DNA of 64,000 nucleotides from Acidobacteriota bacterium (lineage in GTDB: Bacteria; Acidobacteriota; CAIWXX01), in NCBI GenBank assembly GCA_040755995.1, contig JBFMAF010000034.1, positions 32,001 to 96,000 on the forward strand, read 5' to 3'. The position numbers were made by a program, and so were the translations under genes. The notes under the pieces were generated by a model that had not been told where the DNA came from, ran no database searches, and saw nothing but the letters and a program-made list of their open reading frames with translations. Shown one piece after another: positions 1 through 64,000 of the stretch. Within the stretch, counting starts at the first letter, position 1; each line of letters opens with the position of its first letter.

Positions 1-168
1 GCGGCTCTCGGGCCCGAAGCCGACGCGGTCGACGGGTCTGAGCGCTCCATCGAGAATGTTGAACTCTACCTCCAGACCTGAAGTACCCCGGTCGAACTGG
101 TTCTCGATCGAGGACTCCGTGGCCAGGCGGTATTTCTCGGCGAATCGATGCCAGTCCGCTGGTGTCAT
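1..168 (-). CDS. 5' part of a probable glutamate-cysteine ligase (GCS2)-like protein, running off the window
   Basis: Hand translation MTPADWHRFAEKYRLATESSIENQFDRGTSGLEVEFNILD...; GxExE motif typical of GCS2 N-termini; GGAG RBS upstream of ATG at 168. Confidence 0.5.
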   Translation of the reverse strand, partial: MTPADWHRFAEKYRLATESSIENQFDRGTSGLEVEFNILDGALRPVDRVGFGPESR

Positions 169-224
169 GCTGTCTCCGTTGTCAGCTGGCTAGCGAGGCT
201 GCGCTTGCGGATCTCGCCTGCCGA

Positions 225-1544
225 TCACAGCGCCTGCAGGGCCTCCCACATGCGCTGCGCCGCGCGCTCGGTCAAGTCGGGGGGAAGCGCGTAGGAGAAA
301 CGGATCCATCGAGACCCGTAGTCGCTGAAGTAGACGCCCGGGACGACGGCCAGCCCGAACCGTTCGGCCAGGTATGACCCCATGCCGGCAGAGTCGGTCA
401 TCTTGCCGCGATCGATCCACGCGCCCAGGTCGAGGAAGGCGTAGTACCCCTTCCCCAGAATGTGGCGGATACCTTTCTCTCGCAAGAAGCGGCCGAGCAC
501 CGCGCGGCTCTGGTTGGTCGGTGACACGATGCCCGCGCACGCGTTGCCGAAGCCCATGCGGTAGGCGGCTATTGCCACGGCCTGGCTGTGGAACGAAGGA
601 ATCACCGCGTGAGAGGCGATGTTCTGGATGAACTTGATAACCTTCTTGGAAGCCACCAGGTGAGCGTTGCGTACGTTGCTGGCTCCGAGCGATTTCGTTA
701 TCCCATCGAGGAAGATGCATCGCTCGCGATCGGACGGATCGAGGGACAGCAGGAAGCGGTTGAGGTCCAGGGGCGACTCATCGGTTACCCAGTGGTATAT
801 CCAGTCGAAGAGCACGAAGGGGACGCCGGCGGCCAGCGCGTACCGGGCGAGGGCGATCTGCTCGTCGGCGCTCATCGTGCGGCCGGTCGGGTTGTCCGGG
901 CTCGTGATGATCAGCCCGCACACCCGGCGGTCGCCCAGCCTTCTTGCTTCTTCGATGCAAGAATCGACAGCTTCCCGCGTCAGCGCCCAGCCGTCGGACT
1001 CGCGGCCTGGTGCGAGCATCACGTTGGCGCCGATCGAATACGGGCCCCAGTTGTACGAGATCCATGGCACGCGCGTCACGACCACGAAATCGCCGCGGCG
1101 CCCATGCCCGAGGTGCATCATGGCGTCGTAGGCTTTCACCAGGGCATCGCGGCCGCCCTGGCAGGCGAGAACGCTGTCGGGTCCCCAGCCCGTGCTTGCA
1201 TCCAGGTGCCAGTAGTCCTGCACGACCGTTCGCCGGAACATGTCGCATCCGTACGGCTGGTCGTATGCGCTGCCGTGGTCCTTCTGCAGCTGATGCGCCG
1301 CATCAAGTATCACCTGGGGCACCCCCGGCAGGCTGGCTCCCCCATCCCCCTGGCTCGCGTCGAACATCTCGCCCCCAGGCGCCTGCTTCTCGTACACCGC
1401 CAGCGCGTTGCGGATCTCGAACATCCGGCTGCCGGGTATCGTACGCATGGCCGACATACTGGCATCCACACCACCCAGCTCCTCCGGAGCGACCACCAGA
1501 GCCGGCCTCTCATCGGGTAGCATCGCGAAGTTGTTTGAGCCCAC
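225..1544 (-). CDS. PLP-dependent aminotransferase, class I/II
   Basis: SPDNPTG, DWIY and TKSLGASNVR (PLP lysine) motifs, C-terminal IRFSYA; start moved to GTG 1544 behind GAGGAGG. Confidence 0.85.
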   Translation of the reverse strand: MGSNNFAMLPDERPALVVAPEELGGVDASMSAMRTIPGSRMFEIRNALAVYEKQAPGGEMFDASQGDGGASLPGVPQVILDAAHQLQKDHGSAYDQPYGCDMFRRTVVQDYWHLDASTGWGPDSVLACQGGRDALVKAYDAMMHLGHGRRGDFVVVTRVPWISYNWGPYSIGANVMLAPGRESDGWALTREAVDSCIEEARRLGDRRVCGLIITSPDNPTGRTMSADEQIALARYALAAGVPFVLFDWIYHWVTDESPLDLNRFLLSLDPSDRERCIFLDGITKSLGASNVRNAHLVASKKVIKFIQNIASHAVIPSFHSQAVAIAAYRMGFGNACAGIVSPTNQSRAVLGRFLREKGIRHILGKGYYAFLDLGAWIDRGKMTDSAGMGSYLAERFGLAVVPGVYFSDYGSRWIRFSYALPPDLTERAAQRMWEALQAL

Positions 1545-1699
1545 GACACCCTCCTCATTTAGCGCGATTCGACATGGCCTCCCGCCCCCGGAGGCGGCGT
1601 ACACATACCAAACATTCGCGGCCGTGTAAAGCAGGGCCGCACGGATCTGGTCCGCTCTGCCGGTGGAAAACGCAGCCCCGCCGGACTCGCTACCTGGGC

Positions 1700-4450
1700 C
1701 TACCGTACCGTCACTACCACCAGCGTCAGGTCGTCGGCCTGAGGGGCGCTCCCGACGAACTCGTTCACGGCAGCGAGGATCGACTGCAGCACATCAGAGG
1801 CAGGTTTTCCGAGCTCGGCAGCAACCAGCCGCGCCACACGCTCGTCGCCGAACTCCTCGTCGCGTTCGTTCTTCGCATCAGGGAGGCCGTCGGTGTAGAC
1901 GAGCAGCATATCCTCGGGCTGGAGCTCTATCGTTGCGCTCTCATATGATGCATCCGGGAAGACGCCAAGGATGGTACCGCCCATTTCCAGCCGCTCCAGC
2001 CGCCTGTCCGGGCTCGCTGCTCTGACCAGCATCGGTGGGTTGTGCCCGGCATTGACGTACGTGAGGCAGCGGCTATCGTCGTCGTACAGGCCGTAGAAGA
2101 AGGTCGCGTAGCGTTCGATCTGTGAGGATGCGTGCAGGTAGCGATTGATAGTCCCCATGAGCCGCTCGACCTCTCTTCCCAGCGCGGGCGCATGGCTGCG
2201 GAGAAGCGCCTGGAGGTTGGACATGAGGAGTGCGGCGGAGACGCCCTTTCCGGATATATCGCCGACGGCAATGCCGAGCTGGCGCGGCCCCACCTCCACG
2301 AAGTCAAAATAGTCGCCGCCGATGCCGCGGGCGGGCTTGCAGGCGCCGGCGCAGTCGATGGTTGATAGACTCGGGATCGCCTGCGGGAAGAGCTGCGACT
2401 GCACGTCTCCTGCGATCTGCAGCTCGCGCTGCAGCTTCTCCTGCTCGGCCACCTGCACGATCAGCTGGGTATAGTCCAGGGCGACGGCGGCCTGACCGGC
2501 GACGGCCAGCAACAGCTCCTTGTCTTCGCGCGAGTAGGGCTCTTCTGAGAGCTTCTCACCCAAGCTGATGAACCCCATGAGACGGGTGCCGGTGGAGAGC
2601 GGCACGAGGAGTCGAGTGTTGAGGATCTCCAGCAGGCGTCTCTCCTGGTATTCGGCCTGATCCGCGGGCTGCGCGTCGGCCAGTGGTCTGGCCCACGACT
2701 TCGGATCGTCGAGCCAGACTTCGAGGGCACGCGGTTCCTCGGCGGCGAGCCGTTCGACCTCGCGCACGACGAGAGCATTCTGCGGGAGCGACATCGGGTG
2801 CTGCTCAAAGCTTTCGATCACGTCGTTCTCCGCGTGACCCGTTCTGACCTGGTGCCGGGCGCATACGAATGTGCCGGGAGGCAGGGGATCGTACCGGCCG
2901 TCAGAACCCATGACCGGTCTGAAACTCGTATCCCCTTTCCGCAGAAAAATCGCCGCGTGGTCGGGGTGAAGCGAGTTGCAGAGCGCGTCAGTCACGGTCG
3001 CGAGGAGATCATCGGGACGCGCTGCAAGCCTTCTCACGGCCTGGCTGAGGTCCGTCAGGACGTGCTGCGCGTTGTAGGCCTCGCGGAAGAACCGCCGGTC
3101 GATGGCGTGCAGGACCGGCATGTTCGCGCGCCGCAGACCAATCACGGCGGCCGATGTGACCGCACCGGTGACGATGGCGATAGTGCTGGCGCGGGCGCCG
3201 GGGAGAAGAGCCGACAACAATGGCGCAGCCCCGAAAAACAACACCGAGAAGATCAACGCCGCCTCGACGACCAGGAATCCGCGGGACACCAGCGCGTACT
3301 GCAGGCCGCGACGCAGGATCAGGCGAATGCCGAAGACGCGGTGCTTCGCGACGGCGTAAATAAAGGATAGAGGAAAGAGGAGGACGCAAAGGAGTGCCGC
3401 GCCGAGCCTCCACATCGAAGGCGGCTGATCGGGCCGAAGGACGCCGTAGGTGCCCAGCAGAGTGTACGGCAGCAGCCCGATCAGCGCGCCCGAGAGAAGG
3501 ATCGTCATCCGACGCTTCTCGTCCCGACTCTCGGCTCGAATTGTGTTCTCGACGAGCGAAGCCAGGCCGATCATGCACATCGGGGCGAAAACCAGTGCCC
3601 CTGCCATGCGCACGAGATCGGGGCTCGGCGACAAGCGGCCTGCCAGGTCGAACGATACCAGCTGTATCGCGCCTCTGCCCACGGCGACCATCGCAGCAAC
3701 GACGCTCAGTGCAAAGCCGACGGTCTTGATCCAGGGCAGGCGCCGTTCAATGACAGACGGCGATGGGAAGACCAGGAAGAAACGCATCATGAGGTATGGG
3801 GCAAACACGCCCAGGATGGAGTTCTGTAGCAATGCGGCTTCCCGGAGGCCGGGAGGAAACACGAGGGAGTTTTTCCCGAAGAGGGCTGAGAGGCCCAGAA
3901 AGAGGTAGCTCGCCAGCCTGGCCTTCCGGTCTTCGGGTTTGATTAGGGCGAGGAGCAAGGCCGTTGTGATCGCCAACAGAGGCAGGACCACAAACGACAC
4001 AATCCTGAGAAGCCACATCTCGATGCCTATGGACGACGGCAGGGACGGAGGCATCATGATCCTGACAGTCCGGGGTCCCTGCGCCGCTTGCCGCAGGACA
4101 TCGAGCGCCCACGGCTCGCCGTACTGTATCGTCCTCATTGTCCGCGTGTAGTCCATGAGGGATCGAACGGGTCCACCCTGCCCCCTGGCATTGTAAACTG
4201 CGAATATTCGGTCACCGGCCTCCACGCCCGCAATCGCCGCCGGGCTGGGATTACCCGCCGAATCCGTGTCTCGGACGCTCACGACCGTCAGATAGCCGCC
4301 GTCAAGACCGGTGACCATCCCCACAACCCATATGATCGATCCCGGCGTACGGAGAATACCGCGTCCGAACAGCAGCTGATGGACGTCAAGGACCCAGAAC
4401 AAGGAAGCCAGGCCGCACAGAGCCAGGAGCACCCAGTGGCGCTTCTTCAT
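1700..4450 (-). CDS. Membrane PP2C/SpoIIE (RsbU-like) phosphatase with PDZ-like and GAF domains
   Basis: SPAAIAGVEAGD PDZ-like segment, multiple TM helices, GGDYFD, GDISGKG, YTDGL and DDLT motifs. Confidence 0.9.
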   Translation of the reverse strand: MKKRHWVLLALCGLASLFWVLDVHQLLFGRGILRTPGSIIWVVGMVTGLDGGYLTVVSVRDTDSAGNPSPAAIAGVEAGDRIFAVYNARGQGGPVRSLMDYTRTMRTIQYGEPWALDVLRQAAQGPRTVRIMMPPSLPSSIGIEMWLLRIVSFVVLPLLAITTALLLALIKPEDRKARLASYLFLGLSALFGKNSLVFPPGLREAALLQNSILGVFAPYLMMRFFLVFPSPSVIERRLPWIKTVGFALSVVAAMVAVGRGAIQLVSFDLAGRLSPSPDLVRMAGALVFAPMCMIGLASLVENTIRAESRDEKRRMTILLSGALIGLLPYTLLGTYGVLRPDQPPSMWRLGAALLCVLLFPLSFIYAVAKHRVFGIRLILRRGLQYALVSRGFLVVEAALIFSVLFFGAAPLLSALLPGARASTIAIVTGAVTSAAVIGLRRANMPVLHAIDRRFFREAYNAQHVLTDLSQAVRRLAARPDDLLATVTDALCNSLHPDHAAIFLRKGDTSFRPVMGSDGRYDPLPPGTFVCARHQVRTGHAENDVIESFEQHPMSLPQNALVVREVERLAAEEPRALEVWLDDPKSWARPLADAQPADQAEYQERRLLEILNTRLLVPLSTGTRLMGFISLGEKLSEEPYSREDKELLLAVAGQAAVALDYTQLIVQVAEQEKLQRELQIAGDVQSQLFPQAIPSLSTIDCAGACKPARGIGGDYFDFVEVGPRQLGIAVGDISGKGVSAALLMSNLQALLRSHAPALGREVERLMGTINRYLHASSQIERYATFFYGLYDDDSRCLTYVNAGHNPPMLVRAASPDRRLERLEMGGTILGVFPDASYESATIELQPEDMLLVYTDGLPDAKNERDEEFGDERVARLVAAELGKPASDVLQSILAAVNEFVGSAPQADDLTLVVVTVR

Positions 4451-4558
4451 GTGGCCCGCTCTTCAATCGCTCTCAGCCACGAGGGGGTTCGTGACTGCCG
4501 CTGGCGCGACAGGTAGCCATCTCGGCGTCCTCCCCTCGTCTCCGTGGCTCCGCGTTTC

Positions 4559-4927
4559 CTACTTCCTCGCCGCGCGGCGGGCGGTGTCGAGCAACTCGTC
4601 GAGCTCGGTCGGCTTCAGAAGGTACTCGAAGGCCCCGAGCTCCATACCCTGCACCCCCAATTCCACCGATGCATGCCCGGTCAGCAGTATGACTGGCACT
4701 GCCGGATAGTCCCGCCGCATGCGCCGCAACAGCTCGAGGCCGTCCATCCCGGGCATCTTCACGTCGACCACTGCGCAGTCGTAGCCTTCTCCTGACGCCA
4801 GGGCCTTGAGCGCATCCTCCCCGCTCAGAGCCGTCGTGCAGGCAACGCCTCGTCGAGTCAGGCGAATACACAGGGGCTCCAAGAACTCAACCTCGTCGTC
4901 TACCAACAGGATCCTGAAATCCGCCAT
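4559..4927 (-). CDS. Single-domain response regulator (REC)
   Basis: ILLVDDE, DVKMPGMDG, LTGH and KP motifs. Confidence 0.92.
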   Translation of the reverse strand: MADFRILLVDDEVEFLEPLCIRLTRRGVACTTALSGEDALKALASGEGYDCAVVDVKMPGMDGLELLRRMRRDYPAVPVILLTGHASVELGVQGMELGAFEYLLKPTELDELLDTARRAARK

Positions 4928-4994
4928 CTAGTGCCTCCTTAATAGTCAAGCCAGCCCGCCCTGGTCCCCACGCGTGTGGGAATCCCTGTGATGC

Positions 4995-7574
4995 TCAAGA
5001 CCCGCTCGCATCGCCAGTCGCCATAGACTCGGAGCCCTTGAATCCGTAGTCACCCGCCATGAAGGCATCCTCGTACGCCCGCATCACGCCGTCCGATACA
5101 AGCGCCATGTCCAGATGATTGACGTAGCCCATCACGAGACCGGTCAGGAACAGCTTATCCTCCATCTCACGTGACGGCAAGTGCCGCACACGTGCATTGA
5201 TCAGATCCGCCCGACAGTCCGTCTCGAAGCCGCTGCGCAACAGCAGCCGCTGAATCAACTGGGCTCGACGGCTGCGCTGGTCAATGCCCGTCGAACCACC
5301 GACGAAGCGAAACGAGAGGTAGTTGGACTCGATCGCCTCCCCGATTCTCGAGTCCACAGTAGAGAAGTGGTACCCTATGCGTGAATTGAGATTGAGGTAG
5401 TTCGCCGTGATGAAGGCGTATGACGGCTCGCCCATCGCCCGCATCCGCACATCCTGGTCGAAGTTGTAGTTCACGATAGCCGACATGAAGCCCTTCAGCG
5501 AGACGGGCCTCTCCATCTGCCACTTCAAGCGCGGATCGGTCATGCCGTTCCACAGCACGCGCATCGGAATGCAAGTCACGTCGTCTATGGTAACGTCGCC
5601 TTCGCCCAGTCCATCGCGCAGGCCGCCGCCAAGGTCCAGAACGCGGCAGTCGATCGGGACAGCCGAGACCAGGCGGCGCACCTTCGCGCCCTGGCGGGTG
5701 GCGCGGTCGCCGAGGGCAAACATCGATTCCACCGTCGCCTGGTGGCAGAACCGGATGATGTCGTGTATGGTGTTGCACTTCCGAGGCGAGCAGCCGCTCG
5801 CGAGGCGGTCTTGCAGAGTCAGAGGCGTGATCTTCTCCGCCACCGACGCCAGCAGCTCCACGTGCGGGTTCCTCCGCACTTCCGCATAGGGGGTGGCGGC
5901 GGCCAGCGCACCCTCGACTCGCCCGGCGTACACCACACCGGCGTCGGCATCCACAGTAACGAGGATGCCGGGCTTCAGGGCGCGCGTCGCCGAGCGCGTG
6001 GCGAAAAGCGCTGGCACTCGCAGCTCGCGGGCCACGGTCGCCAGGTGCCCCGTAACCTCGCCCATATCCGAGACGATCGCAGAGGCGTGCTGCAGAAGCA
6101 CGGCGAGACGCGGATTCGCCTCATCCGTCACGATCACTGCGCCACGCGGGCATCGGATGATGTCGAGATCGGTCTTGACTGCGAACACGTCGCCGCACGC
6201 GGCCCCGCCACTCGCTCGCGAGCCGCCCTCGAGCAGCACCGGGACGCCCTCGATGCGGGCCTTCTGGAACGTCCTGCCCTCCTCCGCGTGCACCGGCTGC
6301 GGCCGCACCTGCAGCACGTAGACCTTCCCGTCCGCGTCCAGCGCCCACTCCATGTCGATCGGCGTTCCCAGAGCCGAGTCGAGTCGCCAGGCCAGCCTCG
6401 CCACCTGATTCGCCTGCTCCTCGCTCAGGATCGGCGTACCAGCCGCCGCCGAATCAAGCTCCAGCTTCTCCGTTCCTTCCCCAGAGGCGCATCGCAGCAG
6501 CGACGTCTGGACACCCTGCTTGTGTGAAAGCAGCTTCTCCCGAGGTCGATCGAACACGTAGGTGTCGGGCTCGACCGAACCATCCACCGCCGAAAGCCCC
6601 AGCCCACGGACTGCCTGCAGCAAAGTCACTTCGCCCTGTTCCGTTCTGCAGGCGCTGTAGAGCACACCTGCGGCGGTCGCGTCGACCATGGAGATAACGC
6701 AGCAGCACATAGCCACCTCATGATCGTCGAAGCCGCGCCCCAGGCGGTAGGTGATCGCCTGCGGCGAGTACTTACTCGCGATCACCTGCTTGAACGCTTC
6801 CAGGACTCCGTCACGCGTGACGTTGAGCATCGAACGGTACTGGCCGGCAAAGGACAGTTCCAGGCCGCCTTCCTGCAAGGCGCTGGATCGCACGGCCAGC
6901 CGCAGGCCCTGGCCGCCCGGCAACTCCGCGGCTGCACCGCGCAGCGCGGTGGAGAGCGCGGGCGGTATCCGTGCGCCCTCCACCATTCGAGTGATCTCGG
7001 CAGAGACGCGGAAACATCCCTCGGTATTCTCCAGACCAGCGCCCGCCATCGCCTGCGCGATACGCTCCCCGAGCCCGCCGGCGCACATGAGCTCGCGGTA
7101 GGCGGTGACCGTCGTTACGAAGCCGTCCGGTACGTGTCCGCCCAGAATGCGACGCGCCTCGCCCAGGAAAGCGCTCTTCTGCCCGACTACCTCGGCCAGC
7201 CCCGCTCCCACCTCGGACAGCGGAATCACCGGACCGACCTCGCTGAGCACTGGGGTCACCTCAACCCTCTTCGTGATCCACTCCTTGAGCTCCTCGAAGC
7301 GAGGGACGATGGCTCTGTACTTGGAGCCGGTCATGCGAGTCAGATTCACGACCATGCGGTATGTCTGCACTGTCACGCCGGTGACAAGGCGCCGGACCTC
7401 CGCCGCCGACGCATGCTTCTCTCCCGCGAGCACCTGCTGGATCGTCGCCATGCAGCCCAGCGCGGCATTGTTCGCCTGCAACACCTCGCGGAAGCAGTCG
7501 ATCTTCAGGTCGAGACTCGGCGGGGCAGCCTTTCCCTGGCCGAATATCCTCGATGCAAAGCCCTTCAGACTCAT
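4995..7574 (-). CDS. PEP synthase/PPDK-like protein (nucleotide-binding domain, phospho-His swivel domain, atypical C-terminus)
   Basis: VGQKSAFLGE, AVRSSA..E, SFAGQY, DMEWA, LQVRP, TGHLATVARE; true start likely ATG 7574 (MSLKGF), the ORF-track extension to 8264 overlaps the opposite-strand gene. Confidence 0.8.
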   Translation of the reverse strand: MSLKGFASRIFGQGKAAPPSLDLKIDCFREVLQANNAALGCMATIQQVLAGEKHASAAEVRRLVTGVTVQTYRMVVNLTRMTGSKYRAIVPRFEELKEWITKRVEVTPVLSEVGPVIPLSEVGAGLAEVVGQKSAFLGEARRILGGHVPDGFVTTVTAYRELMCAGGLGERIAQAMAGAGLENTEGCFRVSAEITRMVEGARIPPALSTALRGAAAELPGGQGLRLAVRSSALQEGGLELSFAGQYRSMLNVTRDGVLEAFKQVIASKYSPQAITYRLGRGFDDHEVAMCCCVISMVDATAAGVLYSACRTEQGEVTLLQAVRGLGLSAVDGSVEPDTYVFDRPREKLLSHKQGVQTSLLRCASGEGTEKLELDSAAAGTPILSEEQANQVARLAWRLDSALGTPIDMEWALDADGKVYVLQVRPQPVHAEEGRTFQKARIEGVPVLLEGGSRASGGAACGDVFAVKTDLDIIRCPRGAVIVTDEANPRLAVLLQHASAIVSDMGEVTGHLATVARELRVPALFATRSATRALKPGILVTVDADAGVVYAGRVEGALAAATPYAEVRRNPHVELLASVAEKITPLTLQDRLASGCSPRKCNTIHDIIRFCHQATVESMFALGDRATRQGAKVRRLVSAVPIDCRVLDLGGGLRDGLGEGDVTIDDVTCIPMRVLWNGMTDPRLKWQMERPVSLKGFMSAIVNYNFDQDVRMRAMGEPSYAFITANYLNLNSRIGYHFSTVDSRIGEAIESNYLSFRFVGGSTGIDQRSRRAQLIQRLLLRSGFETDCRADLINARVRHLPSREMEDKLFLTGLVMGYVNHLDMALVSDGVMRAYEDAFMAGDYGFKGSESMATGDASGS

Positions 7575-7913
7575 GCTGACCTGGTGTACAGTGGTCCTCT
7601 CGCACTGCATTATGCCAGCCTGCAGGAGTGCGCACAAGGGAGCCTCCGGACTGCGCCGCTGCCGCGCCGTGGTGACCACGGCACGGTACATCTCGCCGGT
7701 CAGAAGAACGGGAGACGCCGGGAGTGCGCCGATTGCAGCAAGGGATTTGGGGCCGGGGTGCCAGGGCGTCGGGTTGGTTTGACACCTCACCGAGGTCTGC
7801 CGTATTCTTGCCGGCGGCCAATCAGGAACACGGTTTCGAATCTTGGTCCCGCGGTGCTGAACCGAGGACCGACATATCCCGGACTTCGGCTCTGATGCGA
7901 GCAGGAGGTGACG

Positions 7914-9359
7914 ATGCAGTCGAAGTATGAAAAGTTGTGGAAGACCGAGGACTGGTGGGCCGTCTGGCTCGGGCTGGGGATCATCCTGTTCGCCTTTCTC
8001 ATGTACCAGTGTGGGCAGGCGAAGCTGTTGGGGTCGTTCGCAGTAAGCGCGCCGCGGTGGGGCCACATCACGGATGCTGCCGTGATCCAGCATCTCTCGA
8101 GCGCGTGGCCCTGGTATTTTGTGCTGCTCCTGGCCTTCGGCGCTATCTTCACGATCAGCACGCGCATCATGGGGCACAGGCCCAAGGAGTACGTGCCGGG
8201 CTTCGCTGTCGTTTTCGCCGCCTCGTCTGTCATCCTTTTCTTCTCGAACAGCAAATTCGCTCACAATTACAACCTTGAAGCGCCGCTCCTCGCGCTGATC
8301 GTCGGCCTCATCGTAGGCAACCTGATGCGGATGCCGAAGTGGATGGAGGCGTCGCTGCGCACGGAGTACTACATCAAGACCGGCATCGTGCTGCTCGGAG
8401 CCACTCTGCCGCTGACGCTCATCGTCTCGGCCGGGCCGATTGCGTTTCTTCAGGCCACCATCGTTTCGATATCGACGTGGCTCGTGATCTACCTGGCCAC
8501 GACCCGCATTTTCAAAAAGGAACCGCAGTTCGGCGCCGTCCTTGGAGCAGCCGGCGCCGTTTGCGGCGTCTCTGCGTCGATCGCCGTCGGAGCGTCGGTG
8601 AAGGCGAAGAAGGAACAGATCGCGATCGCGATCTCAATCGTCACGATCTGGGCGATCGTGATGATCTTCTTCATTCCGCTGATGTCGCGCGCGCTGGGAT
8701 TGCCGACGGCAGTGGCCGGCGCGTGGGTCGGCACGTCCGAATTCGCCGATGCGGCCGGGTTTGCCGCGGCGCAGGCCTATTCGCCTCCGATGCCTCAGGA
8801 CCTGCTCGCGATCGAAGAGGCCGTCAGGCAGGGGTCGGCGACCGAGGAGCAGGTGCGGGTCCTGAACGAGCGGAAACCGCACTATGAGAATGAGAATGCC
8901 ATCCGTGCATTCACACTCATGAAAGTCATCGGTCGCGACATCTGGATCGGCATCTGGTGCCTGATACTGTCCGTTGTCTGCGTGGCGTTCTGGGAGAGGG
9001 GATCCGGGGAGCGCGTTGGAGTCCGCGTAGTCTGGGACCGTTTTCCGAAGTTCGTCATCGGCTTCATCATCGCATCAGTCCTGATGACGCTGATCGTCAA
9101 GTTCTACGGAGCCGAGGCCGCCGATGCATTCGCCAAGATCGACAAGGAATTGATCAAGCCGATCAAGACGCTGCGCACATGGACCTTCGTGTTCACGTTC
9201 CTGTGCATCGGGCTTACGACTCGATTCAAGGATCTGTCGAAGTTCGGATGGGAACCGTTCTGGGCATTCACGATCGGCGTGGCGGTGAACGTGCCTCTGG
9301 GCTTCTTCCTGTCGGCATATGCATTCCGGGACTTCTGGCTGCGCATTGCACTGAAGTAG
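7914..9359 (+). CDS. YeiH/UPF0324 family putative sulfate exporter
   Basis: Polytopic membrane protein; KTEDWWAVW, EYYIKTGIVLLG, AVCGVSASIA, FPKFVIGF; AGGAGG RBS before ATG 7914. Confidence 0.85.
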   Translation: MQSKYEKLWKTEDWWAVWLGLGIILFAFLMYQCGQAKLLGSFAVSAPRWGHITDAAVIQHLSSAWPWYFVLLLAFGAIFTISTRIMGHRPKEYVPGFAVVFAASSVILFFSNSKFAHNYNLEAPLLALIVGLIVGNLMRMPKWMEASLRTEYYIKTGIVLLGATLPLTLIVSAGPIAFLQATIVSISTWLVIYLATTRIFKKEPQFGAVLGAAGAVCGVSASIAVGASVKAKKEQIAIAISIVTIWAIVMIFFIPLMSRALGLPTAVAGAWVGTSEFADAAGFAAAQAYSPPMPQDLLAIEEAVRQGSATEEQVRVLNERKPHYENENAIRAFTLMKVIGRDIWIGIWCLILSVVCVAFWERGSGERVGVRVVWDRFPKFVIGFIIASVLMTLIVKFYGAEAADAFAKIDKELIKPIKTLRTWTFVFTFLCIGLTTRFKDLSKFGWEPFWAFTIGVAVNVPLGFFLSAYAFRDFWLRIALK

Positions 9360-9417
9360 AGGGGCGGAGGCCCTCCAGCAGCGCTGCGAGGCACACGAAT
9401 GGACCACGTGCACGATC

Positions 9418-9482
9418 ACAATTGGATGGTCCAAAAATAGCTACAATTGGAGCTTGACGCCATCCGATTAGCGTCCTACCTT
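9418..9482 (+). promoter_or_regulatory. Sigma-70 promoter with putative MocR-type operator
   Basis: TTGACG(9454)-17 nt-TACCTT(9477); direct repeats ACAATTGGA at 9418 and 9443; inverted TTGGA-TGG-TCCAA at 9422-9434. Confidence 0.55.
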
Positions 9483-9535
9483 TGACGGTGGAGCCGTCAG
9501 AGCAGCCGGCGGCCCGTCGACAAGGAGGAGGCGAT

Positions 9536-11023
9536 ATGTTGCTACTGTCCGTCAAGCGAGGCAGCCCCGTGCCCGTATACAAGCAGATCCATGACCAGAT
9601 CATCAAGCTTGTCGATGATGGGACGCTGGAGCCGGGCACACGGTTGCCGCCCACGCGCGTGCTGGCGCAGAAGATCGGCGCGAATCGATCCACGGTCTAT
9701 CGCGCCTATCAGGAGCTCTGGGCGCTCGGCTACATGGAGAGCCGTCCCGGTTCATACTCGACGGTGCGAAGGCGGGCGCGGATGATTCCGGCGAACGGCC
9801 GGGCCGATGGGCAGCTCATCGACTGGCGCGCGGCGTCACCGGCGGCGGCCAGGAGGATCTACGACGACTATGTCGACCTGTGCAACAAGCATCCACGCAA
9901 TGACAGCCCGCACGTCATCCGGTTCACGCAGCTCTCGGCCGATCGCGAGCTTTGCCCGGTGGATGACCTCAGGCTGTCGGTGAAGCGTGTTCTGATCCAG
10001 AAGGGGAAGGACATCCTCGACTACGGAGATCCTGCTGGCTACGGCCCGCTTCGCGAGACGATCGCCCGGCGGATGCGAATACACGGCGTGACGGTGTCCG
10101 CGGACCAGATCCTGGTCACCAACGGCGCTCAGCACGCCATCGACCTTGTGCTGCGCCTTCTTTGCCAGCAAGGATCGTCGGTCGCAGTCGAGGTGCCCAC
10201 GTACTCGCTGGCTATTCCGCTGTTTCGATTCCACGGTGTCTCGATGATGGAGGTCCCGATGCGGGAGGACGGGATGGATCTCGATGTGCTGCAGAAGAGG
10301 CTCAACAGGCTGCGCCCGGCCCTCCTGTATACCATCCCGAACTTCCACAATCCGACCGGAATCACTACAGGCCAGGCTCATCGCGAGAAACTCCTTTCGC
10401 TCTGCGAGGCCCATCGAATACCGGTCGTCGAGGACGGGTTCGAGGAGGAAATGAAGTACTTCGGGAAGGCCGTGCTGCCCATCAAGTCGATGGACGTGAA
10501 TGGCATCGTGATCTACCTCGGCACGTTCTCCAAGGTGATCTTCCCGGGGCTGCGGGTCGGCTGGATCGCCGCGGATCGGGATTGCATCCAGAGGCTTCTC
10601 GCCATCTACCGCTACAGCAACCTCTCCGGCAACAATCTCGCCCAGGTAGCAATCGATCACTTCTGCAACGCGGGGCACTACGAGGAACACATCCGGCGAA
10701 TCCACCGGGCCTACCGAAAGCGGATGCAGGCGATGCTCCGCGCCATGGAGGAGCACATGCCGCAGGAGCGCGTCGAGTGGACCCGGCCTGCCGGCGGCTA
10801 CACGCTGTGGGTCCGTCTCAGGGACTGCCGGCGCAGCGAGAAGGAAGCACAGCAGGACTTGCTCAAGGCCGGCGTGGCGATCTCGCCGGGGAGCTTCTAC
10901 TTCCCGGCGCCGCAGGAGGACGTCTACTTCAGATTGTCGGTCACGAACCTGACCGAGGAGCAGATCGAAGAAGGCGTGAGGCGATTGGGCAAGTCTCTTC
11001 GGCGAATTCTGGCAGGAGGATGA
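9536..11023 (+). CDS. MocR-subfamily GntR regulator (HTH plus PLP aminotransferase-like domain)
   Basis: RLPPTRVLA...NRSTVYRAYQEL HTH; PNFHNPTG, GTFSKVIFPGLRVGW; AAGGAGG RBS. Confidence 0.92.
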   Translation: MLLLSVKRGSPVPVYKQIHDQIIKLVDDGTLEPGTRLPPTRVLAQKIGANRSTVYRAYQELWALGYMESRPGSYSTVRRRARMIPANGRADGQLIDWRAASPAAARRIYDDYVDLCNKHPRNDSPHVIRFTQLSADRELCPVDDLRLSVKRVLIQKGKDILDYGDPAGYGPLRETIARRMRIHGVTVSADQILVTNGAQHAIDLVLRLLCQQGSSVAVEVPTYSLAIPLFRFHGVSMMEVPMREDGMDLDVLQKRLNRLRPALLYTIPNFHNPTGITTGQAHREKLLSLCEAHRIPVVEDGFEEEMKYFGKAVLPIKSMDVNGIVIYLGTFSKVIFPGLRVGWIAADRDCIQRLLAIYRYSNLSGNNLAQVAIDHFCNAGHYEEHIRRIHRAYRKRMQAMLRAMEEHMPQERVEWTRPAGGYTLWVRLRDCRRSEKEAQQDLLKAGVAISPGSFYFPAPQEDVYFRLSVTNLTEEQIEEGVRRLGKSLRRILAGG

Positions 11024-11026
11024 CCA

Positions 11027-11797
11027 ATGCTGCTCGGACTGAAGACCCGCATCATCTACGGACCGGTGAATTCAAGGAGAATTGGCGCGTCGCTTGGAAT
11101 CAACATCCTCCCAGCAGGCTCGAAATACTGCAGCTTCAACTGCGTTTACTGCCAGTATGGGTGGACCGATTACGACGCGATGCGTCGATGCGCGAAGAGC
11201 GAATTCCCGTCGAGGCGTGAGGTCGCCGCAGCATTGCGTGAGGCCCTGCGGAGATTGCCCTCGCCACCGGCGTTCCTCACCTTCTCGGGCAACGGCGAAC
11301 CCGCGCTGCATCCCGAATTCCCCGAGATCGTCGACGCCGTGATCGAAATGCGCGACCGGTTCTCGCCGAGCTCGAAGACCGCGATCCTGTCGAACTCGAC
11401 TCAGGCGACTGATTCGCGCGTGCGCGGCGCCCTGTCGAAGCTCGACCTGAGAATCATGAAGCTCGACGCCGGAACGGATGAGACATTCGCGAAGTACAAC
11501 CAGCCGACCGCCGGCGTCGTCCTGGAGGATGTCGTGGAAGGTCTCGCCGCGCTCGGCTCAGTGACCATCCAGTCTCTCTTCACCGGCGGACCCGCCGGCA
11601 ACTGCAGCGAGGCGGACATCGACGCGTGGGTGAAGAGGCTCCATGCGATCCGGCCGGTCGCGGTCCAGATCTACAGCCTGGACCGCGGCTATCCCGCAGA
11701 GGGGATCGAATCGCTCAACAGAGACGATCTCGAGAAGATCGGCGCCAGACTTCGGTCGGAGGGGATCGCGGGCGAGGTGTACAGCCGGCAGCCTTGA
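11027..11797 (+). CDS. Radical SAM protein (TYW1-like family)
   Basis: YGPVNSRRIGASLGIN, CSFNCVYC (CX3CX2C), FSGNGEP. Confidence 0.88.
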   Translation: MLLGLKTRIIYGPVNSRRIGASLGINILPAGSKYCSFNCVYCQYGWTDYDAMRRCAKSEFPSRREVAAALREALRRLPSPPAFLTFSGNGEPALHPEFPEIVDAVIEMRDRFSPSSKTAILSNSTQATDSRVRGALSKLDLRIMKLDAGTDETFAKYNQPTAGVVLEDVVEGLAALGSVTIQSLFTGGPAGNCSEADIDAWVKRLHAIRPVAVQIYSLDRGYPAEGIESLNRDDLEKIGARLRSEGIAGEVYSRQP

Positions 11798-11942
11798 GCA
11801 GCCGGAGGACGACGTTCGCGAGGTGCGAGCTCTGCCCGCGCCGCCGGGCGCCGGGCATGTCCTCTGCACAATCCCTGCAAGTTGATATACACTCGGATGG
11901 CCATGCCCAGACCGAAGGCTCCGCGCGCGGACGAGAGGCGGG

Positions 11943-12518
11943 ATGTCTGAAGGTGGAGTTAGGCGCAAGGATCTCGCGGCCTACGAGATCGATGCCTGTC
12001 TGCGCGGGGACGCCCAGGCATGGGAGGCATTCGTCAAGAGATATGCACCGGTGATCTACCGCGCCGTCTCGAGAACGATGCTCGGCCGTCGGACCGACGC
12101 TCGCGGCGAGGACATCAAGGATGTGACTCAGGAAGTCTTCTACAGACTCGTCAGGGATGACTACCGCCTGCTGAGGTCCTACGATCCGTCCCGGTCATCC
12201 CTGGTCACCTGGCTCACCATCGTGTCACGCAGTCTCACGCTCGACGGCCTCCGCAAGAAGGCCTGCGAGGCTGTTCCTCTGGATCTGAGATCGGGAGAGA
12301 CACCTGTGGAGCCGCCCGGATGCGAGGCGGCTGCGGAGTACCCGTCCGACCTGCTGACGGCGCGCCAGCGACTGGTCATGCACCTCCTCTACGAGAAGGA
12401 CATGGAGGTGCGTGATGTGGCGCGGCTTCTCGGGATCGACGAGCAGTCCGTCCGTTCTGCGCGGCACAAGGCGCTGCTCAGGCTCCGCGAGCATTTCGGA
12501 GTCAAGCGCGCTGGCTGA
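11943..12518 (+). CDS. ECF-family RNA polymerase sigma factor
   Basis: Region 2 (DVTQEVF...LVTWL) and region 4 (DVARLLGIDEQSVRS) motifs. Confidence 0.88.
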   Translation: MSEGGVRRKDLAAYEIDACLRGDAQAWEAFVKRYAPVIYRAVSRTMLGRRTDARGEDIKDVTQEVFYRLVRDDYRLLRSYDPSRSSLVTWLTIVSRSLTLDGLRKKACEAVPLDLRSGETPVEPPGCEAAAEYPSDLLTARQRLVMHLLYEKDMEVRDVARLLGIDEQSVRSARHKALLRLREHFGVKRAG

Positions 12519-12572
12519 ACAGATGGGGATGTGCCGGGCCTGCGGTCGGTACAACATAGGAGGGAGGCAGTC

Positions 12573-13112
12573 GTGGCTGTGAATGACGAAAGAACAGCTG
12601 GGGACAAGGAGACCTGGAGTCGCTACGCGGGGTTGGATCGGAAGAAGCCCGGATCTCCCTGCCCGGATGCAAACCTCATGGCAGCCTACGTCGACGGCTC
12701 CGCGACAGAGAGCGAGCAGGAAACGGTCGAGAGGCATCTGGCATCCTGCGACTCATGCTTGCACGCCGTGGTCGAAGTGCGAGCCCTCGGCCGCTCGGAG
12801 GCGCCGGCAGGCGTTCCCGGCGACGTCGTATCGAGAGCAACGGCCCTGGTACCCGGCCCGCGCCCGACATACGATCGCAAGCCGGTCTGGCTGTTTGGGC
12901 CCATCTCGCAGGCGGCGAAATGGGCGGCCGCGGCGGCAGTGATGGTGGCTGCTTGTGCCGCCGGCTATGAGCTGGGTGCGAGTACCTGTCGCGTAAAGAG
13001 CAGGATAGGCAACGCGGTGCACGCGGAGCTTGCAGCCGGTGTCTCGGACCCGCAAGGGCTGGACCCTGGAGTCAGTACCGTCATCGATACCACCTCTGGA
13101 GGTGCGAAGTGA
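12573..13112 (+). CDS. Zinc-binding anti-sigma factor (zf-HC2)
   Basis: HLASCDSC (HxxxCxxC) followed by a TM helix; directly downstream of the ECF sigma. Confidence 0.85.
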   Translation: MAVNDERTAGDKETWSRYAGLDRKKPGSPCPDANLMAAYVDGSATESEQETVERHLASCDSCLHAVVEVRALGRSEAPAGVPGDVVSRATALVPGPRPTYDRKPVWLFGPISQAAKWAAAAAVMVAACAAGYELGASTCRVKSRIGNAVHAELAAGVSDPQGLDPGVSTVIDTTSGGAK

Positions 13113-13546
13113 GGCTCAAAGCTGTCTGGGTAGTGCTGGCGGCTTCGGTGTGTTTCAATGTGTTTTTCGCAATCGGTTTCCTGCGTGCCCGCGCGGTCAT
13201 CCGAAAGATGGAGACTCCGGAGGGCCGGGCGGAGATCGTGGCGGAGCGTCTGAGCCTGAGCCCCCAGCAGAGGCTCCAGTACGATGCCATGCGCTCGGCG
13301 ATCAACGCAATCCTGGCGGCAAACAGAAAGATCAACGGCGCGCACATGAACACATTCTGGTCTGAGGTGATCAGGGATCACCCGGACTCCGCCATACTCT
13401 CGTCGGCGATCGAGGCCGCCCTGGAGGGCCAGAAGGCAGCCAGAGTTCAAATGGCCGAGCAGGTCAAGCATTTCATGACCGCGCTCACGCCGGCTCAACG
13501 CGAGGCATTCGTTCACATCGTACGCCAACGCGACCTCGCACCCTGA
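13109..13546 (+). CDS. Spy/CpxP/ZraP-like periplasmic protein
   Basis: N-terminal signal/TM segment, LSPQQ and LTPAQR (LTxxQ) motifs; GTGA overlap with the anti-sigma gene. Confidence 0.75.
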   Translation: MRLKAVWVVLAASVCFNVFFAIGFLRARAVIRKMETPEGRAEIVAERLSLSPQQRLQYDAMRSAINAILAANRKINGAHMNTFWSEVIRDHPDSAILSSAIEAALEGQKAARVQMAEQVKHFMTALTPAQREAFVHIVRQRDLAP

Positions 13547-13962
13547 GGAGCCAACGGACGACCTCCAACGGCGTCAAGTGCCGCCAGCAGGTCGGCCATC
13601 CGGAAGGGCTTGTGCAGGAAGGCGGCCGCCCCGCCCGTCCTCAGCAGGTGCTCCGCCAGCTCGATCTCCGTGCCGCTCATCACGACGAGCGCTGGGCCCG
13701 CGCCGCCTTCTGCGGAGCCCGCACGGGCCAGACCTGAGCCTGCCCCGGACGCTGCCAGATGCTCCAGTATCACCGGGGCACCCCCACAAGGCATGCAGAC
13801 GTCGCTGATCACTACATCCGGGAAACCATTCGATAGCAGCCCGACGGCTTCACTTGTGGACGTGGTACCCCTGACCTCGAACCCCCTCCGTGCGAGATAC
13901 TCGACCAGGGCCTGTACGATGCCCGGGTCGTCATCGACTATCAGAATCCGTCTGCGCCCCAT
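13513..13962 (-). CDS. Single-domain response regulator (REC)
   Basis: ILIVDDD, DVCMP, MSG and KPF motifs. Confidence 0.8.
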   Translation of the reverse strand: MGRRRILIVDDDPGIVQALVEYLARRGFEVRGTTSTSEAVGLLSNGFPDVVISDVCMPCGGAPVILEHLAASGAGSGLARAGSAEGGAGPALVVMSGTEIELAEHLLRTGGAAAFLHKPFRMADLLAALDAVGGRPLAPQGARSRWRTM

Positions 13963-14290
13963 CTCTCACCTCCGCACAATCGGCAGCGGCGTGCATGATG
14001 GAAACGAACCCACGGGGCCATCCCACTGCATTGCGCGATTTCTCCAACTCCTTCTCCAGCAGGTGGTACGATGAATCGGGACCGATCATCCCCGGCGACA
14101 CGCGCAGTAGTGTCGATTCCCACGATGCGATATCCGGTACCCTCCCAGTCCACTTCGTCTTCGCGGGGCCGCGCCCGACGGATCCGCCGGCCGCTTCGTC
14201 TCCTGTGGGGGACGTTTCATCCGTGTTCTCCCGTACAACGCAGTAGCAGGGACGAGCAGGAGGACCTGCACCAGTGAAAGGAGTATCGAG

Positions 14291-16123
14291 ATGGATAGAC
14301 ATGGAGCGGGCTTCGTTCTGGCGATCGCCGCAGCAACCGCATGGGCGTCTGCTCAGGTGTCGACTCCGGCAGTTCTCGAGGCGGAGCCCTCAGAAGAATC
14401 ACCGGGCTATTACTGCTACCATGATCTTCCAAACTTGACGATGTCCCAGCGCGTCGCCCTTGCGCGCAAGGCGCACTCGGACTGGCCCGCGTATTGCCAG
14501 GAGGTCCGCAGCCGCGCGATCTATCTGTCCAGTCGACTGGAGAAACACATCCGCAGCTGGCTGAAGGGAGAAGCATCCGCAGTGATTCCGAAGGGGCTGC
14601 TGCCACCGTACATCGATGGACCCAAGACTCACAGCTGGACGCTGATGAGGCCGGAACAGGTGATTCCTGAGAAGCAATGGTTCATCCAGGCTGCCGCCCA
14701 CGAGATCAACCCCGAGTACAAGCGGCTCTACATGTATGGCGCCTCACGGCACTGCACCTACGTCAAGCTGCTCTACGTGGCCCCGATCGGCTGCAAGCTC
14801 GTCGTCGAAGGTGAGTTCCCTCACTCCCGGTTCATGGACTTCGAGATTCTCCAGCCGCTAGATCCCGAACACCCCGCGACGGGCAGATACGGTGAGCACC
14901 CGGAAGTCCCGCTCGTGGACGCGGACATCGATCCCGATCCGGGCAACGTCAATCCATTCCGCGCCGGCGCCGACCGGAACGCGGCCGGACGGCATTATCG
15001 GGTCCAGTTCGATCTGCAGATGGGCAATGCGGTCGACCTCAATCGGCAGGCGATGGAATCTCCAGCGTTTCGCTCGCGAGGCAACAGGCGGGTGGGCGGG
15101 CCGTTCGGCTTCGCCGGTCCCTGGGGGAACAATGTCTTCACACCCGCCAATCTCTGGTACCGCATCTACGCTCCGGACAAGAACAGCGACACACTCGGAG
15201 GTGCCGGGATTCCCAAGGCGCTGCTCCAGCTTCCTACCGGCGAGAGATTCTGGCTGCAGCCTGACGCGACTCTCGCCGTTCAGAGACAGACCACACGGCT
15301 CGATCTGGAGCCGAACCCTCCTGGCGAACCATGGCCGTTCATAGGCCCCTCCGAGGGCTGGTCGAAGATATTTGGGTTGATGCTGGCCAGGTCGGAGGCC
15401 AACGCGGCCCACAAGTGCGAGCCCTGGGGAGTCGCCCCCGCCGATCGCTGGCGGCAGATGATTCGCGCCAACTACCTGCTTCTCTTCAACCGCGGGGCCG
15501 CGGCAAGCGCTCCGGGATGTTACGAGAGCAGCGCGACCTGCTGTAACTACAACTCGTACCTTACGCGCATGTTCCGGTTGGGGGACGGCATGGTTTACGT
15601 GATCACGGGCAAGATGCCCTCTACTCCCAAGACTCGGAACGGCGAGCCGCTGATGACGAAGGGAGAGGCCCGGATGTGGTCCATTTCCCAGTATGCGGTG
15701 AACCAGGACGAAGCCGAGAAGCTGGCGCTGTGTTGCGGCGGCCTGATGGACGACGAGATCACAGTGAACAGCAAGCGCGAGTACATCATCGTCTATTCAC
15801 GGAAAGGCGACCGGCCGAGAAACGCCATCGTCCAAAACGGTGTGACGTGGGAGGATTGGGGTCCAGCAGCCAGACACACCCTCACAATCCGGTGGATGAG
15901 CGTCATGCCGGAATGGCACCTGTCACCGTACGCGCCGGATGAGCACAACCTGCCATGGGAAACCACGGCGTGGTCGGGCGAGCGCTATGACAAGAGCCTC
16001 GTCGGCGAGAACGCCGCAGGGGCCCTGGGACCTTACCACCCGATCATTCACTACATGACGAGAGGACAATTCGAGGCGCTAGGCTCGCATATTGACCCGG
16101 GGCGAATTCCGAAGTGGGAGTGA
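14291..16123 (+). CDS. Secreted protein of unknown function
   Basis: 610 aa ORF with GAGGA-like RBS, signal-peptide-like N-terminus (..AAATAWASAQ) and consistent codon usage. Confidence 0.75.
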   Translation: MDRHGAGFVLAIAAATAWASAQVSTPAVLEAEPSEESPGYYCYHDLPNLTMSQRVALARKAHSDWPAYCQEVRSRAIYLSSRLEKHIRSWLKGEASAVIPKGLLPPYIDGPKTHSWTLMRPEQVIPEKQWFIQAAAHEINPEYKRLYMYGASRHCTYVKLLYVAPIGCKLVVEGEFPHSRFMDFEILQPLDPEHPATGRYGEHPEVPLVDADIDPDPGNVNPFRAGADRNAAGRHYRVQFDLQMGNAVDLNRQAMESPAFRSRGNRRVGGPFGFAGPWGNNVFTPANLWYRIYAPDKNSDTLGGAGIPKALLQLPTGERFWLQPDATLAVQRQTTRLDLEPNPPGEPWPFIGPSEGWSKIFGLMLARSEANAAHKCEPWGVAPADRWRQMIRANYLLLFNRGAAASAPGCYESSATCCNYNSYLTRMFRLGDGMVYVITGKMPSTPKTRNGEPLMTKGEARMWSISQYAVNQDEAEKLALCCGGLMDDEITVNSKREYIIVYSRKGDRPRNAIVQNGVTWEDWGPAARHTLTIRWMSVMPEWHLSPYAPDEHNLPWETTAWSGERYDKSLVGENAAGALGPYHPIIHYMTRGQFEALGSHIDPGRIPKWE

Positions 16124-16280
16124 GAAGGTCTGATCTTCAGGCCTGGCCGCTCCGCAGCACGGCTCTCCGCCGCCCGCGAGACGCGCTGCCCGCCAACAGG
16201 CTGATCAGGTCTGGAGTAAGTGCGCCCGGCCACCCGGCCACCGGGCCCCGCCGAATTGAGCACAGCCTCTCGCGTGTGGT

Positions 16281-17450
16281 ATGGTGTCGCGGCCCATGAA
16301 AGTCAGGGAAACACCGTTCGTGGCCGTGCTGCTCTGCGCGATCGCGCTTCCGGCCTGTCTCCTGGCACAGGCTGCGATGCAGCCGGCGCAGCCGGGGCCG
16401 CCCACGGTCGAAGAGGTGCGGAAGCAGATGGGGATCCCGTCGCAGGGCGACGTGCGCGGCCAGATGGATATCGTCGGTTTCGCTTCGACGGCTGCGCAGA
16501 TGCAGAAGGTCTGGGATCTCTCGGCCGCGCCGCCCCGCCCGCAGCGCCTCGGCGAGGCTCCAGCCGGTGTTGCCGGTGTCATCTGCCCTCACGACGACTA
16601 CGTCTACGCCGCGCGTGTCTATCGTGACGTGCTGCCGCTCGTCACCGCGAAGACCGTGGTGCTTGTCGGAGTCTTCCACCGGTATCGCAAGTTCGGTGCG
16701 CACGACGTCGTCGTGTTCGACCCGTATCGGGCATGGAGATCACCCGAGGGCGAGATACCGGTCTCGTCGTTGCGCGAGCAGCTTCTGGCTCAGCTTCCGG
16801 CGGCCGACTACGTCAAGGACGCCGCGATGCATGACAGCGAGCATTCGCTCGAAGCGCTCGCCTACTGGCTGAAGCATGCGAGACCTGACGTCGAGATCCT
16901 GCCGATCATCATCCCAGCCGCAGGTTTTTCACGGATGCAGGAGCTCGCCGGGCGTACCGGCTCGGCGCTTGCGGCGGCGATGAAGGCACGGGGCTGGCAT
17001 CTTGGAAGGGACGTGTCCATAGCCATCTCGTCTGACGCGGTTCACTACGGCACGGACTTCAAGTACACGCCGGTCGGCGAGGGCGGTGTGGAGGCCTACA
17101 TGAAGGCGTACGATCAGGATCTCGCGCTGCTCCGAGGGCCGCTGGCTGGGCCCGTTTCGACGTCGGGCATCCGGCGGTTCTACGAGACATGCGTGAACCC
17201 GGAAAACCCCAACGAGTATCGTCTGACATGGTGCGGCAGGTTCTCGATCCCGTTCGGCATGCTACTGCTCGAGAGGACCGCTGTGGCGCTCGGCGGCGGG
17301 GCGCCGGTCGCGATGCCGCTCGCATACGCAACTTCGGTGGGGTCCACTGAGATCCCCATTCGTGACACAGGTCTGGGCGACACTGCCTCCGCTAATCTCT
17401 ACCATTTTGTCGGCTATCCGGCTGTGGCATTCACCGTGCCCGGGCGTTGA
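16281..17450 (+). CDS. MEMO1 / AmmeMemoRadiSam protein B family, with signal-peptide-like N-terminus
   Basis: PHDDYVYA, EHSLE, ISSDAVHYG, TWCG and C-terminal VGY motifs. Confidence 0.8.
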   Translation: MVSRPMKVRETPFVAVLLCAIALPACLLAQAAMQPAQPGPPTVEEVRKQMGIPSQGDVRGQMDIVGFASTAAQMQKVWDLSAAPPRPQRLGEAPAGVAGVICPHDDYVYAARVYRDVLPLVTAKTVVLVGVFHRYRKFGAHDVVVFDPYRAWRSPEGEIPVSSLREQLLAQLPAADYVKDAAMHDSEHSLEALAYWLKHARPDVEILPIIIPAAGFSRMQELAGRTGSALAAAMKARGWHLGRDVSIAISSDAVHYGTDFKYTPVGEGGVEAYMKAYDQDLALLRGPLAGPVSTSGIRRFYETCVNPENPNEYRLTWCGRFSIPFGMLLLERTAVALGGGAPVAMPLAYATSVGSTEIPIRDTGLGDTASANLYHFVGYPAVAFTVPGR

Positions 17451-17487
17451 GCTTCCAAGTCTTGATTACACACAGGAGGGTCATCTC

Positions 17488-18369
17488 GTGAGATCGGTAT
17501 CATCAGTCTGCATTGCGTGCCTGGCCCTGTTGGGCTTTGTCGGGGGTCTTCAGGCGGCCCCGGTCGTGTTCGAAGGTGTGCGGGTACGATACCAGAAGGC
17601 TGACGGAAAGCGGCGCATGGAGGAGAAGAAAGCGAAGCTCGCATTTGACGATGAGAAGTCCCTCTTGACGTTGGATGCGCCGAGCGCCCTGTCGATTCTG
17701 TACGCATCGGTTCAGAGGGTCGTCCACGAGATCACGAGACGCTCGGCGGGCGGGGCCATGGGGAGCACTCGCACCGTGAAGGACTATTGGTGCCTGTTCG
17801 ATGTGAAGTCTGAGGACGGCTCGTCTCGGAGCTATCTCATCGCCACCGATGAGAAATCAGCACCACCGGTGATCGAGAAGATGAAGGCGGTCTTCGGCGA
17901 GAGATTCGTCGTGCCGGCCTTTCCGGAGAAGCCGGACGAGATCAAGGAAGACTTGCCCAAGGCAACGAACAAGTGCGGCCTCTCGGTAGACCAGAAGAGC
18001 TCGCCGGTGCCGGAGATCGTCCCCGGCAAGGCGCTTGTGGTGGTCGTGTTCCCGGACTACGACGGCCGGATGCTCTCCGCAGAATTCAAGCTCCGGGTGG
18101 CTGAGAAGATACTGGGTGTGAACAGGGAAGGCACGTACACATTCTTCCACCTTGACCCTGGCCAGGTCCTGCTTGCGTCCGAGGGAACATCCAACACCTA
18201 CGGGATGACAATCACCCTTGAACCGGGGAAGGACTACTACTTCATGCAGAACATGTTCGAGTCGAAGCAGGTCTACAATCAGCAGTTCCTCGGGGCGATG
18301 ACCCGGCAGAGCAAGGAGCTGGTGATGTTCGAGATCGGAGGAGCCAACTACTCGAGCTGCAAGGAGTAA
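17488..18369 (+). CDS. Secreted hypothetical protein, DUF2846-like C-terminal domain
   Basis: AGGAGG RBS, signal peptide, PGKALVVV...GTYTFFHLDPG...LEPGKDYYF pattern. Confidence 0.6.
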   Translation: MRSVSSVCIACLALLGFVGGLQAAPVVFEGVRVRYQKADGKRRMEEKKAKLAFDDEKSLLTLDAPSALSILYASVQRVVHEITRRSAGGAMGSTRTVKDYWCLFDVKSEDGSSRSYLIATDEKSAPPVIEKMKAVFGERFVVPAFPEKPDEIKEDLPKATNKCGLSVDQKSSPVPEIVPGKALVVVVFPDYDGRMLSAEFKLRVAEKILGVNREGTYTFFHLDPGQVLLASEGTSNTYGMTITLEPGKDYYFMQNMFESKQVYNQQFLGAMTRQSKELVMFEIGGANYSSCKE

Positions 18370-18410
18370 AGAACGCCTCGACTCGGCGCCGGCCGCAGGC
18401 TGCCGGGGTG

Positions 18411-19793
18411 CTACGAGGCGTGCTCAGCGCTTTCCCAGCCCGACTCCAGGTACCATTGCAGCACCTGCCGCAGCCGCACCACGTCGCCGACGACGATCAG
18501 CGCCGGGGGCTCCAGGTTCGCCGTCTTCACTCTCTCGACGATGTCGGCGAGGACGCCGGTCGCAGTGCGCTGCTGCGGTGTGGTCCCGCACTGAATCACC
18601 GCAGCCGGGCATTGCGGATCTTTGCCGTGGAGCAGGAGTTGCTGCACGATATGAGTGAGGTTGTGGAGGCCCATGAACACGACTAGCGTGCCGGTGCTCC
18701 TTGCGAGCCGATCCCATTGCACCGCAGGCGAGTCCTTCCCGCTTCGCTCGTGCCCGGTCACGAACGTGACCTCGGATGTGATGTCGCGGTGCGTCAGAGG
18801 GATGCCGGCATAAGCGGGCACTGCACTGCCGGCCGTGACTCCCGGAACGACCTCGAACGAAATCCCCGCCTCCGCGAGCGCCTGCGCCTCCTCGCCACCG
18901 CGCCCGAATACGAACGGGTCTCCGCCCTTCAGCCGTACGACCTTCCGGCCGGCGCGCGCTTCCCTGACGAGAATCGCGTTGATCTCCTCCTGCGGCAGGC
19001 TGTGAACCCCGTCGCGCTTGCCGACGTAAATGACCGTGGCATCTGGGCGGCACAGATCCAGCAGGCGTTTCTCGGCGAGAGCGTCGTACACGACGACGTC
19101 CGCCGTCTCCAGGCAGCGCTTCCCCTTTAGCGTGAGCAACCCCGGGTCGCCGGGGCCGGCGCCGACGAGGAACACCCGGCCTCGGTCCTGCGGATCAGAC
19201 TCCATCGAGGTCGCTGGCAGAACTGAGTCAACTATGTGCTCGAAGCGCTCCCGCTCCTCCGCGAGACCCCTTCCCTCGGCGCGCGACTGTTCTCGCAGAG
19301 CTCGCAGGCGATCCAGTGTCGTGGCGTACTCGGGTCCAAAGCTGTGCTCCAGTACCTCGCGAATGCGGCGCGCCATCGCGGGGCTCGCGCCACCGGTCGA
19401 GATGGCGATGGCTAGATCGCCCTGCCGCGCTACAGCCGGCGCGATGAAGTCGCAGAGTGCAGGCCGATCTGCTACGTTCAGCCAGACGCCGGTCGACTCA
19501 GCTTCCGACCGGACGGCCTCGTTCACCCCTGGGTCGTCGGTGGCGGCGAAGGCCAACCTGCAGCCGTGCAAATCGCCCGGCCGGTAGTGACGACGTTCGA
19601 TTGTAATGCGGCCCTGCTCCGCCCATCCCGCAATCGTACCGGTGACTTCGGGGCTGACGACGCACACCTGCGCTCCTGCTTCCAGCAGCGCCGCGACCTT
19701 GCGTTCGGCCACGACGCCGCCACCCACGACCAGGACGCGGTGACCATGGAGCTCCAGGAACACCGGGTAGTAGTGCGAAGGCGTGTGGCCCAT
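18411..19793 (-). CDS. cysG: Siroheme synthase (precorrin-2 dehydrogenase/ferrochelatase plus uroporphyrinogen-III methyltransferase)
   Basis: [57 protein letters not shown]. Confidence 0.93.
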
Positions 19794-19891
19794 ACCCGTC
19801 GGCTCTGACTTCCTGCTTCGCTACTGGAGCCCCTATGAAGCGGAAGAGAGCGAGGCGCCTGCATGGCGCCGCGCTCGATTCCGCTGGCTGT

Positions 19892-20212
19892 CTAGACGCA
19901 GCCGGTGGGTTTCGGAAGCCCGGCGACCTTGCAGGCTCCCTTGGCCGGACCTGACGGGAACAGTTCGTAGACCTTCTTCAGGTTGAAGCCGGTGTCCTTG
20001 CAGAGCTTGCGGATCATCGGGGCGATCTTGAACTCGAGGTAGTAGCCGCGCAGATAGCGCACGAGCTTCCAGTGGTCATCGGTCAACTCCGCGATGCCCT
20101 CTTCCTTCAGGGCCAGCTCCTTCGCGACCTCGTCGTCCCAGAGCTCCGGGTCCTGAATGAAACCGTCTTCGTCTACTTCGAGGGTCTTCCCACCCAGTTG
20201 GACTTGTGCCAT
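19892..20212 (-). CDS. dsrC: Sulfur carrier DsrC
   Basis: DEDGFI, C-terminal GACKVAGLPKPTGCV with both conserved cysteines; position in dsr operon. Confidence 0.95.
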   Translation of the reverse strand: MAQVQLGGKTLEVDEDGFIQDPELWDDEVAKELALKEEGIAELTDDHWKLVRYLRGYYLEFKIAPMIRKLCKDTGFNLKKVYELFPSGPAKGACKVAGLPKPTGCV

Positions 20213-20276
20213 GCTTATTCCCCTTTCCGTTGTGTCTTCGATTCAAGCGACGTTGCGACCAATCGATACTCCAGTT

Positions 20277-21764
20277 TCATAACGCCCTCGCATGCAGCCC
20301 GGCGAGGTCGTGCCTGCACGCGCCTTCGATGCAACCCATGCCTGCCGTGCCGGAGCTTCGCCTGCGGAAGGCGAGCGCCGTCCTCACAAGTGTCTCGGCC
20401 CATTCGGGGCAGCCGAGAGCATGGATGTGCAGGAAAGACGCCAGCACGTTCCTGTAGACGAGCCCGTCCCGTTCCCCGTCGAATCCATAACCTCTCTCGA
20501 CTCGAAAGGCCGTGCGGATGAGCTCGCTTTCGGCAGATCGAACGAATGAGTATCGGAACTCATGTCCCCGAATGACGGCTCCGATCGGAAAGTACGGGTT
20601 GGCCCGATCCGCCACCACGCAGGCGTATCCGTGTCCCATGGGACGCTTCCCCAGCTCGAAGGTCACGGGGACGACGCCCGTCATCGCATGGGCCACTCCG
20701 TCTACGACCAGGCTCTCGGCCAGGTAGATCAAGCCTCCGCATTCGGCGAACACCGGCATGCCTGACTCCACGGCCCGCCGGATCGATGCGCGGAAGCCGG
20801 TGTTGTTCTCCAGCGCGGCTGCGTGTGTCTCCGGGTAGCCTCCCCCGATGTACAGCGCGTCGATGGGCGGTAGCTGCCGGTCGGCCATGGAGTCAAGGAA
20901 AACGAGGTGAGCCCCGGCTCGCTCCAGTGCCTCCAGGTTCTCCGGGTAGTAGAACGTGAAGGCCGAGTCGCGGATGACCCCGATTCGCACGCTGGTCGTG
21001 GCCCAGGCATGCCCCTCTGCCTGGGCCGCGCGTGACCAGCGGAGTTCCGGCGCCTTTTGGGCGAGATCCATGACCGTGACCACATCCACGTGTTTGGCGA
21101 CGGCCTCGCGTGCCGCCTCTGTCGGCCGTTCGCGTTCCGGGTGCTCGGCCGGCGTGAGCAGCCCGAGGTGCCGTTCGGGAAGCGCGAGATCATGTATCTT
21201 CGGAACGCAGCCGAGCACAGGGACCCCACAAACCTGCTCGACTGCGCCCCGAATCGCATGTTCCTGCCGTTTCGTACCAGTGCGGTTGAGGATGACGCCC
21301 GCAATAGGCGCATCGGGATCCATCTTCTGGCAGCCGAGAACCATAGCCGCGACGGTCCTCGTCGCCCGTGTGCAGTCCACAACGAGGATCACGGGTGTCT
21401 GGAGCTCTCTGGCGAGCTCGGCCGAGCTGCCCTCGGCATTTGCGCCGAGCCCGTCGTGAAACCCGTGATTCGCCTCGACGATGACCAGATCCGCGCCCAC
21501 GCTCGATTCCGCCACGGACCGGCGGATCACGTCGCTCGACATCAGGTACGCGTCAAGGTTACGGCATGGTCGCCCCGCAGCCTCGCCGAGCCAGGCGGGA
21601 TCGATATAGTCCGGTCCCTTCTTGAACGGGGCGACAGCGAGGCCGCGGGAGCGCAGCTCGGCGATCAGACCTATGGTCAGAAACGTCTTGCCGCTTCCTC
21701 CGCGCAGCCCACTGATCATGAGCCGCGGGCAGTCCCGGGCCTCGCCCCGAACGCTGGGCGTCAT
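20277..21764 (-). CDS. dsrN: Siroheme amidase (cobyrinate a,c-diamide synthase-like) DsrN
   Basis: GGSGKT, FKKGPDYID, LPERHLGL, FYYPEN, AECGG, RGHEF; position in dsr operon. Confidence 0.9.
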   Translation of the reverse strand: MTPSVRGEARDCPRLMISGLRGGSGKTFLTIGLIAELRSRGLAVAPFKKGPDYIDPAWLGEAAGRPCRNLDAYLMSSDVIRRSVAESSVGADLVIVEANHGFHDGLGANAEGSSAELARELQTPVILVVDCTRATRTVAAMVLGCQKMDPDAPIAGVILNRTGTKRQEHAIRGAVEQVCGVPVLGCVPKIHDLALPERHLGLLTPAEHPERERPTEAAREAVAKHVDVVTVMDLAQKAPELRWSRAAQAEGHAWATTSVRIGVIRDSAFTFYYPENLEALERAGAHLVFLDSMADRQLPPIDALYIGGGYPETHAAALENNTGFRASIRRAVESGMPVFAECGGLIYLAESLVVDGVAHAMTGVVPVTFELGKRPMGHGYACVVADRANPYFPIGAVIRGHEFRYSFVRSAESELIRTAFRVERGYGFDGERDGLVYRNVLASFLHIHALGCPEWAETLVRTALAFRRRSSGTAGMGCIEGACRHDLAGLHARAL

Positions 21765-21784
21765 TCCTTGTTCTCGATCTCGAA

Positions 21785-22033
21785 TCAGCTGCCCTTGGCC
21801 TCCGGTGGGATCTCCACGAAGCTACCGCCAAAGTAGGTGTAGACCAACCGCTCGGAGTCGACGAGCGAGCGAATCGCCTTCTTGCAGATGTCCTTGTTGC
21901 ACCGGTCCGGGCCAAAAAACTGGACCGCGGCCTTCTCGAGGTCCATCGGTTTCAGCTTCTTGACGCCGGTGGCATCCTTGACCATCCGGTACATCGCTTC
22001 GGCGACTTCTTCTATACTAACTGGTTCAGCCAT
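21785..22033 (-). CDS. dsrD: DsrD
   Basis: 82 aa winged-helix-sized protein immediately after dsrB; KKAIRSLVDSERLVYTYFGGS resembles the DsrD C-terminal half. Confidence 0.75.
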   Translation of the reverse strand: MAEPVSIEEVAEAMYRMVKDATGVKKLKPMDLEKAAVQFFGPDRCNKDICKKAIRSLVDSERLVYTYFGGSFVEIPPEAKGS

Positions 22034-22044
22034 GGATCAGCTCC

Positions 22045-23118
22045 CTAGTCCCTCCGGTGCGCGGACCGCTTGAAGGACAGTCCGGCGTACCGGAAGTCAT
22101 CGATGTGTTGCTTGGTGAACTGGATGCCCGTCTTCTGGAAGAAGCGCGGCCATCCGATGCGCTCGATCCATTCGCCCATGCGCTCGTACTTCCGCGCATC
22201 GGCCGCCCAGACTTCCACCAGGTTCTTTACGGCCCCCACGACCTCGGGCCACCGTGGTGGGTTGTTGGGCAGGAACGGGATTGCCAGCTTGGAGAAGCGC
22301 GGTTCGGATCTCGCGTTGCTGACCTTGCCGCCGACCCAGATCGAGACGCCGTCATTGAGCGGATCGTTGAGCGGCATGGCCGGGCAGACGGTGTAGCAGT
22401 TCGCGCAGAACATGCACTGCTCCTCGATTACCTCGACGGTCTCGACACCCTCGATCCGCTTCGGCCGGATCGCAGCCGTCGGGCAGGACGCCACGACCGA
22501 CGGGATCTCGCACATCTTCGGCAGCTTCTCTTTGTCGAGCTTCGGCGGACGGCGGTGGATGCCGAGGATGGCGATGTCCGAGCAGTGGACGGCACCGCAC
22601 ATGTTCAGGCAGCAGGCCAGAGCGAGGCGGAGCTTGCCCGGGAGTTTCATCGTTGTGAAGTACTCGATGAGCTCATCCATGACCGCCTTCACGACGCCCG
22701 ATGCGTCGGTAGCGGCCGAGTGGCAGTGCACCCAGCCCTGTGTGTGGACGATGTTGGATATCGAGTTACCGATCCCGCCGACGGGACGCCCAGCGGCCGT
22801 GAGATCCGCGACCAGCGGATCGATCCTGGCCGGGTCTGTGAGCAGGAATTCGACGTTGTTGCGGCTGGTGAATCTCAGGTGCCCGCCGCAGTACTTGTCG
22901 GCGAGGTCGCAGTAGAAGCGGATAGTATCGATGGCGATCAGCCGTGGCGACGCGGCGCGCACCGTGAACAGCTTGTCGCCGCTCTCGGCGACGTGCACCA
23001 TGACCCCCGGCTTAAGTACCTCGTGATAGGCCCACTTGCCGTAGTTCTTCTTCACGACGGGGGGCAGGAATTTCTCGTAGTGTGGCGGCCCAATATCAGT
23101 CAAGCGTTCCGTTGTCAT
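22045..23118 (-). CDS. dsrB: Dissimilatory sulfite reductase beta subunit
   Basis: [52 protein letters not shown]. Confidence 0.97.
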
Positions 23119-23142
23119 ATCTGGTTTCTCCTTTCCTCGCCT

Positions 23143-24351
23143 CTAGTTTCCAGCTTCCTCGTCCGCCACCTCGTACTCCTCGTAGAAGACGTACGGGTTG
23201 TCTCGCGGATAGGCGACCATTTCGGGGATCGGCTCGATGCCCACGGCTTCGAGGAAGTTGCCCATGCCTACGCGCTGGATGAACTCGCCGATGCGCTCGC
23301 GGTTCTTGCCTTCCTCGCTCCAGAGATCGAGCATCTTCGCCAACAGGTCCTTGAGCTCCTGATTAGGCAGTTCCATTTTTATGAATGGTATCAGCACGGA
23401 GGAGAGCATGGCACCCTGTACGATCGGCGCCTTGGAGCCGAGCAGGATTGTGGCACCGCGGTCGGCGCCGGGCTTCAGGGCCTTGGTCATCACGTTGATG
23501 CAGTGCATGCACTTCACGCAGAACTGGTTCTCGATCGCGAGGGCCTTGCCATCCCAGCTCATGCACTTGCTCGGGCAGAGGTCGCAGACGTCCTTCTGCA
23601 CGTCCAGGCCCTTCTTCGCGTATTCCTGAACGGCGTCCTGGTTGATCTGGATCGGTCCGCGCCAGGTTCCGATGATGCTCAGGTCCGCGCGCGCCACGGA
23701 AGCCACGCAGTCGTTCGGGCAGCCGGAGCACTTGATCTTGAACTTGTATGGGAATGCCGGCCGGTGGAGCTCATCCTGGAAGTGCATGGTGAAGTCGTAG
23801 CAGGTGGCCATCGTGTCGTAGCAGGCCCACTCGCAGCGGCCCATACCGACGCAGCAGCTGGGCGTCCGCACATCCGAGCCCGAGCCGCCCAGGTCGAATC
23901 CCGCATGTGTCAGCTCGGAGAACACGGTCTCGAGCTTGTCTGTGGAGGTCCCCAGCAGGATGATGTCACCTGTCGACCCGTGCATGTTGGTGATGCCGGA
24001 TCCGTATTTTTCCCAAATGTCGCAAACCTTGCGCAGGGCCTCTGACGTGTAGAACCATCCGGCGGGTTGGTTGATACGCATCGTGTGGAAATGCGCAATG
24101 TTGGGGAACTTGTCGGGCACATCAGAATACCGCCCGATGACGCCGCCTCCGTACCCGCGCACGCCGACTATGCCACCGTGCTTCCAGTGCCCGATCTTCT
24201 CGTTGTAGGAAAGCTCGAGGACACCCAGAAGATCTTTGGCTGGGTCGCTTCTAGCGGCGGCCAACTTGATCTCGCGCACGAAGCTCGGCCACTGGCCCTT
24301 CTCCAGCTCGCTCAGCTTCGGCGTTTCCGGCAGTTTCTTCGCTTCACCCAT
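23143..24351 (-). CDS. dsrA: Dissimilatory sulfite reductase alpha subunit
   Basis: HWKHGGIVGV.GYGGGVIGRY, NMHGSTGD, CVGMGRC and CPNDC siroheme/Fe-S motifs. Confidence 0.97.
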   Translation of the reverse strand: MGEAKKLPETPKLSELEKGQWPSFVREIKLAAARSDPAKDLLGVLELSYNEKIGHWKHGGIVGVRGYGGGVIGRYSDVPDKFPNIAHFHTMRINQPAGWFYTSEALRKVCDIWEKYGSGITNMHGSTGDIILLGTSTDKLETVFSELTHAGFDLGGSGSDVRTPSCCVGMGRCEWACYDTMATCYDFTMHFQDELHRPAFPYKFKIKCSGCPNDCVASVARADLSIIGTWRGPIQINQDAVQEYAKKGLDVQKDVCDLCPSKCMSWDGKALAIENQFCVKCMHCINVMTKALKPGADRGATILLGSKAPIVQGAMLSSVLIPFIKMELPNQELKDLLAKMLDLWSEEGKNRERIGEFIQRVGMGNFLEAVGIEPIPEMVAYPRDNPYVFYEEYEVADEEAGN

Positions 24352-24398
24352 GTGTTTGCAGCTCCTCTCGTTTTGGCGGCCGGCCCTTGGGCGCGAGC

Positions 24399-26072
24399 CT
24401 ACCGCATTTCAATGTAACCGCAGGGGCATTCCTCTGCGCACTTCTTGCAACCCTGACAGAATTCCAGCTTGAACTTGTAAGGCTCGTTCCTGTCCATCGG
24501 CTTCACGATGGCCTGGTCCTGGCAGTACTTCCAGCAGCTATCGCAAGTGAAGCACAGCCCGCAGCTCATGCACCGCTTGGCCTCGGCGATCGCCTGCTCC
24601 ATCGAGAGCCCCAGATTGACCTCGCCGTCCGGATCCGCGAACCGCTGCTCGACAGGTACCGCAGAGGCCTGCGCCCGCGCTATCCTCTGGTAGAAATCGA
24701 GCTTCATCTTGTTGTGCGCGATCGGAGGCGGCGGCACCTCATCTACGAACGGAATCCCACGCAGCCGATGATGGATAGTCTCGGCGGCGCGCCGCCCGTG
24801 GTATATAGCCGTGGTCACGATGCCGAGCTCCAGTATGTCGCCCCCCGCAAACGTGTTCGCAACGGCCGTCTCGCCGCGTTCGTCTACCGGAATCCAGCCC
24901 TTCGGGCCCTTCAACGAATCGAGCCCAGTCCAGATCGGTTCCTGGCTGATGGCCGGAATAATGAAAGACGCGGGAACGAAGAACTCTGATCCCTTGATCG
25001 GAACCGGGCGCCGGCGCCCGCTGGCATCAGGCTCCCCAAGCTCCATTCTCAAGCAAGTCATGCCCGACGCGCGTCCGTTCTCGGCGACGATGGCCACCGG
25101 AGCCGCGAGGAACTCGATCTTGATCCCTTCGTGCTCGGCGTCTTCAATCTCATGTTTGATTGCGGGCATCTCGGCAATCGTGCGGCGGTAAACGATAGTG
25201 ACGTTCGCGCCCAGCCGCTTGGATACGCGGGCGGCGTCGATTGCCGTGTCCCCACCTCCGATCACGATCACGTTGCCGCCGACCTCAATCCTCTCGCCGG
25301 TGTTTACACGATGGAGGAACTCGGCACCCGTGAGGACATTGGAGGAATCCTCGCCGGCCACCCCGAGTCTGGCTCCCTTGTGAGCACCGATCCCGACGAA
25401 GATCGCCTGGTGACTCTGGCGCACCTCGTCGAGTGAGATGTCCTTGCCGACCATCGTGTTGAGCCTCAGCTCTACACCCAGCGCGAGCAGCCGATCTATC
25501 TCGGCATCCAGGACGGCGTGAGGCAGGCGGTACTTGGGAATGCCATACCGCAACATCCCGCCCGCCTTCGGGAAGGATTCGAAGACCGTCACCGAATAGC
25601 CGCGACGTGCCAACTGGTACGCGCAGGAAAGGCCGGCTGGCCCGGAACCTATCACGGCGACTTTCTCAGACTGTCGTTCGTCGGTCAGTCGCTTCAGCTC
25701 CAGCTTGTTCTCCAGCGCGAAGTCCCCGATGGCTCGCTCGATGCAGTTGATCGACACGGGCCCATCCACATGCTCGCGGTTACACTGATCTTCGCACAGG
25801 TGAGGACAGACCCTGCCGCAGACGGCTGGGAGCGGGTTCTTCTCCGTCACGATGCCAAAAGCCTCTCGAAAGGCCTGGTCGTAGCTTTTCCCCTTGTTTT
25901 CGGCCTGCGCGATCGTCGTGATGATTCCACGAACGTCGGTCTGGTTCGGGCAACCGGTCGAGCATGGTGGCGTTTTGAGTACGTACAGGGGCCGGAGAGG
26001 CGATGTCTCCCGCGCACTGGTGCTCGCTCCCGTGCCCACACCCAACTTGCGGACTTTCTTGACGACGGCCAC
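24399..26072 (-). CDS. dsrL: DsrL iron-sulfur flavoprotein (NAD(P)H oxidoreductase), DsrL-2-like
   Basis: N-terminal Fe-S motifs (CSTGCP, CGRVCP), GSGPAG, GGGDTA, YRR motif, CMSCGLC linker, C-terminal CQGCKKCAEECPCGYIEM; directly upstream of dsrA. Confidence 0.9.
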   Translation of the reverse strand: MAVVKKVRKLGVGTGASTSARETSPLRPLYVLKTPPCSTGCPNQTDVRGIITTIAQAENKGKSYDQAFREAFGIVTEKNPLPAVCGRVCPHLCEDQCNREHVDGPVSINCIERAIGDFALENKLELKRLTDERQSEKVAVIGSGPAGLSCAYQLARRGYSVTVFESFPKAGGMLRYGIPKYRLPHAVLDAEIDRLLALGVELRLNTMVGKDISLDEVRQSHQAIFVGIGAHKGARLGVAGEDSSNVLTGAEFLHRVNTGERIEVGGNVIVIGGGDTAIDAARVSKRLGANVTIVYRRTIAEMPAIKHEIEDAEHEGIKIEFLAAPVAIVAENGRASGMTCLRMELGEPDASGRRRPVPIKGSEFFVPASFIIPAISQEPIWTGLDSLKGPKGWIPVDERGETAVANTFAGGDILELGIVTTAIYHGRRAAETIHHRLRGIPFVDEVPPPPIAHNKMKLDFYQRIARAQASAVPVEQRFADPDGEVNLGLSMEQAIAEAKRCMSCGLCFTCDSCWKYCQDQAIVKPMDRNEPYKFKLEFCQGCKKCAEECPCGYIEMR

Positions 26073-26145
26073 TCTTGAAATCTCCTTTCCCTAGCACTGC
26101 CCATCCATCGGGAGGGGCATGAGTCTAGCCCAATCTGCTAGTTAG

Positions 26146-26162
26146 AGCAAAGACTTTGCCAA
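26146..26162 (-). promoter_or_regulatory. Sigma-54 (-24/-12) promoter of the dsrL operon
   Basis: Minus strand TTGGCAAAGTCTTTGCT: GG-N10-GC with TGGCA and TTGC flanks, about 75 bp upstream of the dsrL start. Confidence 0.75.
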
Positions 26163-26225
26163 CAGCCCGGCGTGTCAGAATTCCTTGAGAAAGCGGCTCG
26201 GATGTCCTTCCCCTGCAGCGGCGGC

Positions 26226-26243
26226 CATTACCGAAAGGTAACA
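26226..26243. promoter_or_regulatory. Palindromic operator/UAS box 1
   Basis: CATTACC-GAAA-GGTAACA; variant of the perfect box at 26724. Confidence 0.65.
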
Positions 26244-26328
26244 TTGGGCACCCAGGTGTCACCTCCGCGAAACCATACTCCCCGACCGTCATATTGCCGG
26301 CGAGACCCCGCTCTCTCAGCCCGATACT

Positions 26329-26550
26329 TCAGGTGGCCGGACGCCGGGGAATCCCGAGTATCTTCGTCTTCTTCCACAGCGTCTTCCGGCTGATCCCCAG
26401 CATCTGCGCGGCCTTGCCCCGGTTGCCGCCGGTCAGCTGCAGGACCGAGATGATATGCGCACGTTCGGCCTCCTCTCTGATGCGATCGAGCGGCCTGTGC
26501 GAAGCATCAACCTCCTTGTCGCCATTCCCCTGCTTCTTCTCGCTTTCCAT
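26329..26550 (-). CDS. Stand-alone Fis-type (HTH_8) DNA-binding protein
   Basis: ERAHIISVLQLTGGNRGKAAQMLGISRKTLWKK matches the Fis/EBP C-terminal HTH; GAGGG RBS. Confidence 0.75.
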   Translation of the reverse strand: MESEKKQGNGDKEVDASHRPLDRIREEAERAHIISVLQLTGGNRGKAAQMLGISRKTLWKKTKILGIPRRPAT

Positions 26551-26723
26551 CCCTCAGTCCTGCGGCAGCTCCTGCCCGAGACGCTAGCTTCCTCCACGCA
26601 ATTCGGTCGCCTCAAGCAAGTACCTTGCCATCCGCCTGCCTGCCCTCCGAACCGGTCGACGCCTGGGTCGCGGAACTGCGCAGACTTTGGGGCGGGCGCC
26701 TCACGCCCCCACATCCCCATCCG

Positions 26724-26741
26724 TGTTACCTTGAGGTAACA
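26724..26741. promoter_or_regulatory. Palindromic operator/UAS box 2
   Basis: Perfect inverted repeat TGTTACC-TTGA-GGTAACA. Confidence 0.7.
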
Positions 26742-26772
26742 AATCGTCCACCGGACCGCTCAAGAAGTTGGC

Positions 26773-26788
26773 GGGCACGTCTCTTGCT
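26773..26788 (+). promoter_or_regulatory. Sigma-54 promoter of the cytidylate-kinase-like gene
   Basis: GGGCACGTCTCTTGCT: GG-N10-GC. Confidence 0.7.
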
Positions 26789-26839
26789 ATTGAATGGGCG
26801 GGTCAGGCACGGCTGGGTCTGGACCGTGGGAAGCTACAT

Positions 26840-27631
26840 ATGGCGATAGTTACGATCTCGCGCGGCACACTTAGTGGCGGCCGGCGGCTTGCGACATGCC
26901 TCGCGGCGGGGCTCGGGTATCAGGTGATCAGCCGCGAGCTGCTGGCGGAGGCGGCGCGGAGGTACGGAGTAGACGAGCAGAACCTGATCAGGGGTGTGGA
27001 GCAGCCGCCGTCGTTCTGGGAGCGGTTCCGGACAGACCGCCAGGTGTACCTGGAGGTCATCCGAGCCACTCTGTGCCAGCTTGTGAGACAGGACAATGTC
27101 GTCTACCACGGGCACGCCGGGCACATGCTGCTCCAGGGTGTCGAGCACGTGCTGCGGGTGCGGGTTATTGCGCCCATGGCCTACCGGGTGAGGGCTGCCA
27201 TGGCGACTCAGGGCCTGGGTGAGAAGGAGGCCGAGGCGTACATTCGCAGGAAGGACGAGGAGCGAGCTGCCTGGACGAGGTTTCTGCACGGGGTCGCCTG
27301 GGACGACCCCGGCCTCTACGACCTCACCTTCAACCTGGAAAACGTTACGGTCGAGGCAGCCTGCGAAGCGATCGTGAGGATGGTGGACCGGCCGGAATTC
27401 CGGATGACCGTCGACAGCATGAGACGCCTCGAGGACTTGTACGTCGCCAGCCATGTCCGGAGCATGCTCTTCCTCAACCCCAAGGTCGGGATGGCCGCAT
27501 CCAAGATCGACGTGACGGCTTCCTCAGGTGTCGTTCGACTCTCAGGGCTGCCACCCGGCGATGTGCTTGTGGCGGAGGCTGTCCGGACTTGCCGGCAGAT
27601 GCCGGAGGTCAAGGACGTGCAGGCTGGGTAA
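26840..27631 (+). CDS. Cytidylate-kinase-like family protein with C-terminal BON-like domain
   Basis: IVTISRGTLSGG degenerate P-loop, VVYHGHAGH, LRVRVIAP, YDLTFN; IDVTASSGVVRLSG BON-like tail. Confidence 0.8.
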   Translation: MAIVTISRGTLSGGRRLATCLAAGLGYQVISRELLAEAARRYGVDEQNLIRGVEQPPSFWERFRTDRQVYLEVIRATLCQLVRQDNVVYHGHAGHMLLQGVEHVLRVRVIAPMAYRVRAAMATQGLGEKEAEAYIRRKDEERAAWTRFLHGVAWDDPGLYDLTFNLENVTVEAACEAIVRMVDRPEFRMTVDSMRRLEDLYVASHVRSMLFLNPKVGMAASKIDVTASSGVVRLSGLPPGDVLVAEAVRTCRQMPEVKDVQAG

Positions 27632-27666
27632 GGGCGCTCGAAGACCAGAACTGCCGAGGCGGCCGA

Positions 27667-27684
27667 AGTTTCCAAGAGGTAACA
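27667..27684. promoter_or_regulatory. Palindromic operator/UAS box 3
   Basis: AGTTTCC-AAGA-GGTAACA; variant of the box at 26724. Confidence 0.65.
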
Positions 27685-27801
27685 TCCCATTCCGCCGGAA
27701 TCGCACCGTGCCCGTCCGGCCTCGCGTGTATCTGCTTGATTTCTATCGACAATCTATGGGATCGCGGACTGGTACGGCCGTTGTCACCGACTTCAGTCCT
27801 C

Positions 27802-27817
27802 AGGCACAACTCTTGCT
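27802..27817 (+). promoter_or_regulatory. Sigma-54 promoter of the apr-qmo-sat operon
   Basis: AGGCACAACTCTTGCT: GG-N10-GC. Confidence 0.7.
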
Positions 27818-28042
27818 AGCGTTCATGATGCGCCGATGGCGCGCGCGGTCGCGAGTCTGCGCATGTGGAAACCTTGGAAAGGGAGGTGGTGGGCGGAGAA
27901 AGAGACGAGATCGGAGAAACTCAAGAGGGTGTTCTCCCGGCGATCAGCACCGGTGAGAGCAGGAGTCAAACGCATTCTTTCTTAAGAAAGGGGCAAAGCG
28001 GTAACGGCGGCCAGGCCGCTTATCGCTGCGAGGAGGTAATTC

Positions 28043-28480
28043 ATGCCAAGTTACGTCAACCCGGACAAGTGTGATGGCTGCAAGGCGCTGGACAAGACCG
28101 CCTGCCAGTACATTTGCCCGAACGACCTCATGGTTTTGAACAAGGACACCATGAAGGCGTACAACCGGGAACCCGAGATGTGCTGGGAGTGCTACAACTG
28201 CGTGAAGATCTGCCCGACGCAGGCAGTCGCAGTTCGCGGCTACGCGGACTTCGTGCCGATGGGCGCGGACGTAGTGCCGTTGCGCTCTACTGACAACATA
28301 ATGTGGACGGTGAAGTTCCGCAACGGGAGCGTGAAGCGCTTCAAGTTCCCGATCCGGACCACTACAGAGGGTCAGGCAGTTCCATCCGGCGGCTGGGAAA
28401 CCGCGCCATCTATCGATGGCCCAACACTGTCCAGCGAACCCGAATCCCTTGGCCTGCCCGAAGTGTGGACCAAGAAGTAG
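28043..28480 (+). CDS. aprB: Adenylylsulfate reductase beta subunit
   Basis: MPSYV, CDGCK...CQYICPNDLM, CWECYNCVKICP, RFKFPIRTT. Confidence 0.97.
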   Translation: MPSYVNPDKCDGCKALDKTACQYICPNDLMVLNKDTMKAYNREPEMCWECYNCVKICPTQAVAVRGYADFVPMGADVVPLRSTDNIMWTVKFRNGSVKRFKFPIRTTTEGQAVPSGGWETAPSIDGPTLSSEPESLGLPEVWTKK

Positions 28481-28493
28481 GTAGGAGGCGCAC

Positions 28494-30380
28494 GTGGAAG
28501 ATTTTAAAACCATTGAAGTAGAAACTGACCTATTGATCCTGGGCGGCGGCATGGCGGCATGCGGAGCCGCAGTCGAAGCGGCCCACTGGGCGAAGCAGAA
28601 CGGCCTGAAGGTCACGTTGGTCGACAAGGCCGCGATGGATCGCTCGGGCGCCGTTGCGATGGGCCTTTCCGCCATCAACCAGTACGTGGGCCTCAGGGAC
28701 GGCCAGAACACGATCAAGGACTATGTCGACTACGTCCGGAACGACCTCATGGGCATCACTCGTGAGGATCTCGTAGCCAACATCGCCCGTCACGTCGACT
28801 CGACGGTGCACCTGTTCGAGAAGTGGGGCCTGCCGATCTGGAAAGACGAGAAAGGTGCGTACGTGCACGAGGGCCGTTGGCAGCTCATGATCAACGGCGA
28901 GTCGTACAAGGTCGTCGTGGCCGAGGCGGCCAAGAACGCGATCGGCAAAGAGAACGTCTACGAGCGCGTGTTCATCGTCGGCCCGATCATGGACGGCGAC
29001 AGGTGTGCCGGCGCTTACGGGTTCTCGGTCCGCGATAATACGTTCTACGTGTTCAAGGCCAAGGCCGTCATCGCGACTATGGGCGGCGCAGTGCACGTGT
29101 TCAAGCCTCGGTCCTCCGGTGAAGGCCAGGGCCGTGCTTGGTATCCGCCGTGGAACGCCGGCGCGTCTGCTTACTTCACGCTGGCTGCCGGCGCCGAGAT
29201 GACCTGCCAGGAAGTGCGCTTCATCCCGGTCCGGTTCAAGGATGCGTACGGCCCGGTGGGTGCGTGGTTCCTGCTGTTCAAGTCGCGCGCAACCAACGCG
29301 TTGGGCGAGAACTACATGGAAACGCGCAAGCCCGAGCTCGACAAGTGGAAGCCGTACGGCCTCGTGAAGCCGACCCCGGCGAACCTCCGCAACTACCTCG
29401 GCATGCTCGATGTGATGGAGGGCAAGGGCCCGATCTACATGAGAACCGAGGAGGCCATCCAGAAGATCGCCGCGACATCCGGTGACGAGAAGGCCGCGAA
29501 GAAGAAGCTGAAGGAGCTCGATTCCGAGGCGTGGGAGGACTTCCTCGACATGACGATCTCCCAGGCCATCCTTTGGGCAGCCACCAACGTGTCGCCGGAG
29601 GAGAAGCCGTCGGAGATCGCGGCCGCTGAGCCGTATTTCATCGGCTCGCACTCGGGCGCCAGCGGCGCGTGGGTGAGCGGTCCCGAGGACATCCAGAACG
29701 ACACGTCCAAGAAGGACTACTTCTGGGGCTACGACCACATGTCCACGGTGAAAGGTCTGTTCTGCGCGGGTGACGCTTCCGGCGCATCCTCGCACAAGTT
29801 CTCCTCCGGCTCGCACGCCGAAGGCAGAATCGTAGGCAAGGCGGCGATGCGGTACATCCTGAAAGAGAAGCCGGCGGCGCCCGCCGTCACGGCTGATATC
29901 GTCGCGAAGCTGAAGGAGCAGACCTACAAGCCGCTGAAGAACTACGAGGACAACGTCAAACTCACGACGCAGAACGACGTCAACCCCAACTACATCCGTC
30001 CAAAGATGTTCATGATGCGCTTGCAGAAGATGATGGACGAGTACGCGGGCGGCGTGACGGCTCAGTTCACCACGTCCGAATCCATGCTCAAGAGGGCGCT
30101 CGAGCTCCTGGCCTACCTGAAGGAAGACTCGGACAAGCTCGGTGCCGCGGACCTGCACGAGCTGCAGAGGGCCTGGGAGAACTACCATCGTATGTTCCAG
30201 GCCGAAGCGCACGTGCGATCGATTCTCTTCCGCGAAGAGACCCGTTGGCCCGGGTACTACTTCCGCTCAGACAAGCCGAAGATGGACCCGAACTGGGAGT
30301 GCTTCGTCAACTGCATCTACGACGCCAAGACCGGCGATTGGAAGATGTTGAAGCGACCCATTCACCACATCTTCACGTAG
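28494..30380 (+). CDS. aprA: Adenylylsulfate reductase alpha subunit
   Basis: DRSGAVAMGLSAIN, WQLMINGESYK, GEGQGRAWYP, HKFSSGSHAEGR, REETRWPGYY. Confidence 0.97.
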   Translation: MEDFKTIEVETDLLILGGGMAACGAAVEAAHWAKQNGLKVTLVDKAAMDRSGAVAMGLSAINQYVGLRDGQNTIKDYVDYVRNDLMGITREDLVANIARHVDSTVHLFEKWGLPIWKDEKGAYVHEGRWQLMINGESYKVVVAEAAKNAIGKENVYERVFIVGPIMDGDRCAGAYGFSVRDNTFYVFKAKAVIATMGGAVHVFKPRSSGEGQGRAWYPPWNAGASAYFTLAAGAEMTCQEVRFIPVRFKDAYGPVGAWFLLFKSRATNALGENYMETRKPELDKWKPYGLVKPTPANLRNYLGMLDVMEGKGPIYMRTEEAIQKIAATSGDEKAAKKKLKELDSEAWEDFLDMTISQAILWAATNVSPEEKPSEIAAAEPYFIGSHSGASGAWVSGPEDIQNDTSKKDYFWGYDHMSTVKGLFCAGDASGASSHKFSSGSHAEGRIVGKAAMRYILKEKPAAPAVTADIVAKLKEQTYKPLKNYEDNVKLTTQNDVNPNYIRPKMFMMRLQKMMDEYAGGVTAQFTTSESMLKRALELLAYLKEDSDKLGAADLHELQRAWENYHRMFQAEAHVRSILFREETRWPGYYFRSDKPKMDPNWECFVNCIYDAKTGDWKMLKRPIHHIFT

Positions 30381-30463
30381 GATCGACTGCGGGTGGTCGT
30401 CAGTAGCACTGATACACGCTCCGGGCGCAACTGCGCCCGGAGCGCGACCCCCACGAGGGAACT

Positions 30464-30790
30464 ATGGCTGAGACCAAGCACGACCTGAAGTGCCCCCACT
30501 GCGGCCAGATGCTGAGCCCGTTCGGGCTGCCCGAGAGCGGCGGTTGGGAGTTGCCATTTCAGTTGGCGTGTTTCAACGATGAGTGTTCTTATTACTCCCG
30601 GGGCTGGGGATGGATGTTCGAGCGGTTCGGGGTGAGGGCATCCTACCGCTACCGGGTGGATCCCGTTTCCGGACAGGCTTCCCCGCTTCCGGTGTGGTCC
30701 CCTACTGCACTGCGGGACCGAATTCTGGACGACGACACCCTCGAGAACATCCTTTCTACCCAGGACGTGATCCCTGAACAGAACTGCTAG
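30464..30790 (+). CDS. Small Cys-containing (zinc-ribbon-like) hypothetical protein
   Basis: CPHC and CFNDEC motifs; GAGGG RBS; lies within the apr-qmo operon. Confidence 0.75.
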   Translation: MAETKHDLKCPHCGQMLSPFGLPESGGWELPFQLACFNDECSYYSRGWGWMFERFGVRASYRYRVDPVSGQASPLPVWSPTALRDRILDDDTLENILSTQDVIPEQNC

Positions 30791-30826
30791 CTCGGGCGCG
30801 TTCCGCGGGAACTGGTACATCTAGAC

Positions 30827-31633
30827 ATGAGCACACAAGCCGGCGCCCTGCCCGAGGCCCTGCGTAGCCAGAGGCAACTCGGCGCAGACGAGCGCTTCAC
30901 TTTCGCTTGCCATCCGGGTCTCCGTTGTTTCACGCGCTGCTGTGCGGACATCAACATCCTGCTGACGCCGCTCGACGTGCTGCGGCTCGCCCGGAGACGC
31001 GGGATGACGACCCGTGAGTTCCTTGACACCCATACTCTGACGCCGATAACGAAAGAGCTGCATCTACCCGTCGTCATGTTGCGCATGGGAGCCGACCCGG
31101 AGCGTCGCTGCCCATTTGTGCATCCGGAGACGGGTTGCACGGTCTACGATGAGCGGCCGTGGGCGTGCCGCATGTATCCGCTGGGCATGGCATTGCCTCC
31201 GGCGCGTGCCGGTGTAGAACCGCAGCCGCTTTACGTCATGTTCGAGGAGGACTTCTGCCTGGGACGTGGCGAGAAGCGGGAGTGGACGGTCAATCGATGG
31301 CGGAACGATCAAGGTATCGTGGCACACGACGAGATCGAGGCCGGGTTCCGCGAGATCGTCTCACACCCCTGGTTCATAGGCGGTCGGCAGCTGGACCCGA
31401 AGCGGATGGAGATGTACTTCACCGGCTGCTACGACCTCGACACTTTCCGGAGCTTCATCTTCGAGTCCACGTTTCTTCGTAGATTCGAGCTCGACGAAGC
31501 CCTGGTCGAGAAGCTCCGGACCGACGATATGGAACTATTCCGGTTTGCCTTTCGCTGGCTCCGCTACGCCCTCTTCGGCGAACCGACAATGAAGGTACGG
31601 CCTGATGCGCCGTCATCCCGGAGGAATAAATGA
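30827..31633 (+). CDS. YkgJ/UPF0153 family cysteine-cluster protein
   Basis: CHPGLRCFTRCC, CPFV...GCTVY..RPWACRMYP; ATAAATG overlap with qmoA. Confidence 0.85.
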   Translation: MSTQAGALPEALRSQRQLGADERFTFACHPGLRCFTRCCADINILLTPLDVLRLARRRGMTTREFLDTHTLTPITKELHLPVVMLRMGADPERRCPFVHPETGCTVYDERPWACRMYPLGMALPPARAGVEPQPLYVMFEEDFCLGRGEKREWTVNRWRNDQGIVAHDEIEAGFREIVSHPWFIGGRQLDPKRMEMYFTGCYDLDTFRSFIFESTFLRRFELDEALVEKLRTDDMELFRFAFRWLRYALFGEPTMKVRPDAPSSRRNK

Positions 31634-32886
31634 ACCCATCCAAACCGCTGCCCCTGCTCGTGCTCGGGGCAGGCATCGCCGGCATCACGGCAGCGCTGGA
31701 GGCCGCCGAGGCCGGCCGCGACGTGGTGCTGGTCGAGGCCGAGCCTGCCGTGGGCGGCCGCGTGCTTCGCAATCACCTCTACTTCCCGAAGCTCTGTCCC
31801 CCATCGTGCGGGATGGAGATCAACGTTCGCCGGCTCGAACGGAACCCACGCATCAGGGTCCTGGTCCGGACGAACGTCGGCAAGGCGACTTCGACTCCGG
31901 ACGGCTGGCTGGTGACGCTGAACCAGGCCCCCGCTTACATCAATGATCGCTGTACGATGTGCGGAGTCTGCAGCGAGGCATGCCCCGCCAAGGTCTCCGA
32001 TCCGTTCAACCTGGGCATGAAGCAGGTGCCGGCCATTCGAATACCTCATCCCAGTGCGTGGCCGCGTCGCTTCGTGATGGATCGCAAGGCCTGCCCGGCA
32101 GATTGCAAGGCCTGCGTGGATGCGTGCAAGTACAACGCGATCGACCTGAATGCGTCGCCGCTGGAGGAGACGGTCGAGGTCTCCGCCGTCGTGATCGCAA
32201 CGGGGTGGCATCCTTACCCGATCGAGAAGCTCACGGAGCTCGGAGGCGGAACCCTGCCCGACGTGATCGCGAATGTCCAGATGGAGCGGCTGGTGTCGCC
32301 GGCGGGCCCTACAGCCGGCAAGATCCAGCGGCCGTCCGACGGCCGGACGCCCAAGCGCGTCGCTTTCGTACAGTGCGCAGGCTCGAGGGACGTGAACCAC
32401 CTCCCGTACTGCTCCGCTGTCTGCTGCCTGGCATCACTGAAGCAGGCGCTGTACGTCCACGACCAACTGCCCGAGACCGAGGTCACCATCTATTACATCG
32501 ATCGCCGTGCGCCGGGCCGCAACGAAGATGTCCTGACTCGCGTGGCGGCGACATCCGGCGTGAAGCTCGTCAAGGGCAAGGTCGGCAAGATCGAGCGCGG
32601 GTCGGGCGGCGCTTTGAAGTTGAGCGTGGAGGACGTGGAGTCCGGGCGGCTGGCCGACGCCCAGGCCGACCTAGTCGTGCTCGCCACCGGAATGGTGCCC
32701 AACGTGCGCACCGACCAGCTCCCATTCGGTCTCACCAATGACGATGATGGATTCGGGCTGGACAACATGGAGAGGCGGGTCGTCGTCGCGGGCGTTTCGC
32801 GGCGCCCGGAAGATGTGGCTGCGTCTGTCAGAGACGCCACCGGGGCCGCTGCGAAGGCCATGGTCGCGGCCGGAAGGAGAGCATAG
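31630..32886 (+). CDS. qmoA: QmoA (HdrA-like)
   Basis: GAGIAG, FPKLCPPSCG, ferredoxin motifs, QCAGSRD, YCSAVCC. Confidence 0.93.
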   Translation: MNPSKPLPLLVLGAGIAGITAALEAAEAGRDVVLVEAEPAVGGRVLRNHLYFPKLCPPSCGMEINVRRLERNPRIRVLVRTNVGKATSTPDGWLVTLNQAPAYINDRCTMCGVCSEACPAKVSDPFNLGMKQVPAIRIPHPSAWPRRFVMDRKACPADCKACVDACKYNAIDLNASPLEETVEVSAVVIATGWHPYPIEKLTELGGGTLPDVIANVQMERLVSPAGPTAGKIQRPSDGRTPKRVAFVQCAGSRDVNHLPYCSAVCCLASLKQALYVHDQLPETEVTIYYIDRRAPGRNEDVLTRVAATSGVKLVKGKVGKIERGSGGALKLSVEDVESGRLADAQADLVVLATGMVPNVRTDQLPFGLTNDDDGFGLDNMERRVVVAGVSRRPEDVAASVRDATGAAAKAMVAAGRRA

Positions 32887-35133
32887 ATGCAGAAGTTCGG
32901 CGTTTTCATTTGCACCGGTTGCGGCATCGGCGAGGCGATCAAGGTCGATCCACTCGCCGCCAAGGCGAAGAAGGCCGGCGCAGTTGTCTGCACGACCCAT
33001 CCGTGCTTGTGTGCGCCGGAGGGCGTCGCGGCGATACGATCGACGCTCCAGGGCGGAGCGGCTGAAGGGGTACTGCTTGCCGCGTGCTCGATCCGAGCGA
33101 AGTCCGAGGAGTTCAGGTTCGATCCGGCGCAGGCGGCGGTAGAGCGGGTCAGCCTGCGGGAACAGTGCGTCTGGTCGCACCCGGCAGGTGACGAGAATAC
33201 GCAGATGCTGGCCGAAGACCTCATGGCCATGGGCCTTGCCAAGATCGCCAAGATCAGCGTCCCCAAACCACTAACGGAGACTATCGAGCACACGGTGTTG
33301 GTGGTCGGAGGCGGGATCGCCGGACTGGAGGCCGCCAGGGCGGCTGCGGGTGTAGGCCACCCAGTGGTCCTCGTCGAGGCGAAGGACAAGGTTGGAGGTC
33401 ACCTGGCGAGTATCAAGGACATGGTGCCGGAGCATCCCCCGTACGACGTCGTTCACCCCAATCGAGTCACTGAGCTGGCCGCCCAGGTGAGCGCCCACCC
33501 TCAGATCCGCATCCTGACGTCGGCGAAGATCCGGAGCATCGCGGGCCAGCCCGGTCAGTTCCAGGTCGAGGTCGATACGCCGATCGGAGCCCTGTCGTTC
33601 ACAGCCGGCGCGATCGTCCAGGCCACGGGCGCGCGACCATACGACGCGCGCAAGCTCGCGCACCTCGGATACAGCCAGTCCCCCAACGTGGTCACGTCGC
33701 AGGAGCTCGATGGGATGCTCGGCGCCGGTAAGCTCGCCCGCCCCTCTGACGGCAAGTTGCCCGAGCACATCGTCTTTGTCCAGTGCGCGGGCTCGCGCGA
33801 TCCGCAGCACCTCCCGTACTGCTCCTCCGAGTGCTGCGGGAACACGCTCAGGCAGGTTGCGGCGATCCACCGCGACTACCCGAAGGTCGAGACCGCCGTG
33901 GTCTACCGCGACATGAGAACACCGGGGCAGCTCGAAAGATTCTACCTCGCTGTTCAGTCGCAGCCCAACGGTATGTTCACACGGGGCGAGGTCGAGAAGG
34001 TCGAGGGCAACGGTCACCTGAAGGTCTATCTGCGCGAGAGCCTGCTCGGCGACGGCGTCGCGCTTGACGCCGACCTGGTCGTTCTCGCCGTGGGCATGGT
34101 GCCGAACACGGCAGACGGCGAAGCTGTCCGCACGCTGCACGACGCGCAGAAGCGCGCCGCCACGGGAGACTCGGAGGTGCAGAAGGCCGAGGCCGCGAAG
34201 TTGGCCGCCTCTCTCATCCATCATGGGGGCACTGAGATCCTGAACCTTGGCTACCGCCAGGGCCCGGACCTCCCTATCCTCAAGTACATGTTCCACGACT
34301 CGCACTTCATCTGTTTCCCGTACGAGACACGCCGTACCGGCGTTTACGTGGCTGGATCGGCGCATGCCCCGATGGATGCTGCACAGGCGGCAGAAGACGG
34401 ATGGGGCGCGGCGATGAAGGCCGTACAGTGCATCGCGGCGGCGTGGCGAGGCGAGGCCGTTCACCCGCGCGCGGGTGACATCACGATCCCCGACTTCTTC
34501 CTGCAGCGCTGCACGCAGTGCAAGCGATGCACCGAAGAGTGCCCGTTCGGCACGCTGAACGAGGATGTGAAGGGCACGCCGCAGCCTAATCCTTTGCGCT
34601 GCCGACGGTGCGGTATCTGCATGGGCGCGTGTCCCGAGCGGATTGTCTCGTTTGCCGACTACTCGGTTGATGCCATCTCCTCGATGATCAAGGCGATGGA
34701 GGTGCCGGAGGAGGACGAGGAGAAGCCGCGCATAGTCGCTTTCCTGTGCGAGAACGATGCGGTGCCCGCCCTGGACGTGGCGGCCAGCCAGCGCCGGAGC
34801 TGGAACCCGTGGGTCCGGGTGATCCCGTTGAGGTGCCTCGGGTCCATGAACATCGTCTGGATCGCGGATGCGCTGTCGAGGGGCATCGACGGAGTCATTC
34901 TCATCGGCTGCAAACGTGGGGATGACTACCAGTGCCACTTCGTCAAGGGCTCCGAGCTGGCCAACACGAGGCTCAGCAACGTTCAGGAGACCCTCCAGCG
35001 CCTCCAGCTCGAGAAGGAGCGCATCCAGGTGGTCGAGCTGGCGCATGACGAGTACCACAGAATCACGGACGTTCTCGATGAGTTCGCCGGTGTCATCGAG
35101 AAGGTCGGCCCGAATCCGATGAAGGGATTCTGA
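32887..35133 (+). CDS. qmoB: QmoB (HdrA-like plus MvhD-like domain)
   Basis: CTGCGIG, QCAGSRD, YRQGPDLP, CTQCKRC, RCLGS and GCKRGDDYQCHF motifs. Confidence 0.93.
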   Translation: MQKFGVFICTGCGIGEAIKVDPLAAKAKKAGAVVCTTHPCLCAPEGVAAIRSTLQGGAAEGVLLAACSIRAKSEEFRFDPAQAAVERVSLREQCVWSHPAGDENTQMLAEDLMAMGLAKIAKISVPKPLTETIEHTVLVVGGGIAGLEAARAAAGVGHPVVLVEAKDKVGGHLASIKDMVPEHPPYDVVHPNRVTELAAQVSAHPQIRILTSAKIRSIAGQPGQFQVEVDTPIGALSFTAGAIVQATGARPYDARKLAHLGYSQSPNVVTSQELDGMLGAGKLARPSDGKLPEHIVFVQCAGSRDPQHLPYCSSECCGNTLRQVAAIHRDYPKVETAVVYRDMRTPGQLERFYLAVQSQPNGMFTRGEVEKVEGNGHLKVYLRESLLGDGVALDADLVVLAVGMVPNTADGEAVRTLHDAQKRAATGDSEVQKAEAAKLAASLIHHGGTEILNLGYRQGPDLPILKYMFHDSHFICFPYETRRTGVYVAGSAHAPMDAAQAAEDGWGAAMKAVQCIAAAWRGEAVHPRAGDITIPDFFLQRCTQCKRCTEECPFGTLNEDVKGTPQPNPLRCRRCGICMGACPERIVSFADYSVDAISSMIKAMEVPEEDEEKPRIVAFLCENDAVPALDVAASQRRSWNPWVRVIPLRCLGSMNIVWIADALSRGIDGVILIGCKRGDDYQCHFVKGSELANTRLSNVQETLQRLQLEKERIQVVELAHDEYHRITDVLDEFAGVIEKVGPNPMKGF

Positions 35134-35157
35134 TGAAGTTTGGAGGTTAAGGGAGAC

Positions 35158-36294
35158 ATGGCATCTGTTCCAGTGTTCGCTCCATCCTCGACATTCCGTG
35201 ACGAGCTGCGGCGCCGGGGAGGCGAGACGGCGCTCCGGTGCTACCAGTGTGCGACATGTTCGAGCGTCTGCGAGCTGGCCCCCGCCGAAGCTCCATTTCC
35301 GCGTCGCCAGATGCTTTGGGCGCAGTGGGGACTGGCGGACCGGATAGCGGCGGACCCGTCGGTCTGGCTTTGTCACCAGTGCAACGATTGTACTCAGCGA
35401 TGCCCGCGAGACGCGAAACCTGGTGACGTGCTTTCCGTGGTTCGCGCGCTGACCATCGAGAAGCTGGCGTTCCCGCGGTTCGTGGGGAGCCTTGTCGGGA
35501 AGGTCCGTGTGACGTGGCCGTTGGTTCTCGGCATCCCCATCCTGTTCTGGGTCCTCCTGCTCATGGCGGTGAACGGCCTGCAGGTGCCGCAGGACTTCCG
35601 GGCGTACGAGCAGTTCGTGCCGCACTGGTTGCTGTACGCGGTCTATTTTCCCGTGGTGGGCTGGGTGGTATTGGCGAGCTGGGTGAGCGGCCGCCGATTC
35701 TGGTCGCTGCTTGGACTGGGGGCCTCGCGCAACGGATCCTTCCTGGGGCATCTATGGCCGGCGCTGATGGAGGTCGGCACGCACAAGCGCTTCGGCAACT
35801 GCACCGCTGCGCGTCCGCGCAAGATCGCCCACCTTGCGCTGCTGTGGGGCTTCGTCGGCGCGGCAGTGACATCGGGGCTTCTGATCATGGCGATCTACGT
35901 CCAGGGCATGACGCTCGACAACGGGCAGATGCCGCTCTCTCTGTGGCACCCGTACAAGATCCTCGGCAACATCTCGGCGGTATTGCTCGTTGTCGGTGGG
36001 GTGCTGCTGGTGGCGAACCGGTTGCAAGACGGAGTCCGCTCCGGTGCCTCGACAGCATTCGACTCGTTCTTCCTGACTGTTGTGGGACTCGTGATCGTGA
36101 CGGGCGTACTCACCGAAGCAGGGCGATTCGGATTTACTCCGGAGCTGGCATGCGCGCTCTACGTGGTGCACCTGGGTGTGGTACTCTGCCTGTTCGTCAC
36201 GTTCCCCTATTCCAAGTTCGCGCACATGCTCTACCGTACGCTGGCAATGGTTCACGCCAGGATGGCGGGCATCGTCTCACCGCGCGCCAAGTAG
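35158..36294 (+). CDS. qmoC: QmoC (ferredoxin plus heme-b membrane domain)
   Basis: CYQCATCSSVC, CHQCNDC..CP, six TM segments, PYSKFAH. Confidence 0.93.
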   Translation: MASVPVFAPSSTFRDELRRRGGETALRCYQCATCSSVCELAPAEAPFPRRQMLWAQWGLADRIAADPSVWLCHQCNDCTQRCPRDAKPGDVLSVVRALTIEKLAFPRFVGSLVGKVRVTWPLVLGIPILFWVLLLMAVNGLQVPQDFRAYEQFVPHWLLYAVYFPVVGWVVLASWVSGRRFWSLLGLGASRNGSFLGHLWPALMEVGTHKRFGNCTAARPRKIAHLALLWGFVGAAVTSGLLIMAIYVQGMTLDNGQMPLSLWHPYKILGNISAVLLVVGGVLLVANRLQDGVRSGASTAFDSFFLTVVGLVIVTGVLTEAGRFGFTPELACALYVVHLGVVLCLFVTFPYSKFAHMLYRTLAMVHARMAGIVSPRAK

Positions 36295-36368
36295 AGCGCT
36301 GCCCAGGTGACGACGCGACAATGCAATGAATCTCGCGAGATAATCTCAACGTAAAAGGAGGAGTACTC

Positions 36369-37637
36369 ATGAGTAAACTCGTACAACCGCATGGGAGTGC
36401 GGATCTGAAGGCTCTTCTGCTTCAGGGGAAGGAAGCGGAGGAGGAGAAGAAGAAGGCTGAGACGCTCAAGAAGGTCCCCATGACCAGCCGGGAAACCTCG
36501 GACTTGATCATGATGGCCATCGGAGCTTTCACGCCGCTGCCGGGGTTCATGGGCCGGGACGATTGGAAGGGCTGCTGCGAGAACTACCAGCTGCCGTCCA
36601 TGAAGAACCTGTTCTGGCCCATCCCGATCACGCTGTCGGCCGAGCAGGCGCTTGCCGATTCGATCAAGATCGGCGAGGAAGTCGGGCTCTGGGACACGGA
36701 GACCGAGGCCTATGTCGGGACGATGAAGGTCACCGAGAAGTACGGGATCGACAAGGATTACGAGTGCAAGCAGGTGTTCCGGACCACCGACAAGGCGCAC
36801 CCGGGCGTGCAGAAGGTCATGGAGCAGGCACCCGTCAACCTGGCCGGCCCGATCCGGCCGTTCTCGGAGTCCTACTACCCCGAGATGTTCTCCACCATCT
36901 ATCAGCGGCCTGCCGAAGCGAGGAAGGCCTTCGAGGAGCGCGGGTGGAGCACCGTGGCGGCGCTGCAGCTCCGCAACCCGATGCACGGCTCGCATGCATA
37001 CCTGGCGTGGATCGCCATCGAAGTGTGCGACGGCGTCTACATTCACCAGCTCGTCGGCAAGCTGAAGCCGGGAGACATACCGGCCGAGGTGCGCGTGAAG
37101 GCAATCGATGCGCTCGTGAACAAGTACTTCCGCAAGGAGCGCGTGATCCAGGGCGGGTACCCGATGGAGATGCGCTATGCCGGACCGCGTGAGGCGCTGT
37201 TGCACGCCGTGTTCCGCCAGAACTACGGCTGCAGCCACCTGATCGTCGGCCGCGACCATGCAGGTGTCGGCGACTACTACGGCCCGTTCGATGCGCAGAA
37301 GATCTTCCTGGAGATCCCGCACGGAGCGCTCGAGCTCAAGCCGCTGCCGCTCGACTGGACCTTCTACTGCTACGAGTGCAAGGGCATGGCGTCGATGAAG
37401 ACCTGCCCGCACGAGAGCAAGGCCGTGATCGACGAGAACGGCAACTACAAGGGCGGCGCCAGGCTCCTGCTCTCCGGCACGCTGCTCCGGAAGCTGATGA
37501 GCGAAGGGAAGCCCGTGCCCGAGGAGTTCAGCAAGCCCGAGGTCATCGCGATCCTGAACGACTACTACAACAGCCTCGAGAAGAAGGTGGAGATCAAGCT
37601 GCACGGATTCGCCACCGGCGAAGCCGGCAAGAAGTAA
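36369..37637 (+). CDS. sat: Sulfate adenylyltransferase, copy 1
   Basis: [33 protein letters not shown] motifs. Confidence 0.97.
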
Positions 37638-37668
37638 TTACCCCCTTTACCCTCGCCTAACCTTCACC

Positions 37669-37700
37669 AACCGGGGCCTCCAGGCCCCGGTTTTTCTTTT
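37669..37700 (+). terminator. Rho-independent terminator after sat copy 1
   Basis: AACCGGGGCC-TCCA-GGCCCCGGTT followed by a T-tract. Confidence 0.9.
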
Positions 37701-37789
37701 CGGCGGGGCCGTCCCAACCCTCGCATGCAGCTCTTCCACCGTGGCCCAGGATGGGCTGCACTCGCCCCCTCCCGACCCCTGCGCGAAAT

Positions 37790-37818
37790 TTGACAGGCGA
37801 CGTGCGCCCTGCTACGCT
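37790..37818 (+). promoter_or_regulatory. Sigma-70 promoter at the start of the inserted segment
   Basis: TTGACA-17 nt-TACGCT. Confidence 0.55.
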
Positions 37819-37916
37819 TCGCCCATGTTTCGCTTCCTTCATGTGCATTCTCAAACGCTGCAGGCCCGGATAGGTCGGGGAGGGACCTGGCCGATGACGG
37901 CCTGGACTCCCTGTAG

Positions 37917-38183
37917 TCACGTCTTCTTGCTGCCGGTGGCCACAGCGACGTCGATGGCCGCATCGACCACTCGAAGCCCGGGCCGACGATGACCACGGCC
38001 TGCATCAACGCATCGAAGGGGCGGTTCGTTCACCACGCGGCCCCGTTCCAATGCTTCACCGACACCCTTGGCTTCCAGGCTGGCGTGATGGCCAGGGGTG
38101 TGCAGGTCGGGAACGCGGTGCCCAGACTTCTCGGCGAGGTGGTGTCGAGGGTGACGAACGCAGCCGTGACAGCAGTAGGGTGA
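37917..38183 (+). pseudogene. 3' remnant of a C5 DNA cytosine methyltransferase
   Basis: In-frame GHSDVDGRID..PGPTMTTACINASKGRFVH...QVGNAVP parallels FSDVYGRMA..APTITTGCVNPSKGRFLH...IGNAFP of the intact Dcm at 44445-45500; N-terminal motifs absent. Confidence 0.75.
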
Positions 38184-38207
38184 TCAGATCTGACGACGGG
38201 TGGTCGG

Positions 38208-39422
38208 ATGGCGCAATGTCACTTCGAGGACATACTGGCGCGCTGTGCCCGAGAAAGAGACGAAAGCGCATTCTCTGATCTGATCGCCTTCTCCAAGGAG
38301 CGTCAGCTGTCCGTGGATCAGATCAGCCGTTTGGCCACGGTTCTTGCCGACTCGGGGGACAGGTTCAGCTCTCCACATCAGTGGCAGACTGCTGATATTG
38401 CCTCGACCGGTGGGCCAACATCTCTCTCCACAATCATGTCTCCACTTCATCTGCGCTGCCTTGGCTCTCATGTGATCTCATTGGGGGTCCCTGGGCGCCC
38501 GGCTGGCGCGGTAGACGTCCTCGCCCAGATTCCCCGCTACAAGGTGCACCTCTCAAGAGGTGACGCACAGGCGGTTCTGGCAGAGTGCGGCTACGTTCAT
38601 CTTGTTGCCGACAGTACTTTTGCCCCTTTGGACGCCGCCTTGTTTAGTTTCCGGCGCCGAACAAAGGCGCCGCCGGTAGGTGCCATCGCCGTTGCGAGTC
38701 TGCTGTCGAAGAAGCTAGCAGTGGGAGTTCGCAGTGTCGGGCTGGATGTTCGCGTGGGCCATCATGGGAACTTCGGTGCCACGCTGCCGGAAGGCAGGGA
38801 GAACTCGATCACTTTTTGCCGCACGGCTCGCAACCTTGGCATCCATGCGACCTGCTTCTTGACTGATGGAACGATGGCCTACCAGCCCTATGTCGGCAGA
38901 TCCGAAGCACTTCTTGCGATAAGGGCCTTGATCGACGGCACTGCCTCACAATGGCTCCTAGAGCACAACCATCTATGTCGGCAAATGGCCTTGACGCTGC
39001 GCGGGGGTTCAGAGCCAACGAGTGCACTCTCTCTCCGAGACGCCTTTACCGCCAACCTGGAAGCACAGGGGTCCAACTACACCAACTTCCTTGCGCAGGC
39101 AGGTCGCGTGGAAGCGGCACCTCGTTTTCCGATCCGAGCGCCGTTGAACGGCTTCGTGAGGATCGATTTGGGCACCCTCAGGCTCTTGCTGGGTAAGTGG
39201 CAGTCAGGCGGGGATTGCAGTGCATCCGAGTACCCAGACGCTTGTGGCGTGACGTTGGTTCGACAATACGACGAGTTCGTGCACACGGGGGACGTGATAG
39301 CCCTGGTACGATGCCCGCATGAGGCTGCTGCACAGGCCACCGAAGACCTCGCGCGTGCATTCGGGATATCCGACGTGCCACTGCGAGCCGCTACAACCGA
39401 GATCATCGAGTCAGTCGGATGA
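38208..39422 (+). CDS. Divergent thymidine/pyrimidine-nucleoside phosphorylase-like protein (NP-II fold)
   Basis: DIASTGG, DVLAQIP, FAPLDAALFSFRR, ASLLSKK, GLDVRVG align with DeoA/Pdp motifs; C-terminal PYNP_C-like segment. Confidence 0.8.
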   Translation: MAQCHFEDILARCARERDESAFSDLIAFSKERQLSVDQISRLATVLADSGDRFSSPHQWQTADIASTGGPTSLSTIMSPLHLRCLGSHVISLGVPGRPAGAVDVLAQIPRYKVHLSRGDAQAVLAECGYVHLVADSTFAPLDAALFSFRRRTKAPPVGAIAVASLLSKKLAVGVRSVGLDVRVGHHGNFGATLPEGRENSITFCRTARNLGIHATCFLTDGTMAYQPYVGRSEALLAIRALIDGTASQWLLEHNHLCRQMALTLRGGSEPTSALSLRDAFTANLEAQGSNYTNFLAQAGRVEAAPRFPIRAPLNGFVRIDLGTLRLLLGKWQSGGDCSASEYPDACGVTLVRQYDEFVHTGDVIALVRCPHEAAAQATEDLARAFGISDVPLRAATTEIIESVG

Positions 39423-42400
39423 ACCAACCAGGAGGCACCATGCTCAGGCAAGAGTACGCATGTTTTCTTCATCCGCGCAGCAAGGGCCAGAGCCTGGACG
39501 AGAAGTGCTCCGAGTGCGGTCTTCCATTCAGCTTTCCTCTGAGTAATGCCCCCGTAGAGATTGCTGGGCGGACCATCCGCCGAGGCATAAGCCGTGGCTT
39601 CTACGGCGCTGTATACGAGGCAGAGCATCGCACCATCAGGAACCGCACGTCCGCTATCAAGGTGATACCATTCGCCATCTACGCACCGGTTGAATCGGGA
39701 GGATACGGTAAGGACTTCTCGGCAGAGCTGCAACTTCATCAAGAGCTCTCGGCGATCGACTTGGTCGCAAGGCTTCTGGACGCCGGCGAATTCGAACTCT
39801 CCTTCAACAACGTCCGCATCCCTTGCCATTGGCTGGAGATGGAGTATGTTCGCGGCCCTACATTGAGGGATCTTATCGAAGCGGGTCCAGAGAACCCCCG
39901 CATCATTGCTCAGGTGGCATCCGATCTCTTCGACCTTGTGGAGCAGCTCCAGCAGCGCGGCAAGTTCCACAACGACCTCCATTCCGAGAATGTAAAGATT
40001 GTTCCCCTTGATCGCGGCCTGTGGCGAAGCAGTGCCATTGCCAAGAATGTTCAGACGAAGGTCCTTGATCTCGGCTCGGTCGCAGACGCATCGAAGTCCG
40101 CGCCAGCCCGGTGGGGGGATATCCATCAGGTCGCCAGCCACATCCTTTCACTCACGGAGGCTTACGAGCGGGCCATTCCGTCAGTGGAGCCGGGCGATCA
40201 GAGGATCGTCTCAAGACTGAGGCAGGCGGCTCAACACTGGTGCGCTGCGGATTGTGACTCGCGGCGCGCGCGCCCACATGACCTAAAGGCGAGCATCGCA
40301 GCCGCGTGCAGCTATGGCGCAGAGTGGTGGATGGAGTCTCACCGCCTTGATGCAATTGGTGCTCACATCAACGCTGTCACCATGCCCTCCCATAGGGCTC
40401 ATGCGCTCTTTTGCGGGCCAGCGGGATGGCGCGATGTAATGCTGGAATCGGGCACCACGTTGCTCACGGGAATGCGCGGCTGCGGCAAGACGATGCTGCT
40501 CCGTTCGATCCACTGGCAGGCCAGGGTATTTCAATACGATGGAGAGACAGAAGAGGAGGTCCGAGAGAGGGTCAACACCGACCGGTTTCTCGGTCTGTTT
40601 GTTTCCTGCGCAACGTTGCTTCGAGGCCCCCGGCCGACTCACATCCCGGAACTGGTGATGCATCGCCTGTTCCTTGCCTTCGCCCTCGAGGCAGTCCACT
40701 TCATCGAGACGTGTGACTTGCGGAAGATAGGATCGTTCGACGGCCATGGGTCTGCCAGGCTCTCAGACCTTGCAGCGCGTATCGCACCCTGGTACATAGC
40801 CCCGCAGGAACCAGCCGACCTCTACGCTTTGGAGGCGTCTATTCTCAGCGCGCTCAACAACGTCCCTTCGGAAAGTGGAGGGATAGCAGAGCTCAACCCG
40901 CGGGAGGCGTTCGAGGACCTCACCGCAGTGCTCCGATCCTGGGGCGATGTCGTCGGCAGCAAGAGATTGCTGTTCTTGTTGGACGATGTGTCGGTTCGCT
41001 ACATGTCCCGCGAGAATGTTGAGACTATCCTGAAGCAACTATGCTTCCAGAGCGGCATGTTCAGCTTCAAGCTCTCGACAGAAACACAGACACTGGCCCT
41101 GCATGCCCCAGGGGAGAAGCTTGCACAGGTTGGGCGAGACTATCAAGTCTTCGACCTTGGGGAGGAGGTATTCGCGATACTTCGGGACCGCAAGCAGAGT
41201 TGCGAGTTCTTTAAAGACATCCTGATGAAGAGGGCTGTCTCAACGACGAACCTGTCAGCCGCCCAGAGAGGTATGCCGGACATCCTCTTGGGACGGCTCT
41301 CTCTCACCGACATAGCAAGAGGCATTCGCGGGGAGTTCGGGAAGGGCAAGAAAGGCGAGAAGTTCCTTTACTGGAGCCTGGATGGACTTGTTGCGCTGTG
41401 CGTCGGCGATCTCGGCGACATCATCACCCTCTATGAGAGAATGGTCCAGCATGTAGCTCCCGAGCGACCCAGCGTGGCCCCCAACGTCCAGCACAAAGAA
41501 CTGATTGACTTTGCTGAAGCGCGGCTACGCGCACTCGCGGTGAGAGATCCCTGGCTGTACTCGCATGCAGTGGCTTTTGCCCAGGCAAGCAACCGGGAGC
41601 TGTTGGGCAGCACGCCGCAGCGGCTAAGGCAATATGCAGAGGTGGACGTGACCATCGGAATTGAGGCCGCGAACGAGCTCTTCCCCTTGGTCATGAAGCT
41701 TGTTGATGAAGGCGTCTTTGTGGCAACCGGCGCAACCTCCCGCATGAAATCGCGGGACGTGCTGCAGTTCAAACTCGCATTCCGAAAGATACTCGGGCTG
41801 ACCCACAGGATTCCCTTGAGCATGAGGGACCGCTTTGAGCTCCAGAATGCACGGCTCTCCTCATGGCTGAAATCGCCGAGCAGTGCCGTTCTGGAGAGCA
41901 GCCGTGCCGCTGATGAGACGGAGCCCGATGCAGAGCAGGAGCCGGAGCCTTCGGCGGTTGAGTTGCAGGCAGCTGAGCAGCAGCTGTCGCTCGCTTTCGA
42001 CGGGGAGAGCATGACCCGAGGGGATGCCCGAAAGCCCGATGAAGCACCTTCCATCGCGAGGGTGCTCCCTACTCCCCGTCTCCTTCACGACGTGACATCA
42101 CGACGGATACCACCCTCGCGCTGGGGTGCAGCACTGGCCAACTGCACTGTGGTTGCCGCCATCGGCTTTGAGGATAGGTCGATTGGGGCCTGGAAGAACC
42201 TGCTTGTCCGCACAGTCCCTAGACGTGCGGTCTTGCTGCGCTATCCTGACCCGGGTCTCATGAATGCAGCAAACGAGAGGATCCTGACATCGATGCTGAG
42301 GGAATCGACAGTTGACACCGTGATCGTCGACACCGGCAGTCTACCGTCGGATGATCTGGCGCTTTGCGTCGCGGCAGATGTCACGGGGTTGCTGGTCATA

Positions 42401-43120
42401 GATGTTACGTCGATGACAAAGGCGATTATCTTCGACTTGGTTCGGAAGGGATTGGTTGAAAGGCATCGCTTGGCGCTCTTGCATACGTGCGCCGATCAGT
42501 ATTTCCCAAGGGAGTCGGAGTTGTCAGACATCGCGGAGCAACTGACGATCAGCCTTGACAAGGTGCGCTCACCCAAGGGCCTAAAGGAGACCTTCGACGA
42601 GCTGGACAGGAGAGTCACCGGCACAAAGGGGCCATACGAATGCAATCAGATAGGAGAGACACACGCGGACCCCAGTCAACCCGTATTTCTTGCCGCGCTC
42701 ATTTCGCTCAAGCATGAACCTATCAGAGCGATACTCGAACAGGGCGCCGTCGAGCGAAGTGCGATGATCTATCCTGTCCACTCTGCGGGTAGGAGGGCGC
42801 GCCGTTCGGTGGTGGCGGAGCAACTGGCTCATTTCCTGGGCCAGATGTACCACGGAGATGCGATTCCCGCGAAATCTCTGGATCACGTAGCAGTGTATCG
42901 CGAACTGAAGGCGCTCCATCAAAGGTGGAGTCTCAGCTCGTCATACAATTTCGAGGTGGCATTGGCGGGGACCAAGATGCACACGGTTGGGGCGGCGATG
43001 TTCGCTGCGACAGCAGTGCCGTCGTCAGTGTACTATGCCAAGACGAAGGGGTTCGATGTCTCTGCATTCACGCAGGGCACGGGAGAGACACAGGCGCATG
43101 TACTGGAGCGGACGGAATGA
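39419..43120 (+). CDS. Multidomain protein: Zn-ribbon, Ser/Thr kinase, P-loop ATPase, C-terminal Rossmann-like region
   Basis: CFLH...CSECG; RGFYGAVY, AIKV, HNDLHSEN, DLG kinase motifs; Walker A GMRGCGKT, Walker B LFLLDD; ATGA overlap with upstream gene. Confidence 0.8.
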   Translation: MNQPGGTMLRQEYACFLHPRSKGQSLDEKCSECGLPFSFPLSNAPVEIAGRTIRRGISRGFYGAVYEAEHRTIRNRTSAIKVIPFAIYAPVESGGYGKDFSAELQLHQELSAIDLVARLLDAGEFELSFNNVRIPCHWLEMEYVRGPTLRDLIEAGPENPRIIAQVASDLFDLVEQLQQRGKFHNDLHSENVKIVPLDRGLWRSSAIAKNVQTKVLDLGSVADASKSAPARWGDIHQVASHILSLTEAYERAIPSVEPGDQRIVSRLRQAAQHWCAADCDSRRARPHDLKASIAAACSYGAEWWMESHRLDAIGAHINAVTMPSHRAHALFCGPAGWRDVMLESGTTLLTGMRGCGKTMLLRSIHWQARVFQYDGETEEEVRERVNTDRFLGLFVSCATLLRGPRPTHIPELVMHRLFLAFALEAVHFIETCDLRKIGSFDGHGSARLSDLAARIAPWYIAPQEPADLYALEASILSALNNVPSESGGIAELNPREAFEDLTAVLRSWGDVVGSKRLLFLLDDVSVRYMSRENVETILKQLCFQSGMFSFKLSTETQTLALHAPGEKLAQVGRDYQVFDLGEEVFAILRDRKQSCEFFKDILMKRAVSTTNLSAAQRGMPDILLGRLSLTDIARGIRGEFGKGKKGEKFLYWSLDGLVALCVGDLGDIITLYERMVQHVAPERPSVAPNVQHKELIDFAEARLRALAVRDPWLYSHAVAFAQASNRELLGSTPQRLRQYAEVDVTIGIEAANELFPLVMKLVDEGVFVATGATSRMKSRDVLQFKLAFRKILGLTHRIPLSMRDRFELQNARLSSWLKSPSSAVLESSRAADETEPDAEQEPEPSAVELQAAEQQLSLAFDGESMTRGDARKPDEAPSIARVLPTPRLLHDVTSRRIPPSRWGAALANCTVVAAIGFEDRSIGAWKNLLVRTVPRRAVLLRYPDPGLMNAANERILTSMLRESTVDTVIVDTGSLPSDDLALCVAADVTGLLVIDVTSMTKAIIFDLVRKGLVERHRLALLHTCADQYFPRESELSDIAEQLTISLDKVRSPKGLKETFDELDRRVTGTKGPYECNQIGETHADPSQPVFLAALISLKHEPIRAILEQGAVERSAMIYPVHSAGRRARRSVVAEQLAHFLGQMYHGDAIPAKSLDHVAVYRELKALHQRWSLSSSYNFEVALAGTKMHTVGAAMFAATAVPSSVYYAKTKGFDVSAFTQGTGETQAHVLERTE

Positions 43121-43147
43121 TGCGGCGGGCAAGTCTGAGGGGTAGTC

Positions 43148-43564
43148 ATGCCTGATGTCTTCGATAGGCAGAAGCGATCCGAGATTATGCGCAAGATCGG
43201 GCCCAAGGACTCGGCACCGGAGATGCGCGTCCGCTCGATCGTTCACCGCCTGGGCTACCGGTTCCGACTCCATGGTCGTGATCTCCCAGGCACCCCCGAC
43301 ATCGTGCTGCCCGGGCACCGCAAGGTCATCTTCATGCACTCCTGCTTCTTCCACGGCCATAGGGACTGCCCGAGGGCGACAATTCCGGCGACGCGCTCGG
43401 GGTTCTGGGAGGTCAAGATCGAGGGCAACGCCAGGCGTGACCGCGCGAGCCGCCGTAGGCTTAGGCGCCTCGCATGGGAGTGCCTGGTCATCTGGCAGTG
43501 CGAGATACGAAAAGGTACCGAAGAGCGGCTTCGGGCGAAGATCCGCAGGTTCCTGGAGGGGTGA
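43148..43564 (+). CDS. vsr: Very short patch repair endonuclease
   Basis: DVF..RS.IM, PE..VR, LPGTPDIV, HSCFFHGH, FW..KI..N..RD, IWQCE. Confidence 0.92.
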   Translation: MPDVFDRQKRSEIMRKIGPKDSAPEMRVRSIVHRLGYRFRLHGRDLPGTPDIVLPGHRKVIFMHSCFFHGHRDCPRATIPATRSGFWEVKIEGNARRDRASRRRLRRLAWECLVIWQCEIRKGTEERLRAKIRRFLEG

Positions 43565-43750
43565 AGGATGGGGAAGGGCATCTTCACGCCGGGCGCAACC
43601 GCCGCATGACGACATCCCATAGATCCGCTACCGCTTGACCGCAACGAACCCAACAAGTCCCGAGAGGAGGAGCGGCGACCGGATGTCCCGCTTCGCGGAT
43701 GCGGGGGGTGAGTCCATCTTTCGCGACATGCTCGCCGATCGCAGAGTCCG

Positions 43751-43805
43751 TGTGGCATACGGCTCAGACAAATTGACCCACTTTGCTCAGATAAACTGAC
43801 CCACC
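43751..43805. mobile_element. Orphan IS21-family-like terminus
   Basis: TG start followed by tandem 20-bp repeats GCTCAGAYAAAYTGACCCAC (43762, 43785), like IS21-family subterminal repeats. Confidence 0.55.
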
Positions 43806-43917
43806 TAACGGACGGCCTTTTTTGTTTCCAAGCAGCAACATCTGGGTCGAGTCTGGTGAGTGGTATATGTGTGGACGAATCCGGGTGGTCCGCATGCAGG
43901 GTGGGCGGAGGGGGACG

Positions 43918-44380
43918 GCGCACTTAGCGGATTGTTGACCGGGGATCTCGGAAGCAGATGACCGGGGGTTTGGGGAAACGTGACTGCGGGCGGTCACTTG
44001 GGGGCGAGACGGCGGTCAACAGTTGCGCAAACGCGTTGGGGGCCGCGTGGGACAGGGCGGTCATGCTCCCAGCTTTGAAGGAGGGAAAGGAATGAAGGCA
44101 TGGCAAGAAAGCGGCCATCCATCCGCCATGCACGAGACATTCTGCCACTGAGGCGCGAAGTCCCGGCTGGGTGTTCGAGAGACCGCCCGCAGCCAGCGCG
44201 AGGGTCGCGGCAAGCTCGTCAAGTACCTGCGCTGGCGCAGGCAGCGGAGGGTAGGGTGGTCGCTGCCGGAGGTGATCGCCCACGCCCAGCTGCAGCAGTT
44301 GCTCTCTTCCGCCCAGAAGCCTCCGCCGGTGGCCCCCGCCCGGGGGAGAGACTGGACGCTATTCAGGAAAAGCAACCCCG
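43918..44380 (+). pseudogene. Degenerate IS21-family left end plus frameshifted istA N-terminus
   Basis: Multiple TGACCGGGG/CGGTCA repeats, then RBS and MARKRPSIRHARDIL / LGVRETARS...KYLR...GWSLPE...QLQQLL, resembling the IstA N-terminal HTH. Confidence 0.6.
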
Positions 44381-44444
44381 CGTTGTGGAGCATAGAGCGG
44401 GGGCCACGCTCCGGACCACCATCGATTCAGCAGAGGAGCCCTGG

Positions 44445-45500
44445 TCACGCATCGCGAAAGGCACTGCTCTCCTTCAAGAAGCGCGCCACCGCCGCAGCAT
44501 GCCATTTAGCGAGCTCGGGAGGGAAGGCGTTGCCGATGAGCGCAGCCGCCGGGAACTTGCCCCGGCACAATTGGAAACGATAGCCGCGGCTGAACGATTG
44601 AAGGAGTGCGGCCTCACGCAAGGTCACGCATCGGTCCTCCTGCGGGTGTAGAAACCGCCCTTTGGAGGGATTCACACAACCAGTCGTGATGGTCGGCGCA
44701 ACAGCGTCCCATGCCATACGCCCGTATACATCCGAAAACCCGCGGCATCGTTTGTGACACGGTAAACGAGCCTCCCGGCCGAGATCACTCATGCTTCCGC
44801 CGTCCTTCGGGATGCTGCCAATCAGCCTCCTGGTACGGCTGGTTCTGTTCTCCGGTAGGTCGTGGACCTCATCTCCGCTGTCGCCTGGTCGAGGCAAACA
44901 GCCGATTGCGTCACGTACGGTGCGACGGACAGTCAAGGGATCCGGGTATGGGATCCTTGCGGCGCGTGCTGCGAGGAGGATGACTCTTTCGCGCCGTTGT
45001 GGCACTCCGTAGGCGGCCGCGTCGACTTCGCGATAGTCGGCGGCATATCCCAACTGCTCCAGGTCACGATGAAACCGATGGAATTCGGTCCGTCGCAGCA
45101 GCCCGGGCACATTCTCGAACATCACTGCCTTGGGCAGCATGCCAACTACGAACCGGAGGAAGTCACGTATGAGTCGATTCCTTGGATCGGGAATCGTCCG
45201 AGAGCCGTTCAGCGTCCGAAGGCGCGAGAACCCCTGACAGGGCGGACACCCAGCCAACAGATCCAGGTCTCCCTCCTGCAGGCCTAATTCATCCATGACT
45301 TCCTCGGTTGACAGTGCGCGGATGTCCGTGCGCCAGATCCTGACCTCGGGATGATTGAGGGCGTAGGTATCGGCGGCGAGACGGTCGATTTCGATCGCGG
45401 CCAGGACCCTGAAACCCGCCGCCTTTAGTCCCGCCGTCAATCCACCGCAGCCGGAAAAGAGATCGATCGCGGAATAGCGGGCTTCTTCAACGACCACCAT
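44445..45500 (-). CDS. dcm: C5 DNA cytosine methyltransferase
   Basis: DLFSGCGG, GCPPCQGFS, FENVPG, GVPQRRER, IGNAFPP. Confidence 0.95.
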   Translation of the reverse strand: MVVVEEARYSAIDLFSGCGGLTAGLKAAGFRVLAAIEIDRLAADTYALNHPEVRIWRTDIRALSTEEVMDELGLQEGDLDLLAGCPPCQGFSRLRTLNGSRTIPDPRNRLIRDFLRFVVGMLPKAVMFENVPGLLRRTEFHRFHRDLEQLGYAADYREVDAAAYGVPQRRERVILLAARAARIPYPDPLTVRRTVRDAIGCLPRPGDSGDEVHDLPENRTSRTRRLIGSIPKDGGSMSDLGREARLPCHKRCRGFSDVYGRMAWDAVAPTITTGCVNPSKGRFLHPQEDRCVTLREAALLQSFSRGYRFQLCRGKFPAAALIGNAFPPELAKWHAAAVARFLKESSAFRDA

Positions 45501-45524
45501 TGTCCCTCGGAATCCACTCTCTGG

Positions 45525-47195
45525 CTACGAGGATCGAGCGCTTTCTGCCAGCTCGCTGATCATCGCCTCGCTACGAGCTGTAGCAGCTGCCTCCTGACTG
45601 TGCGACCAACGCTCCGCCGCCTCAAGGAAGTTCTCGTCGCCTATGGCCGCGATCTCCAACTCTTTGTCGTGCTCCACCTGGATGATGAGCGGGAATCGGA
45701 CGGCTTGGCCGCTGATGATCCCCTGGCCCGGTCCGAATCCCGGGAGTAGACGGCTGTCGTCCTTGCTCAAATTCTCCATGACCTTCTCGACGAAACTCTG
45801 GTCACGCGGGTTCACCAAACGAAAAATCATGAACGTGTTGCACTGAGAAAGGGCCGTCTCGTCCAGGCGGCTTGGACGTTGGCTGACCAGCAGTAGGCCT
45901 GTGCCGAATTTGCGTCCCTCCGTGATCACCTTCCTGATGATCTCGAGCGAGGGGGTGTCCGCCTGCCCTTCGCTGTGCGATGGAATGAAGTTGTGGGCCT
46001 CTTCCACGACTGCCAGGAAGGGAGGGATCGCGTTCGACATGGAGGCGCGATGTTCGAATAGTTGTTTCAGCACGATCGACACTATGGTTGACTGCGTGAG
46101 GTGGTCGTAGCCGCCCAGGTACAGCACGCTCGCTTGGTTCGGCCGCACGAACCCGGCGGGATTCGTTAGGGGATCGGGCATGGGTTCAAAGGGAAACTGT
46201 TGGAGTGACGCCTGCTGCCGCAGTCTCTCATTGGATTTCCCCATTTGCTGTATGTAGCCACGCACAATTCGCAGTCCGCGTTTCACCGCGGGAACCGTAC
46301 CGGGGTGGCTCCCTTTCGGCAATTCATCGAGTTTCTGAACCAATAGTTGAAGGAAATCGTCAAGCCCGACTTCGGAACGGAGTTCCACCTTCTCGAGCGC
46401 CTCGTCGTATCTGTCCCTTTGTGCGTCTGAAAACCCCTGGGTCATTTGTGACACCAGGTATCCCACGAGATCGCGGTTTTCGGACTTCACACGAAGGTTC
46501 GGGTAATAGAGACGCACAGTTCGACTGGGGAATAAGTCTCGCCTCGTGTAGAGGCCTAGGTAGTCGCCATGGGGATCCAGAATCAGGAGGGGATATCCCA
46601 GCGTCAACAACTCCCGAATGATTCTCCGCGCTGCTACCGTCTTCCCTCCGCCCGTCATCGCAAGGATCGCCATGTGACGAGCCACGATCGGACTCGTCTT
46701 GATCCTCACTTCGACATTAGAACGGCCGATCAACGTGCCCAATTTCAGGCGTGGAGCATCTTCGTCGCCCGTCAGGATGGTCTTCACCGACTCGGCTGGA
46801 GGCAACAGCACCTCGCCTCCCGGACTGACAGGATAGTTGAGTGGGCGCATACGCTTGAAGTCACCCATAGGCGTCGCCCCGAGAACCAGCACTTTTCCCT
46901 CGACCTGGTCCCGCGACAGCGAGAGCACGGTGTCGCGGAGTTCGAGTCGCTCCTCGGCGAGCTCTTGGCCTGCCTCTGCCGGGAGAAAGGGGTTGAATCG
47001 GCCGAGTTCTACGATCCTCCCCCAAACCGCCACTCTTTCTTTCGTCAACGCCTCGCGATCGGACCCGGCAGGGCTGGGAACGTCCATCTCAGTGTACACG
47101 AGGTCCCCGAGTTTCGCCGCGTAGTTGCGCATGAAGAAACGGTACTCCTGAGGTGTCGTGTTGCCCACAACGGTGCCCACATGAATGCCAACCAT
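45525..47195 (-). CDS. herA: HerA-family ATPase/translocase
   Basis: N-terminal HAS-barrel-like region, HMAILAMTGGGKT, ILDPHGDY, VEEAHNF, EGRKFG, SQRPS. Confidence 0.9.
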   Translation of the reverse strand: MVGIHVGTVVGNTTPQEYRFFMRNYAAKLGDLVYTEMDVPSPAGSDREALTKERVAVWGRIVELGRFNPFLPAEAGQELAEERLELRDTVLSLSRDQVEGKVLVLGATPMGDFKRMRPLNYPVSPGGEVLLPPAESVKTILTGDEDAPRLKLGTLIGRSNVEVRIKTSPIVARHMAILAMTGGGKTVAARRIIRELLTLGYPLLILDPHGDYLGLYTRRDLFPSRTVRLYYPNLRVKSENRDLVGYLVSQMTQGFSDAQRDRYDEALEKVELRSEVGLDDFLQLLVQKLDELPKGSHPGTVPAVKRGLRIVRGYIQQMGKSNERLRQQASLQQFPFEPMPDPLTNPAGFVRPNQASVLYLGGYDHLTQSTIVSIVLKQLFEHRASMSNAIPPFLAVVEEAHNFIPSHSEGQADTPSLEIIRKVITEGRKFGTGLLLVSQRPSRLDETALSQCNTFMIFRLVNPRDQSFVEKVMENLSKDDSRLLPGFGPGQGIISGQAVRFPLIIQVEHDKELEIAAIGDENFLEAAERWSHSQEAAATARSEAMISELAESARSS

Positions 47196-47214
47196 AAGAC
47201 GTCCCTCCTCAATG

Positions 47215-49011
47215 CTACTGAGCCTTGGGTCTGAAGAAGAAGTCGCGCGGGCCCCTCGCCAGTAACAGTCTGACCTGGCTGACCAGGCGCGGGTCCCCTG
47301 TGTTCATCGCTCGACGCAGCATCCCCGCTGACAGGCTCGCGGATACGCCGCGCGACAGCCAATCCGGTACCTTGGCGTACTTGTCGACGATGTCAAGTCC
47401 GACGGGGAACGCATAGCGCGGCAGCAACCTGGCGGTGTGGTAGAGGAATCGCGCAATGAAACCTGAGACCTCGGCGGCGGCTCGATTCATCTCCACCCTA
47501 AACGGGAAGTTACTTTCCTCACTCTTGACGAGCATCGCCGACGGGCGGGGATACTGCGCCACCACGGGCTTCCAGCGATCACGGGCCCGCACCTCCAAGT
47601 TCTTGTCGACTTCTATGGGAGTGAGGTACTCGCCCTCCTTGAGAATGCAACCGAAAAGGAAATCGTCCGTGATGTCATACTGCTCGATTTTCTCGATCGC
47701 TGCCTCCTTATACGCTGCGGTAAAGACACGCTCCCGCTCCAAGCGGTCCATGACCGCCGTGGTGACCGCCCTGCCGACGGGGCGCTCCACGACTCCCACG
47801 ACGGGGATGGTGCATTCGTCGATCAGCTGCATCAAGTAGGCGTAAATCGCCATGAACTGATTCCACATGGACGGTTCGCCTGGAATGTGCTGGACCTTGT
47901 TCGAAACCTTCCCTTCGTCGATTCCGATCTTGTTGAGGAATCCCGGCGCCAGGAACGGCACGTAATTCGGTGGGCCTTCGTCATACTGCTGGAAGGCGTT
48001 CACGAGGGGCCCGTGGATCAGAAGGGCCCGCGTCTCCGGATGCTCTCTCAGATGCAGCAGAGCCGTGAGAGCCTCCAGGGTGTACCGCGCCGCCTCCTGC
48101 AGACGCTTCGGGTCGGCGCGTTCAGGAAGGCGTCGACCTCCGTCCAGGAGGTCTCCGATGACGTAGGGGTGCATGGACCACTGCTCCCGGTGCTCTGGTT
48201 CTTCCACCCCGGGGCGAACCGAATATACGCCGACTCGCAACGCCAGCGGTTCGATGCCCGGGAGCGAAGCAATACGAGCCACGCCCCCGTCAACGAATGC
48301 GAACCGCTCTCCCTCCACCTCAGACCACATATCTAGATGGGACTTGCGTATCTGTCCGATCCGGATCTTGGAGCCGGCGGTCTCCAAGGAGGCGCGCAAT
48401 TGCTCGGCGAGTTTCTTGACGACTATCGGAAAGTGGATGTTTTCCTCCGTCCTCATCGAGAACAGGTGCGAAAAGAGCGCGGTCAGGATGTGCGGTGCGT
48501 CCAGGAAGCGCGCGGCGTGCAATGCGAACAGGTCGGGATCCTTTGCACTCGCCTCACGGTATAGGGCCTCGACAATATGCGGCGCTTCAACAACGGTCGC
48601 CTTCGTAGGTGGGATGTCGTATGATTGGAACCGCAATGCGGGTTCGATCGATTCGAGTCTGGACAGAAACTCGGGTTCCCACACGTCCACCACGCATCGC
48701 GCCTCGCTCTCGCTGCCTTCAATGAAGAAGGCGACGATCTTTCCGTGCAAGTCCGCAAGCTGCAAGTGCCTGCAGAGCCCCTCACACTTGACGTAGAAAG
48801 CCTCCTTGAACACCTGTATCCTGGCAGAGCCCTCTGCGACAATAGTCCCGGGTGTATGGTCCTTGAACTTGATCAAGAGGCAGCAGCCGTCACGCAGATG
48901 GCCCGCGGCAGGTCCAACCGGACAGAGGGCGTGTTCGGCGATCCGTCTGGCGTTCTGTTCGCCGCCGAGCAACCAGCCACCGTCGACGAGGATGAACAAG
49001 TTCCGATGCAC
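47215..49011 (-). CDS. nurA: NurA-family nuclease with roughly 200 aa N-terminal extension
   Basis: FAFVDGG, HGPL, FPVGLDIVDKYAKV; directly upstream of herA. Confidence 0.75.
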   Translation of the reverse strand: MHRNLFILVDGGWLLGGEQNARRIAEHALCPVGPAAGHLRDGCCLLIKFKDHTPGTIVAEGSARIQVFKEAFYVKCEGLCRHLQLADLHGKIVAFFIEGSESEARCVVDVWEPEFLSRLESIEPALRFQSYDIPPTKATVVEAPHIVEALYREASAKDPDLFALHAARFLDAPHILTALFSHLFSMRTEENIHFPIVVKKLAEQLRASLETAGSKIRIGQIRKSHLDMWSEVEGERFAFVDGGVARIASLPGIEPLALRVGVYSVRPGVEEPEHREQWSMHPYVIGDLLDGGRRLPERADPKRLQEAARYTLEALTALLHLREHPETRALLIHGPLVNAFQQYDEGPPNYVPFLAPGFLNKIGIDEGKVSNKVQHIPGEPSMWNQFMAIYAYLMQLIDECTIPVVGVVERPVGRAVTTAVMDRLERERVFTAAYKEAAIEKIEQYDITDDFLFGCILKEGEYLTPIEVDKNLEVRARDRWKPVVAQYPRPSAMLVKSEESNFPFRVEMNRAAAEVSGFIARFLYHTARLLPRYAFPVGLDIVDKYAKVPDWLSRGVSASLSAGMLRRAMNTGDPRLVSQVRLLLARGPRDFFFRPKAQ

Positions 49012-49389
49012 GATGTCCTCCCTTCAGCGAGTCTCCTGACGGCCTCCTGACAAAGTATGCCTGAGGCGCATTGATGTCAAGCGGCATCGGAAAGCATCCC
49101 TGCAATTCAGACGCTGGGGAGAGGATTCGGCGATCCAGCGGGCGCGGCAGCTACGGCAGGGGCACTTACCTACGTTGGAAGGCGGGGGACCGGGGGGGGC
49201 CGGCGGTGCTGCGGTGTGAATCGAGATGTGGCATCACTGGAGAAGGCGGGAATGCCCACGCAGATCACGCCATCTGGTCTGAAGAAGCCAAGTGGAATCC
49301 GTTGAGACTCACGCGAGCAAGGGTGAGACCGGTCCGGAGCTTCTAGTAGAGCCAGAGGGGGAGCGGTGGAGGTGTCAGTGCCCTCGACG

Positions 49390-51048
49390 TTAAGGTGCTC
49401 TTGGGTTGGCCAGGAGGCTGTAGATTTCGCGCTTGAGGGACTGGACCTTCTTGAGGAGTTTTCTCCGGGGTTCGCCATCCGGGAGAAGCAGGAGTATCTC
49501 AGCGAACTCCGGGAGTGAGATCAAGCAGAACTTGTGTTGGTAGTAGAGCGCGACGACGTCGATTGCGGGTCCAAGGCGGCGGAGGAATTGGACCCTCGTT
49601 CCGCGGGTGAGTTCCCTTCGCTGGCGGAGGAGGTGGACTTGGAGCAGCGTGTAGGTGAGCAGGACGAAGAGGACGTGAGCGAGAACCAGGGAGAATGCGC
49701 GGGACGTGACCCTCATGAGATCCCAGAAGCACTTGTACTGGCGGTGCCGTTCCTCGATGGTGGGGCGGAGCTCATAGGTGGAGCGGATCTGTGCGGCGCT
49801 CCAGTCTCGCGCCGTGGTGACGATCACCCACTCTTCAACCTGTCCATGAACATCGATTTCGCGGCTGATGACAGCGGTCAGTGGCACGGGGCAGCTACTC
49901 CAGCTTGAGAGATCACGAACGATTCCGATGAGGGTGAGTGCTGGGACCATGGGCGGGGGCGGAGGGAGTCCTTTTCGCGCGGCCAGGGTCTGTTGTCTCT
50001 TTGCCTCGCGCTTGATGATTGTCGGATGTTTGGGCCGATCCGTTTGATCTCGCCGTGTTGCCACAGGACGTAGGAAGATCTCCCACGCGAAGTCCTTCAT
50101 CGCGGCCAACGCCTGAACATCTATGAAGGCGTCCATGTTTTTCCTAAGAGGCATCACCGTATCGATCTGGTGAATCTGCTTGAGCCGCCCGATCGCCTCC
50201 CCGTCGATGAATCCACGATCCAGAATGAGCACACGCATCCAGCCGCGGCCAACTGCCTTCACAAACTCCTCGACCATTTCATAGAGAATCGCAGACTCGT
50301 GCTCGTTACCAGGAACGAGTCGCGCAGCGACCACAAAGAAGAAATCCATATTTCGATTGATATGGATCAGGTTGACCAGCTTGTAGCATCGCCTCCACTG
50401 GTAGCGCGTGTCTTTCAAGTCGACTTCTTCGTCGTTGACCGGATGGTTATGTTCGTCGAATAGCAGCCTGACCGACCCCTCGTACCATTCATTGTCCGGG
50501 ACGAACACATAGGAGGCGTCCCCGATGTAGACCCCCTCGGCATCCAGGAGCTTGCTCCCGCGTAGCGCCCGGGGCACCTCTCGATTGAACCAGGCATGGA
50601 GCAGGCCAGAATCCGTATCACGGCCTAACTTGCGGAGGAAGTCCTGATCGCAGGGCGTCTGCCGGCCATTCGTGTTCTTGTCATTGAACCCCGTGCAGGC
50701 GAGCGACACGTCCCCTGAATCCGGATGAACCACCTTTCGTCCCACTTCCGGCCCCAGCGCGCTGATCAAGCCTCCTGAGCGGATGACGTAGGGAAAGGCC
50801 CGGTAGCTACCCGTCCCATGCAACCGCAGGCTCATCTGACTCGCGATGTAGACCCAAACCGGGACCTCCTCCTTCTTGCGCGGGGTCGGGTAGGTCTCCA
50901 CCAGTCGATCCATTATCGGGCGCGCAAGAATGTGCCGGAAGAAATCGGCCTCGGCCGCCTCCGTCACCGGTTCAAGATAGTCCAGATTCCCCGCGCGGAG
51001 CGCGTCTAAAACAAACTCCCGATCATGCTCGAACGTAATAAGGTTCAT
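49390..51048 (-). CDS. DDE transposase (IS4-superfamily-like)
   Basis: IGDAS, LILDRGF, YELRPTIEERHRQYK (Y-R--IE signature). Confidence 0.85.
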   Translation of the reverse strand: MNLITFEHDREFVLDALRAGNLDYLEPVTEAAEADFFRHILARPIMDRLVETYPTPRKKEEVPVWVYIASQMSLRLHGTGSYRAFPYVIRSGGLISALGPEVGRKVVHPDSGDVSLACTGFNDKNTNGRQTPCDQDFLRKLGRDTDSGLLHAWFNREVPRALRGSKLLDAEGVYIGDASYVFVPDNEWYEGSVRLLFDEHNHPVNDEEVDLKDTRYQWRRCYKLVNLIHINRNMDFFFVVAARLVPGNEHESAILYEMVEEFVKAVGRGWMRVLILDRGFIDGEAIGRLKQIHQIDTVMPLRKNMDAFIDVQALAAMKDFAWEIFLRPVATRRDQTDRPKHPTIIKREAKRQQTLAARKGLPPPPPMVPALTLIGIVRDLSSWSSCPVPLTAVISREIDVHGQVEEWVIVTTARDWSAAQIRSTYELRPTIEERHRQYKCFWDLMRVTSRAFSLVLAHVLFVLLTYTLLQVHLLRQRRELTRGTRVQFLRRLGPAIDVVALYYQHKFCLISLPEFAEILLLLPDGEPRRKLLKKVQSLKREIYSLLANPRAP

Positions 51049-51467
51049 TGCTTCTTCTCCCGATTCCTCCGAAGCCGACGAGGCGGCGGTGGTGGCAGCC
51101 GCAATGCCTTCTCCAGCCGGTCCACTGCCGCAAGAATCTCACTCTGAATCCGCACGAGAGTCGCCCGAGCCCGGCGGAAATCCCGATAGCGCAGCGTGAG
51201 CCGTTGAACCCGGAGACTGTCGGCAGGGGACACCGACCGCAAGCGCGTCTTGCCCTCCTCACTCCAGGTGATAACGTCGCTGACGTGTCGCGCCTCCTCA
51301 GACCTGGCGCAATGGCAGCCGGCCTTCCCGCACCGCGTGCGCAGCTTGTAGAGCGTCCCCTTGATCAACTCACGGGGTCGCAACAACGCCTCGATCAGGC
51401 GGCGATGCCGCTCGATCAGGTCGTGGAGCGTCTGCCTTTGACGGCTCGCATGTACCAAATCGGCCAT
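51045..51467 (-). CDS. DUF6788-like small protein accompanying the transposase
   Basis: GTL...RCGKAGCHC...H motif; ATGA overlap with transposase. Confidence 0.7.
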   Translation of the reverse strand: MADLVHASRQRQTLHDLIERHRRLIEALLRPRELIKGTLYKLRTRCGKAGCHCARSEEARHVSDVITWSEEGKTRLRSVSPADSLRVQRLTLRYRDFRRARATLVRIQSEILAAVDRLEKALRLPPPPPRRLRRNREKKQ

Positions 51468-51859
51468 TCTGGACCTCAGCCTTTATTCGCATTCTAGTAA
51501 TAACATAAAGATTCAACCAAGGCAACAAGAAAAATGTGAGTTCCGACGAATAACCCTCCCTAACTCGGCCGACTAGCCGCCAGGGAGCCTACCCCTCGGA
51601 AAACCGGCCCATCGCCGCATGTGGCCGCTGGGCGGCCCGCCCTCCGAGGTTCACGGCAGGATCGTGGAGCCGGCGACAGGAGCCCGGGTGACGCCACACC
51701 CTACTGTCTGAATCGCAGGGAAAGCATCCGAGAAAGGGAGAATGGACGGCCAATGCCGTCCAGCTGCCGAGCCTTCCTTGTTCCCATGTGTAATCCCTAG
51801 TTGGCGCCGCCCCTGGGGAACCTGGTACCGATCGATGATGTGCCAGCCTTCCTGTGGCG

Positions 51860-52098
51860 GCGTTCGACACGTTCTTCCTGACGGTGGTCGCGCTGGTGAT
51901 CCTGACAGGTGTCCTCACGGAGGGGGGCGACTTGCATTCACACCGGAGCTGGCCTGTGTGCTCTACGTGGTGCACCTGGGCGTGGTGCTCTGCCTCTTCA
52001 TCACGTTCCCCTACTCCAAGTTCGCGCATATGCTCTACCGTACGCTGGCCATGGTTCACGCCAGAATGGCGGGCATCGCGTCACCGCGCGCCAGGTAG
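51860..52098 (+). pseudogene. qmoC: Duplicated 3' fragment of qmoC, frameshifted
   Basis: Homologous to about 36055-36294 (AFDTFFLTVV...PYSKFAHMLYRTLAMVHARMAG); 1-nt loss in the G-run near 51925. Confidence 0.9.
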
Positions 52099-52166
52099 AG
52101 CGCTGCTGAGGATGGGACAATCCAACAAGTCTCGCGAGATAATTTCAACGAAAGGGAGGAGTACTC

Positions 52167-53435
52167 ATGAGTAAACTCGTATCGCCGCATGGGAGTGCGG
52201 ATCTGAAGGCTCTTCTGCTTCAAGGCAAGGAAGCGGAGGAGGAGAAGAAGAAGGCTGAGACGCTCAAGAAGGTGCCCATGACCAGCCGGGAAACCTCGGA
52301 CCTGATCATGATGGCCATCGGAGCTTTCACGCCGCTGCCGGGGTTCATGGGCCGGGACGATTGGAAGGGCTGCTGCGAGAGCTACCAGCTGCCGTCCATG
52401 AAGAACCTGTTCTGGCCCATCCCGATCACGCTGTCGGCCGAGCAGGCGCTTGCCGATTCGATCAAGATCGGTGAGGAAGTCGGGCTCTGGGACACGGAGA
52501 CCGAGGCCTACGTCGGGACTATGAAGGTCACCGAGAAGTACGGGATCGACAAGGAGTACGAGTGCAAGCAGGTGTTCCGGACCAACGACAAGGCGCATCC
52601 GGGCGTGCAGAAGGTCATGGAGCAGGCACCCGTCAACCTGGCCGGTCCGATCCGGCCGTTCTCGGAGTCCTACTACCCCGAGATGTTCTCCACCATCTAT
52701 CAGCGCCCCGCGGATGCGAGGAAGCTGTTCCAGGAGCGCGGGTGGAGCACCGTGGCGGCGCTGCAGCTGCGCAACCCGATGCACGGCTCGCACGCATACC
52801 TGGCGTGGATCGCCATCGAAGTCTGCGACGGCGTCTACATCCACCAGCTCGTCGGCAAGCTGAAGCCGGGAGACATACCGGCCGAGGTGCGCGTGAAGGC
52901 GATCGATGCGCTCGTGAACAAGTACTTCCGCAAGGAGCGCGTGATTCAGGGCGGGTACCCGATGGAGATGCGCTATGCCGGACCGCGTGAGGCGCTGTTG
53001 CACGCCGTGTTCCGCCAGAACTACGGCTGCAGCCACCTGATCGTCGGCCGCGACCACGCAGGTGTCGGCGACTACTACGGCCCGTTCGATGCGCAGAAGA
53101 TCTTCCTGGAGATCCCGCACGACGCACTCGAGCTGAAGCCGCTGCCGCTCGACTGGACCTTCTACTGCTACGAGTGCAAAGGCATGGCGTCGATGAAGAC
53201 CTGCCCGCACGAAAGCAAGGCCGTGATCGATGAGAACGGCAACTACAAGGGCGGCGCCAGGCTCCTGCTCTCCGGTACGCTACTTCGCAAGCTGATGAGC
53301 GAAGGCAAGCCGGTGCCCGAGGAGTTCAGCAAGCCCGAGGTCATCGCGATCCTCAACGACTACTACAACAGCCTCGAGAAGAAGGTGGAGATCAAGCTGC
53401 ACGGATTCGCCACCGGCGAAGCCGGCAAGAAGTAA
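52167..53435 (+). CDS. sat: Sulfate adenylyltransferase, copy 2 (intact ORF)
   Basis: 422 aa; I count 8 amino-acid differences from copy 1. Confidence 0.95.
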
Positions 53436-53466
53436 TTACCCCCTTTACCCTCGCCTAACTTTCACC

Positions 53467-53498
53467 AACCGGGGCCTCCAGGCCCCGGTTTTTCTTTT
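53467..53498 (+). terminator. Rho-independent terminator after sat copy 2
   Basis: Same hairpin and T-tract as 37669-37700. Confidence 0.9.
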
Positions 53499-53699
53499 CG
53501 GCTCATGAGGTGCCTGACCACAATAGGTCGTGCCCGATGTGTTCAGTGGTCTGGATGCGCTTCTTCTTTCCCCGCCGCATGACGCCCGTGCCTTGCTCGA
53601 GGGAAACGGCGAGGCGGTGAGGGGGAGACGCGGAGAACCGAACACCACCTCTTCACCGCGTGTCCGCGTCGCTGCGACTCCCTCTCTCTTCGTTCGTAT

Positions 53700-53825
53700 C
53701 GAAGCTCCGGGAAGGCCGTCTCGCTCGCGGTACCGGGTGCTGAAGCCTGCCGCCTCCAAGCAAGCAGCAAGCTGCTGGGCCAAACCGGAATCCTCTTCAA
53801 CGTGACTCGTGAAAACGTCTGGCAT
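53700..53825 (-). pseudogene. Truncated TIR-domain protein (N-terminus only)
   Basis: MPDVFTSHVEEDSGLAQQLAACLEAAGFST...RDGLPG matches the bacterial TIR_2 start, then similarity is lost. Confidence 0.65.
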
Positions 53826-53851
53826 CGGATATATCCCGCCGCTCGTTGTAC

Positions 53852-53914
53852 GCCCAACGCCGAGCATCAGCGGCACGAGGTCTTATCCGTGTCCGCTGGA
53901 CGCTCTTGTTCGGC
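53852..53914 (-). repeat. Integron attC site
   Basis: Minus strand GCCGAAC-AAGAGCGTCCAGCGGACACG...CGTGCCGCTGATGCTCGGC-GTTGGGC; 63 bp imperfect palindrome with R''/R' boxes. Confidence 0.8.
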
Positions 53915-54109
53915 ACGTCTTGCCCTGGCGGTCGTGGCTCGGCGGCTTATCTCCTCGATTGTGAGATCCTCGTCGAGGCCCTCTCGCCACTTTGTTTGGT
54001 CAAATGGTTCTCGCTGAATCAGCGCTACGAAACGCTCGGCTTCAATGTCGCCAAGATACCTAGCTAGGACCTGTAGCCCCTTCATACGGATCTCAGTGTC
54101 AGTAATCAT
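53867..54109 (-). CDS. Putative antitoxin of a PIN-type TA module
   Basis: MITDTEIRMKGLQVL..LGDIEAERFVALIQREPFD.TKWR; overlaps the end of the PIN gene. Confidence 0.65.
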   Translation of the reverse strand: MITDTEIRMKGLQVLARYLGDIEAERFVALIQREPFDQTKWREGLDEDLTIEEISRRATTARARRAEQERPADTDKTSCR

Positions 54110-54562
54110 AGCCTGCGCTCCTTGATAAACAGTATCGGGTCCGCGATGTTGATTGCCGTCACCCGAGGCTTGCATTTCAATATTCTGTCATCGGTTGTGA
54201 TGAAGTACTCGCATCCAGCGGCGATTGCGCAGGCCAGGTGCAAGGAATCGATCTTCGGAAGGCCCTCTTCATGCAGACTGCTCGCGTTCGCGAGCAGCTC
54301 GGGGCTCTCCTGGACCTCCAATTCAGCGCAGGCCCTCCAGACGCTAATCCGGCTCTTGCGTTCCGGATACGGGTTCCTGTCGTTCTCGTAATCCAGAATA
54401 TAAGACCAAACCCGGGATGCTTGTGACAAGCTGGTAATCCTTGCTGTGTTTATCCCACCAGTCCCGCGTCCATTTCGTGCGCGCGGCCATTTCCGGTTCG
54501 CTGCGGGTCTCGTAGTAGAAGCTCGGTATCGTCGTTTCGATGTAGACAAGCTGCTTCAGCAC
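54106..54562 (-). pseudogene. Chimeric, frame-disrupted PIN (VapC-like) toxin
   Basis: N-part VYIETTIPSFY..TRDWW and C-part WSYILDYEN...DSLHLACA..FITTD are in different frames and look like different PIN subfamilies; junction near 54415. Confidence 0.65.
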
Positions 54563-54716
54563 AAATCAGCCGCTGGCATTGAAAATCCGGTCAATCCGTC
54601 ACGCAACACTCGGGTGATACGGTTCGGCTCTTCTGCTTCCACCATAGCACCTCCTCTTGCGATGTAGTACATCCCGCGGTTTCATCGATGTCATGCTCTG
54701 CAAGTCAACCGGCCCG

Positions 54717-54780
54717 GCCCAACACCCCAGATCAGCGGCGGGCCGCGCAGCGGACCGTCCGCTGCAACCGGTTGTTAGGC
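54717..54780 (-). repeat. Integron attC site
   Basis: Minus strand GCCTAAC-AACCGGTTGCAGCGGACGGTCCGC..GCGGCCCGCCGCTGATCTGGGGT-GTTGGGC; 64 bp; the upstream gene's TAA stop lies in R''. Confidence 0.85.
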
Positions 54781-55452
54781 CGGAGGCTCCTCGCGCTCGA
54801 ACCTCGCGAGTTCGGCGAGGTGCCCGGCCGCCGATCGCAGTGCCCGACCCGAGAGGGCGTCCACCAACCGGCGGGCCCGTGGCCCGAGGTCAGGGCGCTC
54901 GACGTACCTGCGCGACAACAGGTGCCCGAGCGCGAGGAACGCCAGCCCGAAGACGACGTTCGCGATGAGCCAGGCAAGATCGATGCGGGCGAGCGCATCA
55001 ACGCCGGTCAGCGCCTCGAACAGAACCAGACCTGCGGGGAGCCAGGCTACCACGCCTCCGATCACTGCCCACTTGAGTGCACGGTACTCCACGAGCCTAG
55101 TGTGCTCGAGCTCGCGCTGGATCTCCATTACCGGTGCGCCGTAGTCGAGCTTGAGGCTGTTGACCAACAGGTAGGTGCACAGCGCGGTGATCGCGCCGGT
55201 GAGCACGGCAAGCGCGCCACCCACGATGGCGTAGCGCGGCTCGGTTACGTGAGCGGCGAGGACCGACATCGCGACGACGAGCATGGTGATGCCGAGCGCC
55301 ACCTCCAGCGCCCTCCACAGGACGTAGGGCGCGAGGGCGAAGCGGACCTTGCGCAGCAGCGCTTCGCGCAGAAGCCGCTGGTCGATGGCGACGCTCCGCT
55401 CCAGCATGGTGCCGTGCGCGGCCCAGGCTTCTTTCAAATCATCGAACTGCAT
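54775..55452 (-). CDS. Membrane protein, probable anti-sigma partner
   Basis: MQFDDLKEAW start, four TM segments, overlaps the 3' end of the sigma gene. Confidence 0.7.
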   Translation of the reverse strand: MQFDDLKEAWAAHGTMLERSVAIDQRLLREALLRKVRFALAPYVLWRALEVALGITMLVVAMSVLAAHVTEPRYAIVGGALAVLTGAITALCTYLLVNSLKLDYGAPVMEIQRELEHTRLVEYRALKWAVIGGVVAWLPAGLVLFEALTGVDALARIDLAWLIANVVFGLAFLALGHLLSRRYVERPDLGPRARRLVDALSGRALRSAAGHLAELARFEREEPPA

Positions 55453-55957
55453 GTGATCCTCCCGTGTTGCTCGCGCGCTGGTCCAACGCGACGCGCAGCT
55501 TGTTTTTGATGCGCAATAGTTTCGTGCCGACGTTTGACACGGAGATGCCGAGCACTTCCGCGATCGACGCGTGGTCGGTCCCGTCGAGGTAGAGAAGGAC
55601 GAGCGCCTTATCGAGCGCGCCCAGATCGTCGATGCAGCGCAAGAGGAGTTGGACATCCTCGTTGGGCTCGACGCAAGCTGCCGCGATGGTGATCGCGTGG
55701 GCGTCGAGCGACAGGTGCCCCTCCCGATGCCGCCGTCCACGGCGGTAAAACGAGATCGCGACGTTGAGCGCGATGCGATAGACCCACGTCGTCTCCTTGT
55801 AGCGCTCGTCGTACCGGTGGCGGTAGCGCCAAAGTTGCAGGGCGACCTCCTGAAAGACGTCCTCGCGGTCCGTCACGTCCCGGCAATAGGCGTAGGCGAT
55901 CTTGTGGATCAGCCGGGCGTGCCGCCGGATCAGGTCGGTGAACTCTTGGGCTTCCAT
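55439..55957 (-). CDS. ECF sigma factor (integron cassette gene)
   Basis: EDVFQEVALQLW, TWVYRIALN, IAEVLGISVSNVGTKLLR. Confidence 0.9.
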   Translation of the reverse strand: MEAQEFTDLIRRHARLIHKIAYAYCRDVTDREDVFQEVALQLWRYRHRYDERYKETTWVYRIALNVAISFYRRGRRHREGHLSLDAHAITIAAACVEPNEDVQLLLRCIDDLGALDKALVLLYLDGTDHASIAEVLGISVSNVGTKLLRIKNKLRVALDQRASNTGGSHAVR

Positions 55958-56100
55958 CGGGGGTATTATTCGCAGGCGCCCCTCGCCAGATCACAGGCTC
56001 AGTCGTTCTTTCTTCCGGCGCCCCGACGCAGGGGGCTGCTGAGCCCCGCCGCCTCCACGGACGGCCTGAAGAGAGCCCGCCTGCGCCGATCCCGCTATCG

Positions 56101-56268
56101 GCCTAACAATAATTAGACTGATCCGCATAAGATGCGGAACTACGCTTCCCTGCCTTGATAGCGCGTCGCTGATTCATCCGGCAGAATCGCGATAAGTCCT
56201 TCTGTTTCAGTCATTTGTGCCCCATGCTTTGGAATATCCTCCGTTCTTATGCGGATCGGCATAAGAAC
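56101..56268 (-). promoter_or_regulatory. Probable integron attI region
   Basis: Minus strand ...TCCGCATCTTATGCGGATCAGTCTAATTATT-GTTAGGC core site at the head of the cassette array, AT-rich, no attC-type partner arm; 13-bp inverted repeat GATCCGCATAAGA (56120) / TCTTATGCGGATC (56245). Confidence 0.6.
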
Positions 56269-56673
56269 CTCCTCGTTGCCTCAAAGTCCGTCAACCGGGC
56301 TGCGTAGGCCCCTGAGTTCCCCGTCACGCGGGGTGGCCGCTTCCTGGGGCGCCCGCCCGGGTTGCGCCGCGCGATGGCCCACCGAGTTCACCGGACGAAG
56401 CGAAGGGGCCACCTCAACCGGTTCGCCAGTGACGACGTCGACCGGGCATCCCCTCGGTGTCCGGCACTGTACGATGCTTCTCTTCGGGATGCCAGCGCCG
56501 ATCAGGGGTAGTCTTGATCTTCGCCACTCGTTGCGGCTCATATGGCACGATCACTCTCAACCGCCCCCTGCGTCCTGGATCAACTACTACAGCGCTAATC
56601 GCTGCGAACTCCCTCCATTCTGAACCGAGACGACGAATGTGTCAACAAGGCTTGCGCGTGCGCGTGCGCGCAC

Positions 56674-57035
56674 CCACCACGGCCCGTTCGATTCGCAGAA
56701 GATCTTCCTCGTGATCCGGCACGGCGCTCGAGCTCAAGCCGCTGCCACTGGACTGCACATTCTACTGCTACGAGTGCAAGGGCATGGCGGCGAGGAAGAC
56801 CTGCCCGCACGAGAGCAACGCGGTGATCGACGAGAACGGCAACTACAAGGGCGGCGCCAGACTCCTGCTCTCCGGCACGCTGCTCCGCAAGCTGATGAGC
56901 GAAGGCAAGCCGGTGCCCGAGGAGTTCAGTAAGCCCGAGGTCATCGCGATCCTGAACGACTACTACGACAGCATCGAGAAGAAGGTGGAGATCAAGCTCC
57001 ACGGTCACGCCACAGGCGCCGCCGAGAAGAAATAG
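56674..57035 (+). pseudogene. sat: sat 3' fragment, copy 3
   Basis: Homologous from YGPFD onward; 2-nt deletion near 56725 and several substitutions. Confidence 0.9.
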
Positions 57036-57065
57036 CCACCCTCTATACCCTTGCTACGCTTCACC

Positions 57066-57097
57066 AACCGGGGCCTCCGGGCGCCGGTTTTTCCTTT
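57066..57097 (+). terminator. Degenerate copy of the sat terminator
   Basis: AACCGGGGCC-TCCG-GGCGCCGGTT plus T-tract. Confidence 0.75.
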
Positions 57098-57149
57098 CGG
57101 TAGCAAAGTTCTTGACATCATACCCATTATGGGGTGTATCATTCCCAAT

Positions 57150-57755
57150 ATGGGAATGAGCAGGTCATCGGTGGGGATCGCTGACGCATTGTTCACCAAG
57201 GTGCAGCAGCGTGTGCTTGGGGTTCTCTTGGGAAATCCTGGCCGGACTTTCTACGCCAACGAGATCATCGCGCTCGCCGGGTGCGGCACCGGCGCGGTCC
57301 AGCGGGAGCTGGCCCGCCTTGCAGCGGCGAAGCTGGTGACGGTCACCCGCGTTGGCAATCAGAAGCACTACCAGGCAAACGCTGCCGCGCCTGTCTTCGA
57401 GGAGTTGCGCGGCCTGGTGCTGAAGACCTCCGGGCTAGCTGATGTGCTTGGTGCTGCGTTGGCACCGCTGGCGACGCAGATCAGTGCTGCTTTCGTCTAC
57501 GGCTCGGTGGCCAAGGGGCAGGACACGGCAGTGAGCGACATCGATCTGATGGTGCTGAGCGACACTTTGGCCTACGCCGATCTCTTTGTCGCCCTCGAAG
57601 GGGCCGCGAAACGGCTCTGTCGCCAGGTGAATCCGACGGTGTACTCTCGGCAAGAACTCGGCAATCGGATTCAACAGGGCAATTCCTTTGTCACACGGGT
57701 CCTGGCGCAACCCAGGCTCTGGTTGATCGGTGGGGAACGTGATCTCGGCGCTTGA
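57150..57755 (+). CDS. HTH-nucleotidyltransferase (MNT) antitoxin
   Basis: N-terminal wHTH (AVQRELARL); YGSVAKG...SDIDL nucleotidyltransferase motif. Confidence 0.85.
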   Translation: MGMSRSSVGIADALFTKVQQRVLGVLLGNPGRTFYANEIIALAGCGTGAVQRELARLAAAKLVTVTRVGNQKHYQANAAAPVFEELRGLVLKTSGLADVLGAALAPLATQISAAFVYGSVAKGQDTAVSDIDLMVLSDTLAYADLFVALEGAAKRLCRQVNPTVYSRQELGNRIQQGNSFVTRVLAQPRLWLIGGERDLGA

Positions 57756-58167
57756 GAACCTGTGCGGCCCAGGGAAACCGCTCAAGAAGGAACCGCCTGA
57801 TACCCAGGAATATCAGGGCCTGAGGCGGTCCGGATTGGTACGGCTTGCCGACGCCGGCAACACCGCCAACTCGCTCGAGAGCCGCTTCGACCTGGGCTAC
57901 AACGCGGCGCATTCCCTATGCTTGGCGGCGTTGCGCCGTCACGGCTATCGGGCGGTCAACCGATACGTCGTCTTTCAGGTGTTGCCGCACACTCTGGGCC
58001 TGGGGCCGGAGGTATGGCGCGTCCTGGCCAAGTGCCATGACCTCCGGAATCTCGGCGAGTACGAGGGCGACCTCGGGGTCGATGGGCGAATCGTAACCGG
58101 CCTGATCGCCGCCTGTCAGGCAGTGGCCGCCAGGCTGGACGCGCTGGGACCGCCGAGCCAACCGTGA
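57739..58167 (+). CDS. HEPN-like toxin partner
   Basis: Helical protein with YNAAH and RNLGEY (RxxxxY) motifs, overlapping the MNT gene. Confidence 0.7.
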   Translation: MISALENLCGPGKPLKKEPPDTQEYQGLRRSGLVRLADAGNTANSLESRFDLGYNAAHSLCLAALRRHGYRAVNRYVVFQVLPHTLGLGPEVWRVLAKCHDLRNLGEYEGDLGVDGRIVTGLIAACQAVAARLDALGPPSQP

Positions 58168-58425
58168 CCGCCGTTGGCCAGATCGAAATGCTGACGCAGC
58201 AGCGGGTGGTGGCGCTGTCAAGCGACTCGGCGGGCTAGGCAGATTCCTTGGGACTGTCTTGCCGCAACGGCGTCGCCGGGCCTGTCTTTGGGCCGTAGCA
58301 CTGCCGCCGCCCTTTATGCCGAGCTTCGCGAATAGATCTACGTGCGGTATCTCTGAGTACTGCGGCAGCAGGCCGCGCCCGCGGGCCTGATCGAGCATGG
58401 CGAGTATCTCGCCGAACTGCAGTTT

Positions 58426-59213
58426 CGATCCGGCCATTCTCGGAGCCCTACTACCCCGAGATGTTCGCGAGCATCTACCGGAGGCCTGCTGACGCGAGGA
58501 AACTCTTCCAGGAGCGCGGGTGGAGCACCGTGGCGCCCCTGCAGCTGCGCAACCCGATGCACGGCTCGCACGCATACCTGGCGTGGATCGCCATCGAAGT
58601 CTGCGACGGCGTCTACATTCAACAGCTCGTGGGCAAGCTGAAGCCGGGAGACATCCTGGCCGAAGTGCGCGTGAAGGCGATCGATGCGCTCGTGAACAAG
58701 TACCTCCGCAAGGAGCGCGTGATCCAGCGCGGGTACCCGATGGAGATGAGGTATGCCGGACCGCGTGAGGCGCTGGTGCACGCGGTGTTTCGCCAGAACT
58801 ACGGTTGCAGCCACCTGATCGTCGGCCGCGACCACGCGGGTGTCGGCGACTACTACGGCCCGTTCGATGCGCAGAAGATCTTCCTGGAGATCCCGCACGG
58901 CGCGCTCGAGCACAAGCCGCTGCCCCTCAATTGGACCTTCTACTGCTGCGAGTGCAAGGGTATGGCGTCGATGAAGACCTGCCCGCGCCAGAGCAAGGCC
59001 GTTATCGATGAGAACGGCAACTACAAGGGCGGCGCCAAGCTGCTGCTTTCCGGCACGTTGCTCCGGAAGCTCGTGAGCGAAGGGAAGCCGGTGCCCGAGG
59101 AGTTCAGCAAGCCCGAGGTCATCGCGATCCTGAACGACTACTACAACAGCATCGAGAAGAAGGTGGAGATCAAGCTGCACGGATTCGCCACCGGCGACGC
59201 CGGCAAGAAGTAA
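58426..59213 (+). pseudogene. sat: sat 3' fragment, copy 4
   Basis: Homologous from PIRPF onward, 5' part missing; many substitutions at conserved positions (e.g. IHQL to IQQL, QGG to QRG, CPH to CPR). Confidence 0.9.
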
Positions 59214-59244
59214 CACCCCCTCATGCCCTAGCTACACATTCGCC

Positions 59245-59274
59245 AACCGGGGCCCCGGACCCCGGTTCTTTCTT
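59245..59274 (+). terminator. Degenerate copy of the sat terminator
   Basis: AACCGGGG..CCCCGGTT plus interrupted T-tract. Confidence 0.7.
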
Positions 59275-59396
59275 GGCCCTGCCGGATGGTCGACGCTTCG
59301 ATGGCGTGCACCTCTTCAGCGCGCGCCGGAACAAGATACTCCTAGCACGCAGGTCACTCACCCTGCCGCATAGCTGCATGGACGCGCTCGGCCCAC

Positions 59397-59744
59397 TCAC
59401 TGAGGTTCGCATTTCGATTGGATGACGTGGCCGATCGCCTTCACGATTCTCCGAAAGGCTGGACTATCCAAGGTCCCCCTTGGACCGGAGGAGAAATCGA
59501 TCTGCTCTTTGTCGATGGAGAAAATGTTCTCGCACTGCGCCACGCAGTCCACTGTGAAACCAAACTCCCCCGGTTGGAATGGAACACAGCTCGGCAGTTT
59601 GCTCCTCGCGGGAAATCGGGAGGAGGTGCACGGTACCACGAATACGTAGCGGCCGCGGTTCAACTCCTCGCGGGATACGATGATCACTGGATGTGGACCC
59701 GCCGGGCCGAAGTCCGCGGTGTAGATCTGGCCGGGCCGGATCAC
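59397..59744 (-). CDS. PemK/MazF family toxin
   Basis: GQIYTADF..HPVIIVS...N, VVPCTS, CENIFSIDK. Confidence 0.85.
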   Translation of the reverse strand: MIRPGQIYTADFGPAGPHPVIIVSREELNRGRYVFVVPCTSSRFPARSKLPSCVPFQPGEFGFTVDCVAQCENIFSIDKEQIDFSSGPRGTLDSPAFRRIVKAIGHVIQSKCEPQ

Positions 59745-59959
59745 GGAATCTCATCCAGGCGACCCGCGGCGTTGCGCAAAGCAGTGGAATGGATGATCTG
59801 TTCGCGTCGTTCGTCCTCGAACAACGCCCGCATCGCCTCATACTCGTCCTCCGGAACAAGGACATAAGCAGTGTCAGTGCGGGGATCGACCACACGTTGG
59901 GGGTGCTTGTCCTCCCTGTCTAGTGCCTGCTGCTGGTCGGAAGTCAGTGTGATACTCAT
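59741..59959 (-). CDS. Putative antitoxin
   Basis: 72 aa, AYVLVPEDEYE, acidic tail, GTGA overlap with the toxin gene. Confidence 0.7.
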   Translation of the reverse strand: MSITLTSDQQQALDREDKHPQRVVDPRTDTAYVLVPEDEYEAMRALFEDERREQIIHSTALRNAAGRLDEIP

Positions 59960-60022
59960 CGCGTATCAAACCTTCGTGCACATTCTACCATCGCGCGATG
60001 GGGTCGGCCATAAAATAGAATC

Positions 60023-60655
60023 TCATCGTTTCTGGAATTCCCTCTCGCACTTCTTCCCTTCGAATTTCCAGGTCTTCGCTATCTCGTCACGAATACTGCA
60101 ACTCGTCTCGTATGTCTCTGGTGAGGCACACAGCGTTATTTCACATATGGAGCCGCCATTGTCTATTGCAATGATGCTGTCTTCCCAGAACAACGTACCC
60201 GTGTCATTACACCTGTACAGGACCACCAGGTGCTTAGCTTTGAGGTCTCCAAGTACGGTGTCCGCAACATCCTTCTTGAGCACTGATGCATTCTCTTCTT
60301 CCAACCACCGAAGGCGCAGAGCCACGACCTGGTTAAGGGAACCGGGGATGTCTTGCGGGTCATCAAGTATTGCTCCGTAGTCGCCCTGAACCAACAGGTA
60401 GTCTGTACCCGCCTCGTTGGGTAATATGGCTCCAAAGCCATGATGAGACGAGGACCGCGAACTATCCCTGCCGAGAACCCCGTTCGGAATCGTGACAGAA
60501 GAGCAGTGATCCGGATGAAAATAGTATCCTGAAAAGATCACTTGGTTGTCACTCAGGAAGCCTGCAACGAAGCCCGACCGGTCACAATCTCCTGCAATAG
60601 ACGGCACTGCACATGCAAGGATCGAGACCGCGGTCAGGAAGGTTTTCCTCTTCAT
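60023..60655 (-). CDS. Secreted hypothetical protein (lower GC, cassette-like)
   Basis: GGAGG RBS, MKRKTFLTAVSILACAVPSIA signal peptide; just downstream of the attC-like site. Confidence 0.7.
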   Translation of the reverse strand: MKRKTFLTAVSILACAVPSIAGDCDRSGFVAGFLSDNQVIFSGYYFHPDHCSSVTIPNGVLGRDSSRSSSHHGFGAILPNEAGTDYLLVQGDYGAILDDPQDIPGSLNQVVALRLRWLEEENASVLKKDVADTVLGDLKAKHLVVLYRCNDTGTLFWEDSIIAIDNGGSICEITLCASPETYETSCSIRDEIAKTWKFEGKKCEREFQKR

Positions 60656-60727
60656 GGCACGTCCTCCCCATCGACGAGGTAGATCTAGGGCAGAACCAGC
60701 CGGGCGTAAAGGAGCGTCAGACGACAA

Positions 60728-60789
60728 GCCGGACGCTAGACATCGGTGGCGGCGCGCAACGGGGGCTCCGCTGCATGCGGATGTCCGGC
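60728..60789 (-). repeat. attC-like site with non-canonical R boxes
   Basis: Minus strand GCCGGAC-ATCCGCATGCAGCGGA...CCGATGTCTAGC-GTCCGGC; 62 bp. Confidence 0.5.
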
Positions 60790-60889
60790 GGCTTCTCCAG
60801 GATTCGCTCCGAGCTCCCATTCGTATACCCGCTCACCGTATCTACGTAGTTGCCACGTGCCTCAAGGCAATCCCTTGTGGGACCAGAAT

Positions 60890-60928
60890 GGCGGCGGCAT
60901 GGATCTCGAAGTGAATAACTCTGTTCAT
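60890..60928 (-). pseudogene. N-terminal stub of a VOC/glyoxalase family gene
   Basis: AGGAGG RBS then MNRVIHFEIHA, after which similarity stops. Confidence 0.5.
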
Positions 60929-60964
60929 TCATTCCCTCCTTGATTGTCCATCGGCGCTGTTCAC

Positions 60965-62300
60965 TCAGTCGCTCTCATCCAACGCCGCCCTGACCTTGGC
61001 GGCCAGGTCCTGCGCCGAGAACGGTTCTTGAATGAATCTGCAGCCCTTATCCAGCACGCCCCGGTGCGCGATGATATCCGCCGTGTAACCCGACATGTAC
61101 AAGCATTTCACCTCGGGGCAAAGGGTCTTCATCCGTTCTGCCAATTCCCGTCCGTTCATTACGGGCAGCACCACATCGGTGACCAGCAGGGCGAGCTGGC
61201 CGGCATGGGCCGCAGCCGATCGCAGGGCTTCGGAAGGGGTTTGGGCCGTCAGGACCCTATAGTTGAGCCCGGAGAGAATCCTGTCGGCCAGCTTCAAGAT
61301 CGAGACCTCGTCCTCGACCACCAGCAACGTCTCGCCGAAGCCCTTTGCAGCTCTCCTAGCGGCCTGCTCGCGTTCTTCGGGGATATCCCCGATGTGCCTG
61401 GGCAGGTAGATCCTGAAAGTCGTGCCTTGACCTGGTTCGCTCGCAACGCTAATGAAGCCTTCGTTCTGCTTGACGATGCCGTAGACGGTGGCCAGGCCCA
61501 GGCCGGTCCCCTTGTACTTCTCTTTGGTGGTGAAGAAGGGCTCGAACAGGTGTTCGAGTATCTCCTTGTCCATGCCGCATCCGTCGTCGCTGAACGCCAT
61601 CAGCACATACTGGCCGGGAACGAGCTCGGCGTGGTCGGCGCAGTCTGCTTCATCGACCACTACGATTCCCGTCTCGATGGTGACCTTGCCTACTCCGGTG
61701 ATGGCGTCTCTGGCGTTGACCGCCAGGTTGGCCAGGATCTGGTCGATCTGGGAGGGATCCATCCTCACCATGCACCTTTCATGCGCCGGCCTCCAATCCA
61801 GATCGACATCCTCGCCGATGAGCCTGCGGAGCATCTTGAGGATACCCGATACGCTGTCGTTCAGATCGAGCACTCTCGGGCTTATGGGCTGCCTCCGCGC
61901 GAAGGCGGCAATTGGCGCGTGAGGTCCGCGGAGCGCTTCGCGGCGGACAGCACCTCCGTCAAACCTGTGGAGATCGGGCTCTCTGGAGGCAGGTCTGCGA
62001 GAGCGAGCTCGGTATTCCCCAGGATCACTCCCAGCATGTTGTTGAAATCGTGGGCTACTCCGCCTGCAAGTCTTCCCACGGCCTCCATCTTCTGGGCCTG
62101 TCTGAGTTGCTCCTCCAGGTTCCTGCGCTCCTCCTCCGCCTGCTTGCGCTCGGTGATGTCCTGGGCAGCGGTGAGGGTGAATCTCTCCTTTCCGATTTCC
62201 ACGGTATCTACGTTCACGTTGAAGACACGCACATCGCCGGACTTCGTCCGCAAGCGCAGCTCATAATCCCGTATCACACCACGCTTCTGAAACTCGGCCA
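60965..62300 (-). pseudogene. Hybrid histidine kinase (PAS-HisKA-HATPase-REC), 5'-truncated and frameshifted
   Basis: QAQKMEAVGRLAGGVAHDFNN, NLAVNARDA, GTGLGL, REC domain; 1-nt deletion near 61908 in RQLLAFAR. Confidence 0.85.
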
Positions 62301-63014
62301 GGTCAGGTCGAGACGCATCACAAGCCGGTCCGTGGCCCTCTCGGGTGAAATCCCGATGGACCTCGCCTGCTCTTGGAGCTTGGTGACGAACTCGCCACCG
62401 CCCTGCAGGTGAGGGTGTGGATGCCTGTCAACGATGCGGAATCCGAGCTTCTCCCAGAAAGTGTGCCCGGCGCTGCCCGTGACCTCGTAGATGAGGGGGA
62501 GGTCCTCAAATGACTCGGCCTCGATACATTCCCAGCCGTTTGTCTTGGCCCAATCAATCAGCGTCCTGACCATGCACGTGCCGACGCCCTTTCGCTGGTA
62601 AGCATTCTCCTTCTGCTGCGGCGAGCCTGCCATCAGGCAGTGAACTGCGAGCGTCCTGTCATCTATCTGCGCGGGGGCCGGGTAGCTGCTGTTGGCGAAA
62701 TCCTCAGCGGGGCCGAAGGGATAGTCCTGTTGAAGGCAAAGACCGCCGGCACCATCCATGCTGCATACAACCTTCGGGTAGAAACGAAGATGCCCCACGA
62801 TTTCCTTGCCGTCGCGCGCCACCATGGCGCACACGCCGTAGGTCCTGGTCAGCTTCCTCAGAAGCGGCAAGTTCCGATCGCGGAAGCGCTCCCACGGTAG
62901 TTCGCTGTCGGGCGGCCACCGGTCGATGATGTCGCGGGAAAGCGGTCCACAGTGGAGACAGCGCCACAGGATGAACTCCTCCGTCATCGGTTCAACCATG
63001 ACGTCTTCAATCAT
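62274..63014 (-). CDS. GNAT-family acetyltransferase-like protein
   Basis: YQRKGVGT acetyl-CoA-binding motif, FWEKLGF. Confidence 0.7.
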   Translation of the reverse strand: MIEDVMVEPMTEEFILWRCLHCGPLSRDIIDRWPPDSELPWERFRDRNLPLLRKLTRTYGVCAMVARDGKEIVGHLRFYPKVVCSMDGAGGLCLQQDYPFGPAEDFANSSYPAPAQIDDRTLAVHCLMAGSPQQKENAYQRKGVGTCMVRTLIDWAKTNGWECIEAESFEDLPLIYEVTGSAGHTFWEKLGFRIVDRHPHPHLQGGGEFVTKLQEQARSIGISPERATDRLVMRLDLTWPSFRSVV

Positions 63015-63158
63015 GGCACGCTCAGTCCAGGCCACCGCTGATGCCCACGCGCGGGTATCGCCTCGACAGTGGGATCGCAACGTGGCTCAGCCGCACCGTG
63101 GTCATCCCCCAACCCTCCTTCTCCGTCGGCCGGTCGCCCAGCCGCTGCGCGCGGCGGC

Positions 63159-63470
63159 TCAGACCCGGGCTCTCCGCCTGGCGCTCCGTGCATGGCCGAC
63201 GCTGGCTTCCATGTAGGCCCTGAGCAGTGAGTTGATGCGCGTCTGATAACCCGGCCCTTGGGATCGGAACCACTCCAGGATGTCATCATCCAGGCGGACT
63301 GTGAGCAGCGACTTGCGCCGGATCGGTTTCAGGCCGCGCCTGACCAAAGCGCGGGCGAACATCTCCGGTGTGATTTCAGGACTGTCAGACAGGTCGATAT
63401 CCTCGTCTTTGGTTGCGTCCACACGTGCCCAATCAGTGCACGATTTGTTCGAAGTAGCTTTCTTCCTCAT
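63159..63470 (-). CDS. brnA: BrnA antitoxin
   Basis: TVRLDDDILEWFRSQGPGYQTRINSLLR. Confidence 0.9.
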   Translation of the reverse strand: MRKKATSNKSCTDWARVDATKDEDIDLSDSPEITPEMFARALVRRGLKPIRRKSLLTVRLDDDILEWFRSQGPGYQTRINSLLRAYMEASVGHARSARRRARV

Positions 63471-63708
63471 GTCTCATTGCCTTTCGGACCGAGATGATCC
63501 TGATCAGATCACCCTCCTCCGTGTGCGCGACCACGACGGGGCGCCCCTTGAGCAGGCCGACCGTCTGAAAGCGCCTCTCGTCATAGTCAAAGCGTGTGTC
63601 CTCGATTGTAGCCGTGATGCCCTCGAACACGTCCTCGATACCCACGAAATCAATCCCGTGCTTGCGGAGATTCGCCCGCCGCTTCTTCTCGTCCCATTCG
63701 AACCGCAC
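63433..63708 (-). CDS. brnT: BrnT toxin
   Basis: FEWDEKK..N..KHGIDF, ERR, IRIISVRKA..E. Confidence 0.92.
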   Translation of the reverse strand: MRFEWDEKKRRANLRKHGIDFVGIEDVFEGITATIEDTRFDYDERRFQTVGLLKGRPVVVAHTEEGDLIRIISVRKAMRHEEESYFEQIVH

Positions 63709-63714
63709 GCGATG

Positions 63715-63743
63715 ATTGTAACTACTGATCGTAATTACGTCAA
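63715..63743 (-). promoter_or_regulatory. brnTA sigma-70 promoter with operator, likely leaderless
   Basis: Minus strand TTGACG-17 nt-TACAAT, 6 nt before the GTG start; GTAATTAC/GTAGTTAC palindromes in the spacer. Confidence 0.7.
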
Positions 63744-64000
63744 CGTGGCGCTGTCGGCGCTGACTGTGGACATGAGGACACTCCCCCGGGTTTGGGGTTT
63801 GTGCAACTCATCGGTTCTGCAAGAGAGCGCATTTGCGCGGCGATGGGCGCTACGCTTGTGGCCGCGCCCAGGCCACCCACCATGATAGCCGAAAGAACGA
63901 GCGATGGATGTGAGCGGATTGCATGCTGGTCATGCACCGTGGGCCAGGGCCCGAAACTCGGCAGACCTCTGCATGAGCTCATCCCATGTACCGCTGATTT

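Follow-up and report, generated by a model that had tools for sequence, protein, structure and literature searches.

A putative sigma-54 regulon with a common palindrome upstream of the dsr and apr operons of an Acidobacteriota bacterium

The dsr and apr operons of an Acidobacteriota bacterium (7.7-Mb genome) lie behind sigma-54-type promoter sequences that have a palindrome in common, and on the sequence evidence this arrangement is very likely a real sigma-54 regulon. The window analysed, a 64,000-nucleotide stretch, is located on contig C34. The best explanation as a whole, which we consider probable, is a dedicated sigma-54 activator that would act on a palindromic enhancer at the dsrL and aprB operons. 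An undescribed two-component activator likely binds this palindrome and would turn on sulfate respiration upon an outside signal, and there is good reason to regard an NtrC-type protein encoded on C34 as that activator. The layout (sigma-54 elements and palindrome at dsr and apr genes) recurs in 14 further genomes from two phyla. The regulon appears to be undescribed and real, but of a known kind: neither the motif nor sigma-54 control of dsr, apr or sat was found in the literature searched (subscription journals, RegPrecise and supplements, which lay outside the search, could hold the motif), and 'dsr' is absent from the main text of PMC12316311 and PMC6615313.

Table 1. Features of the dsr-apr region and of the candidate regulatory gene pair (positions are those of the window unless a contig is given; names and starts are predictions)
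Feature	Position	Strand	Evidence and remarks
cysG, siroheme synthase	18411..19793	-	NCBIfam PRK10637 above cut-off
dsrC	19892..20212	-	TIGR03342 above cut-off, PF04358
dsrN, CobB-like siroheme amidase	20277..21764	-	TIGR00379 above cut-off; named by position, same place in relatives
82-aa dsrD-like ORF	21785..22033	-	named by position only
dsrB	22045..23118	-	TIGR02066 above cut-off
dsrA	23143..24351	-	TIGR02064 above cut-off
dsrL, first gene of leftward operon	24399..26072	-	PRK12771 above cut-off; adjoins dsrA upstream in relatives
Sigma-54 -24/-12 element for dsrL	26146..26161	-	TGGCAAAGTCTTTGCT; predicted start ~26135
Proximal palindrome, dsrL promoter	26226..26243		CATTACC-GAAA-GGTAACA, 2 mismatches; 64 bp upstream of element, centre ~-99
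Degenerate distal partner of dsrL site	26257..26274		exactly 31 bp from proximal site; scores 1.5 (12-site matrix) and 6.2 (74-site matrix)
Fis-type stand-alone HTH, 73 aa	26329..26550	-	PF02954 (HTH_8) E 4e-14; recognition helix GISRKTLWKK
Sigma-54 element before HTH gene	26615..26630	-	TGGCAAGGTACTTGCT; 93 bp from central palindrome; predicted start ~26604
Central palindrome	26724..26741		TGTTACC-TTGA-GGTAACA, perfect; between divergent sigma-54 elements
Sigma-54 element for cytidylate-kinase-like gene	26773..26788	+	31 bp from palindrome; predicted start ~26799
Cytidylate-kinase-like protein, C-terminal BON domain	26840..27631	+	PF13189, weak PF04972
aprB palindrome	27667..27684		AGTTTCC-AAGA-GGTAACA, 2 mismatches; 117 bp upstream of aprB element
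Sigma-54 element for aprB	27802..27817	+	AGGCACAACTCTTGCT; predicted start ~27828
aprB	28043..28480	+	TIGR02060 above cut-off
aprA	28494..30380	+	TIGR02061 above cut-off
Two accessory ORFs: 108-aa zinc-finger-like (weak PF04606), CxxCxxCC protein (PF03692)	30464..31633	+	syntenic in relatives
qmoA, qmoB, qmoC	31630..36294	+	HdrA-like hits; qmoC above cut-off
sat	36369..37637	+	PRK04149 above cut-off; 75 bp after qmoC
Sensor kinase and receiver-AAA+(GAFTGA)-HTH activator gene pair	C34:113716-116584		outside window, 55 kb from cluster, same contig

Four -24/-12 promoter sequences (GG-N10-GC) are found within 1.7 kb, each in the correct orientation upstream of a gene. The first-pass annotation had reported three of them, and their orientation is confirmed, with the minus-strand element one base shorter than given (it ends at 26161); the fourth, together with the 73-aa HTH gene that it precedes and the distal dsrL site, had been missed. 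Palindrome centres lie at approximately -99 (dsrL), -128 (HTH gene) and -152 (aprB) from the predicted starts (enhancer range approximately 80–150 bp). At the cytidylate-kinase-like promoter the centre is at -66 only, and its palindrome gap is unlike those of relatives (61–142 bp). The dsrL element is the same or nearly the same at all nine dsrL loci from the NC10/Methylomirabilota phylum, and the aprB element (AGGCAC-N5-TTGC) is kept in genomes G401, G416 and G420. The genome encodes rpoN (TIGR02395 above cut-off, contig C43) and no sigma-70-like site was found in 26050–28060. With the motif conserved at sulfur genes in two phyla and a candidate activator found, the original proposal of sigma-54 promoters with a common enhancer-type palindrome is supported.

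The three palindromes described earlier are likewise present, each upstream of a promoter. The central one is the sole perfect copy in the genome and also the top matrix hit. What is conserved, mostly as tandem pairs, is the core GTTAC-N6-GTAAC rather than the full 14 bases first described; the consensus of 74 sites is nGTTACC-N4-GGTAACn (18 bp). Within the window, five matches at three or fewer mismatches are observed versus 0.49 expected, a count reached by none of 100 shuffles. Genome-wide there are five matches at two or fewer mismatches, three of them within a single 1.5 kb, and this count alone is not enriched because the reversed pattern also gives five. The signal is the clustering of the palindromes and their link to promoters, rather than their number in the genome. 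A strict sigma-54 consensus 20–150 bp away is seen at just 0.23% of genome positions, so a promoter at three of three sites has a probability of about 1e-8 (a post hoc calculation). Matrices trained on other organisms only (12 sites and 74 sites, some of the training loci being near-identical to test genomes) score no site of the 7.7-Mb genome above the three in the window, and the aprB palindrome comes third in both. A tandem-pair scan of this genome gave no pair above threshold, and neither a site nor a sigma-54 element was found upstream of the YeiH/PSE exporter gene (7908–9359), sat, dsrM or the kinase gene.

Two long transcripts are predicted. The leftward one probably closes with cysG, which we infer to be co-transcribed with the dsr genes, and the aprB transcript likely runs on as far as sat. 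The 82-aa dsrD-like ORF has homologues (43–71%) after dsrB in relatives; no DsrD family or PDB match was obtained for it, just a weak winged-helix Pfam hit. Orthologues of the cytidylate-kinase-like protein (61–70%) are encoded upstream of aprB in G401, G416 and G420; as a query in the species genomes, this protein found six relatives at 31–45%, none of them near dsr or apr genes and none with the motif.

The informative relatives were found via dsrL in metagenomes. In a sample of 251 NC10/Methylomirabilota genomes (six candidate activators scored per genome), an activator orthologue is present in 15 and this type of DsrA in nine, eight of which have both; G407, a 2.9-Mb assembly, has the sites and no activator match among its six scored candidates. 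All nine dsrL loci, which share one ancestor and are not independent, have the same layout: the HTH gene, a pair of sites 30–31 bp apart, a gap of 62–64 bp, a sigma-54 element and dsrL. The distal member of the pair, degenerate in the window, is strong in all nine. Sites are also found 142–143 bp upstream at aprB in G416 and G420. The motif count in the nine dsrL-type genomes is 55 versus 17 for the reversed control, and in six genomes with neither the activator nor this DsrA it is 5 versus 17. Seven genomes carry the activator without this DsrA, and in five of these the activator gene is immediately followed by a site pair that precedes other respiratory molybdoenzyme genes (with the HTH gene intervening in three); the motif is therefore tied to the activator, not to dsr.

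Of the 28 dsr loci examined in the organism's own phylum, five have the core GTTAC-N6-GTAAC ahead of dsrAB and the other 23 are without the motif. The same five genomes also have the core before aprB, dsrT or sat, and all seven newly found exact core matches in them are upstream of one of these genes. All five carry a sister activator clade behind dsrP-cysG with the helix G[IV]SRKTLWEK (SH-aLRT 88 for the link in a quick tree). This clade was missed at the threshold of E<=1e-140, at which an activator orthologue was found in just one of 401 own-phylum genomes, this one (four candidates scored per genome). At the class level (three genomes), two family relatives show background motif matches only, and the dsr locus of G001 is without the motif. 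In three own-phylum genomes, a PAS-PAS degenerate activator encoded ahead of dsrC was considered as a candidate and rejected; it is found with a sigma-70-like promoter and without the motif.

The candidate activator has the Pfam receiver, AAA+ and HTH_8 domains and the motifs GETGTGKE (Walker A), GAFTGA and FLDEV (Walker B). It scores below the curated cut-off in all 25 NCBIfam activator families listed, NtrC, AtoC, ZraR and NifA among them (the best being AtoC, with 449 versus 714 bits). Among the 41 activator ORFs listed for the genome, only this one has the recognition helix of the stand-alone HTH. No site was found upstream of its gene, which is not adjacent to the dsr/apr cluster here. 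A HAMP-HisKA-HATPase kinase gene lies 10 bp upstream and adjoins the activator gene in relatives as well. CxxCH is present in all 14 aligned sensor domains (rows picked for having the motif) and in 17 of 19 kinase orthologue hits, the other two being partial frames. The sensor-domain profile has PDB matches to two Geobacter heme-c sensors, 3B42 (E 4e-4) and 3B47 (E 0.025), and to 5B82 (E 0.043); in Pfam, nine of the 14 members match PF21563, seven sCache_3_2 and one PF11845, the matches of the first member being below cut-off. In sister-clade kinases CxxCH was absent from the stretches read, and two of the three scanned have a plain sCache_3_2 domain, so heme sensing is not general. By analogy, NO is a conceivable, if rather doubtful, signal.

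The gene of the stand-alone HTH is directly upstream of the site pair at nine of nine dsrL loci and at three molybdoenzyme loci, and it is under purifying selection (median dN/dS of 0.18 over 17 cores). The exact recognition helix of the activator is kept in all 18 cores listed, so the protein should occupy the same bases as the activator; that it competes for the sites is about an even bet. A helper role within the same regulon, either as a Fis-like DNA bender or as a second-site partner that stabilises the activator, is possible but rather unlikely. This role gains from the position and selection of the gene and from Fis being among the best PDB matches, but the alignment covers Fis residues 54–96 only (the 73-aa protein is without the N-terminal half of the 98-residue Fis, and N-termini vary among homologues), and the shared helix also speaks against it. 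Moreover, no stand-alone HTH was seen at the sister-clade dsr loci read (five own-phylum genomes), and the protein is therefore dispensable for activation there. Still less plausible, and improbable in our view, is that the palindrome is the operator of a small HTH repressor only, with another of the 41 activators driving the promoters from other sites. The HTH gene is indeed adjacent, with 55 kb separating the candidate activator from the cluster, and in G352 a sigma-54 dsr promoter without this motif lies beside an activator gene. Against this, G410 and G414 have site pairs behind the activator gene with no HTH gene between, the five own-phylum genomes combine the motif with the sister activator and no HTH in the loci read, and positions of approximately -99 and -130 are enhancer-like and do not overlap the promoter.

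The reach of the regulon is narrower here than was first supposed. The earlier reading placed the whole pathway under one activator and expected a genome-wide scan to hit dsrMKJOP; dsrT-MKJOP is on another contig (C37) behind a sigma-70-like TTGACA-16-TAGAAT (11/12), and its upstream region has neither a sigma-54 consensus nor a palindrome, 1.6 being the highest score there. By sequence, dsrTMKJOP is outside the predicted regulon in this genome, and its inclusion under the one activator here is improbable. In relatives, control of the whole pathway appears to be true: dsrT has a site and a sigma-54 promoter in G273 and G372 (and a site only in G142), and in G415 and G418 it follows dsrC by approximately 40–65 bp. 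That the matches arose by chance, or that the contig was mis-binned from another organism, is already largely refuted and extremely unlikely. The equal count of the reversed control and the grouping of DsrA and AprA with NC10-phylum sequences would fit (the DsrK and DsrM trees leave the position of this genome unresolved), but spacing and sequence are kept in 14 other genomes, and in tetranucleotide use all 13 of the 10-kb windows of C34 are closer to the organism's own genome than to NC10-phylum DNA.

With the palindrome read as an activator enhancer, the following mechanism may be proposed. A putative periplasmic heme-c Cache domain of the kinase would read a gas or redox cue (NO by analogy), and the kinase would phosphorylate the candidate activator. 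Activator dimers would bind the sites, which in relatives pair about three helical turns apart, oligomerise and loop to the sigma-54 polymerase approximately 100–150 bp downstream, turning on the dsrL-A-B-D-N-C and aprBA-qmoABC-sat operons via the four -24/-12 sequences. The same activation would make the stand-alone HTH, which has the activator's helix and no ATPase, and its competition for sites would provide negative feedback. A wider joint reading, offered tentatively, is that this activator family (helix SRKTLW[K/E]K, enhancer GTTAC-N6-GTAAC) might be what turns on dissimilatory sulfate/sulfite respiration in facultative reducers from two phyla. Members of one branch would sense a gas such as NO by heme-c and brake themselves by feedback through a truncated copy that still binds DNA; the regulator would have travelled between phyla together with the pathway and the enhancers, and the same cassette would have been re-wired to arsenate-, tetrathionate- and thiosulfate-reductase-like and formate dehydrogenase genes.

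The proposed system resembles two-component sigma-54 systems of the NtrB/NtrC type, which use tandem enhancers (the glnAp2 model; also AtoS/AtoC and ZraS/ZraR), in its receiver-AAA+-Fis-HTH activator with GAFTGA, its adjoining kinase, its -24/-12 elements and its palindromes, paired at about -99 and -130 with a distance of approximately 31 bp. It differs in its own motif, its dissimilatory sulfur targets and the extra stand-alone HTH.

Among sulfur regulators, TspS/TspR of Acidithiobacillus caldus is described as a sigma-54 two-component system that controls sox (thiosulfate oxidation) from the 16-bp site TGTCCC-N4-GGGACA (PMC6335251); the type, the energy-related sulfur genes and the TGT...ACA palindrome are similar, whereas the site here is 18 bp long with a different sequence and the targets are dsr, apr and sat, not sox. 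The target class is the same as that of Rex in Desulfovibrio, where according to the text available qmo and sat respond and dsrABD, apsAB and dsrMKJOP have conserved Rex sites (PMC4045070); Rex is a repressor, whereas the regulator proposed here would be an activator, and no Rex family match (PF06971) was found among 31 candidates scored in this 99.8% complete genome. D. vulgaris dsrAB is described as constitutive in the part of PMC8794893 available, and the main text of the D. vulgaris sigma-54 regulome paper contains no 'dsr', 'apr' or 'sat' (PMC4641369); the targets in that paper include PSE and TSUP transporters, which are also seen in relatives of this genome. An N-terminal CxxCH domain ahead of a HAMP-kinase is shared with the sCache_heme sensors (DUF3365/Tll0287; GSU0582/GSU0935; PMC12889525), unlike which only one of 14 sensor-domain members matches PF11845, and weakly. 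That study used Pseudomonas proteins, none of them linked to dsr genes in the portion available.

Sulfate-reducing Acidobacteriota are reported to switch between oxygen and sulfate, with dsrAB transcribed almost only under anoxia and no regulator named in the text available (PMC10564751), and in model reducers dsrAB is, in the accessible parts of the sources, constitutive or weakly Rex-repressed (PMC4045070, PMC8794893). A facultative lifestyle plausibly fits the COX1-family subunit and cytochrome bd subunit encoded in the present genome. The motif could serve as a marker, as illustrated by its seven new matches in five genomes. The survey also flags a group in NC10/Methylomirabilota bearing dsrL and dsrD-like genes, in a phylum that a 2023 review, in the part available, gives as without dsrL and dsrD (PMC10591310). 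What is supplied here for facultative switching is a candidate activator, a kinase, a binding motif and predicted start sites; with these named, the switching of facultative reducers may be tested in E. coli without culture of the organisms themselves.

All three palindromes (TGTTACC-N4-GGTAACA and variants) and all three GG-N10-GC elements of the first-pass annotation are present where it had placed them. A fourth sigma-54 element, which it overlooked, precedes the gene for a 73-aa stand-alone Fis-type helix-turn-helix (HTH) protein, so the perfect palindrome sits between divergent sigma-54 promoter elements; the dsrL site has a degenerate partner at a distance of exactly 31 bp. At up to three mismatches, the window contains five palindromes (0.49 expected). 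At up to two, the whole 7.7-Mb genome contains five, three of them in the dsr/apr region, which also holds the genome's sole perfect copy. As a reversed-pattern control at this threshold also gives five genome-wide, only the clustering and the promoter link are significant: the strict sigma-54 consensus has 135 matches in this genome and lies 20–150 bp from 0.23% of genome positions, but from 3/3 window palindromes. The genome encodes rpoN, on which a sigma-54 reading depends, and five HU/IHF-family genes; no sigma-70-like site was found in the dsr/apr promoter region, nor Rex in the genome.

The leftward genes are dsrL, dsrA, dsrB, a dsrD-like ORF (named by position; no family match), dsrN, dsrC and cysG. 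The rightward genes are a cytidylate-kinase-like/BON gene, aprB, aprA, two small conserved ORFs, qmoABC and sat; the same two small genes separate aprA from qmoA at all apr loci read that continue past aprA. The expectation that the motif would also precede dsrMKJOP fails here: dsrT-M-K-J-O-P is located on contig C37 behind TTGACA-16-TAGAAT (11/12), with no palindrome (best score 1.6) or sigma-54 consensus upstream of dsrT. The predicted regulon in this genome thus covers only part of the pathway: the dsrL and aprB operons, together with two small genes. The facultative lifestyle proposed earlier fits the encoded COX1-family and cytochrome bd subunits, which are not proof of it. A DNA methylase, HerA and a transposase are encoded between the first two sat copies.

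Coordinates of sites, promoter elements and genes in the window, elsewhere in this genome and in relatives
Feature	Location	Strand	Remarks
Palindrome, dsrL	window 26226-26243
Palindrome, perfect	window 26724-26741
Palindrome, aprB	window 27667-27684
Sigma-54 element, dsrL	window 26146-26161	-
Sigma-54 element, HTH gene	window 26615-26630	-
Sigma-54 element, rightward	window 26773-26788	+
Sigma-54 element, aprB	window 27802-27817	+
Stand-alone HTH gene	window 26329-26550	-
IHF-like stretch AATCAA-N4-ATA	window 27729-27741	-	between aprB site and aprB promoter; similar stretch in G420
Zinc-finger-like (108 aa) and CxxCxxCC genes	window 30464-31633		uncharacterised; between aprA and qmoA
YeiH/PSE-family exporter gene	window 7908-9359		10 kb from dsr genes; no site or sigma-54 element
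Second sat	window 52167-53435		near-complete, 98% identical; qmoC 3' fragment before it
Third sat	window 58461-59213		partial, 92%
Kinase and candidate activator genes	C34:113716-116584		same contig as window
Back-to-back near-consensus sigma-70 promoters	L029:274-447 (C37)		11/12 each; between dsrT and divergent lipoprotein-like gene
PAS-PAS activator-like gene	L038:8163-9917		also L036, L037; degenerate GAFTGA loop (GALPGA); upstream of dsrC-A-B
Sigma-54 element and activator gene	L134:11514-12511 (G352)		directly upstream of dsrA; no palindrome motif
Duplicated HTH and site-pair cassette	L113:14159-18998 (G420)		around transposase-like genes; no sigma-54 element listed at upstream copy

Searching metagenomes for dsrL yielded 40 loci, of which the closest 11 were examined. 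Five show an HTH gene, a pair of palindromes at 31-bp spacing and then dsrL, with a sigma-54 element approximately 62–64 bp beyond the pair in four (none is listed for the fifth, L056); the others are two short contigs with the promoter element (one also with a site) and four loci with neither. A matrix of 12 distinct sites from these metagenome loci ranks the window sites 1, 2 and 3 genome-wide. Among 251 genomes of the phylum of one NC10-labelled genome, nine encode the DsrA type of this genome and five more a divergent DsrA (35–37%). All nine have the HTH gene, a site pair 30–31 bp apart, a 62–64 bp gap, the sigma-54 element and dsrL. Orthologues of the candidate activator described below occur in 15/251, including 8 of the 9. 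Motif counts are 55 versus 17 for the control in the nine genomes, and 5 versus 17 in six with neither activator nor DsrA; these are not independent trials, because the genomes are kin and two matrix-training loci are near-identical to test genomes.

Three of the nine encode aprA, and all three retain the cytidylate-kinase-like gene and the aprB sigma-54 element; the aprB site is scored 142–143 bp upstream in G416 and G420, and sub-threshold and read by eye in G401. In G420 and G401, sat is preceded by a site pair together with the variant TTGGCAC-N5-TTGA (read by eye). Pairs are also present ahead of YeiH/PSE and TauE exporter genes in this phylum; unlike the window copy, the YeiH/PSE exporters of relatives are regulon members. 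In 5/7 activator-positive genomes without this DsrA, a pair lies between the activator gene and genes for PhsA-, ArrA-, TtrA-like or FdnG molybdoenzymes (contigs end too early in the other two), indicating that the motif travels with the activator. An epimerase, radical-SAM and glcD/glcF-like gene set recurs beside the regulator at four loci (L105, L114, L118, L131), preceded in L105 and L131 by a site and a sigma-54 element, and is possibly an electron-donor module of the regulon. The nine dsrL-A-B-(D-like) operons (L098, L101, L102, L104, L106, L108, L111, L113, L117) belong to a phylum that a 2023 review, in its available portion, gives as without dsrD and dsrL (PMC10591310).

Within the organism's own phylum, dsrA was found in 41/401 sampled genomes, and 28 of the 40 other dsr loci were read. 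The palindrome motif is absent from 23 of these 28. The remaining five (G142, G164, G372, G225, G273), from three families, carry GTTAC-N6-GTAAC (0–1 mismatch) ahead of dsrAB, followed after 75–95 bp by a sigma-54 element; a YeiH/PSE gene comes first in 4/5. An exact-core search of these five genomes gave 13 matches versus 2 for the control. Six were already known when the pattern was designed; all seven new ones lie upstream of aprB (3), dsrT (3) or sat (1), with a strict sigma-54 element listed at four. A 74-site matrix has the consensus nGTTACC-N4-GGTAACn and again ranks the window sites 1–3. The PAS-PAS activator-like gene adjoins a sigma-70-like promoter at its three loci, and is a predicted further, different mode of dsr regulation.

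At two metagenome loci (L056, L078), genes for a kinase and for an activator of receiver-AAA+-HTH architecture lie 8 kb upstream of dsrL. The orthologous pair in this genome (activator 74%, kinase 63%) lies 55 kb from dsrL. The helix GISRKTLWKK is common to the stand-alone HTH and only one of 41 activator ORFs listed, the candidate activator (a 42nd entry, another ATPase, was not counted). This protein has the full set of activator motifs, falls below the cut-off of every named activator family, and has homologues at 69–77% whose sources are named, for example, Methylomirabilales or Rokubacteria. A kinase-activator pair also lies behind dsrP-cysG in all five motif-bearing own-phylum genomes; their activators fall into a single clade, with helix G[IV]SRKTLWEK, whose sister is the clade of the candidate activator (SH-aLRT 88 in a quick tree of 39 rows). 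Neither CxxCH in the sister-clade kinases nor a stand-alone HTH at the motif-bearing loci read was seen there. In the candidate's own kinase family, CxxCH and a Met are invariant in the N-terminal domain, whose profile hits heme-c sensors of Geobacter (structures 3B42 and 3B47) as well as Tll0287; Pfam matches of the domain are weak. The available text of a 2026 preprint names this family sCache_heme and reports NO-sensor properties, not O2 binding, for a signalling-fused member (PMC12889525). NO may therefore be the signal, as a lead rather than a result.

The stand-alone HTH has a median dN/dS of 0.18 (17 distinct 47-codon cores), similar to 0.17 for the activator's own C-terminus, and is therefore a selected gene, not a decaying remnant. 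At least 48 homologues of 58–108 aa exist, with variable start codons and N-termini, and at three molybdoenzyme loci a GG-N10-GC element is readable by eye just upstream. Because it carries the activator's helix, lacks an ATPase and is preceded by a promoter within the same regulon, the protein would most simply act as a competitor of the activator; the rival reading is a Fis-like helper.

In trees, this genome's DsrA (93/94) and AprA (100/99) branch as sisters of the NC10-phylum clade; those of DsrK and DsrM do not resolve the genome's position. Mis-binning of contig C34 is unlikely, as its tetranucleotide profile is closer to this genome than to NC10-phylum DNA in 13/13 windows. Transfer of genes, sites and regulator between phyla is plausible, and the compact layout here seems to reflect loss, by deletion, of the exporter genes standing between the two blocks in G420.

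The candidate regulon would work like an NtrB/NtrC system. The nearest sulfur example, TspSR, has a different site and targets sox in the accessible part of its description (PMC6335251). In Desulfovibrio, the available text (PMC4045070) ties dsr/apr/qmo/sat-type genes to Rex and leaves a further layer of dsr and apr control unexplained; the D. vulgaris sigma-54 regulome paper does not mention these sulfur genes in its main text (PMC4641369). Searches of the literature outside subscription journals, RegPrecise and supplements found no account of the motif, nor of dsr/apr/sat being controlled by sigma-54. Our verdict from sequence comparison is that the predicted regulon is real, undescribed and of a known kind; the present analysis adds the motif and its tandem arrangement, the activator family and the small HTH, and extends the regulon to apr, sat and dsrT.

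Follow-up and report, generated by a model that had tools for sequence, protein, structure and literature searches.

In arrays of tRNA-integrated islands, the end of the gene is duplicated around the insert, and these arrays need a site-specific integrase that crosses over at a fixed position. The e14 prophage at icd, with its icdC pseudogene, is built in a comparable way, and deletion between the copies yields a chimeric gene (PMC13626634). For rhs loci, Jackson et al. 2009 (PMC2935791) presented a circle model, in which a circle is excised between repeats and enters by one crossover and the old end is shunted downstream; exchange at these loci is limited to close relatives. Kirchberger et al. 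2017 (PMC5361080) described effector-immunity arrays of the Vibrio T6SS, which arise through sequential displacement by homology-facilitated illegitimate recombination. Integrase-less hotspots between core genes were reported by Oliveira et al. 2017 (PMC5635113). These papers leave open how such hotspots arise and expand, and the rhs model is given without an explanation of the first circle.

The locus described here lies in a window of 64 kb, which is the whole stretch of DNA that was analysed, and consists of an intact sat gene followed by further sat ends. As in rhs C-terminal displacement (PMC2935791), the intact gene is followed by co-oriented pieces that differ in length and have other genes between them. 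The novelty at rhs is the gene's own variable toxin tip, whereas here the tail is conserved, unrelated cargo lies past the terminator, and the hosts are core metabolic genes at 24 loci in one genome. Because the host encodes sulfate adenylyltransferase, whose end is conserved, and not a polymorphic toxin, the locus works like an rhs array but is not one. The Vibrio arrays (PMC5361080) are similar in that recombination takes place in a conserved upstream anchor while the far end is joined illegitimately and old material moves downstream, all free of an integrase, and the arrays can then spread via ordinary recombination; there, however, selection retains the immunity genes and the old effector disappears, whereas here hundreds of anchor-gene bases persist as a direct repeat. 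The hotspots of Oliveira et al. (PMC5635113) share accessory turnover beside a core gene, the lack of a mobile element and recombination in the flanking core gene. In these hotspots double recombination in two flanking core genes replaces the content, and no duplicated gene end is described in the available part of that paper; here, in contrast, content is added and the tails stay. The e14 insertion at icd (PMC13626634) relies on a site-specific integrase that acts at one fixed crossover point, and no such enzyme or point was found here. Our search of mainly open-access literature returned nothing that treats sat as a site of integration or describes tails at housekeeping genes across a genome. 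We consider it probable that the three extra sat ends are scars of repeated additive gain by the cell's own homologous recombination, without a dedicated integrase. This process is known from toxin loci and would here take place at core metabolic genes; it involves no new enzyme or machinery.

Geometry of the sat repeats and their cargo

An earlier note on this DNA had claimed four co-oriented sat ends that stop just past the terminator, start at different points and are each followed by different cargo (Table 1). Self-BLAST, alignment and hairpin folds confirmed the repeats, and family searches confirmed the cargo (defence genes, integron, MNT-HEPN, mazF), with the integron present as a remnant. 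The aprBA-qmoABC-sat run ends with copy 1, and a whole-genome search gave these four sat copies and no others. By self-BLAST and alignment on the + strand, 36055-37704 matches 51860-53502 (1650 bp, 94.2%), 37276-37703 matches 56676-57100 (428 bp, 89.7%) and 36850-37698 matches 58426-59274 (851 bp, 91.8%). The 3' limit of all repeats falls 61-67 nt beyond the stop codon, directly past the hairpin and T run (37704 for copy 1), and the 5' ends lie at qmoC codon ~306 (copy 2), sat codon ~303 (copy 3) and sat codon ~162 (copy 4). The longest repeat takes in the last 240 nt of qmoC, and this piece is frameshifted in copy 2 by a 1-nt deletion; no further qmoC or qmoB remnants were seen upstream of copies 2-4. 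Rfam gave no matches at E 0.1 in 34000-64000, and the 64-kb window has no tRNA or tmRNA genes.

Table 1. Features of the sat locus, in window coordinates.
Feature	Position	Strand	Basis or detail
qmoC, intact	35140..36294	+	NCBIfam NF038018 above cut-off
sat copy 1, 422 aa	36369..37637	+	Pfam PF01747+PF14306; NF003166
Copy 1 terminator-like hairpin	37669..37692	+	fold z -6.4
Cargo A, 14.2 kb	37705..51859		family searches
Cargo A thymidine-phosphorylase-like	38208-39422		family search
Cargo A kinase/ORC-CDC6-like ATPase	39419-43120		family search
Cargo A Vsr	43148-43564		family search
Cargo A C5 methylase	44445-45500	-	family search
Cargo A HerA	45525-47195	-	family search
Cargo A NurA-like	47215-49011	-	family search
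Cargo A IS4-like transposase	49390-51048	-	family search
Cargo A DUF6788, accompanies IS4-like transposase	51045-51467	-	family search
Copy 2: frameshifted qmoC 3' piece, intergenic, intact sat, terminator	51860..53502	+	self-BLAST, alignment
Copy 2 sat, intact 422-aa ORF	52167-53435	+	96.5% to copy 1
Copy 2 terminator	53467-53490	+	fold z -6.0
Cargo B, 3.2 kb	53503..56675
Cargo B broken PIN-domain pair	about 53870-54560	-
Cargo B attC-like hairpin	54714-54782		fold z -5.0
Cargo B cassette: 225-aa partner of ECF sigma	54775-55452	-
Cargo B cassette: ECF sigma	55439-55957	-
Cargo B attI-like site	near 56105
Cargo B integron integrase remnant, internally deleted	about 56280-56665	-
Copy 3: sat codons ~303-422 and terminator	56676..57100	+	self-BLAST; terminator fold z -3.1
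Cargo C, 1.3 kb	57101..58425	+	PADLOC PDC-M05A/B
Cargo C MNT-type nucleotidyltransferase	about 57147-57755	+
Cargo C partner of MNT-type nucleotidyltransferase	57730-58167	+
Copy 4: sat codons ~162-422 and terminator 59245-59267	58426..59274	+	self-BLAST; terminator fold z -2.2
mazF-like toxin, beyond last tail	59397-59744	-	PF02452
Small ORF upstream of mazF-like toxin	59741-59959	-

No cargo is duplicated in the window self-BLAST. The right end of the IS4-like element in cargo A was placed near 51542, as read off a relative's contig. Cargo B has an attC-like hairpin, a mobile cassette and an integrase gene (the last as a deleted remnant only), as is typical of an integron, and its sites were labelled by the attC/attI consensus. 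The cassette also occurs on separate contigs in three of four runs (X2, X5 and X6), with loose ends at the attC-like site. The earlier note suggested that TA modules may stabilise excisable segments; one TA pair of cargo B is itself broken. The partner in cargo C, which is presumably of HEPN type, had no Pfam hit. The earlier note had seen no integrase; this holds for intact tyrosine recombinases, since none of the 20 PF00589 matches of the genome lies on this contig (C34), but the remnant in cargo B adjoins copy 3. It matches integron integrase and has a homologue on contig C36. No large serine recombinase (PF07508) was found in the genome.

Divergence and decay of the copies

Copies 1 and 2 differ by a dS of 0.129 and a dN of 0.011 (dN/dS 0.08), and dN/dS is 0.15-0.25 for the remaining pairs. 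The copies differ mostly at synonymous sites, which indicates that they began as working alleles of different lineages, of which copies 3 and 4 decayed later. Changes at residues invariant in outgroup Sat proteins number 0, 1, 8 and 13 in copies 1 to 4, respectively. Copy 3 has a frameshift, and it is a mosaic: all of its invariant-site changes fall in codons 304-351 and none in 352-421 (Fisher p 5e-4), i.e., they are confined to the first 48 codons and the last 70 are clean. In copy 4 the frame is open and the changes are scattered along the copy. The distal copies had been described as more decayed; copies 3 and 4 are indeed decayed, but not in a monotonic order, as dN to copy 1 over shared codons is 0.053 for copy 3 and 0.033 for copy 4.

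Copy 2 is also a mosaic, with a pS of 0.37 in the qmoC part vs 0.12 in the sat part (p 2e-5) and an identity to copy 1 of 85% in the qmoC piece, 80% in the intergenic part and 96.5% in sat. Its 3' end is homogenised with that of copy 1, the final 148 nt matching at 147/148. When copies 1, 2 and 4 were tested for mosaicism against one another, p was 0.056. In 13 of the 16 genome repeats that reach 300 bp or more, divergence is higher in the 5' third than in the middle third (p 0.02), an excess that alignment edges inflate; compared with the last third it is higher in 12 of 16, which is not significant (p 0.09).

The same arrangement elsewhere in the genome and in a relative

A displaced tail lies downstream of its host gene at 24 loci of this genome, about 3 per Mb, vs upstream at 3 loci (p 5e-5), and no displaced tails were found in 2.4 Mb from six control genomes. 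The raw count, from 34 host genes, was 29:5. Dropped from it were the opposite-strand overlaps C23:90228 and C23:261370, the transposase-fragment array C55:230605 and one of two C23 paralogues; two C34 rows were merged with sat, copy 4 was not counted as a host of its own, and the Rhs-like arrays of C3, C16 and C24 stand outside the count. The host genes are unrelated (sat, metH-like, asnB, cdhD and hydrogenase/complex-I-like subunits), the median pN/pS is 0.24, and the tails span 82-99% identity and so a gradation of ages; internal deletions have eroded them. Cargoes are short, with a median of 4.0 kb, and a scan of 131 proteins from 20 regions revealed no phage or conjugation family. BREX lies behind a metH-like gene, and restriction systems lie behind asnB and the glucan synthase gene. 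No shared motif was seen by eye at 29 junctions. At asnB (C41), a 99.4% tail is joined to ~90 nt of the C13 mutase gene at a 4-of-5 microhomology, and this junction, judged from its letters, is an illegitimate join.

An independent sample (runs X7/X8) holds a relative at 92-96%. In X7, the junction between the integron integrase remnant and sat at the 5' edge of copy 3 recurs. The relative has further partial sat ends in several tails, foreign joins at 36393 and 36855 and other sequence past the sat terminator, and its read depth climbs from 8x to about 20x toward the sat 3' end; at 36855 the upstream letters in X7 differ from those of copy 4. Runs X1, X2, X4, X5 and X6 were not used for sat, as their coverage was short or their pieces distant. 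None of the 41 genomes searched belongs to the same genus, and genome G001 has a single sat at 74%, split over two matches. The assignment to Acidobacteriota rests on the best Sat matches; protein identities to control stretches, with medians of 40-48%, did not place the organism. The repeated homology-driven additive integration at sat that the earlier note proposed is supported by allele-like copies, by the lack of an intact tyrosine or large serine recombinase nearby and of a junction motif, and by a junction common with a relative. That this is peculiar to sat is not supported, since a second sat end was seen at 0/160 other sat loci and 24 loci of this genome show the scar.

Origin of the displaced sat ends

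Serial site-specific elements of the e14/icd kind, with long gene-restoring tails, integrases that were lost later and ends made different by erosion and gene conversion, are an unlikely source. The geometry is as in icd/icdC (PMC13626634), an integrase remnant abuts copy 3 at a junction common to a relative, and the genome has its 20 tyrosine-recombinase matches; however, the remnant is of the integron integrase type with an attC-like cassette array, which is a different chemistry, and the 24 host genes are unrelated, with a PF00589 match between gene and tail at one of them (C36). The absence of a common core motif, the three different 5' ends at sat, and small cargo lacking phage or conjugation families also argue against such elements. 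The variable 5' ends may stem partly from later erosion by deletion, which also explains them and would hide an original integrase site. Local tandem duplication, possibly IS-driven, in which one copy decayed and unrelated cargo entered later past each terminator, is less probable still. It would accord with the IS4-like element ~320 nt ahead of copy 2 and with the near-identical ends of copies 1 and 2, but a decaying duplicate is expected to have a branch dN/dS near 1 and not the observed 0.08-0.25, no cargo is duplicated, no transposase ORF was seen ahead of copies 3 or 4, and the 24:3 polarity is left unexplained.

It is very improbable that the contig is an artificial chain of sat alleles from co-occurring strains or species. 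Copies 3 and 4 are no longer functional, unlike the working alleles of live strains, and the tails are cut short and have lost internal stretches; an assembler artefact is further made unlikely by the independent sample, which shares the copy-3 junction and has other partial sat ends. Against this, the genome probably comes from a metagenome (estimated contamination 3%), chaining would likewise give allele-like divergence, and no sequencing run matched the source (best share of words 0.06), so that no read spans the junctions. Hardly credible is a functional device in which copy 2 serves as a second expressed Sat and silent tails feed variants to copy 1 by gene conversion. Copy 2 is intact, is preceded by a ribosome-binding-like site, has a dN/dS of 0.08 and is homogenised with copy 1 at its 3' end, but copies 3 and 4 are damaged, unrelated genes bear scars of the same kind, and the promoter scan before copy 2 gave three matches vs 1.9 +/- 1.4 expected, i.e., chance level.

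In the explanation by homologous recombination, DNA of a relative comprising the 3' part of sat, the terminator and downstream genes would recombine into the resident sat, leaving a working sat in place and shunting the old tail downstream of the new cargo. The first tail would arise by one homologous crossover and one illegitimate join, directly or via a circle. The resulting module (sat end, cargo, dead tail) carries sat homology on both sides and could therefore leave and enter, being added rather than swapped; it would leave as a circle and re-enter by one crossover, or alternatively enter as linear DNA by two crossovers. The 5' edge of the dead tail would travel and age with the cargo, the 3' part of the tail would be renewed, and deletions would erode the tails afterwards. 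The circle, two-arm and anchor-plus-illegitimate routes all fit the data alike. Natural transformation is a plausible entry route. The genome has comEC, dprA and mutS; comEC occurs in 10 and dprA in 11 of 14 control genomes, and genes so common do not show competence. Ku end joining and MutS loss were rejected as causes of the tail rate, because Ku is absent and mutS is present. DNA polymerase I was found in none of the three genomes of the family. A broader reading, which we regard as doubtful, is that the lineage runs integrase-free self-propagating islands as its main route of gene gain, in which dead tails act as second homology arms, defence/TA cargo stacks behind core genes, modules hop between hosts (the mutase piece at asnB), and the elevated rate accompanies the absence of DNA polymerase I from the family.

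The 24 tails of graded age, one readable illegitimate join and one three-deep stack form a natural series for testing additive gain at core genes. Such tails inflate the counts of marker genes (sat and others), break short-read assemblies at host genes and flag where defence systems should be sought. Within the sat stack, decay has gone further in copy 3 than in copy 4, an order that a strict newest-first stack does not predict.

Four sat ends and their make-up

Self-comparison of the window (32001-96000 of contig C34) confirmed the claim of an earlier note that it holds four, and exactly four, co-oriented sat ends (copies 1 to 4, numbered along the window), and a genome search returned no further sat matches in the source genome (7.74 Mb, 56 contigs; completeness 99.8%, contamination 3%). 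The 3' limit of each copy lies 61-67 nt beyond the stop, directly past a terminator-like hairpin.

Strain variants chained by the assembler could produce such a stack. A relative with a qmoC-sat 92-96% alike to that of the window was present in sequencing runs X7 and X8, which are one independent sample of several mixed organisms, represented by contigs only. Depth was 8x on a single qmoC contig, then 11.8x, 16-17x and 19-22x along sat; these steps are not decisive alone because the sample is mixed, and several organisms could explain them. A mere mixture could not explain the junctions: foreign DNA is joined to sat at 36393 and at 36855, and one contig runs from the integrase remnant (56663) into sat at the point where copy 3 starts, the two being 22 letters apart just as in the window. 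The relative also has several different sat tails. The 36855 join lies 5 nt from the start of copy 4, yet its upstream letters differ from those of copy 4, a discrepancy that is unexplained. The stacked sat ends are taken as real; an assembler artefact is unlikely.

Features of the window and of other contigs (C) of the source genome, G000 (L, tail loci; cargo, DNA between successive copies)
Feature	Coordinates	Size or identity	Remarks
dsrA, dsrB, dsrN-like, dsrC, siroheme synthase, oxidoreductase	18411-26072 (-)		divergent cluster
Copy 1	36369-37637
Cargo A	between copies 1 and 2	14.2 kb	nucleoside-phosphorylase-like, kinase-ATPase, Vsr, C5 methylase, HerA, NurA-like, IS4-like element
Thymidine-phosphorylase-like gene, overlapping kinase / ORC-CDC6-like ATPase	38208-43120	kinase-ATPase 1233 aa
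Short repeated motif	43770-43810		between vsr and methylase
IS4-like element	49100-51542		DUF6788 partner
Copy 2	51860-53502	1650 bp, 94.2% to copy 1	takes in 240 nt of qmoC
Cargo B	between copies 2 and 3	3.2 kb	broken PIN pair, attC-like hairpin, ECF-sigma cassette, deleted integron integrase
Integron integrase	56095-56670		~1 kb lost internally
Copy 3	56676-57100	89.7% to copy 1
Cargo C	between copies 3 and 4	1.3 kb	PDC-M05A/B
Copy 4	58426-59274	91.8% to copy 1
mazF	after copy 4
Integron integrase, second copy	C36:325560-327150		in-frame stop
asnB tail (L208)	C41:11242-17237	1224 bp, 99.4%	XhoI-type restriction-methylase pair as cargo
metH-like gene with tail (L205)	C33:74124-91547	1120 bp, 88% copy of its end
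GH94 glucan synthase (L191, L192)	C4:18105-58300	2751 aa	displaced pieces both sides
Six co-oriented decayed copies	C55:221953-240318	89-94%	pN/pS 0.6-1.1
Rhs-like long genes with orphan tips	C16:1-17156, C24:189155-200869, C3:151870-158154		label from sequence look

Copies 1 and 2 differ with a dS of 0.129 and a dN of 0.011, and dN/dS was 0.15-0.25 for the remaining pairs. Because dN is low relative to dS, the copies were functional while they diverged, unlike a duplicate that only decays. Decay came later: changes at residues invariant among seven outgroup Sat sequences numbered 0, 1, 8 and 13 in copies 1 to 4, and frameshifts occur in copy 3 and in the qmoC piece of copy 2. Decay does not simply rise with distance, as the proposal of more decayed distal copies would have it: divergence is greater in copy 3 than in copy 4, which speaks against a strict newest-first stack. 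The tails are mosaic in make-up. In copy 3 all 8 changes sit within codons 304-351, and codons 352-421 have none (Fisher p 5e-4); identity of copy 2 to copy 1 is 85% in the qmoC part, 96.5% in the sat part and 99.3% over the last 148 nt, with a pS of 0.37 in the qmoC part versus 0.12 in the sat part (p 2e-5).

Displaced gene ends across the genome

A tail, the displaced co-oriented repeat of an intact host gene's 3' end, was scored where a direct repeat (100 bp or longer, 80% identity or higher, 0.3-40 kb apart) spanned the stop codon of an ORF no shorter than 200 aa and the partner was not a full paralogue. The raw count in the source genome was 29 host genes with a tail downstream and 5 upstream. 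Removal of opposite-strand overlaps (C23:90228, C23:261370), a transposase-fragment array (C55:230605), two C34 rows merged with sat, copy 4 as its own host and one of two C23 paralogues left 24 downstream versus 3 upstream (p 5e-5), with medians of 307 bp for the repeat, 88.6% identity, a 4.0 kb gap and a pN/pS of 0.24. The same rule gave 0 downstream and 1 upstream in 2.40 Mb of six control genomes (7.4 expected, P 6e-4); the enrichment is indicative only, because the control DNA came from long contigs of other families, as 400-kb stretches surrounding sat, and its genes were called in a slightly different way. A survey of related sat loci in metagenomes and genomes (160 loci; downstream sequence at least 5 kb in 92, at least 9 kb in 76) found no second sat end within its reach, which is short of the 14 kb to copy 2 in the window. 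With tails behind 24 loci and none at the sat loci surveyed, sat is no longer viewed as a special accretion hotspot.

Hosts in the 20 regions scanned included an AcrB pump, asparagine synthase, CdhD, hydantoinase B, a complex-I/hydrogenase flavin subunit, an MMPL protein and a GH94 glucan synthase; another appears metH-like. Cargo comprised defence-type genes (BREX, type I and XhoI-type restriction systems, Mrr, TA pairs) as well as TonB receptors, lipases and peptidases. The asnB tail is the youngest case, and a very recent one. It is fused in frame to ~90 nt of a methylmalonyl-CoA-mutase-like gene on C13 through a 4-of-5 microhomology, apparently an illegitimate join, and this mutase piece hints that cargo may have moved in from another host gene. 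A complete BREX (BrxA, B, C, PglX, PglZ, BrxL) separates the metH-like gene from its tail. The 3' pieces of the glucan synthase lie downstream, around Mrr and DUF5131 genes; those from its 5' part lie upstream and surround a type I restriction system. The C55 copies, whose unit we take to be an IS110 transposase piece, alternate with small cargo and with two remnants of integron integrases; this stack resembles that of sat but is built on a mobile gene, whereas sat is a core gene. The Rhs-like arrays probably represent the classical form of tail displacement.

Recombination and known systems

The absence of a visible integrase stood in part: none of the 20 tyrosine recombinase matches in the genome lies on C34, but cargo B holds a deleted integron integrase. 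A genome profile search found no large serine recombinase, and no shared motif was seen at 29 tail junctions. Tail displacement by host recombination is the probable process, judged from sequence comparison. DNA of relatives that carried the end of sat together with their downstream genes would recombine into the resident locus and displace the old tail downstream, and the resulting modules would spread, circular or linear, through recombination at their two sat-homologous ends. The segments may also be excisable, and TA modules may stabilise them. The boldest reading, in which islands free of integrases propagate themselves throughout the lineage, is unlikely. Deletions erode tails, as shown by the further host pieces upstream of several of them, and a 5' end is not always an entry point. 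Of 16 long repeats, 13 had a 5' third more diverged than the middle third (p 0.02); the excess over the last third was not significant (p 0.09).

The process is of a known kind, with sat and the tail density at housekeeping genes as a new variant; no report of either was found in the literature searched. A circle and single-crossover model is proposed for rhs tips (Jackson 2009, PMC2935791), an anchored illegitimate recombination route for T6SS arrays (Kirchberger 2017, PMC5361080) and double recombination for integrase-less hotspots (Oliveira 2017, PMC5635113); icd/icdC is an integrase-driven look-alike (PMC13626634). In its working the sat locus resembles rhs displacement, although it is itself no rhs array. 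Nor does it show the hallmarks of an integrase island. The source genome has comEC, dprA and mutS; a search of it did not find Ku, and DNA polymerase I family genes (polA) were found in 0 of 3 family genomes, itself included. A link between polA loss and tail displacement is speculation.

Gene content of the window

Profile matches placed dsrAB, dsrC, aprBA, qmoABC-like genes and sat in the window, a set that makes up a dissimilatory sulfur pathway, and most best Sat matches came from uncultured Acidobacteriota. The oxidoreductase of the dsr cluster is presumably dsrL-like. The kinase-ATPase of cargo A matches PADLOC CARF6 STK-AAA (E 4.5e-210), and with its phosphorylase-like neighbour looks like a nucleotide-linked defence module. 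The motif beside vsr, with no adjoining transposase, presumably resembles the end of an IS21-like element. No second copy of the IS4-like element was found in the source genome; in X7 it is probably multi-copy, because its depth was 48x versus 8x for the relative's single-copy qmoC. The integron integrase has a long N-terminal extension and the same reading direction as its cassettes.

Follow-up and report, generated by a model that had tools for sequence, protein, structure and literature searches.

A conserved kinase-AAA+-CARF protein paired with a thymidine phosphorylase-like protein: a putative anti-phage module linked to cytosine-5 methylation

Introduction

Several types of defence system combine signalling enzymes, ATPases and DNA methylases. 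BREX type 2, or Pgl, comprises the PglW kinase, the PglX methylase, the PglY ATPase and PglZ, and PD-T4-6 and Stk2 are examples of kinase defences. C5 cytosine methylases mark host DNA, with Vsr repairing the T:G mismatches that result from deamination of 5-methylcytosine (5mC). RADAR, Cad1, Detocs and the dNTP-depleting defences provide parallels for mechanisms of a pyrimidine- or nucleotide-destroying type, and ring nucleases set the threshold for CARF effectors. A protein joining a Zn ribbon, a Ser/Thr kinase, an AAA+ domain and a CARF domain was described as a 'small family' by Makarova et al. (2014; PMC4012209).

This work analyses a locus in a window of 64,000 nucleotides from an Acidobacteriota bacterium, in which a large kinase-AAA+-CARF protein (KAC) is encoded directly downstream of a thymidine phosphorylase-like (TP-like) protein (TPL).

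Results

The genes for TPL, KAC and Vsr are open frames on the forward strand, preceded by the remnant of a methylase gene, within an island bracketed by direct repeats:

36055..37704, + strand: left copy of the 1650-bp direct repeat, with the end of a Qmo/Hdr-like gene, sat (36369-37637) and a terminator-like hairpin (37669-37692)
37938..38183, + strand: Dcm remnant, the C-terminal 80-90 residues of a C5 cytosine methylase, its frame opening past the stop at 37914-37916
38208..39422, + strand: TPL (404 aa), a divergent homologue of thymidine/pyrimidine-nucleoside phosphorylases whose phosphate site is rebuilt
39419..43120, + strand: KAC (1233 aa), with the five parts that follow
39461..39517, + strand: KAC Zn knuckle (C15, H18, C30, C33)
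39566..40318, + strand: KAC Hanks-type Ser/Thr kinase domain (about residues 50-300)
40367..41914, + strand: KAC AAA+ ATPase of the ORC/Cdc6 clade (about residues 317-832), with a C-terminal helical/winged-helix-like part
41915..42070, + strand: KAC acidic linker (residues 833-884), poorly conserved and of low confidence
42071..43117, + strand: KAC tandem CARF domains (residues 885-1233)
43148..43564, + strand: Vsr very-short-patch repair endonuclease (138 aa; Pfam, PADLOC)
44445..45500, - strand: Dcm2, intact C5 cytosine methylase (351 aa; Pfam DNA_methylase)
45525..47195, - strand: HerA (Pfam DUF87/HerA E 5.5e-25; PADLOC HerA E 7.2e-48)
47215..49011, - strand: NurA-like gene (Pfam NurA E 2.3e-4)
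49390..51048, - strand: IS4-type DDE transposase within the island (Pfam DDE_Tnp_1 E 1.6e-13)
51860..53502, + strand: right copy of the 1650-bp repeat, with a second sat (52167-53435)

The TPL stop and KAC start codons form an ATGA overlap, and 27 bp separate KAC from Vsr, both read directly in the DNA; by coordinates, 24 bp lie between the end of the Dcm remnant and the TPL start. The repeat copies are 94.2% identical over 1650 bp (blastn), both sat genes are ATP-sulfurylases by Pfam (E 2.5e-79 for the second) with translations identical at 415/423 positions, and GC3 is lower in the island than in core genes. The original prediction of a tightly coupled operon, bounded by sat repeats and lying beside NurA-HerA-Dcm genes and insertion sequence remnants, was therefore accurate. 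HerA and the NurA-like gene are co-directional with Dcm2, and may represent a neighbouring module that shares this methylase.

The methylase predicted at the head of the operon (37917-38183) proved to be of C5 methylase origin, but not an intact gene. It aligned to residues 313-403 of the 476-aa L023 Dcm (tblastn E 4e-22), with no upstream pieces emerging from the same search; it matched PADLOC MTase_II models at their C-terminal ends only, and had no Pfam match. The intact copy is Dcm2, which matched positions 2-318 of the 324 in Pfam DNA_methylase (E 1.2e-50), and resembled the Dcm genes directly upstream of TPL at other loci at tblastn E 1e-100 and beyond. It belongs, with 29 locus methylases, to cluster A, the Dcm cluster most often accompanying the module elsewhere.

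The predicted homology of TPL to the DeoA fold, and the identity of Vsr (Pfam Vsr E 1.5e-24; PADLOC Vsr E 3.9e-30), both held. TPL matched PDB 2dsj (E 6.5e-16), and its family profile matched the pyrimidine-nucleoside phosphorylase 1brw (E 1.9e-37) at positions 17-394 of 403, the full length including all three domains. Pfam and PADLOC scans of TPL gave no match, and it scored 84 bits against NCBIfam NF004490, for which the cut-off is 269. The family has the invariant motifs STGGP-SLST, GRPAG and SLLSKK, as well as R149. With residue roles presumed from the literature on TP, the Arg/Ser/Lys residues binding the pyrimidine base are retained together with the STGG loop, whereas the invariant GRPAG loop takes over from the Lys-His that precedes STGG and from the Lys/Ser and Thr found in the GHTGGT loop. 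As most canonical phosphate-site residues have been replaced, classical phosphorolysis is doubtful; as the changes are invariant across the family, they argue for selection rather than decay. From its sequence, TPL is predicted to have lost most of the phosphate site and still to bind a thymine- or uracil-type nucleoside moiety. The system may sense or deplete pyrimidine nucleosides, as originally proposed.

The original prediction recognised KAC as a fusion of a kinase and an ATPase, both of which stand, but overlooked the tandem CARF sensor and the Zn knuckle. It also expected PADLOC to return no match, an expectation that failed: the model PDLC01925 (CARF6--CARF_STK_AAA) matched residues 11-1230 at E 4.5e-210, alongside weak matches to the MADS models mad6 (E 5.3e-5) and mad8. 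In the knuckle (consensus CxxC...CxxC), C15 and C33 were present in 51/51 sequences and C30 in 50/51. All kinase, Walker A/B and CARF-motif residues were retained in 51/51 sequences, including K81, E103, H184-N185-D186, N191 and D217 in the kinase, which matched PDB 4eqm (profile E 3.1e-10) and PADLOC PD-T4-6 (E 2.7e-11). The AAA+ domain, with the P-loop GMRGCGKT and Walker B D522-D523, had a Pfam ORC-CDC6-like match at residues 317-581. Its AF2 model (pLDDT 81.6) had VIA matches to 2qen (Z 13.8, 319 residues aligned), 2fna (13.4), the DNA-bound Orc1/Cdc6 structure 2qby_B (13.1), RdrA (10.7) and BrxC (9.6); ORC, RdrA and BrxC were also matched by Foldseek. The linker (model residues 524-575) was modelled at pLDDT below 50 and lacks conservation. 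The C-terminal model (pLDDT 89.6, pTM 0.91) aligned to Can1 (6sce_A; Z 15.2, rmsd 3.6) over 236 residues spanning both CARFs, and to Can2, Cam1, Csa3, Csm6, Cad1 and Card1 at Z 10-12; its invariant residues are G916-F917-E918, D995, K1001, G1184 and K1186.

Conservation of the pair, and its placement in defence islands rather than deo operons, were both confirmed. The two samples share some loci (L006 and L102, for instance, are apparently one contig) and include many short metagenome contigs; in them, KAC adjoined TPL at 60/62 evaluable TPL-centred loci, co-directionally in 57 of these, and TPL lay directly upstream of KAC at 50/60 evaluable KAC-centred loci. Only the two remotest TPL relatives (L061 and L062) were found without KAC. 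By contrast, there was no TPL at nine of the 60 KAC-centred loci, and the ten KAC proteins without a TP-like partner, from these loci and a Loktanella plasmid, kept 437/440 cells of 40 key residues, those of the CARF included. TPL is therefore dispensable, and is best read as an accessory dependent on KAC.

The constant partner of KAC, nearly always nearby, is a C5 methylase rather than TPL. Dcm was found in 52/64 fetched loci and Vsr in 31/64; on the contigs of four seemingly Dcm-less loci, a C5 methylase lay at a distance of 6-13 kb, and Dcm was undetected in 6/24 KAC-centred loci flanked on each side by 5 kb or more. Tight operons without TPL take the form Dcm-KAC-Vsr (L088, L097 and L118) or Dcm-KAC, with Vsr undetected (L140), and on the Loktanella plasmid KAC sits beside Dcm and a NaeI-family endonuclease. 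The locus methylases form nine clusters at 45% identity, match differing PADLOC methylase models, and lie upstream, downstream or on the opposite strand, with the order HerA-Dcm-TPL on one strand at L004. The best reading is that the tie is to 5mC in general, rather than to one methylase or target sequence.

Among 327 flanking ORFs, Dcm and Vsr alone recurred, with no recurrence of deo or other salvage genes; nor has the window's genome any other TP-family gene. There was no conserved cyclase near the module, GGDEF neighbours occurring in only 6/144 loci. Other neighbours with PADLOC matches (E<=1e-10) included BrxL, PglZ, PglX, DrmA/C/D, MzaB/C/D, restriction endonucleases, GajB-like proteins, LmuA, PtuA and Lit, amounting to 59/238 ORFs compared with 14 of the 116 ORFs drawn at random from the window's genome (Fisher p 0.005), a rough enrichment because the control is one genome of a different taxon and the matches are to generic domains. 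Mobile neighbours comprised transposases, Tn7-like genes and a relaxase. The module is patchily distributed across about 15 phyla, by a tally of record titles, plus one archaeon, with KAC in 0/30 relatives of the window's genome; the best reading is horizontal acquisition. Some copies are decaying, with KAC in pieces at L055 and L063 and truncated at L041.

Discussion

The module is probably a signalling-type phage defence found in the anti-phage islands of many phyla. The explanation favoured here, tentatively, is that of a horizontally acquired anti-phage module with KAC at its core, in which a CARF-gated kinase works with cytosine-5 methylation and TPL is a dependent accessory. It draws on the domains, the conservation of the pair, the methylation link, the defence context, the patchy distribution and the invariant changes in TPL. 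The methylase would mark host DNA, and Vsr would mend T:G mismatches, as is established for these families. Judging from its fold, the tandem CARF would bind a small ligand of nucleotide type, newly present or more abundant upon infection, which could switch the ORC/Cdc6-like AAA+ through ATP binding and oligomerisation, perhaps on DNA. By analogy with kinase defences, this switch would activate the Hanks kinase to phosphorylate host or phage proteins, halting the infection or the cell. TPL would shape the signal, making the ligand or, more probably, clearing it as ring nucleases do. Points against this explanation include the lack of a conserved cyclase nearby, the loci in which Dcm was undetected, and the situation in the window, where the upstream Dcm is a remnant and the intact Dcm2 may belong to the NurA-HerA module.

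An exclusion mechanism like that of BREX or Pgl, in which the Dcm core and/or the AAA+ with its winged-helix-like part engages unmethylated incoming DNA, the kinase signals, and the CARF and TPL only tune the response, is unlikely, yet has points in its favour. The nuclease-free combination of a methylase with a Ser/Thr kinase and an ATPase parallels Pgl and BREX type 2; DNA-bound Orc1/Cdc6, TnsC, MuB and BrxC are among the matches of the AAA+ model; TPL-less tight operons exist; and KAC occupies the R gene's place in operons of M-V-R style. However, nine unrelated Dcm clusters, variable in position and strand and as distant as 13 kb, argue against a fixed protein partnership, neither PglZ nor an N6 methylase was detected in the window's island by Pfam or PADLOC, and the conserved CARF and TP-like protein would go unexplained. 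It is more doubtful still that TPL is the effector, activated by KAC through binding or phosphorylation once infection is sensed, and starving the phage by destroying pyrimidine (deoxy)nucleosides or nucleotides. The near-invariable adjacency of KAC to TPL indicates that TPL depends on it, the ATGA suggests translational coupling, the base-binding residues survive, and RdrA, which the AAA+ resembles, has a nucleoside deaminase as its partner. Nevertheless, the altered phosphate site makes classical phosphorolysis doubtful, and the KAC loci lacking TPL mean that KAC must own an output.

A role outside phage defence, whether in maintenance or addiction, in regulating mobile methylase islands (for example, controlling methylase toxicity) or in 5-methylpyrimidine turnover, seems improbable. 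It would accommodate the absence of a nuclease, the mobile neighbours, the decaying copies and the salvage function of TP-family enzymes, but not the CARF, the PD-T4-6-like kinase, the RdrA/BrxC-like AAA+ and neighbours typical of defence islands, nor the lack of recurrent salvage genes. There is only a very slim chance that KAC is a type III CRISPR accessory effector, its CARF answering cyclic oligoadenylates (cOA) from a Cas10 whose gene lies elsewhere in the genome. Its closest folds are indeed the cOA-binding effectors Can1, Can2, Csm6, Cam1 and Cad1, and PDLC01925 derives from a census of CARF proteins; furthermore, a 645-aa ORF on contig C11 of the window's genome resembles Cmr2 (56 against a cut-off of 79.4 bits) and Csm1 (32.8 against 170 bits). 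Yet these Cas10-like matches fall below the cut-offs and lie on another contig, 0/238 scanned flanking ORFs matched type III cas models at E<=1e-10, and it is Dcm and Vsr that are conserved as neighbours.

Among known systems, TPL is homologous to DeoA and Pdp (glycosyltransferase family 3) in all three domains, with base-binding residues and STGG kept, but is bound to KAC rather than a deo operon, and falls far below the NCBIfam cut-offs. KAC shares with Can1 two CARFs in one chain and the common logic of a sensor-effector fusion, although, unlike in Can1, Can2, Csm6, Cam1, Cad1 and Card1, the effector is a kinase and AAA+ ATPase rather than a nuclease, pore or deaminase, and no cas genes are nearby. 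BREX type 2/Pgl and MADS likewise unite a methylase, Ser/Thr kinase and ATPase with no recognisable nuclease, the AAA+ resembling BrxC and MADS models matching KAC weakly; compared with BREX/Pgl, the methylase here is a C5 enzyme with Vsr rather than N6, PglZ is missing, and a CARF is joined to the kinase and ATPase in one protein. RADAR (RdrA/RdrB), Cad1 and Detocs resemble the pairing of an RdrA-like AAA+ with a nucleoside-metabolism-type protein, but employ a deaminase or PNP in place of a dispensable TP-like protein, whereas a kinase and CARF are added here. Type II restriction-modification cassettes with Dcm and Vsr have the same C5 methylase and repair enzyme, with KAC standing where the R gene would sit, but differ in that neither TPL nor KAC has an endonuclease domain.

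The system is not wholly undescribed, contrary to the original suggestion, because the architecture of KAC was described in 2014 and has a PADLOC model. Neither protein falls within a curated NCBIfam family, and the literature yielded no paper about the TPL-KAC operon. The family of PMC4012209 is that of PDLC01925, and the Zn ribbon, kinase, AAA+ and CARF of KAC all fit it, as does the P-loop Arg; by contrast, the C-terminal part of KAC folds as two CARFs rather than a CARF plus wHTH. The published passages on the family deal with the protein alone, and neither 'thymidine' nor 'Vsr' appears anywhere in the paper. An architecture known in silico since 2014 is found here in an operon with TPL and Vsr.

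The TPL–KAC operon within a repeat-bounded island

The operon encodes a thymidine-phosphorylase-like protein (TPL), a large protein predicted to combine a zinc knuckle, a Hanks kinase, an ORC/Cdc6-like AAA+ module and tandem CARF domains (KAC), and a very-short-patch repair endonuclease (Vsr). It is accompanied on the opposite strand by the window's intact C5 cytosine methylase (Dcm2).

Features of the locus (window coordinates, strand, description)
36055-37704 and 51860-53502: direct repeat in two copies, 1650 bp, 94.2% identity, containing sat (the ATP-sulfurylase gene), a terminator and the end of the preceding Qmo/Hdr-like gene
37917-38183, +: partial C5 methylase frame (C-terminal 80-90 residues), beginning directly after a stop codon
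38208-39422, +: TPL, open reading frame of 404 aa
39419-43120, +: KAC, open reading frame of 1233 aa
43148-43564, +: Vsr, open reading frame of 138 aa (Pfam E 1.5e-24)
44445-45500, -: Dcm2, intact C5 methylase (Pfam E 1.2e-50)
45525-47195, -: HerA
47215-49011, -: NurA-like gene
49390-51048, -: IS4-type transposase

The tight operon described in the original prediction is real: all three reading frames are open, TPL and KAC overlap in an ATGA that holds the stop of one and the start of the other, KAC and Vsr are 27 bp apart, and TPL begins after a 24-bp gap from the preceding open frame. Its delimitation by sat repeats and its NurA–HerA–Dcm and insertion sequence neighbours were likewise confirmed. 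However, the methylase placed at the head of the operon is a remnant, aligning just to residues 313-403 of a 476-aa homologue with the remainder gone, and was therefore rejected as a functional enzyme.

The two sat-bearing repeat copies enclose a 14-kb island (37705-51859), the genes of which have a third-position GC content (GC3) of 0.64-0.76, compared with 0.75-0.88 for the surrounding sulfur-metabolism genes. The island may have entered through recombination with an incoming sat copy, and may be lost by the same route. Within it, the NurA-like gene, HerA and Dcm2 form a co-directional trio, and the intact methylase may serve both modules. At another locus, HerA, Dcm and TPL follow in this order on a single strand (L004:1-2555), hence the window's layout looks like a rearranged form. 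Rfam models found nothing at gathering score over 37000-52500, a scan for sigma-70-type promoters upstream of TPL found nothing convincing, with the sat terminator alone standing out, and the 880-bp spacer between Vsr and Dcm2 had no tblastx match in the first 64 loci.

Past the second sat copy are a PIN-domain reading frame and a MarR/nucleotidyltransferase reading frame, toxin-antitoxin-like in character (54106-54549 and 57051-57755), followed farther on by several Pfam-less reading frames with low third-position GC. The variable region may reach further. A 662-aa reading frame with a GC3 of 0.58 and no Pfam match lies amid high-GC3 core genes at 22057-24045.

Conservation of the TPL–KAC pair

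Scanning one genome per species identified 64 TPL loci, from about 15 phyla by our own tally and one archaeon. A KAC homologue was present in 60 of these, directly downstream of TPL and co-directional in 57, and convergent in three. Two of the remaining contigs (L004 and L019) end directly after TPL, and the other two loci, L061 and L062, carry the most distant TPL relatives (29% and 34% identity). A second, partly overlapping sample (L006 and L102 being one shared example) was centred on KAC, and comprised the best 80 of 196 relatives on metagenome contigs. Sixty of these loci were evaluable, in that the contig covers the start of KAC and 1.4 kb or more of preceding sequence; TPL was directly upstream in 50, downstream on the other strand in one, and absent from nine. 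The predicted conservation of the pair is thus evident from both directions.

Three of the nine TPL-less loci are tight Dcm-KAC-Vsr operons (L088, at 577-5839, L097 and L118), the first of which encodes the closest relative of the window's KAC among the best 80 of 196 (61% identity). At L140, Dcm lies directly upstream of KAC without TPL, and no Vsr was detected. Across the ten TPL-less KAC proteins, comprising these nine and the Loktanella plasmid copy described below, 437 of 440 key-residue cells (40 residues each) are as in the window, the exceptions being D574E, G1068S and G1184D, the last of which is in the CARF motif of L097. As TPL occurs without KAC just in L061 and L062, while KAC is intact without TPL in nine of the 60 evaluable loci, TPL depends on KAC, whereas KAC can do without TPL.

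Certain copies of the module are decaying, as KAC is fragmented or shortened in three loci (L055:9186-11498, L063:9070-11690 and L041:9193-10998). No KAC match was found in the phage collection, nor in any of 30 relatives of the window's genome. The plasmid search returned a single match, in Loktanella salsilacus (NZ_CP072995.1, 430567-452154), where a KAC homologue annotated as a hypothetical protein comes after a metallophosphoesterase and before both a DNA cytosine methyltransferase and a restriction endonuclease of the NaeI family, with no thymidine phosphorylase-like gene.

KAC is a CARF_STK_AAA protein

The expectation that PADLOC would return no hit proved wrong for KAC, which is an end-to-end match to the model PDLC01925, "CARF6--CARF_STK_AAA" (E 4.5e-210; residues 11-1230 align with positions 2-1185 of the 1187 in the model). 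The available text of the 2014 description of these proteins (PMC4012209) refers to "a small family" that combines a Zn ribbon, a kinase, a distinctive AAA+ domain with an arginine in the P-loop, a CARF domain and a wHTH; the words thymidine and Vsr do not occur in that text. KAC belongs to this family, as it has every defining feature tested: the profile match, Zn ribbon, kinase, P-loop arginine and CARF. At thresholds of E<=1e-3, 1e-10 and 1e-30, the family is small, comprising 604, 411 and 190 representative proteins respectively, out of 1.84 billion, and its full-length matches are uniform in length, at about 1200-1270 aa.

Conserved residues of KAC (window protein aligned with 50 full-length homologues, 51 sequences in all)
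Zn knuckle: C15 and C33 in 51/51; C30 in 50/51
Kinase: K81, E103, H184-N185-D186, N191 and D217, each in 51/51
P-loop (GMRGCGKT): R353, K357 and T358, each in 51/51
Walker B: D522-D523, in 51/51
C-terminal motifs: G916-F917-E918, D995, K1001, G1184 and K1186, each in 51/51

The consensus Zn knuckle is CxxC...CxxC, for which the window's protein has CxxH...CxxC. The kinase profile matched bacterial Hanks kinases of known structure (4eqm, E 3.1e-10) and the PD-T4-6 models of PADLOC (E 2.7e-11). A structure model of the middle part (residues 310-884, pLDDT 81.6) most closely resembled 2qen (Z 13.8, rmsd 4.9, 319 residues aligned), 2fna (Z 13.4) and DNA-bound Orc1/Cdc6 (2qby_B, Z 13.1), with TnsC, MuB, RdrA (Z 10.7) and BrxC (Z 9.6) ranked lower. 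As modelled, this part is an AAA+ module of the ORC/Cdc6 clade, including the C-terminal helical, winged-helix-like part. The last 349 residues (pLDDT 89.6, pTM 0.91) are predicted to be two CARF domains in a single chain, the best match being Can1, aligned over both domains (Z 15.2, rmsd 3.6, 236 residues), followed by Can2, Cam1, Csa3, Csm6, Cad1 and Card1 at Z 10-12.

TPL has a rebuilt phosphate site

TPL had no Pfam match at gathering score and no PADLOC match. Nevertheless, the single sequence matched the structure 2dsj (E 6.5e-16), and the family profile matched 1brw (E 1.9e-37) over positions 17-394 of 403 and residues 35-424 of 433, an alignment spanning the alpha, alpha/beta and C-terminal domains. 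Its scores fall below the NCBIfam cut-offs (NF004490, 84.3 bits vs 269; TIGR02644, 66.6 vs 409). Judged by sequence, TPL is a true homologue of the thymidine (TP) and pyrimidine-nucleoside (PyNP) phosphorylases that lies outside the enzyme family, since these scores, the phosphate site and the gene context all differ from those of the enzymes. TPL represents a distinct family whose members are about 400 aa long. Among the candidates tested, 768 proteins reached E<=1e-3, the best 120 of which are 38-52% identical, besides the window's own shortened database entry (100%). The public entry for 38208-39422 (P0001) is a 233-aa C-terminal piece starting at an internal GTG, which is attributable to gene-caller truncation, as the alignment with homologues begins at residue 6 of the full 404-aa frame. 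No other TP-family gene was found in the window's genome.

The 20 aligned members of the family have invariant motifs in common. Among these, R149, S164 and K168 align with the R, S and K of LRDVTAT and SIMSKK, which we take to be the residues that hold the pyrimidine base in TP enzymes, and the STGG loop of the solved enzymes is retained. In those enzymes, phosphate is presumably bound by the Lys-His before STGG, and by the GHTGGT loop through its Lys/Ser and Thr. TPL, when aligned with 1brw and 2dsj, proves to have lost these residues: DKHSTGG has become D(V/I)ASTGG, and at the phosphate loop KMSGRGLGHTGGT has become PKLGVPGRPAGG, with an invariant GRPAG loop in place of GHTGGT. The changes are identical across the family, indicating selection rather than decay. 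Hence, with the base residues kept and those of the phosphate site replaced, TPL most likely still binds a thymine- or uracil-type nucleoside moiety, but is not an ordinary phosphorylase. A predicted complex of TPL with the kinase part and tandem CARF of KAC scored 0.02, which is uninformative either way.

The module is linked to cytosine-5 methylation

Just two clusters recurred widely among the 327 reading frames (224 clusters) flanking the TPL–KAC pair, three per side: C5 methylases (51 members) and Vsr (20 members). With tblastn added, Dcm was found in 52/64 TPL-centred loci and Vsr in 31/64. The 12 loci with no Dcm detected include the KAC-less L061 and L062, and five others with short flanks. 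In four of the 12, a C5 methylase lies 6.3, 6.7, 10.9 or 13.0 kb from the pair, placed on the same contig by sequence overlap for the two nearest (L064 and L008), and by matching contig coordinates for the others (L010 and L059). One locus with full flanks (L040) has Vsr, with no Dcm detected. Among KAC-centred loci flanked by 5 kb or more on each side, 18 of 24 had Dcm.

At 45% identity, these methylases form nine clusters. Dcm2 belongs to cluster A, which has 30 members; others are confined to clades assigned in this analysis to Bacteroidota, Actinomycetota or Sphingomonas. Dcm may be upstream, downstream or on the other strand, and different PADLOC methylase models are matched. At several loci another methylase-based system shares the methylase or adjoins it: HerA/NurA in the window and L004, Mza genes elsewhere, a UvrD/PD-(D/E)XK gene located between Dcm and Vsr in five loci, and the NaeI-family endonuclease of the Loktanella plasmid. 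The order in Bacteroidota-assigned loci is Vsr-Dcm-TPL-KAC-MzaB-(...)-MzaC, so that the pair has the methylase on one side and genes of the candidate system Mza on the other; the Mza genes are downstream of KAC in L011, L016, L018, L027 and L042, and upstream in L059. We infer that what the module requires is cytosine-5 methylation in general, and no particular methylase or target sequence. This generic tie suggests either that the cue comes from methylated DNA, or that the module backs up m5C restriction systems.

Neighbouring genes are enriched for defence functions

Excluding Dcm, Vsr and KAC fragments, 59 of 238 flanking reading frames (32/121 + 27/117) matched PADLOC models at E<=1e-10. 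The matches include BrxL, PglZ, PglX, DrmA/C/D, MzaB/C/D, GajB-like helicases, LmuA, PtuA, Lit and SoFic, as well as type I, II, IIG and IV restriction enzymes, and HEC and PDC candidates. With the same reading frame caller, 20 random regions of the window's genome yielded 14/116, the matches being to generic kinase, histidine-kinase and sigma-54-activator models. The resulting enrichment (odds ratio 2.4, Fisher p 0.005) is rough, as one genome, from a different taxon, served as the control. Pfam matches among 52 neighbours were to transposases, Tn7-like genes, relaxase, HipA and WYL. No salvage gene was found among these 52, and none recurred among the 327 neighbours; the pair lies in defence and mobile-element islands, outside deo operons.

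GGDEF-domain proteins, or proteins sharing their N-terminal domain, adjoin KAC in 6/144 loci (L003:7707-8984, L161:5600-6871, L090:3189-4376, L140:573-1865, L023:6240-7901 and L053:6220-7881). They are possible makers of a nucleotide signal in those loci, but too rare to be core, and a GGDEF cyclase was rejected as the conserved signal maker. Separately, contig C11 of the window's genome encodes a 645-aa reading frame with a weak Cas10 match (109357-110835, - strand; Cmr2, 56 bits vs 79.4; Csm1, 32.8 vs 170), which might represent a divergent type III cyclase away from the module.

A possible mechanism and its alternatives

What is observed are the domains, with their catalytic and motif residues intact, the linkage of the genes and the genomic context. 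Tentatively, and with slightly less than even confidence, we favour reading them as a CARF-gated kinase defence module tied to C5 methylation, with TPL as a modulator. On infection, the level of a nucleotide-type ligand would rise and the tandem CARF would bind it, the AAA+ module would turn this binding into an active, perhaps oligomeric or DNA-bound, state, and the Hanks kinase would be the output. TPL might act on the ligand or its precursor, at the pyrimidine-nucleoside portion, thereby making or, more likely, clearing the ligand. This modulating role is favoured over that of sole effector or sole signal source because KAC is intact without TPL, and TPL is without KAC just in its two most distant relatives. 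As the only maker of the CARF ligand TPL was rejected outright, since the ten TPL-less KAC proteins keep the CARF motif residues, with the one G-to-D exception in L097.

The alternatives differ in where they place the signal and the output. A BREX- or Pgl-like arrangement, in which methylation is read on the DNA itself, is unlikely. Slightly more doubtful is that TPL is a nucleoside-depleting effector: its base-binding residues are retained, but KAC persists intact where TPL is missing. A non-defence role in mobile methylase islands is improbable; the neighbours do include transposases and a relaxase, alongside the excess of PADLOC matches. Least plausible is service to a distant type III CRISPR system, despite the CARF domains, as the genome's sole Cas10-like reading frame is below cut-off and on another contig, and none of the 238 flanking reading frames matches a type III cas model at E<=1e-10.

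A bolder version, which we regard as a long shot, makes the Dcm-labelled chromosome itself a built-in alarm. Free 5-methylpyrimidine nucleotides would have one source, the breakdown of methylated DNA; were a phage to degrade the host's DNA, the products would be read by the tandem CARF, firing the kinase. TPL, with the fold of the cell's 5-methylpyrimidine-nucleoside binder, would process or threshold these products. This would explain why any C5 methylase suffices and a nuclease is unneeded, and would represent a damage-associated signal manufactured by an epigenetic mark.

Significance

The locus represents a real and widely dispersed module, a candidate for defence, that is built around a known protein family but is new in its composition as a system. 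The original description of a candidate undescribed system holds in part, as the architecture of KAC was described in 2014 (PMC4012209) and has a PADLOC model. No publication on the operon was found in the literature covered, including the available text of PMC12839542, bioRxiv 10.1101/2025.09.30.679545 and PMC11090510; a 2020 census of CARF proteins lies outside this coverage, and may bear on the claim.

The family is rare yet very widely spread (190 clusters at E<=1e-30). CARF domains are known for sensing the cyclic oligoadenylates that type III CRISPR systems produce. In this module, which has no CRISPR context, the tandem CARF is coupled to a protein kinase and an ORC/Cdc6-like ATPase, and has ties both to cytosine-5 methylation and to a remodelled nucleoside phosphorylase homologue. 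If defensive, the module would provide CARF signalling with a new source of ligand, nucleotide-sensing defence that has a kinase as its output, and a role for Dcm/Vsr pairs without a restriction enzyme, a long-standing puzzle. A compact four-gene form exists, making these ideas directly testable.

Comparison with known systems

The module is not BREX, Pgl or MADS, as the marker genes of these systems are absent. PglZ and PglX are missing from the eight island proteins scanned, and the window's methylase is of the C5 type. The similarity to MADS consists of a weak mad6 match in the kinase part of KAC (E 5.3e-5; NCBIfam antiphage_MADS6, 13.8 bits vs 460), and a mad8 match to HerA (E 1e-20), for which HerA models score far better. 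Dcm2 and Vsr recall a type II restriction-modification system with Vsr, although no restriction endonuclease family was matched by the island proteins scanned with Pfam and PADLOC; such endonucleases are often unrecognisable by sequence. The CARF effectors of type III CRISPR systems have a fold like that of the tandem CARF of KAC; no association with cas10 or other type III cas genes was seen among the 238 flanking reading frames (E<=1e-10). Finally, TPL differs from the TP and PyNP enzymes in its family score, its phosphate site and its lack of a deo context, but has in common with them the base-binding residues and homology across all three domains.
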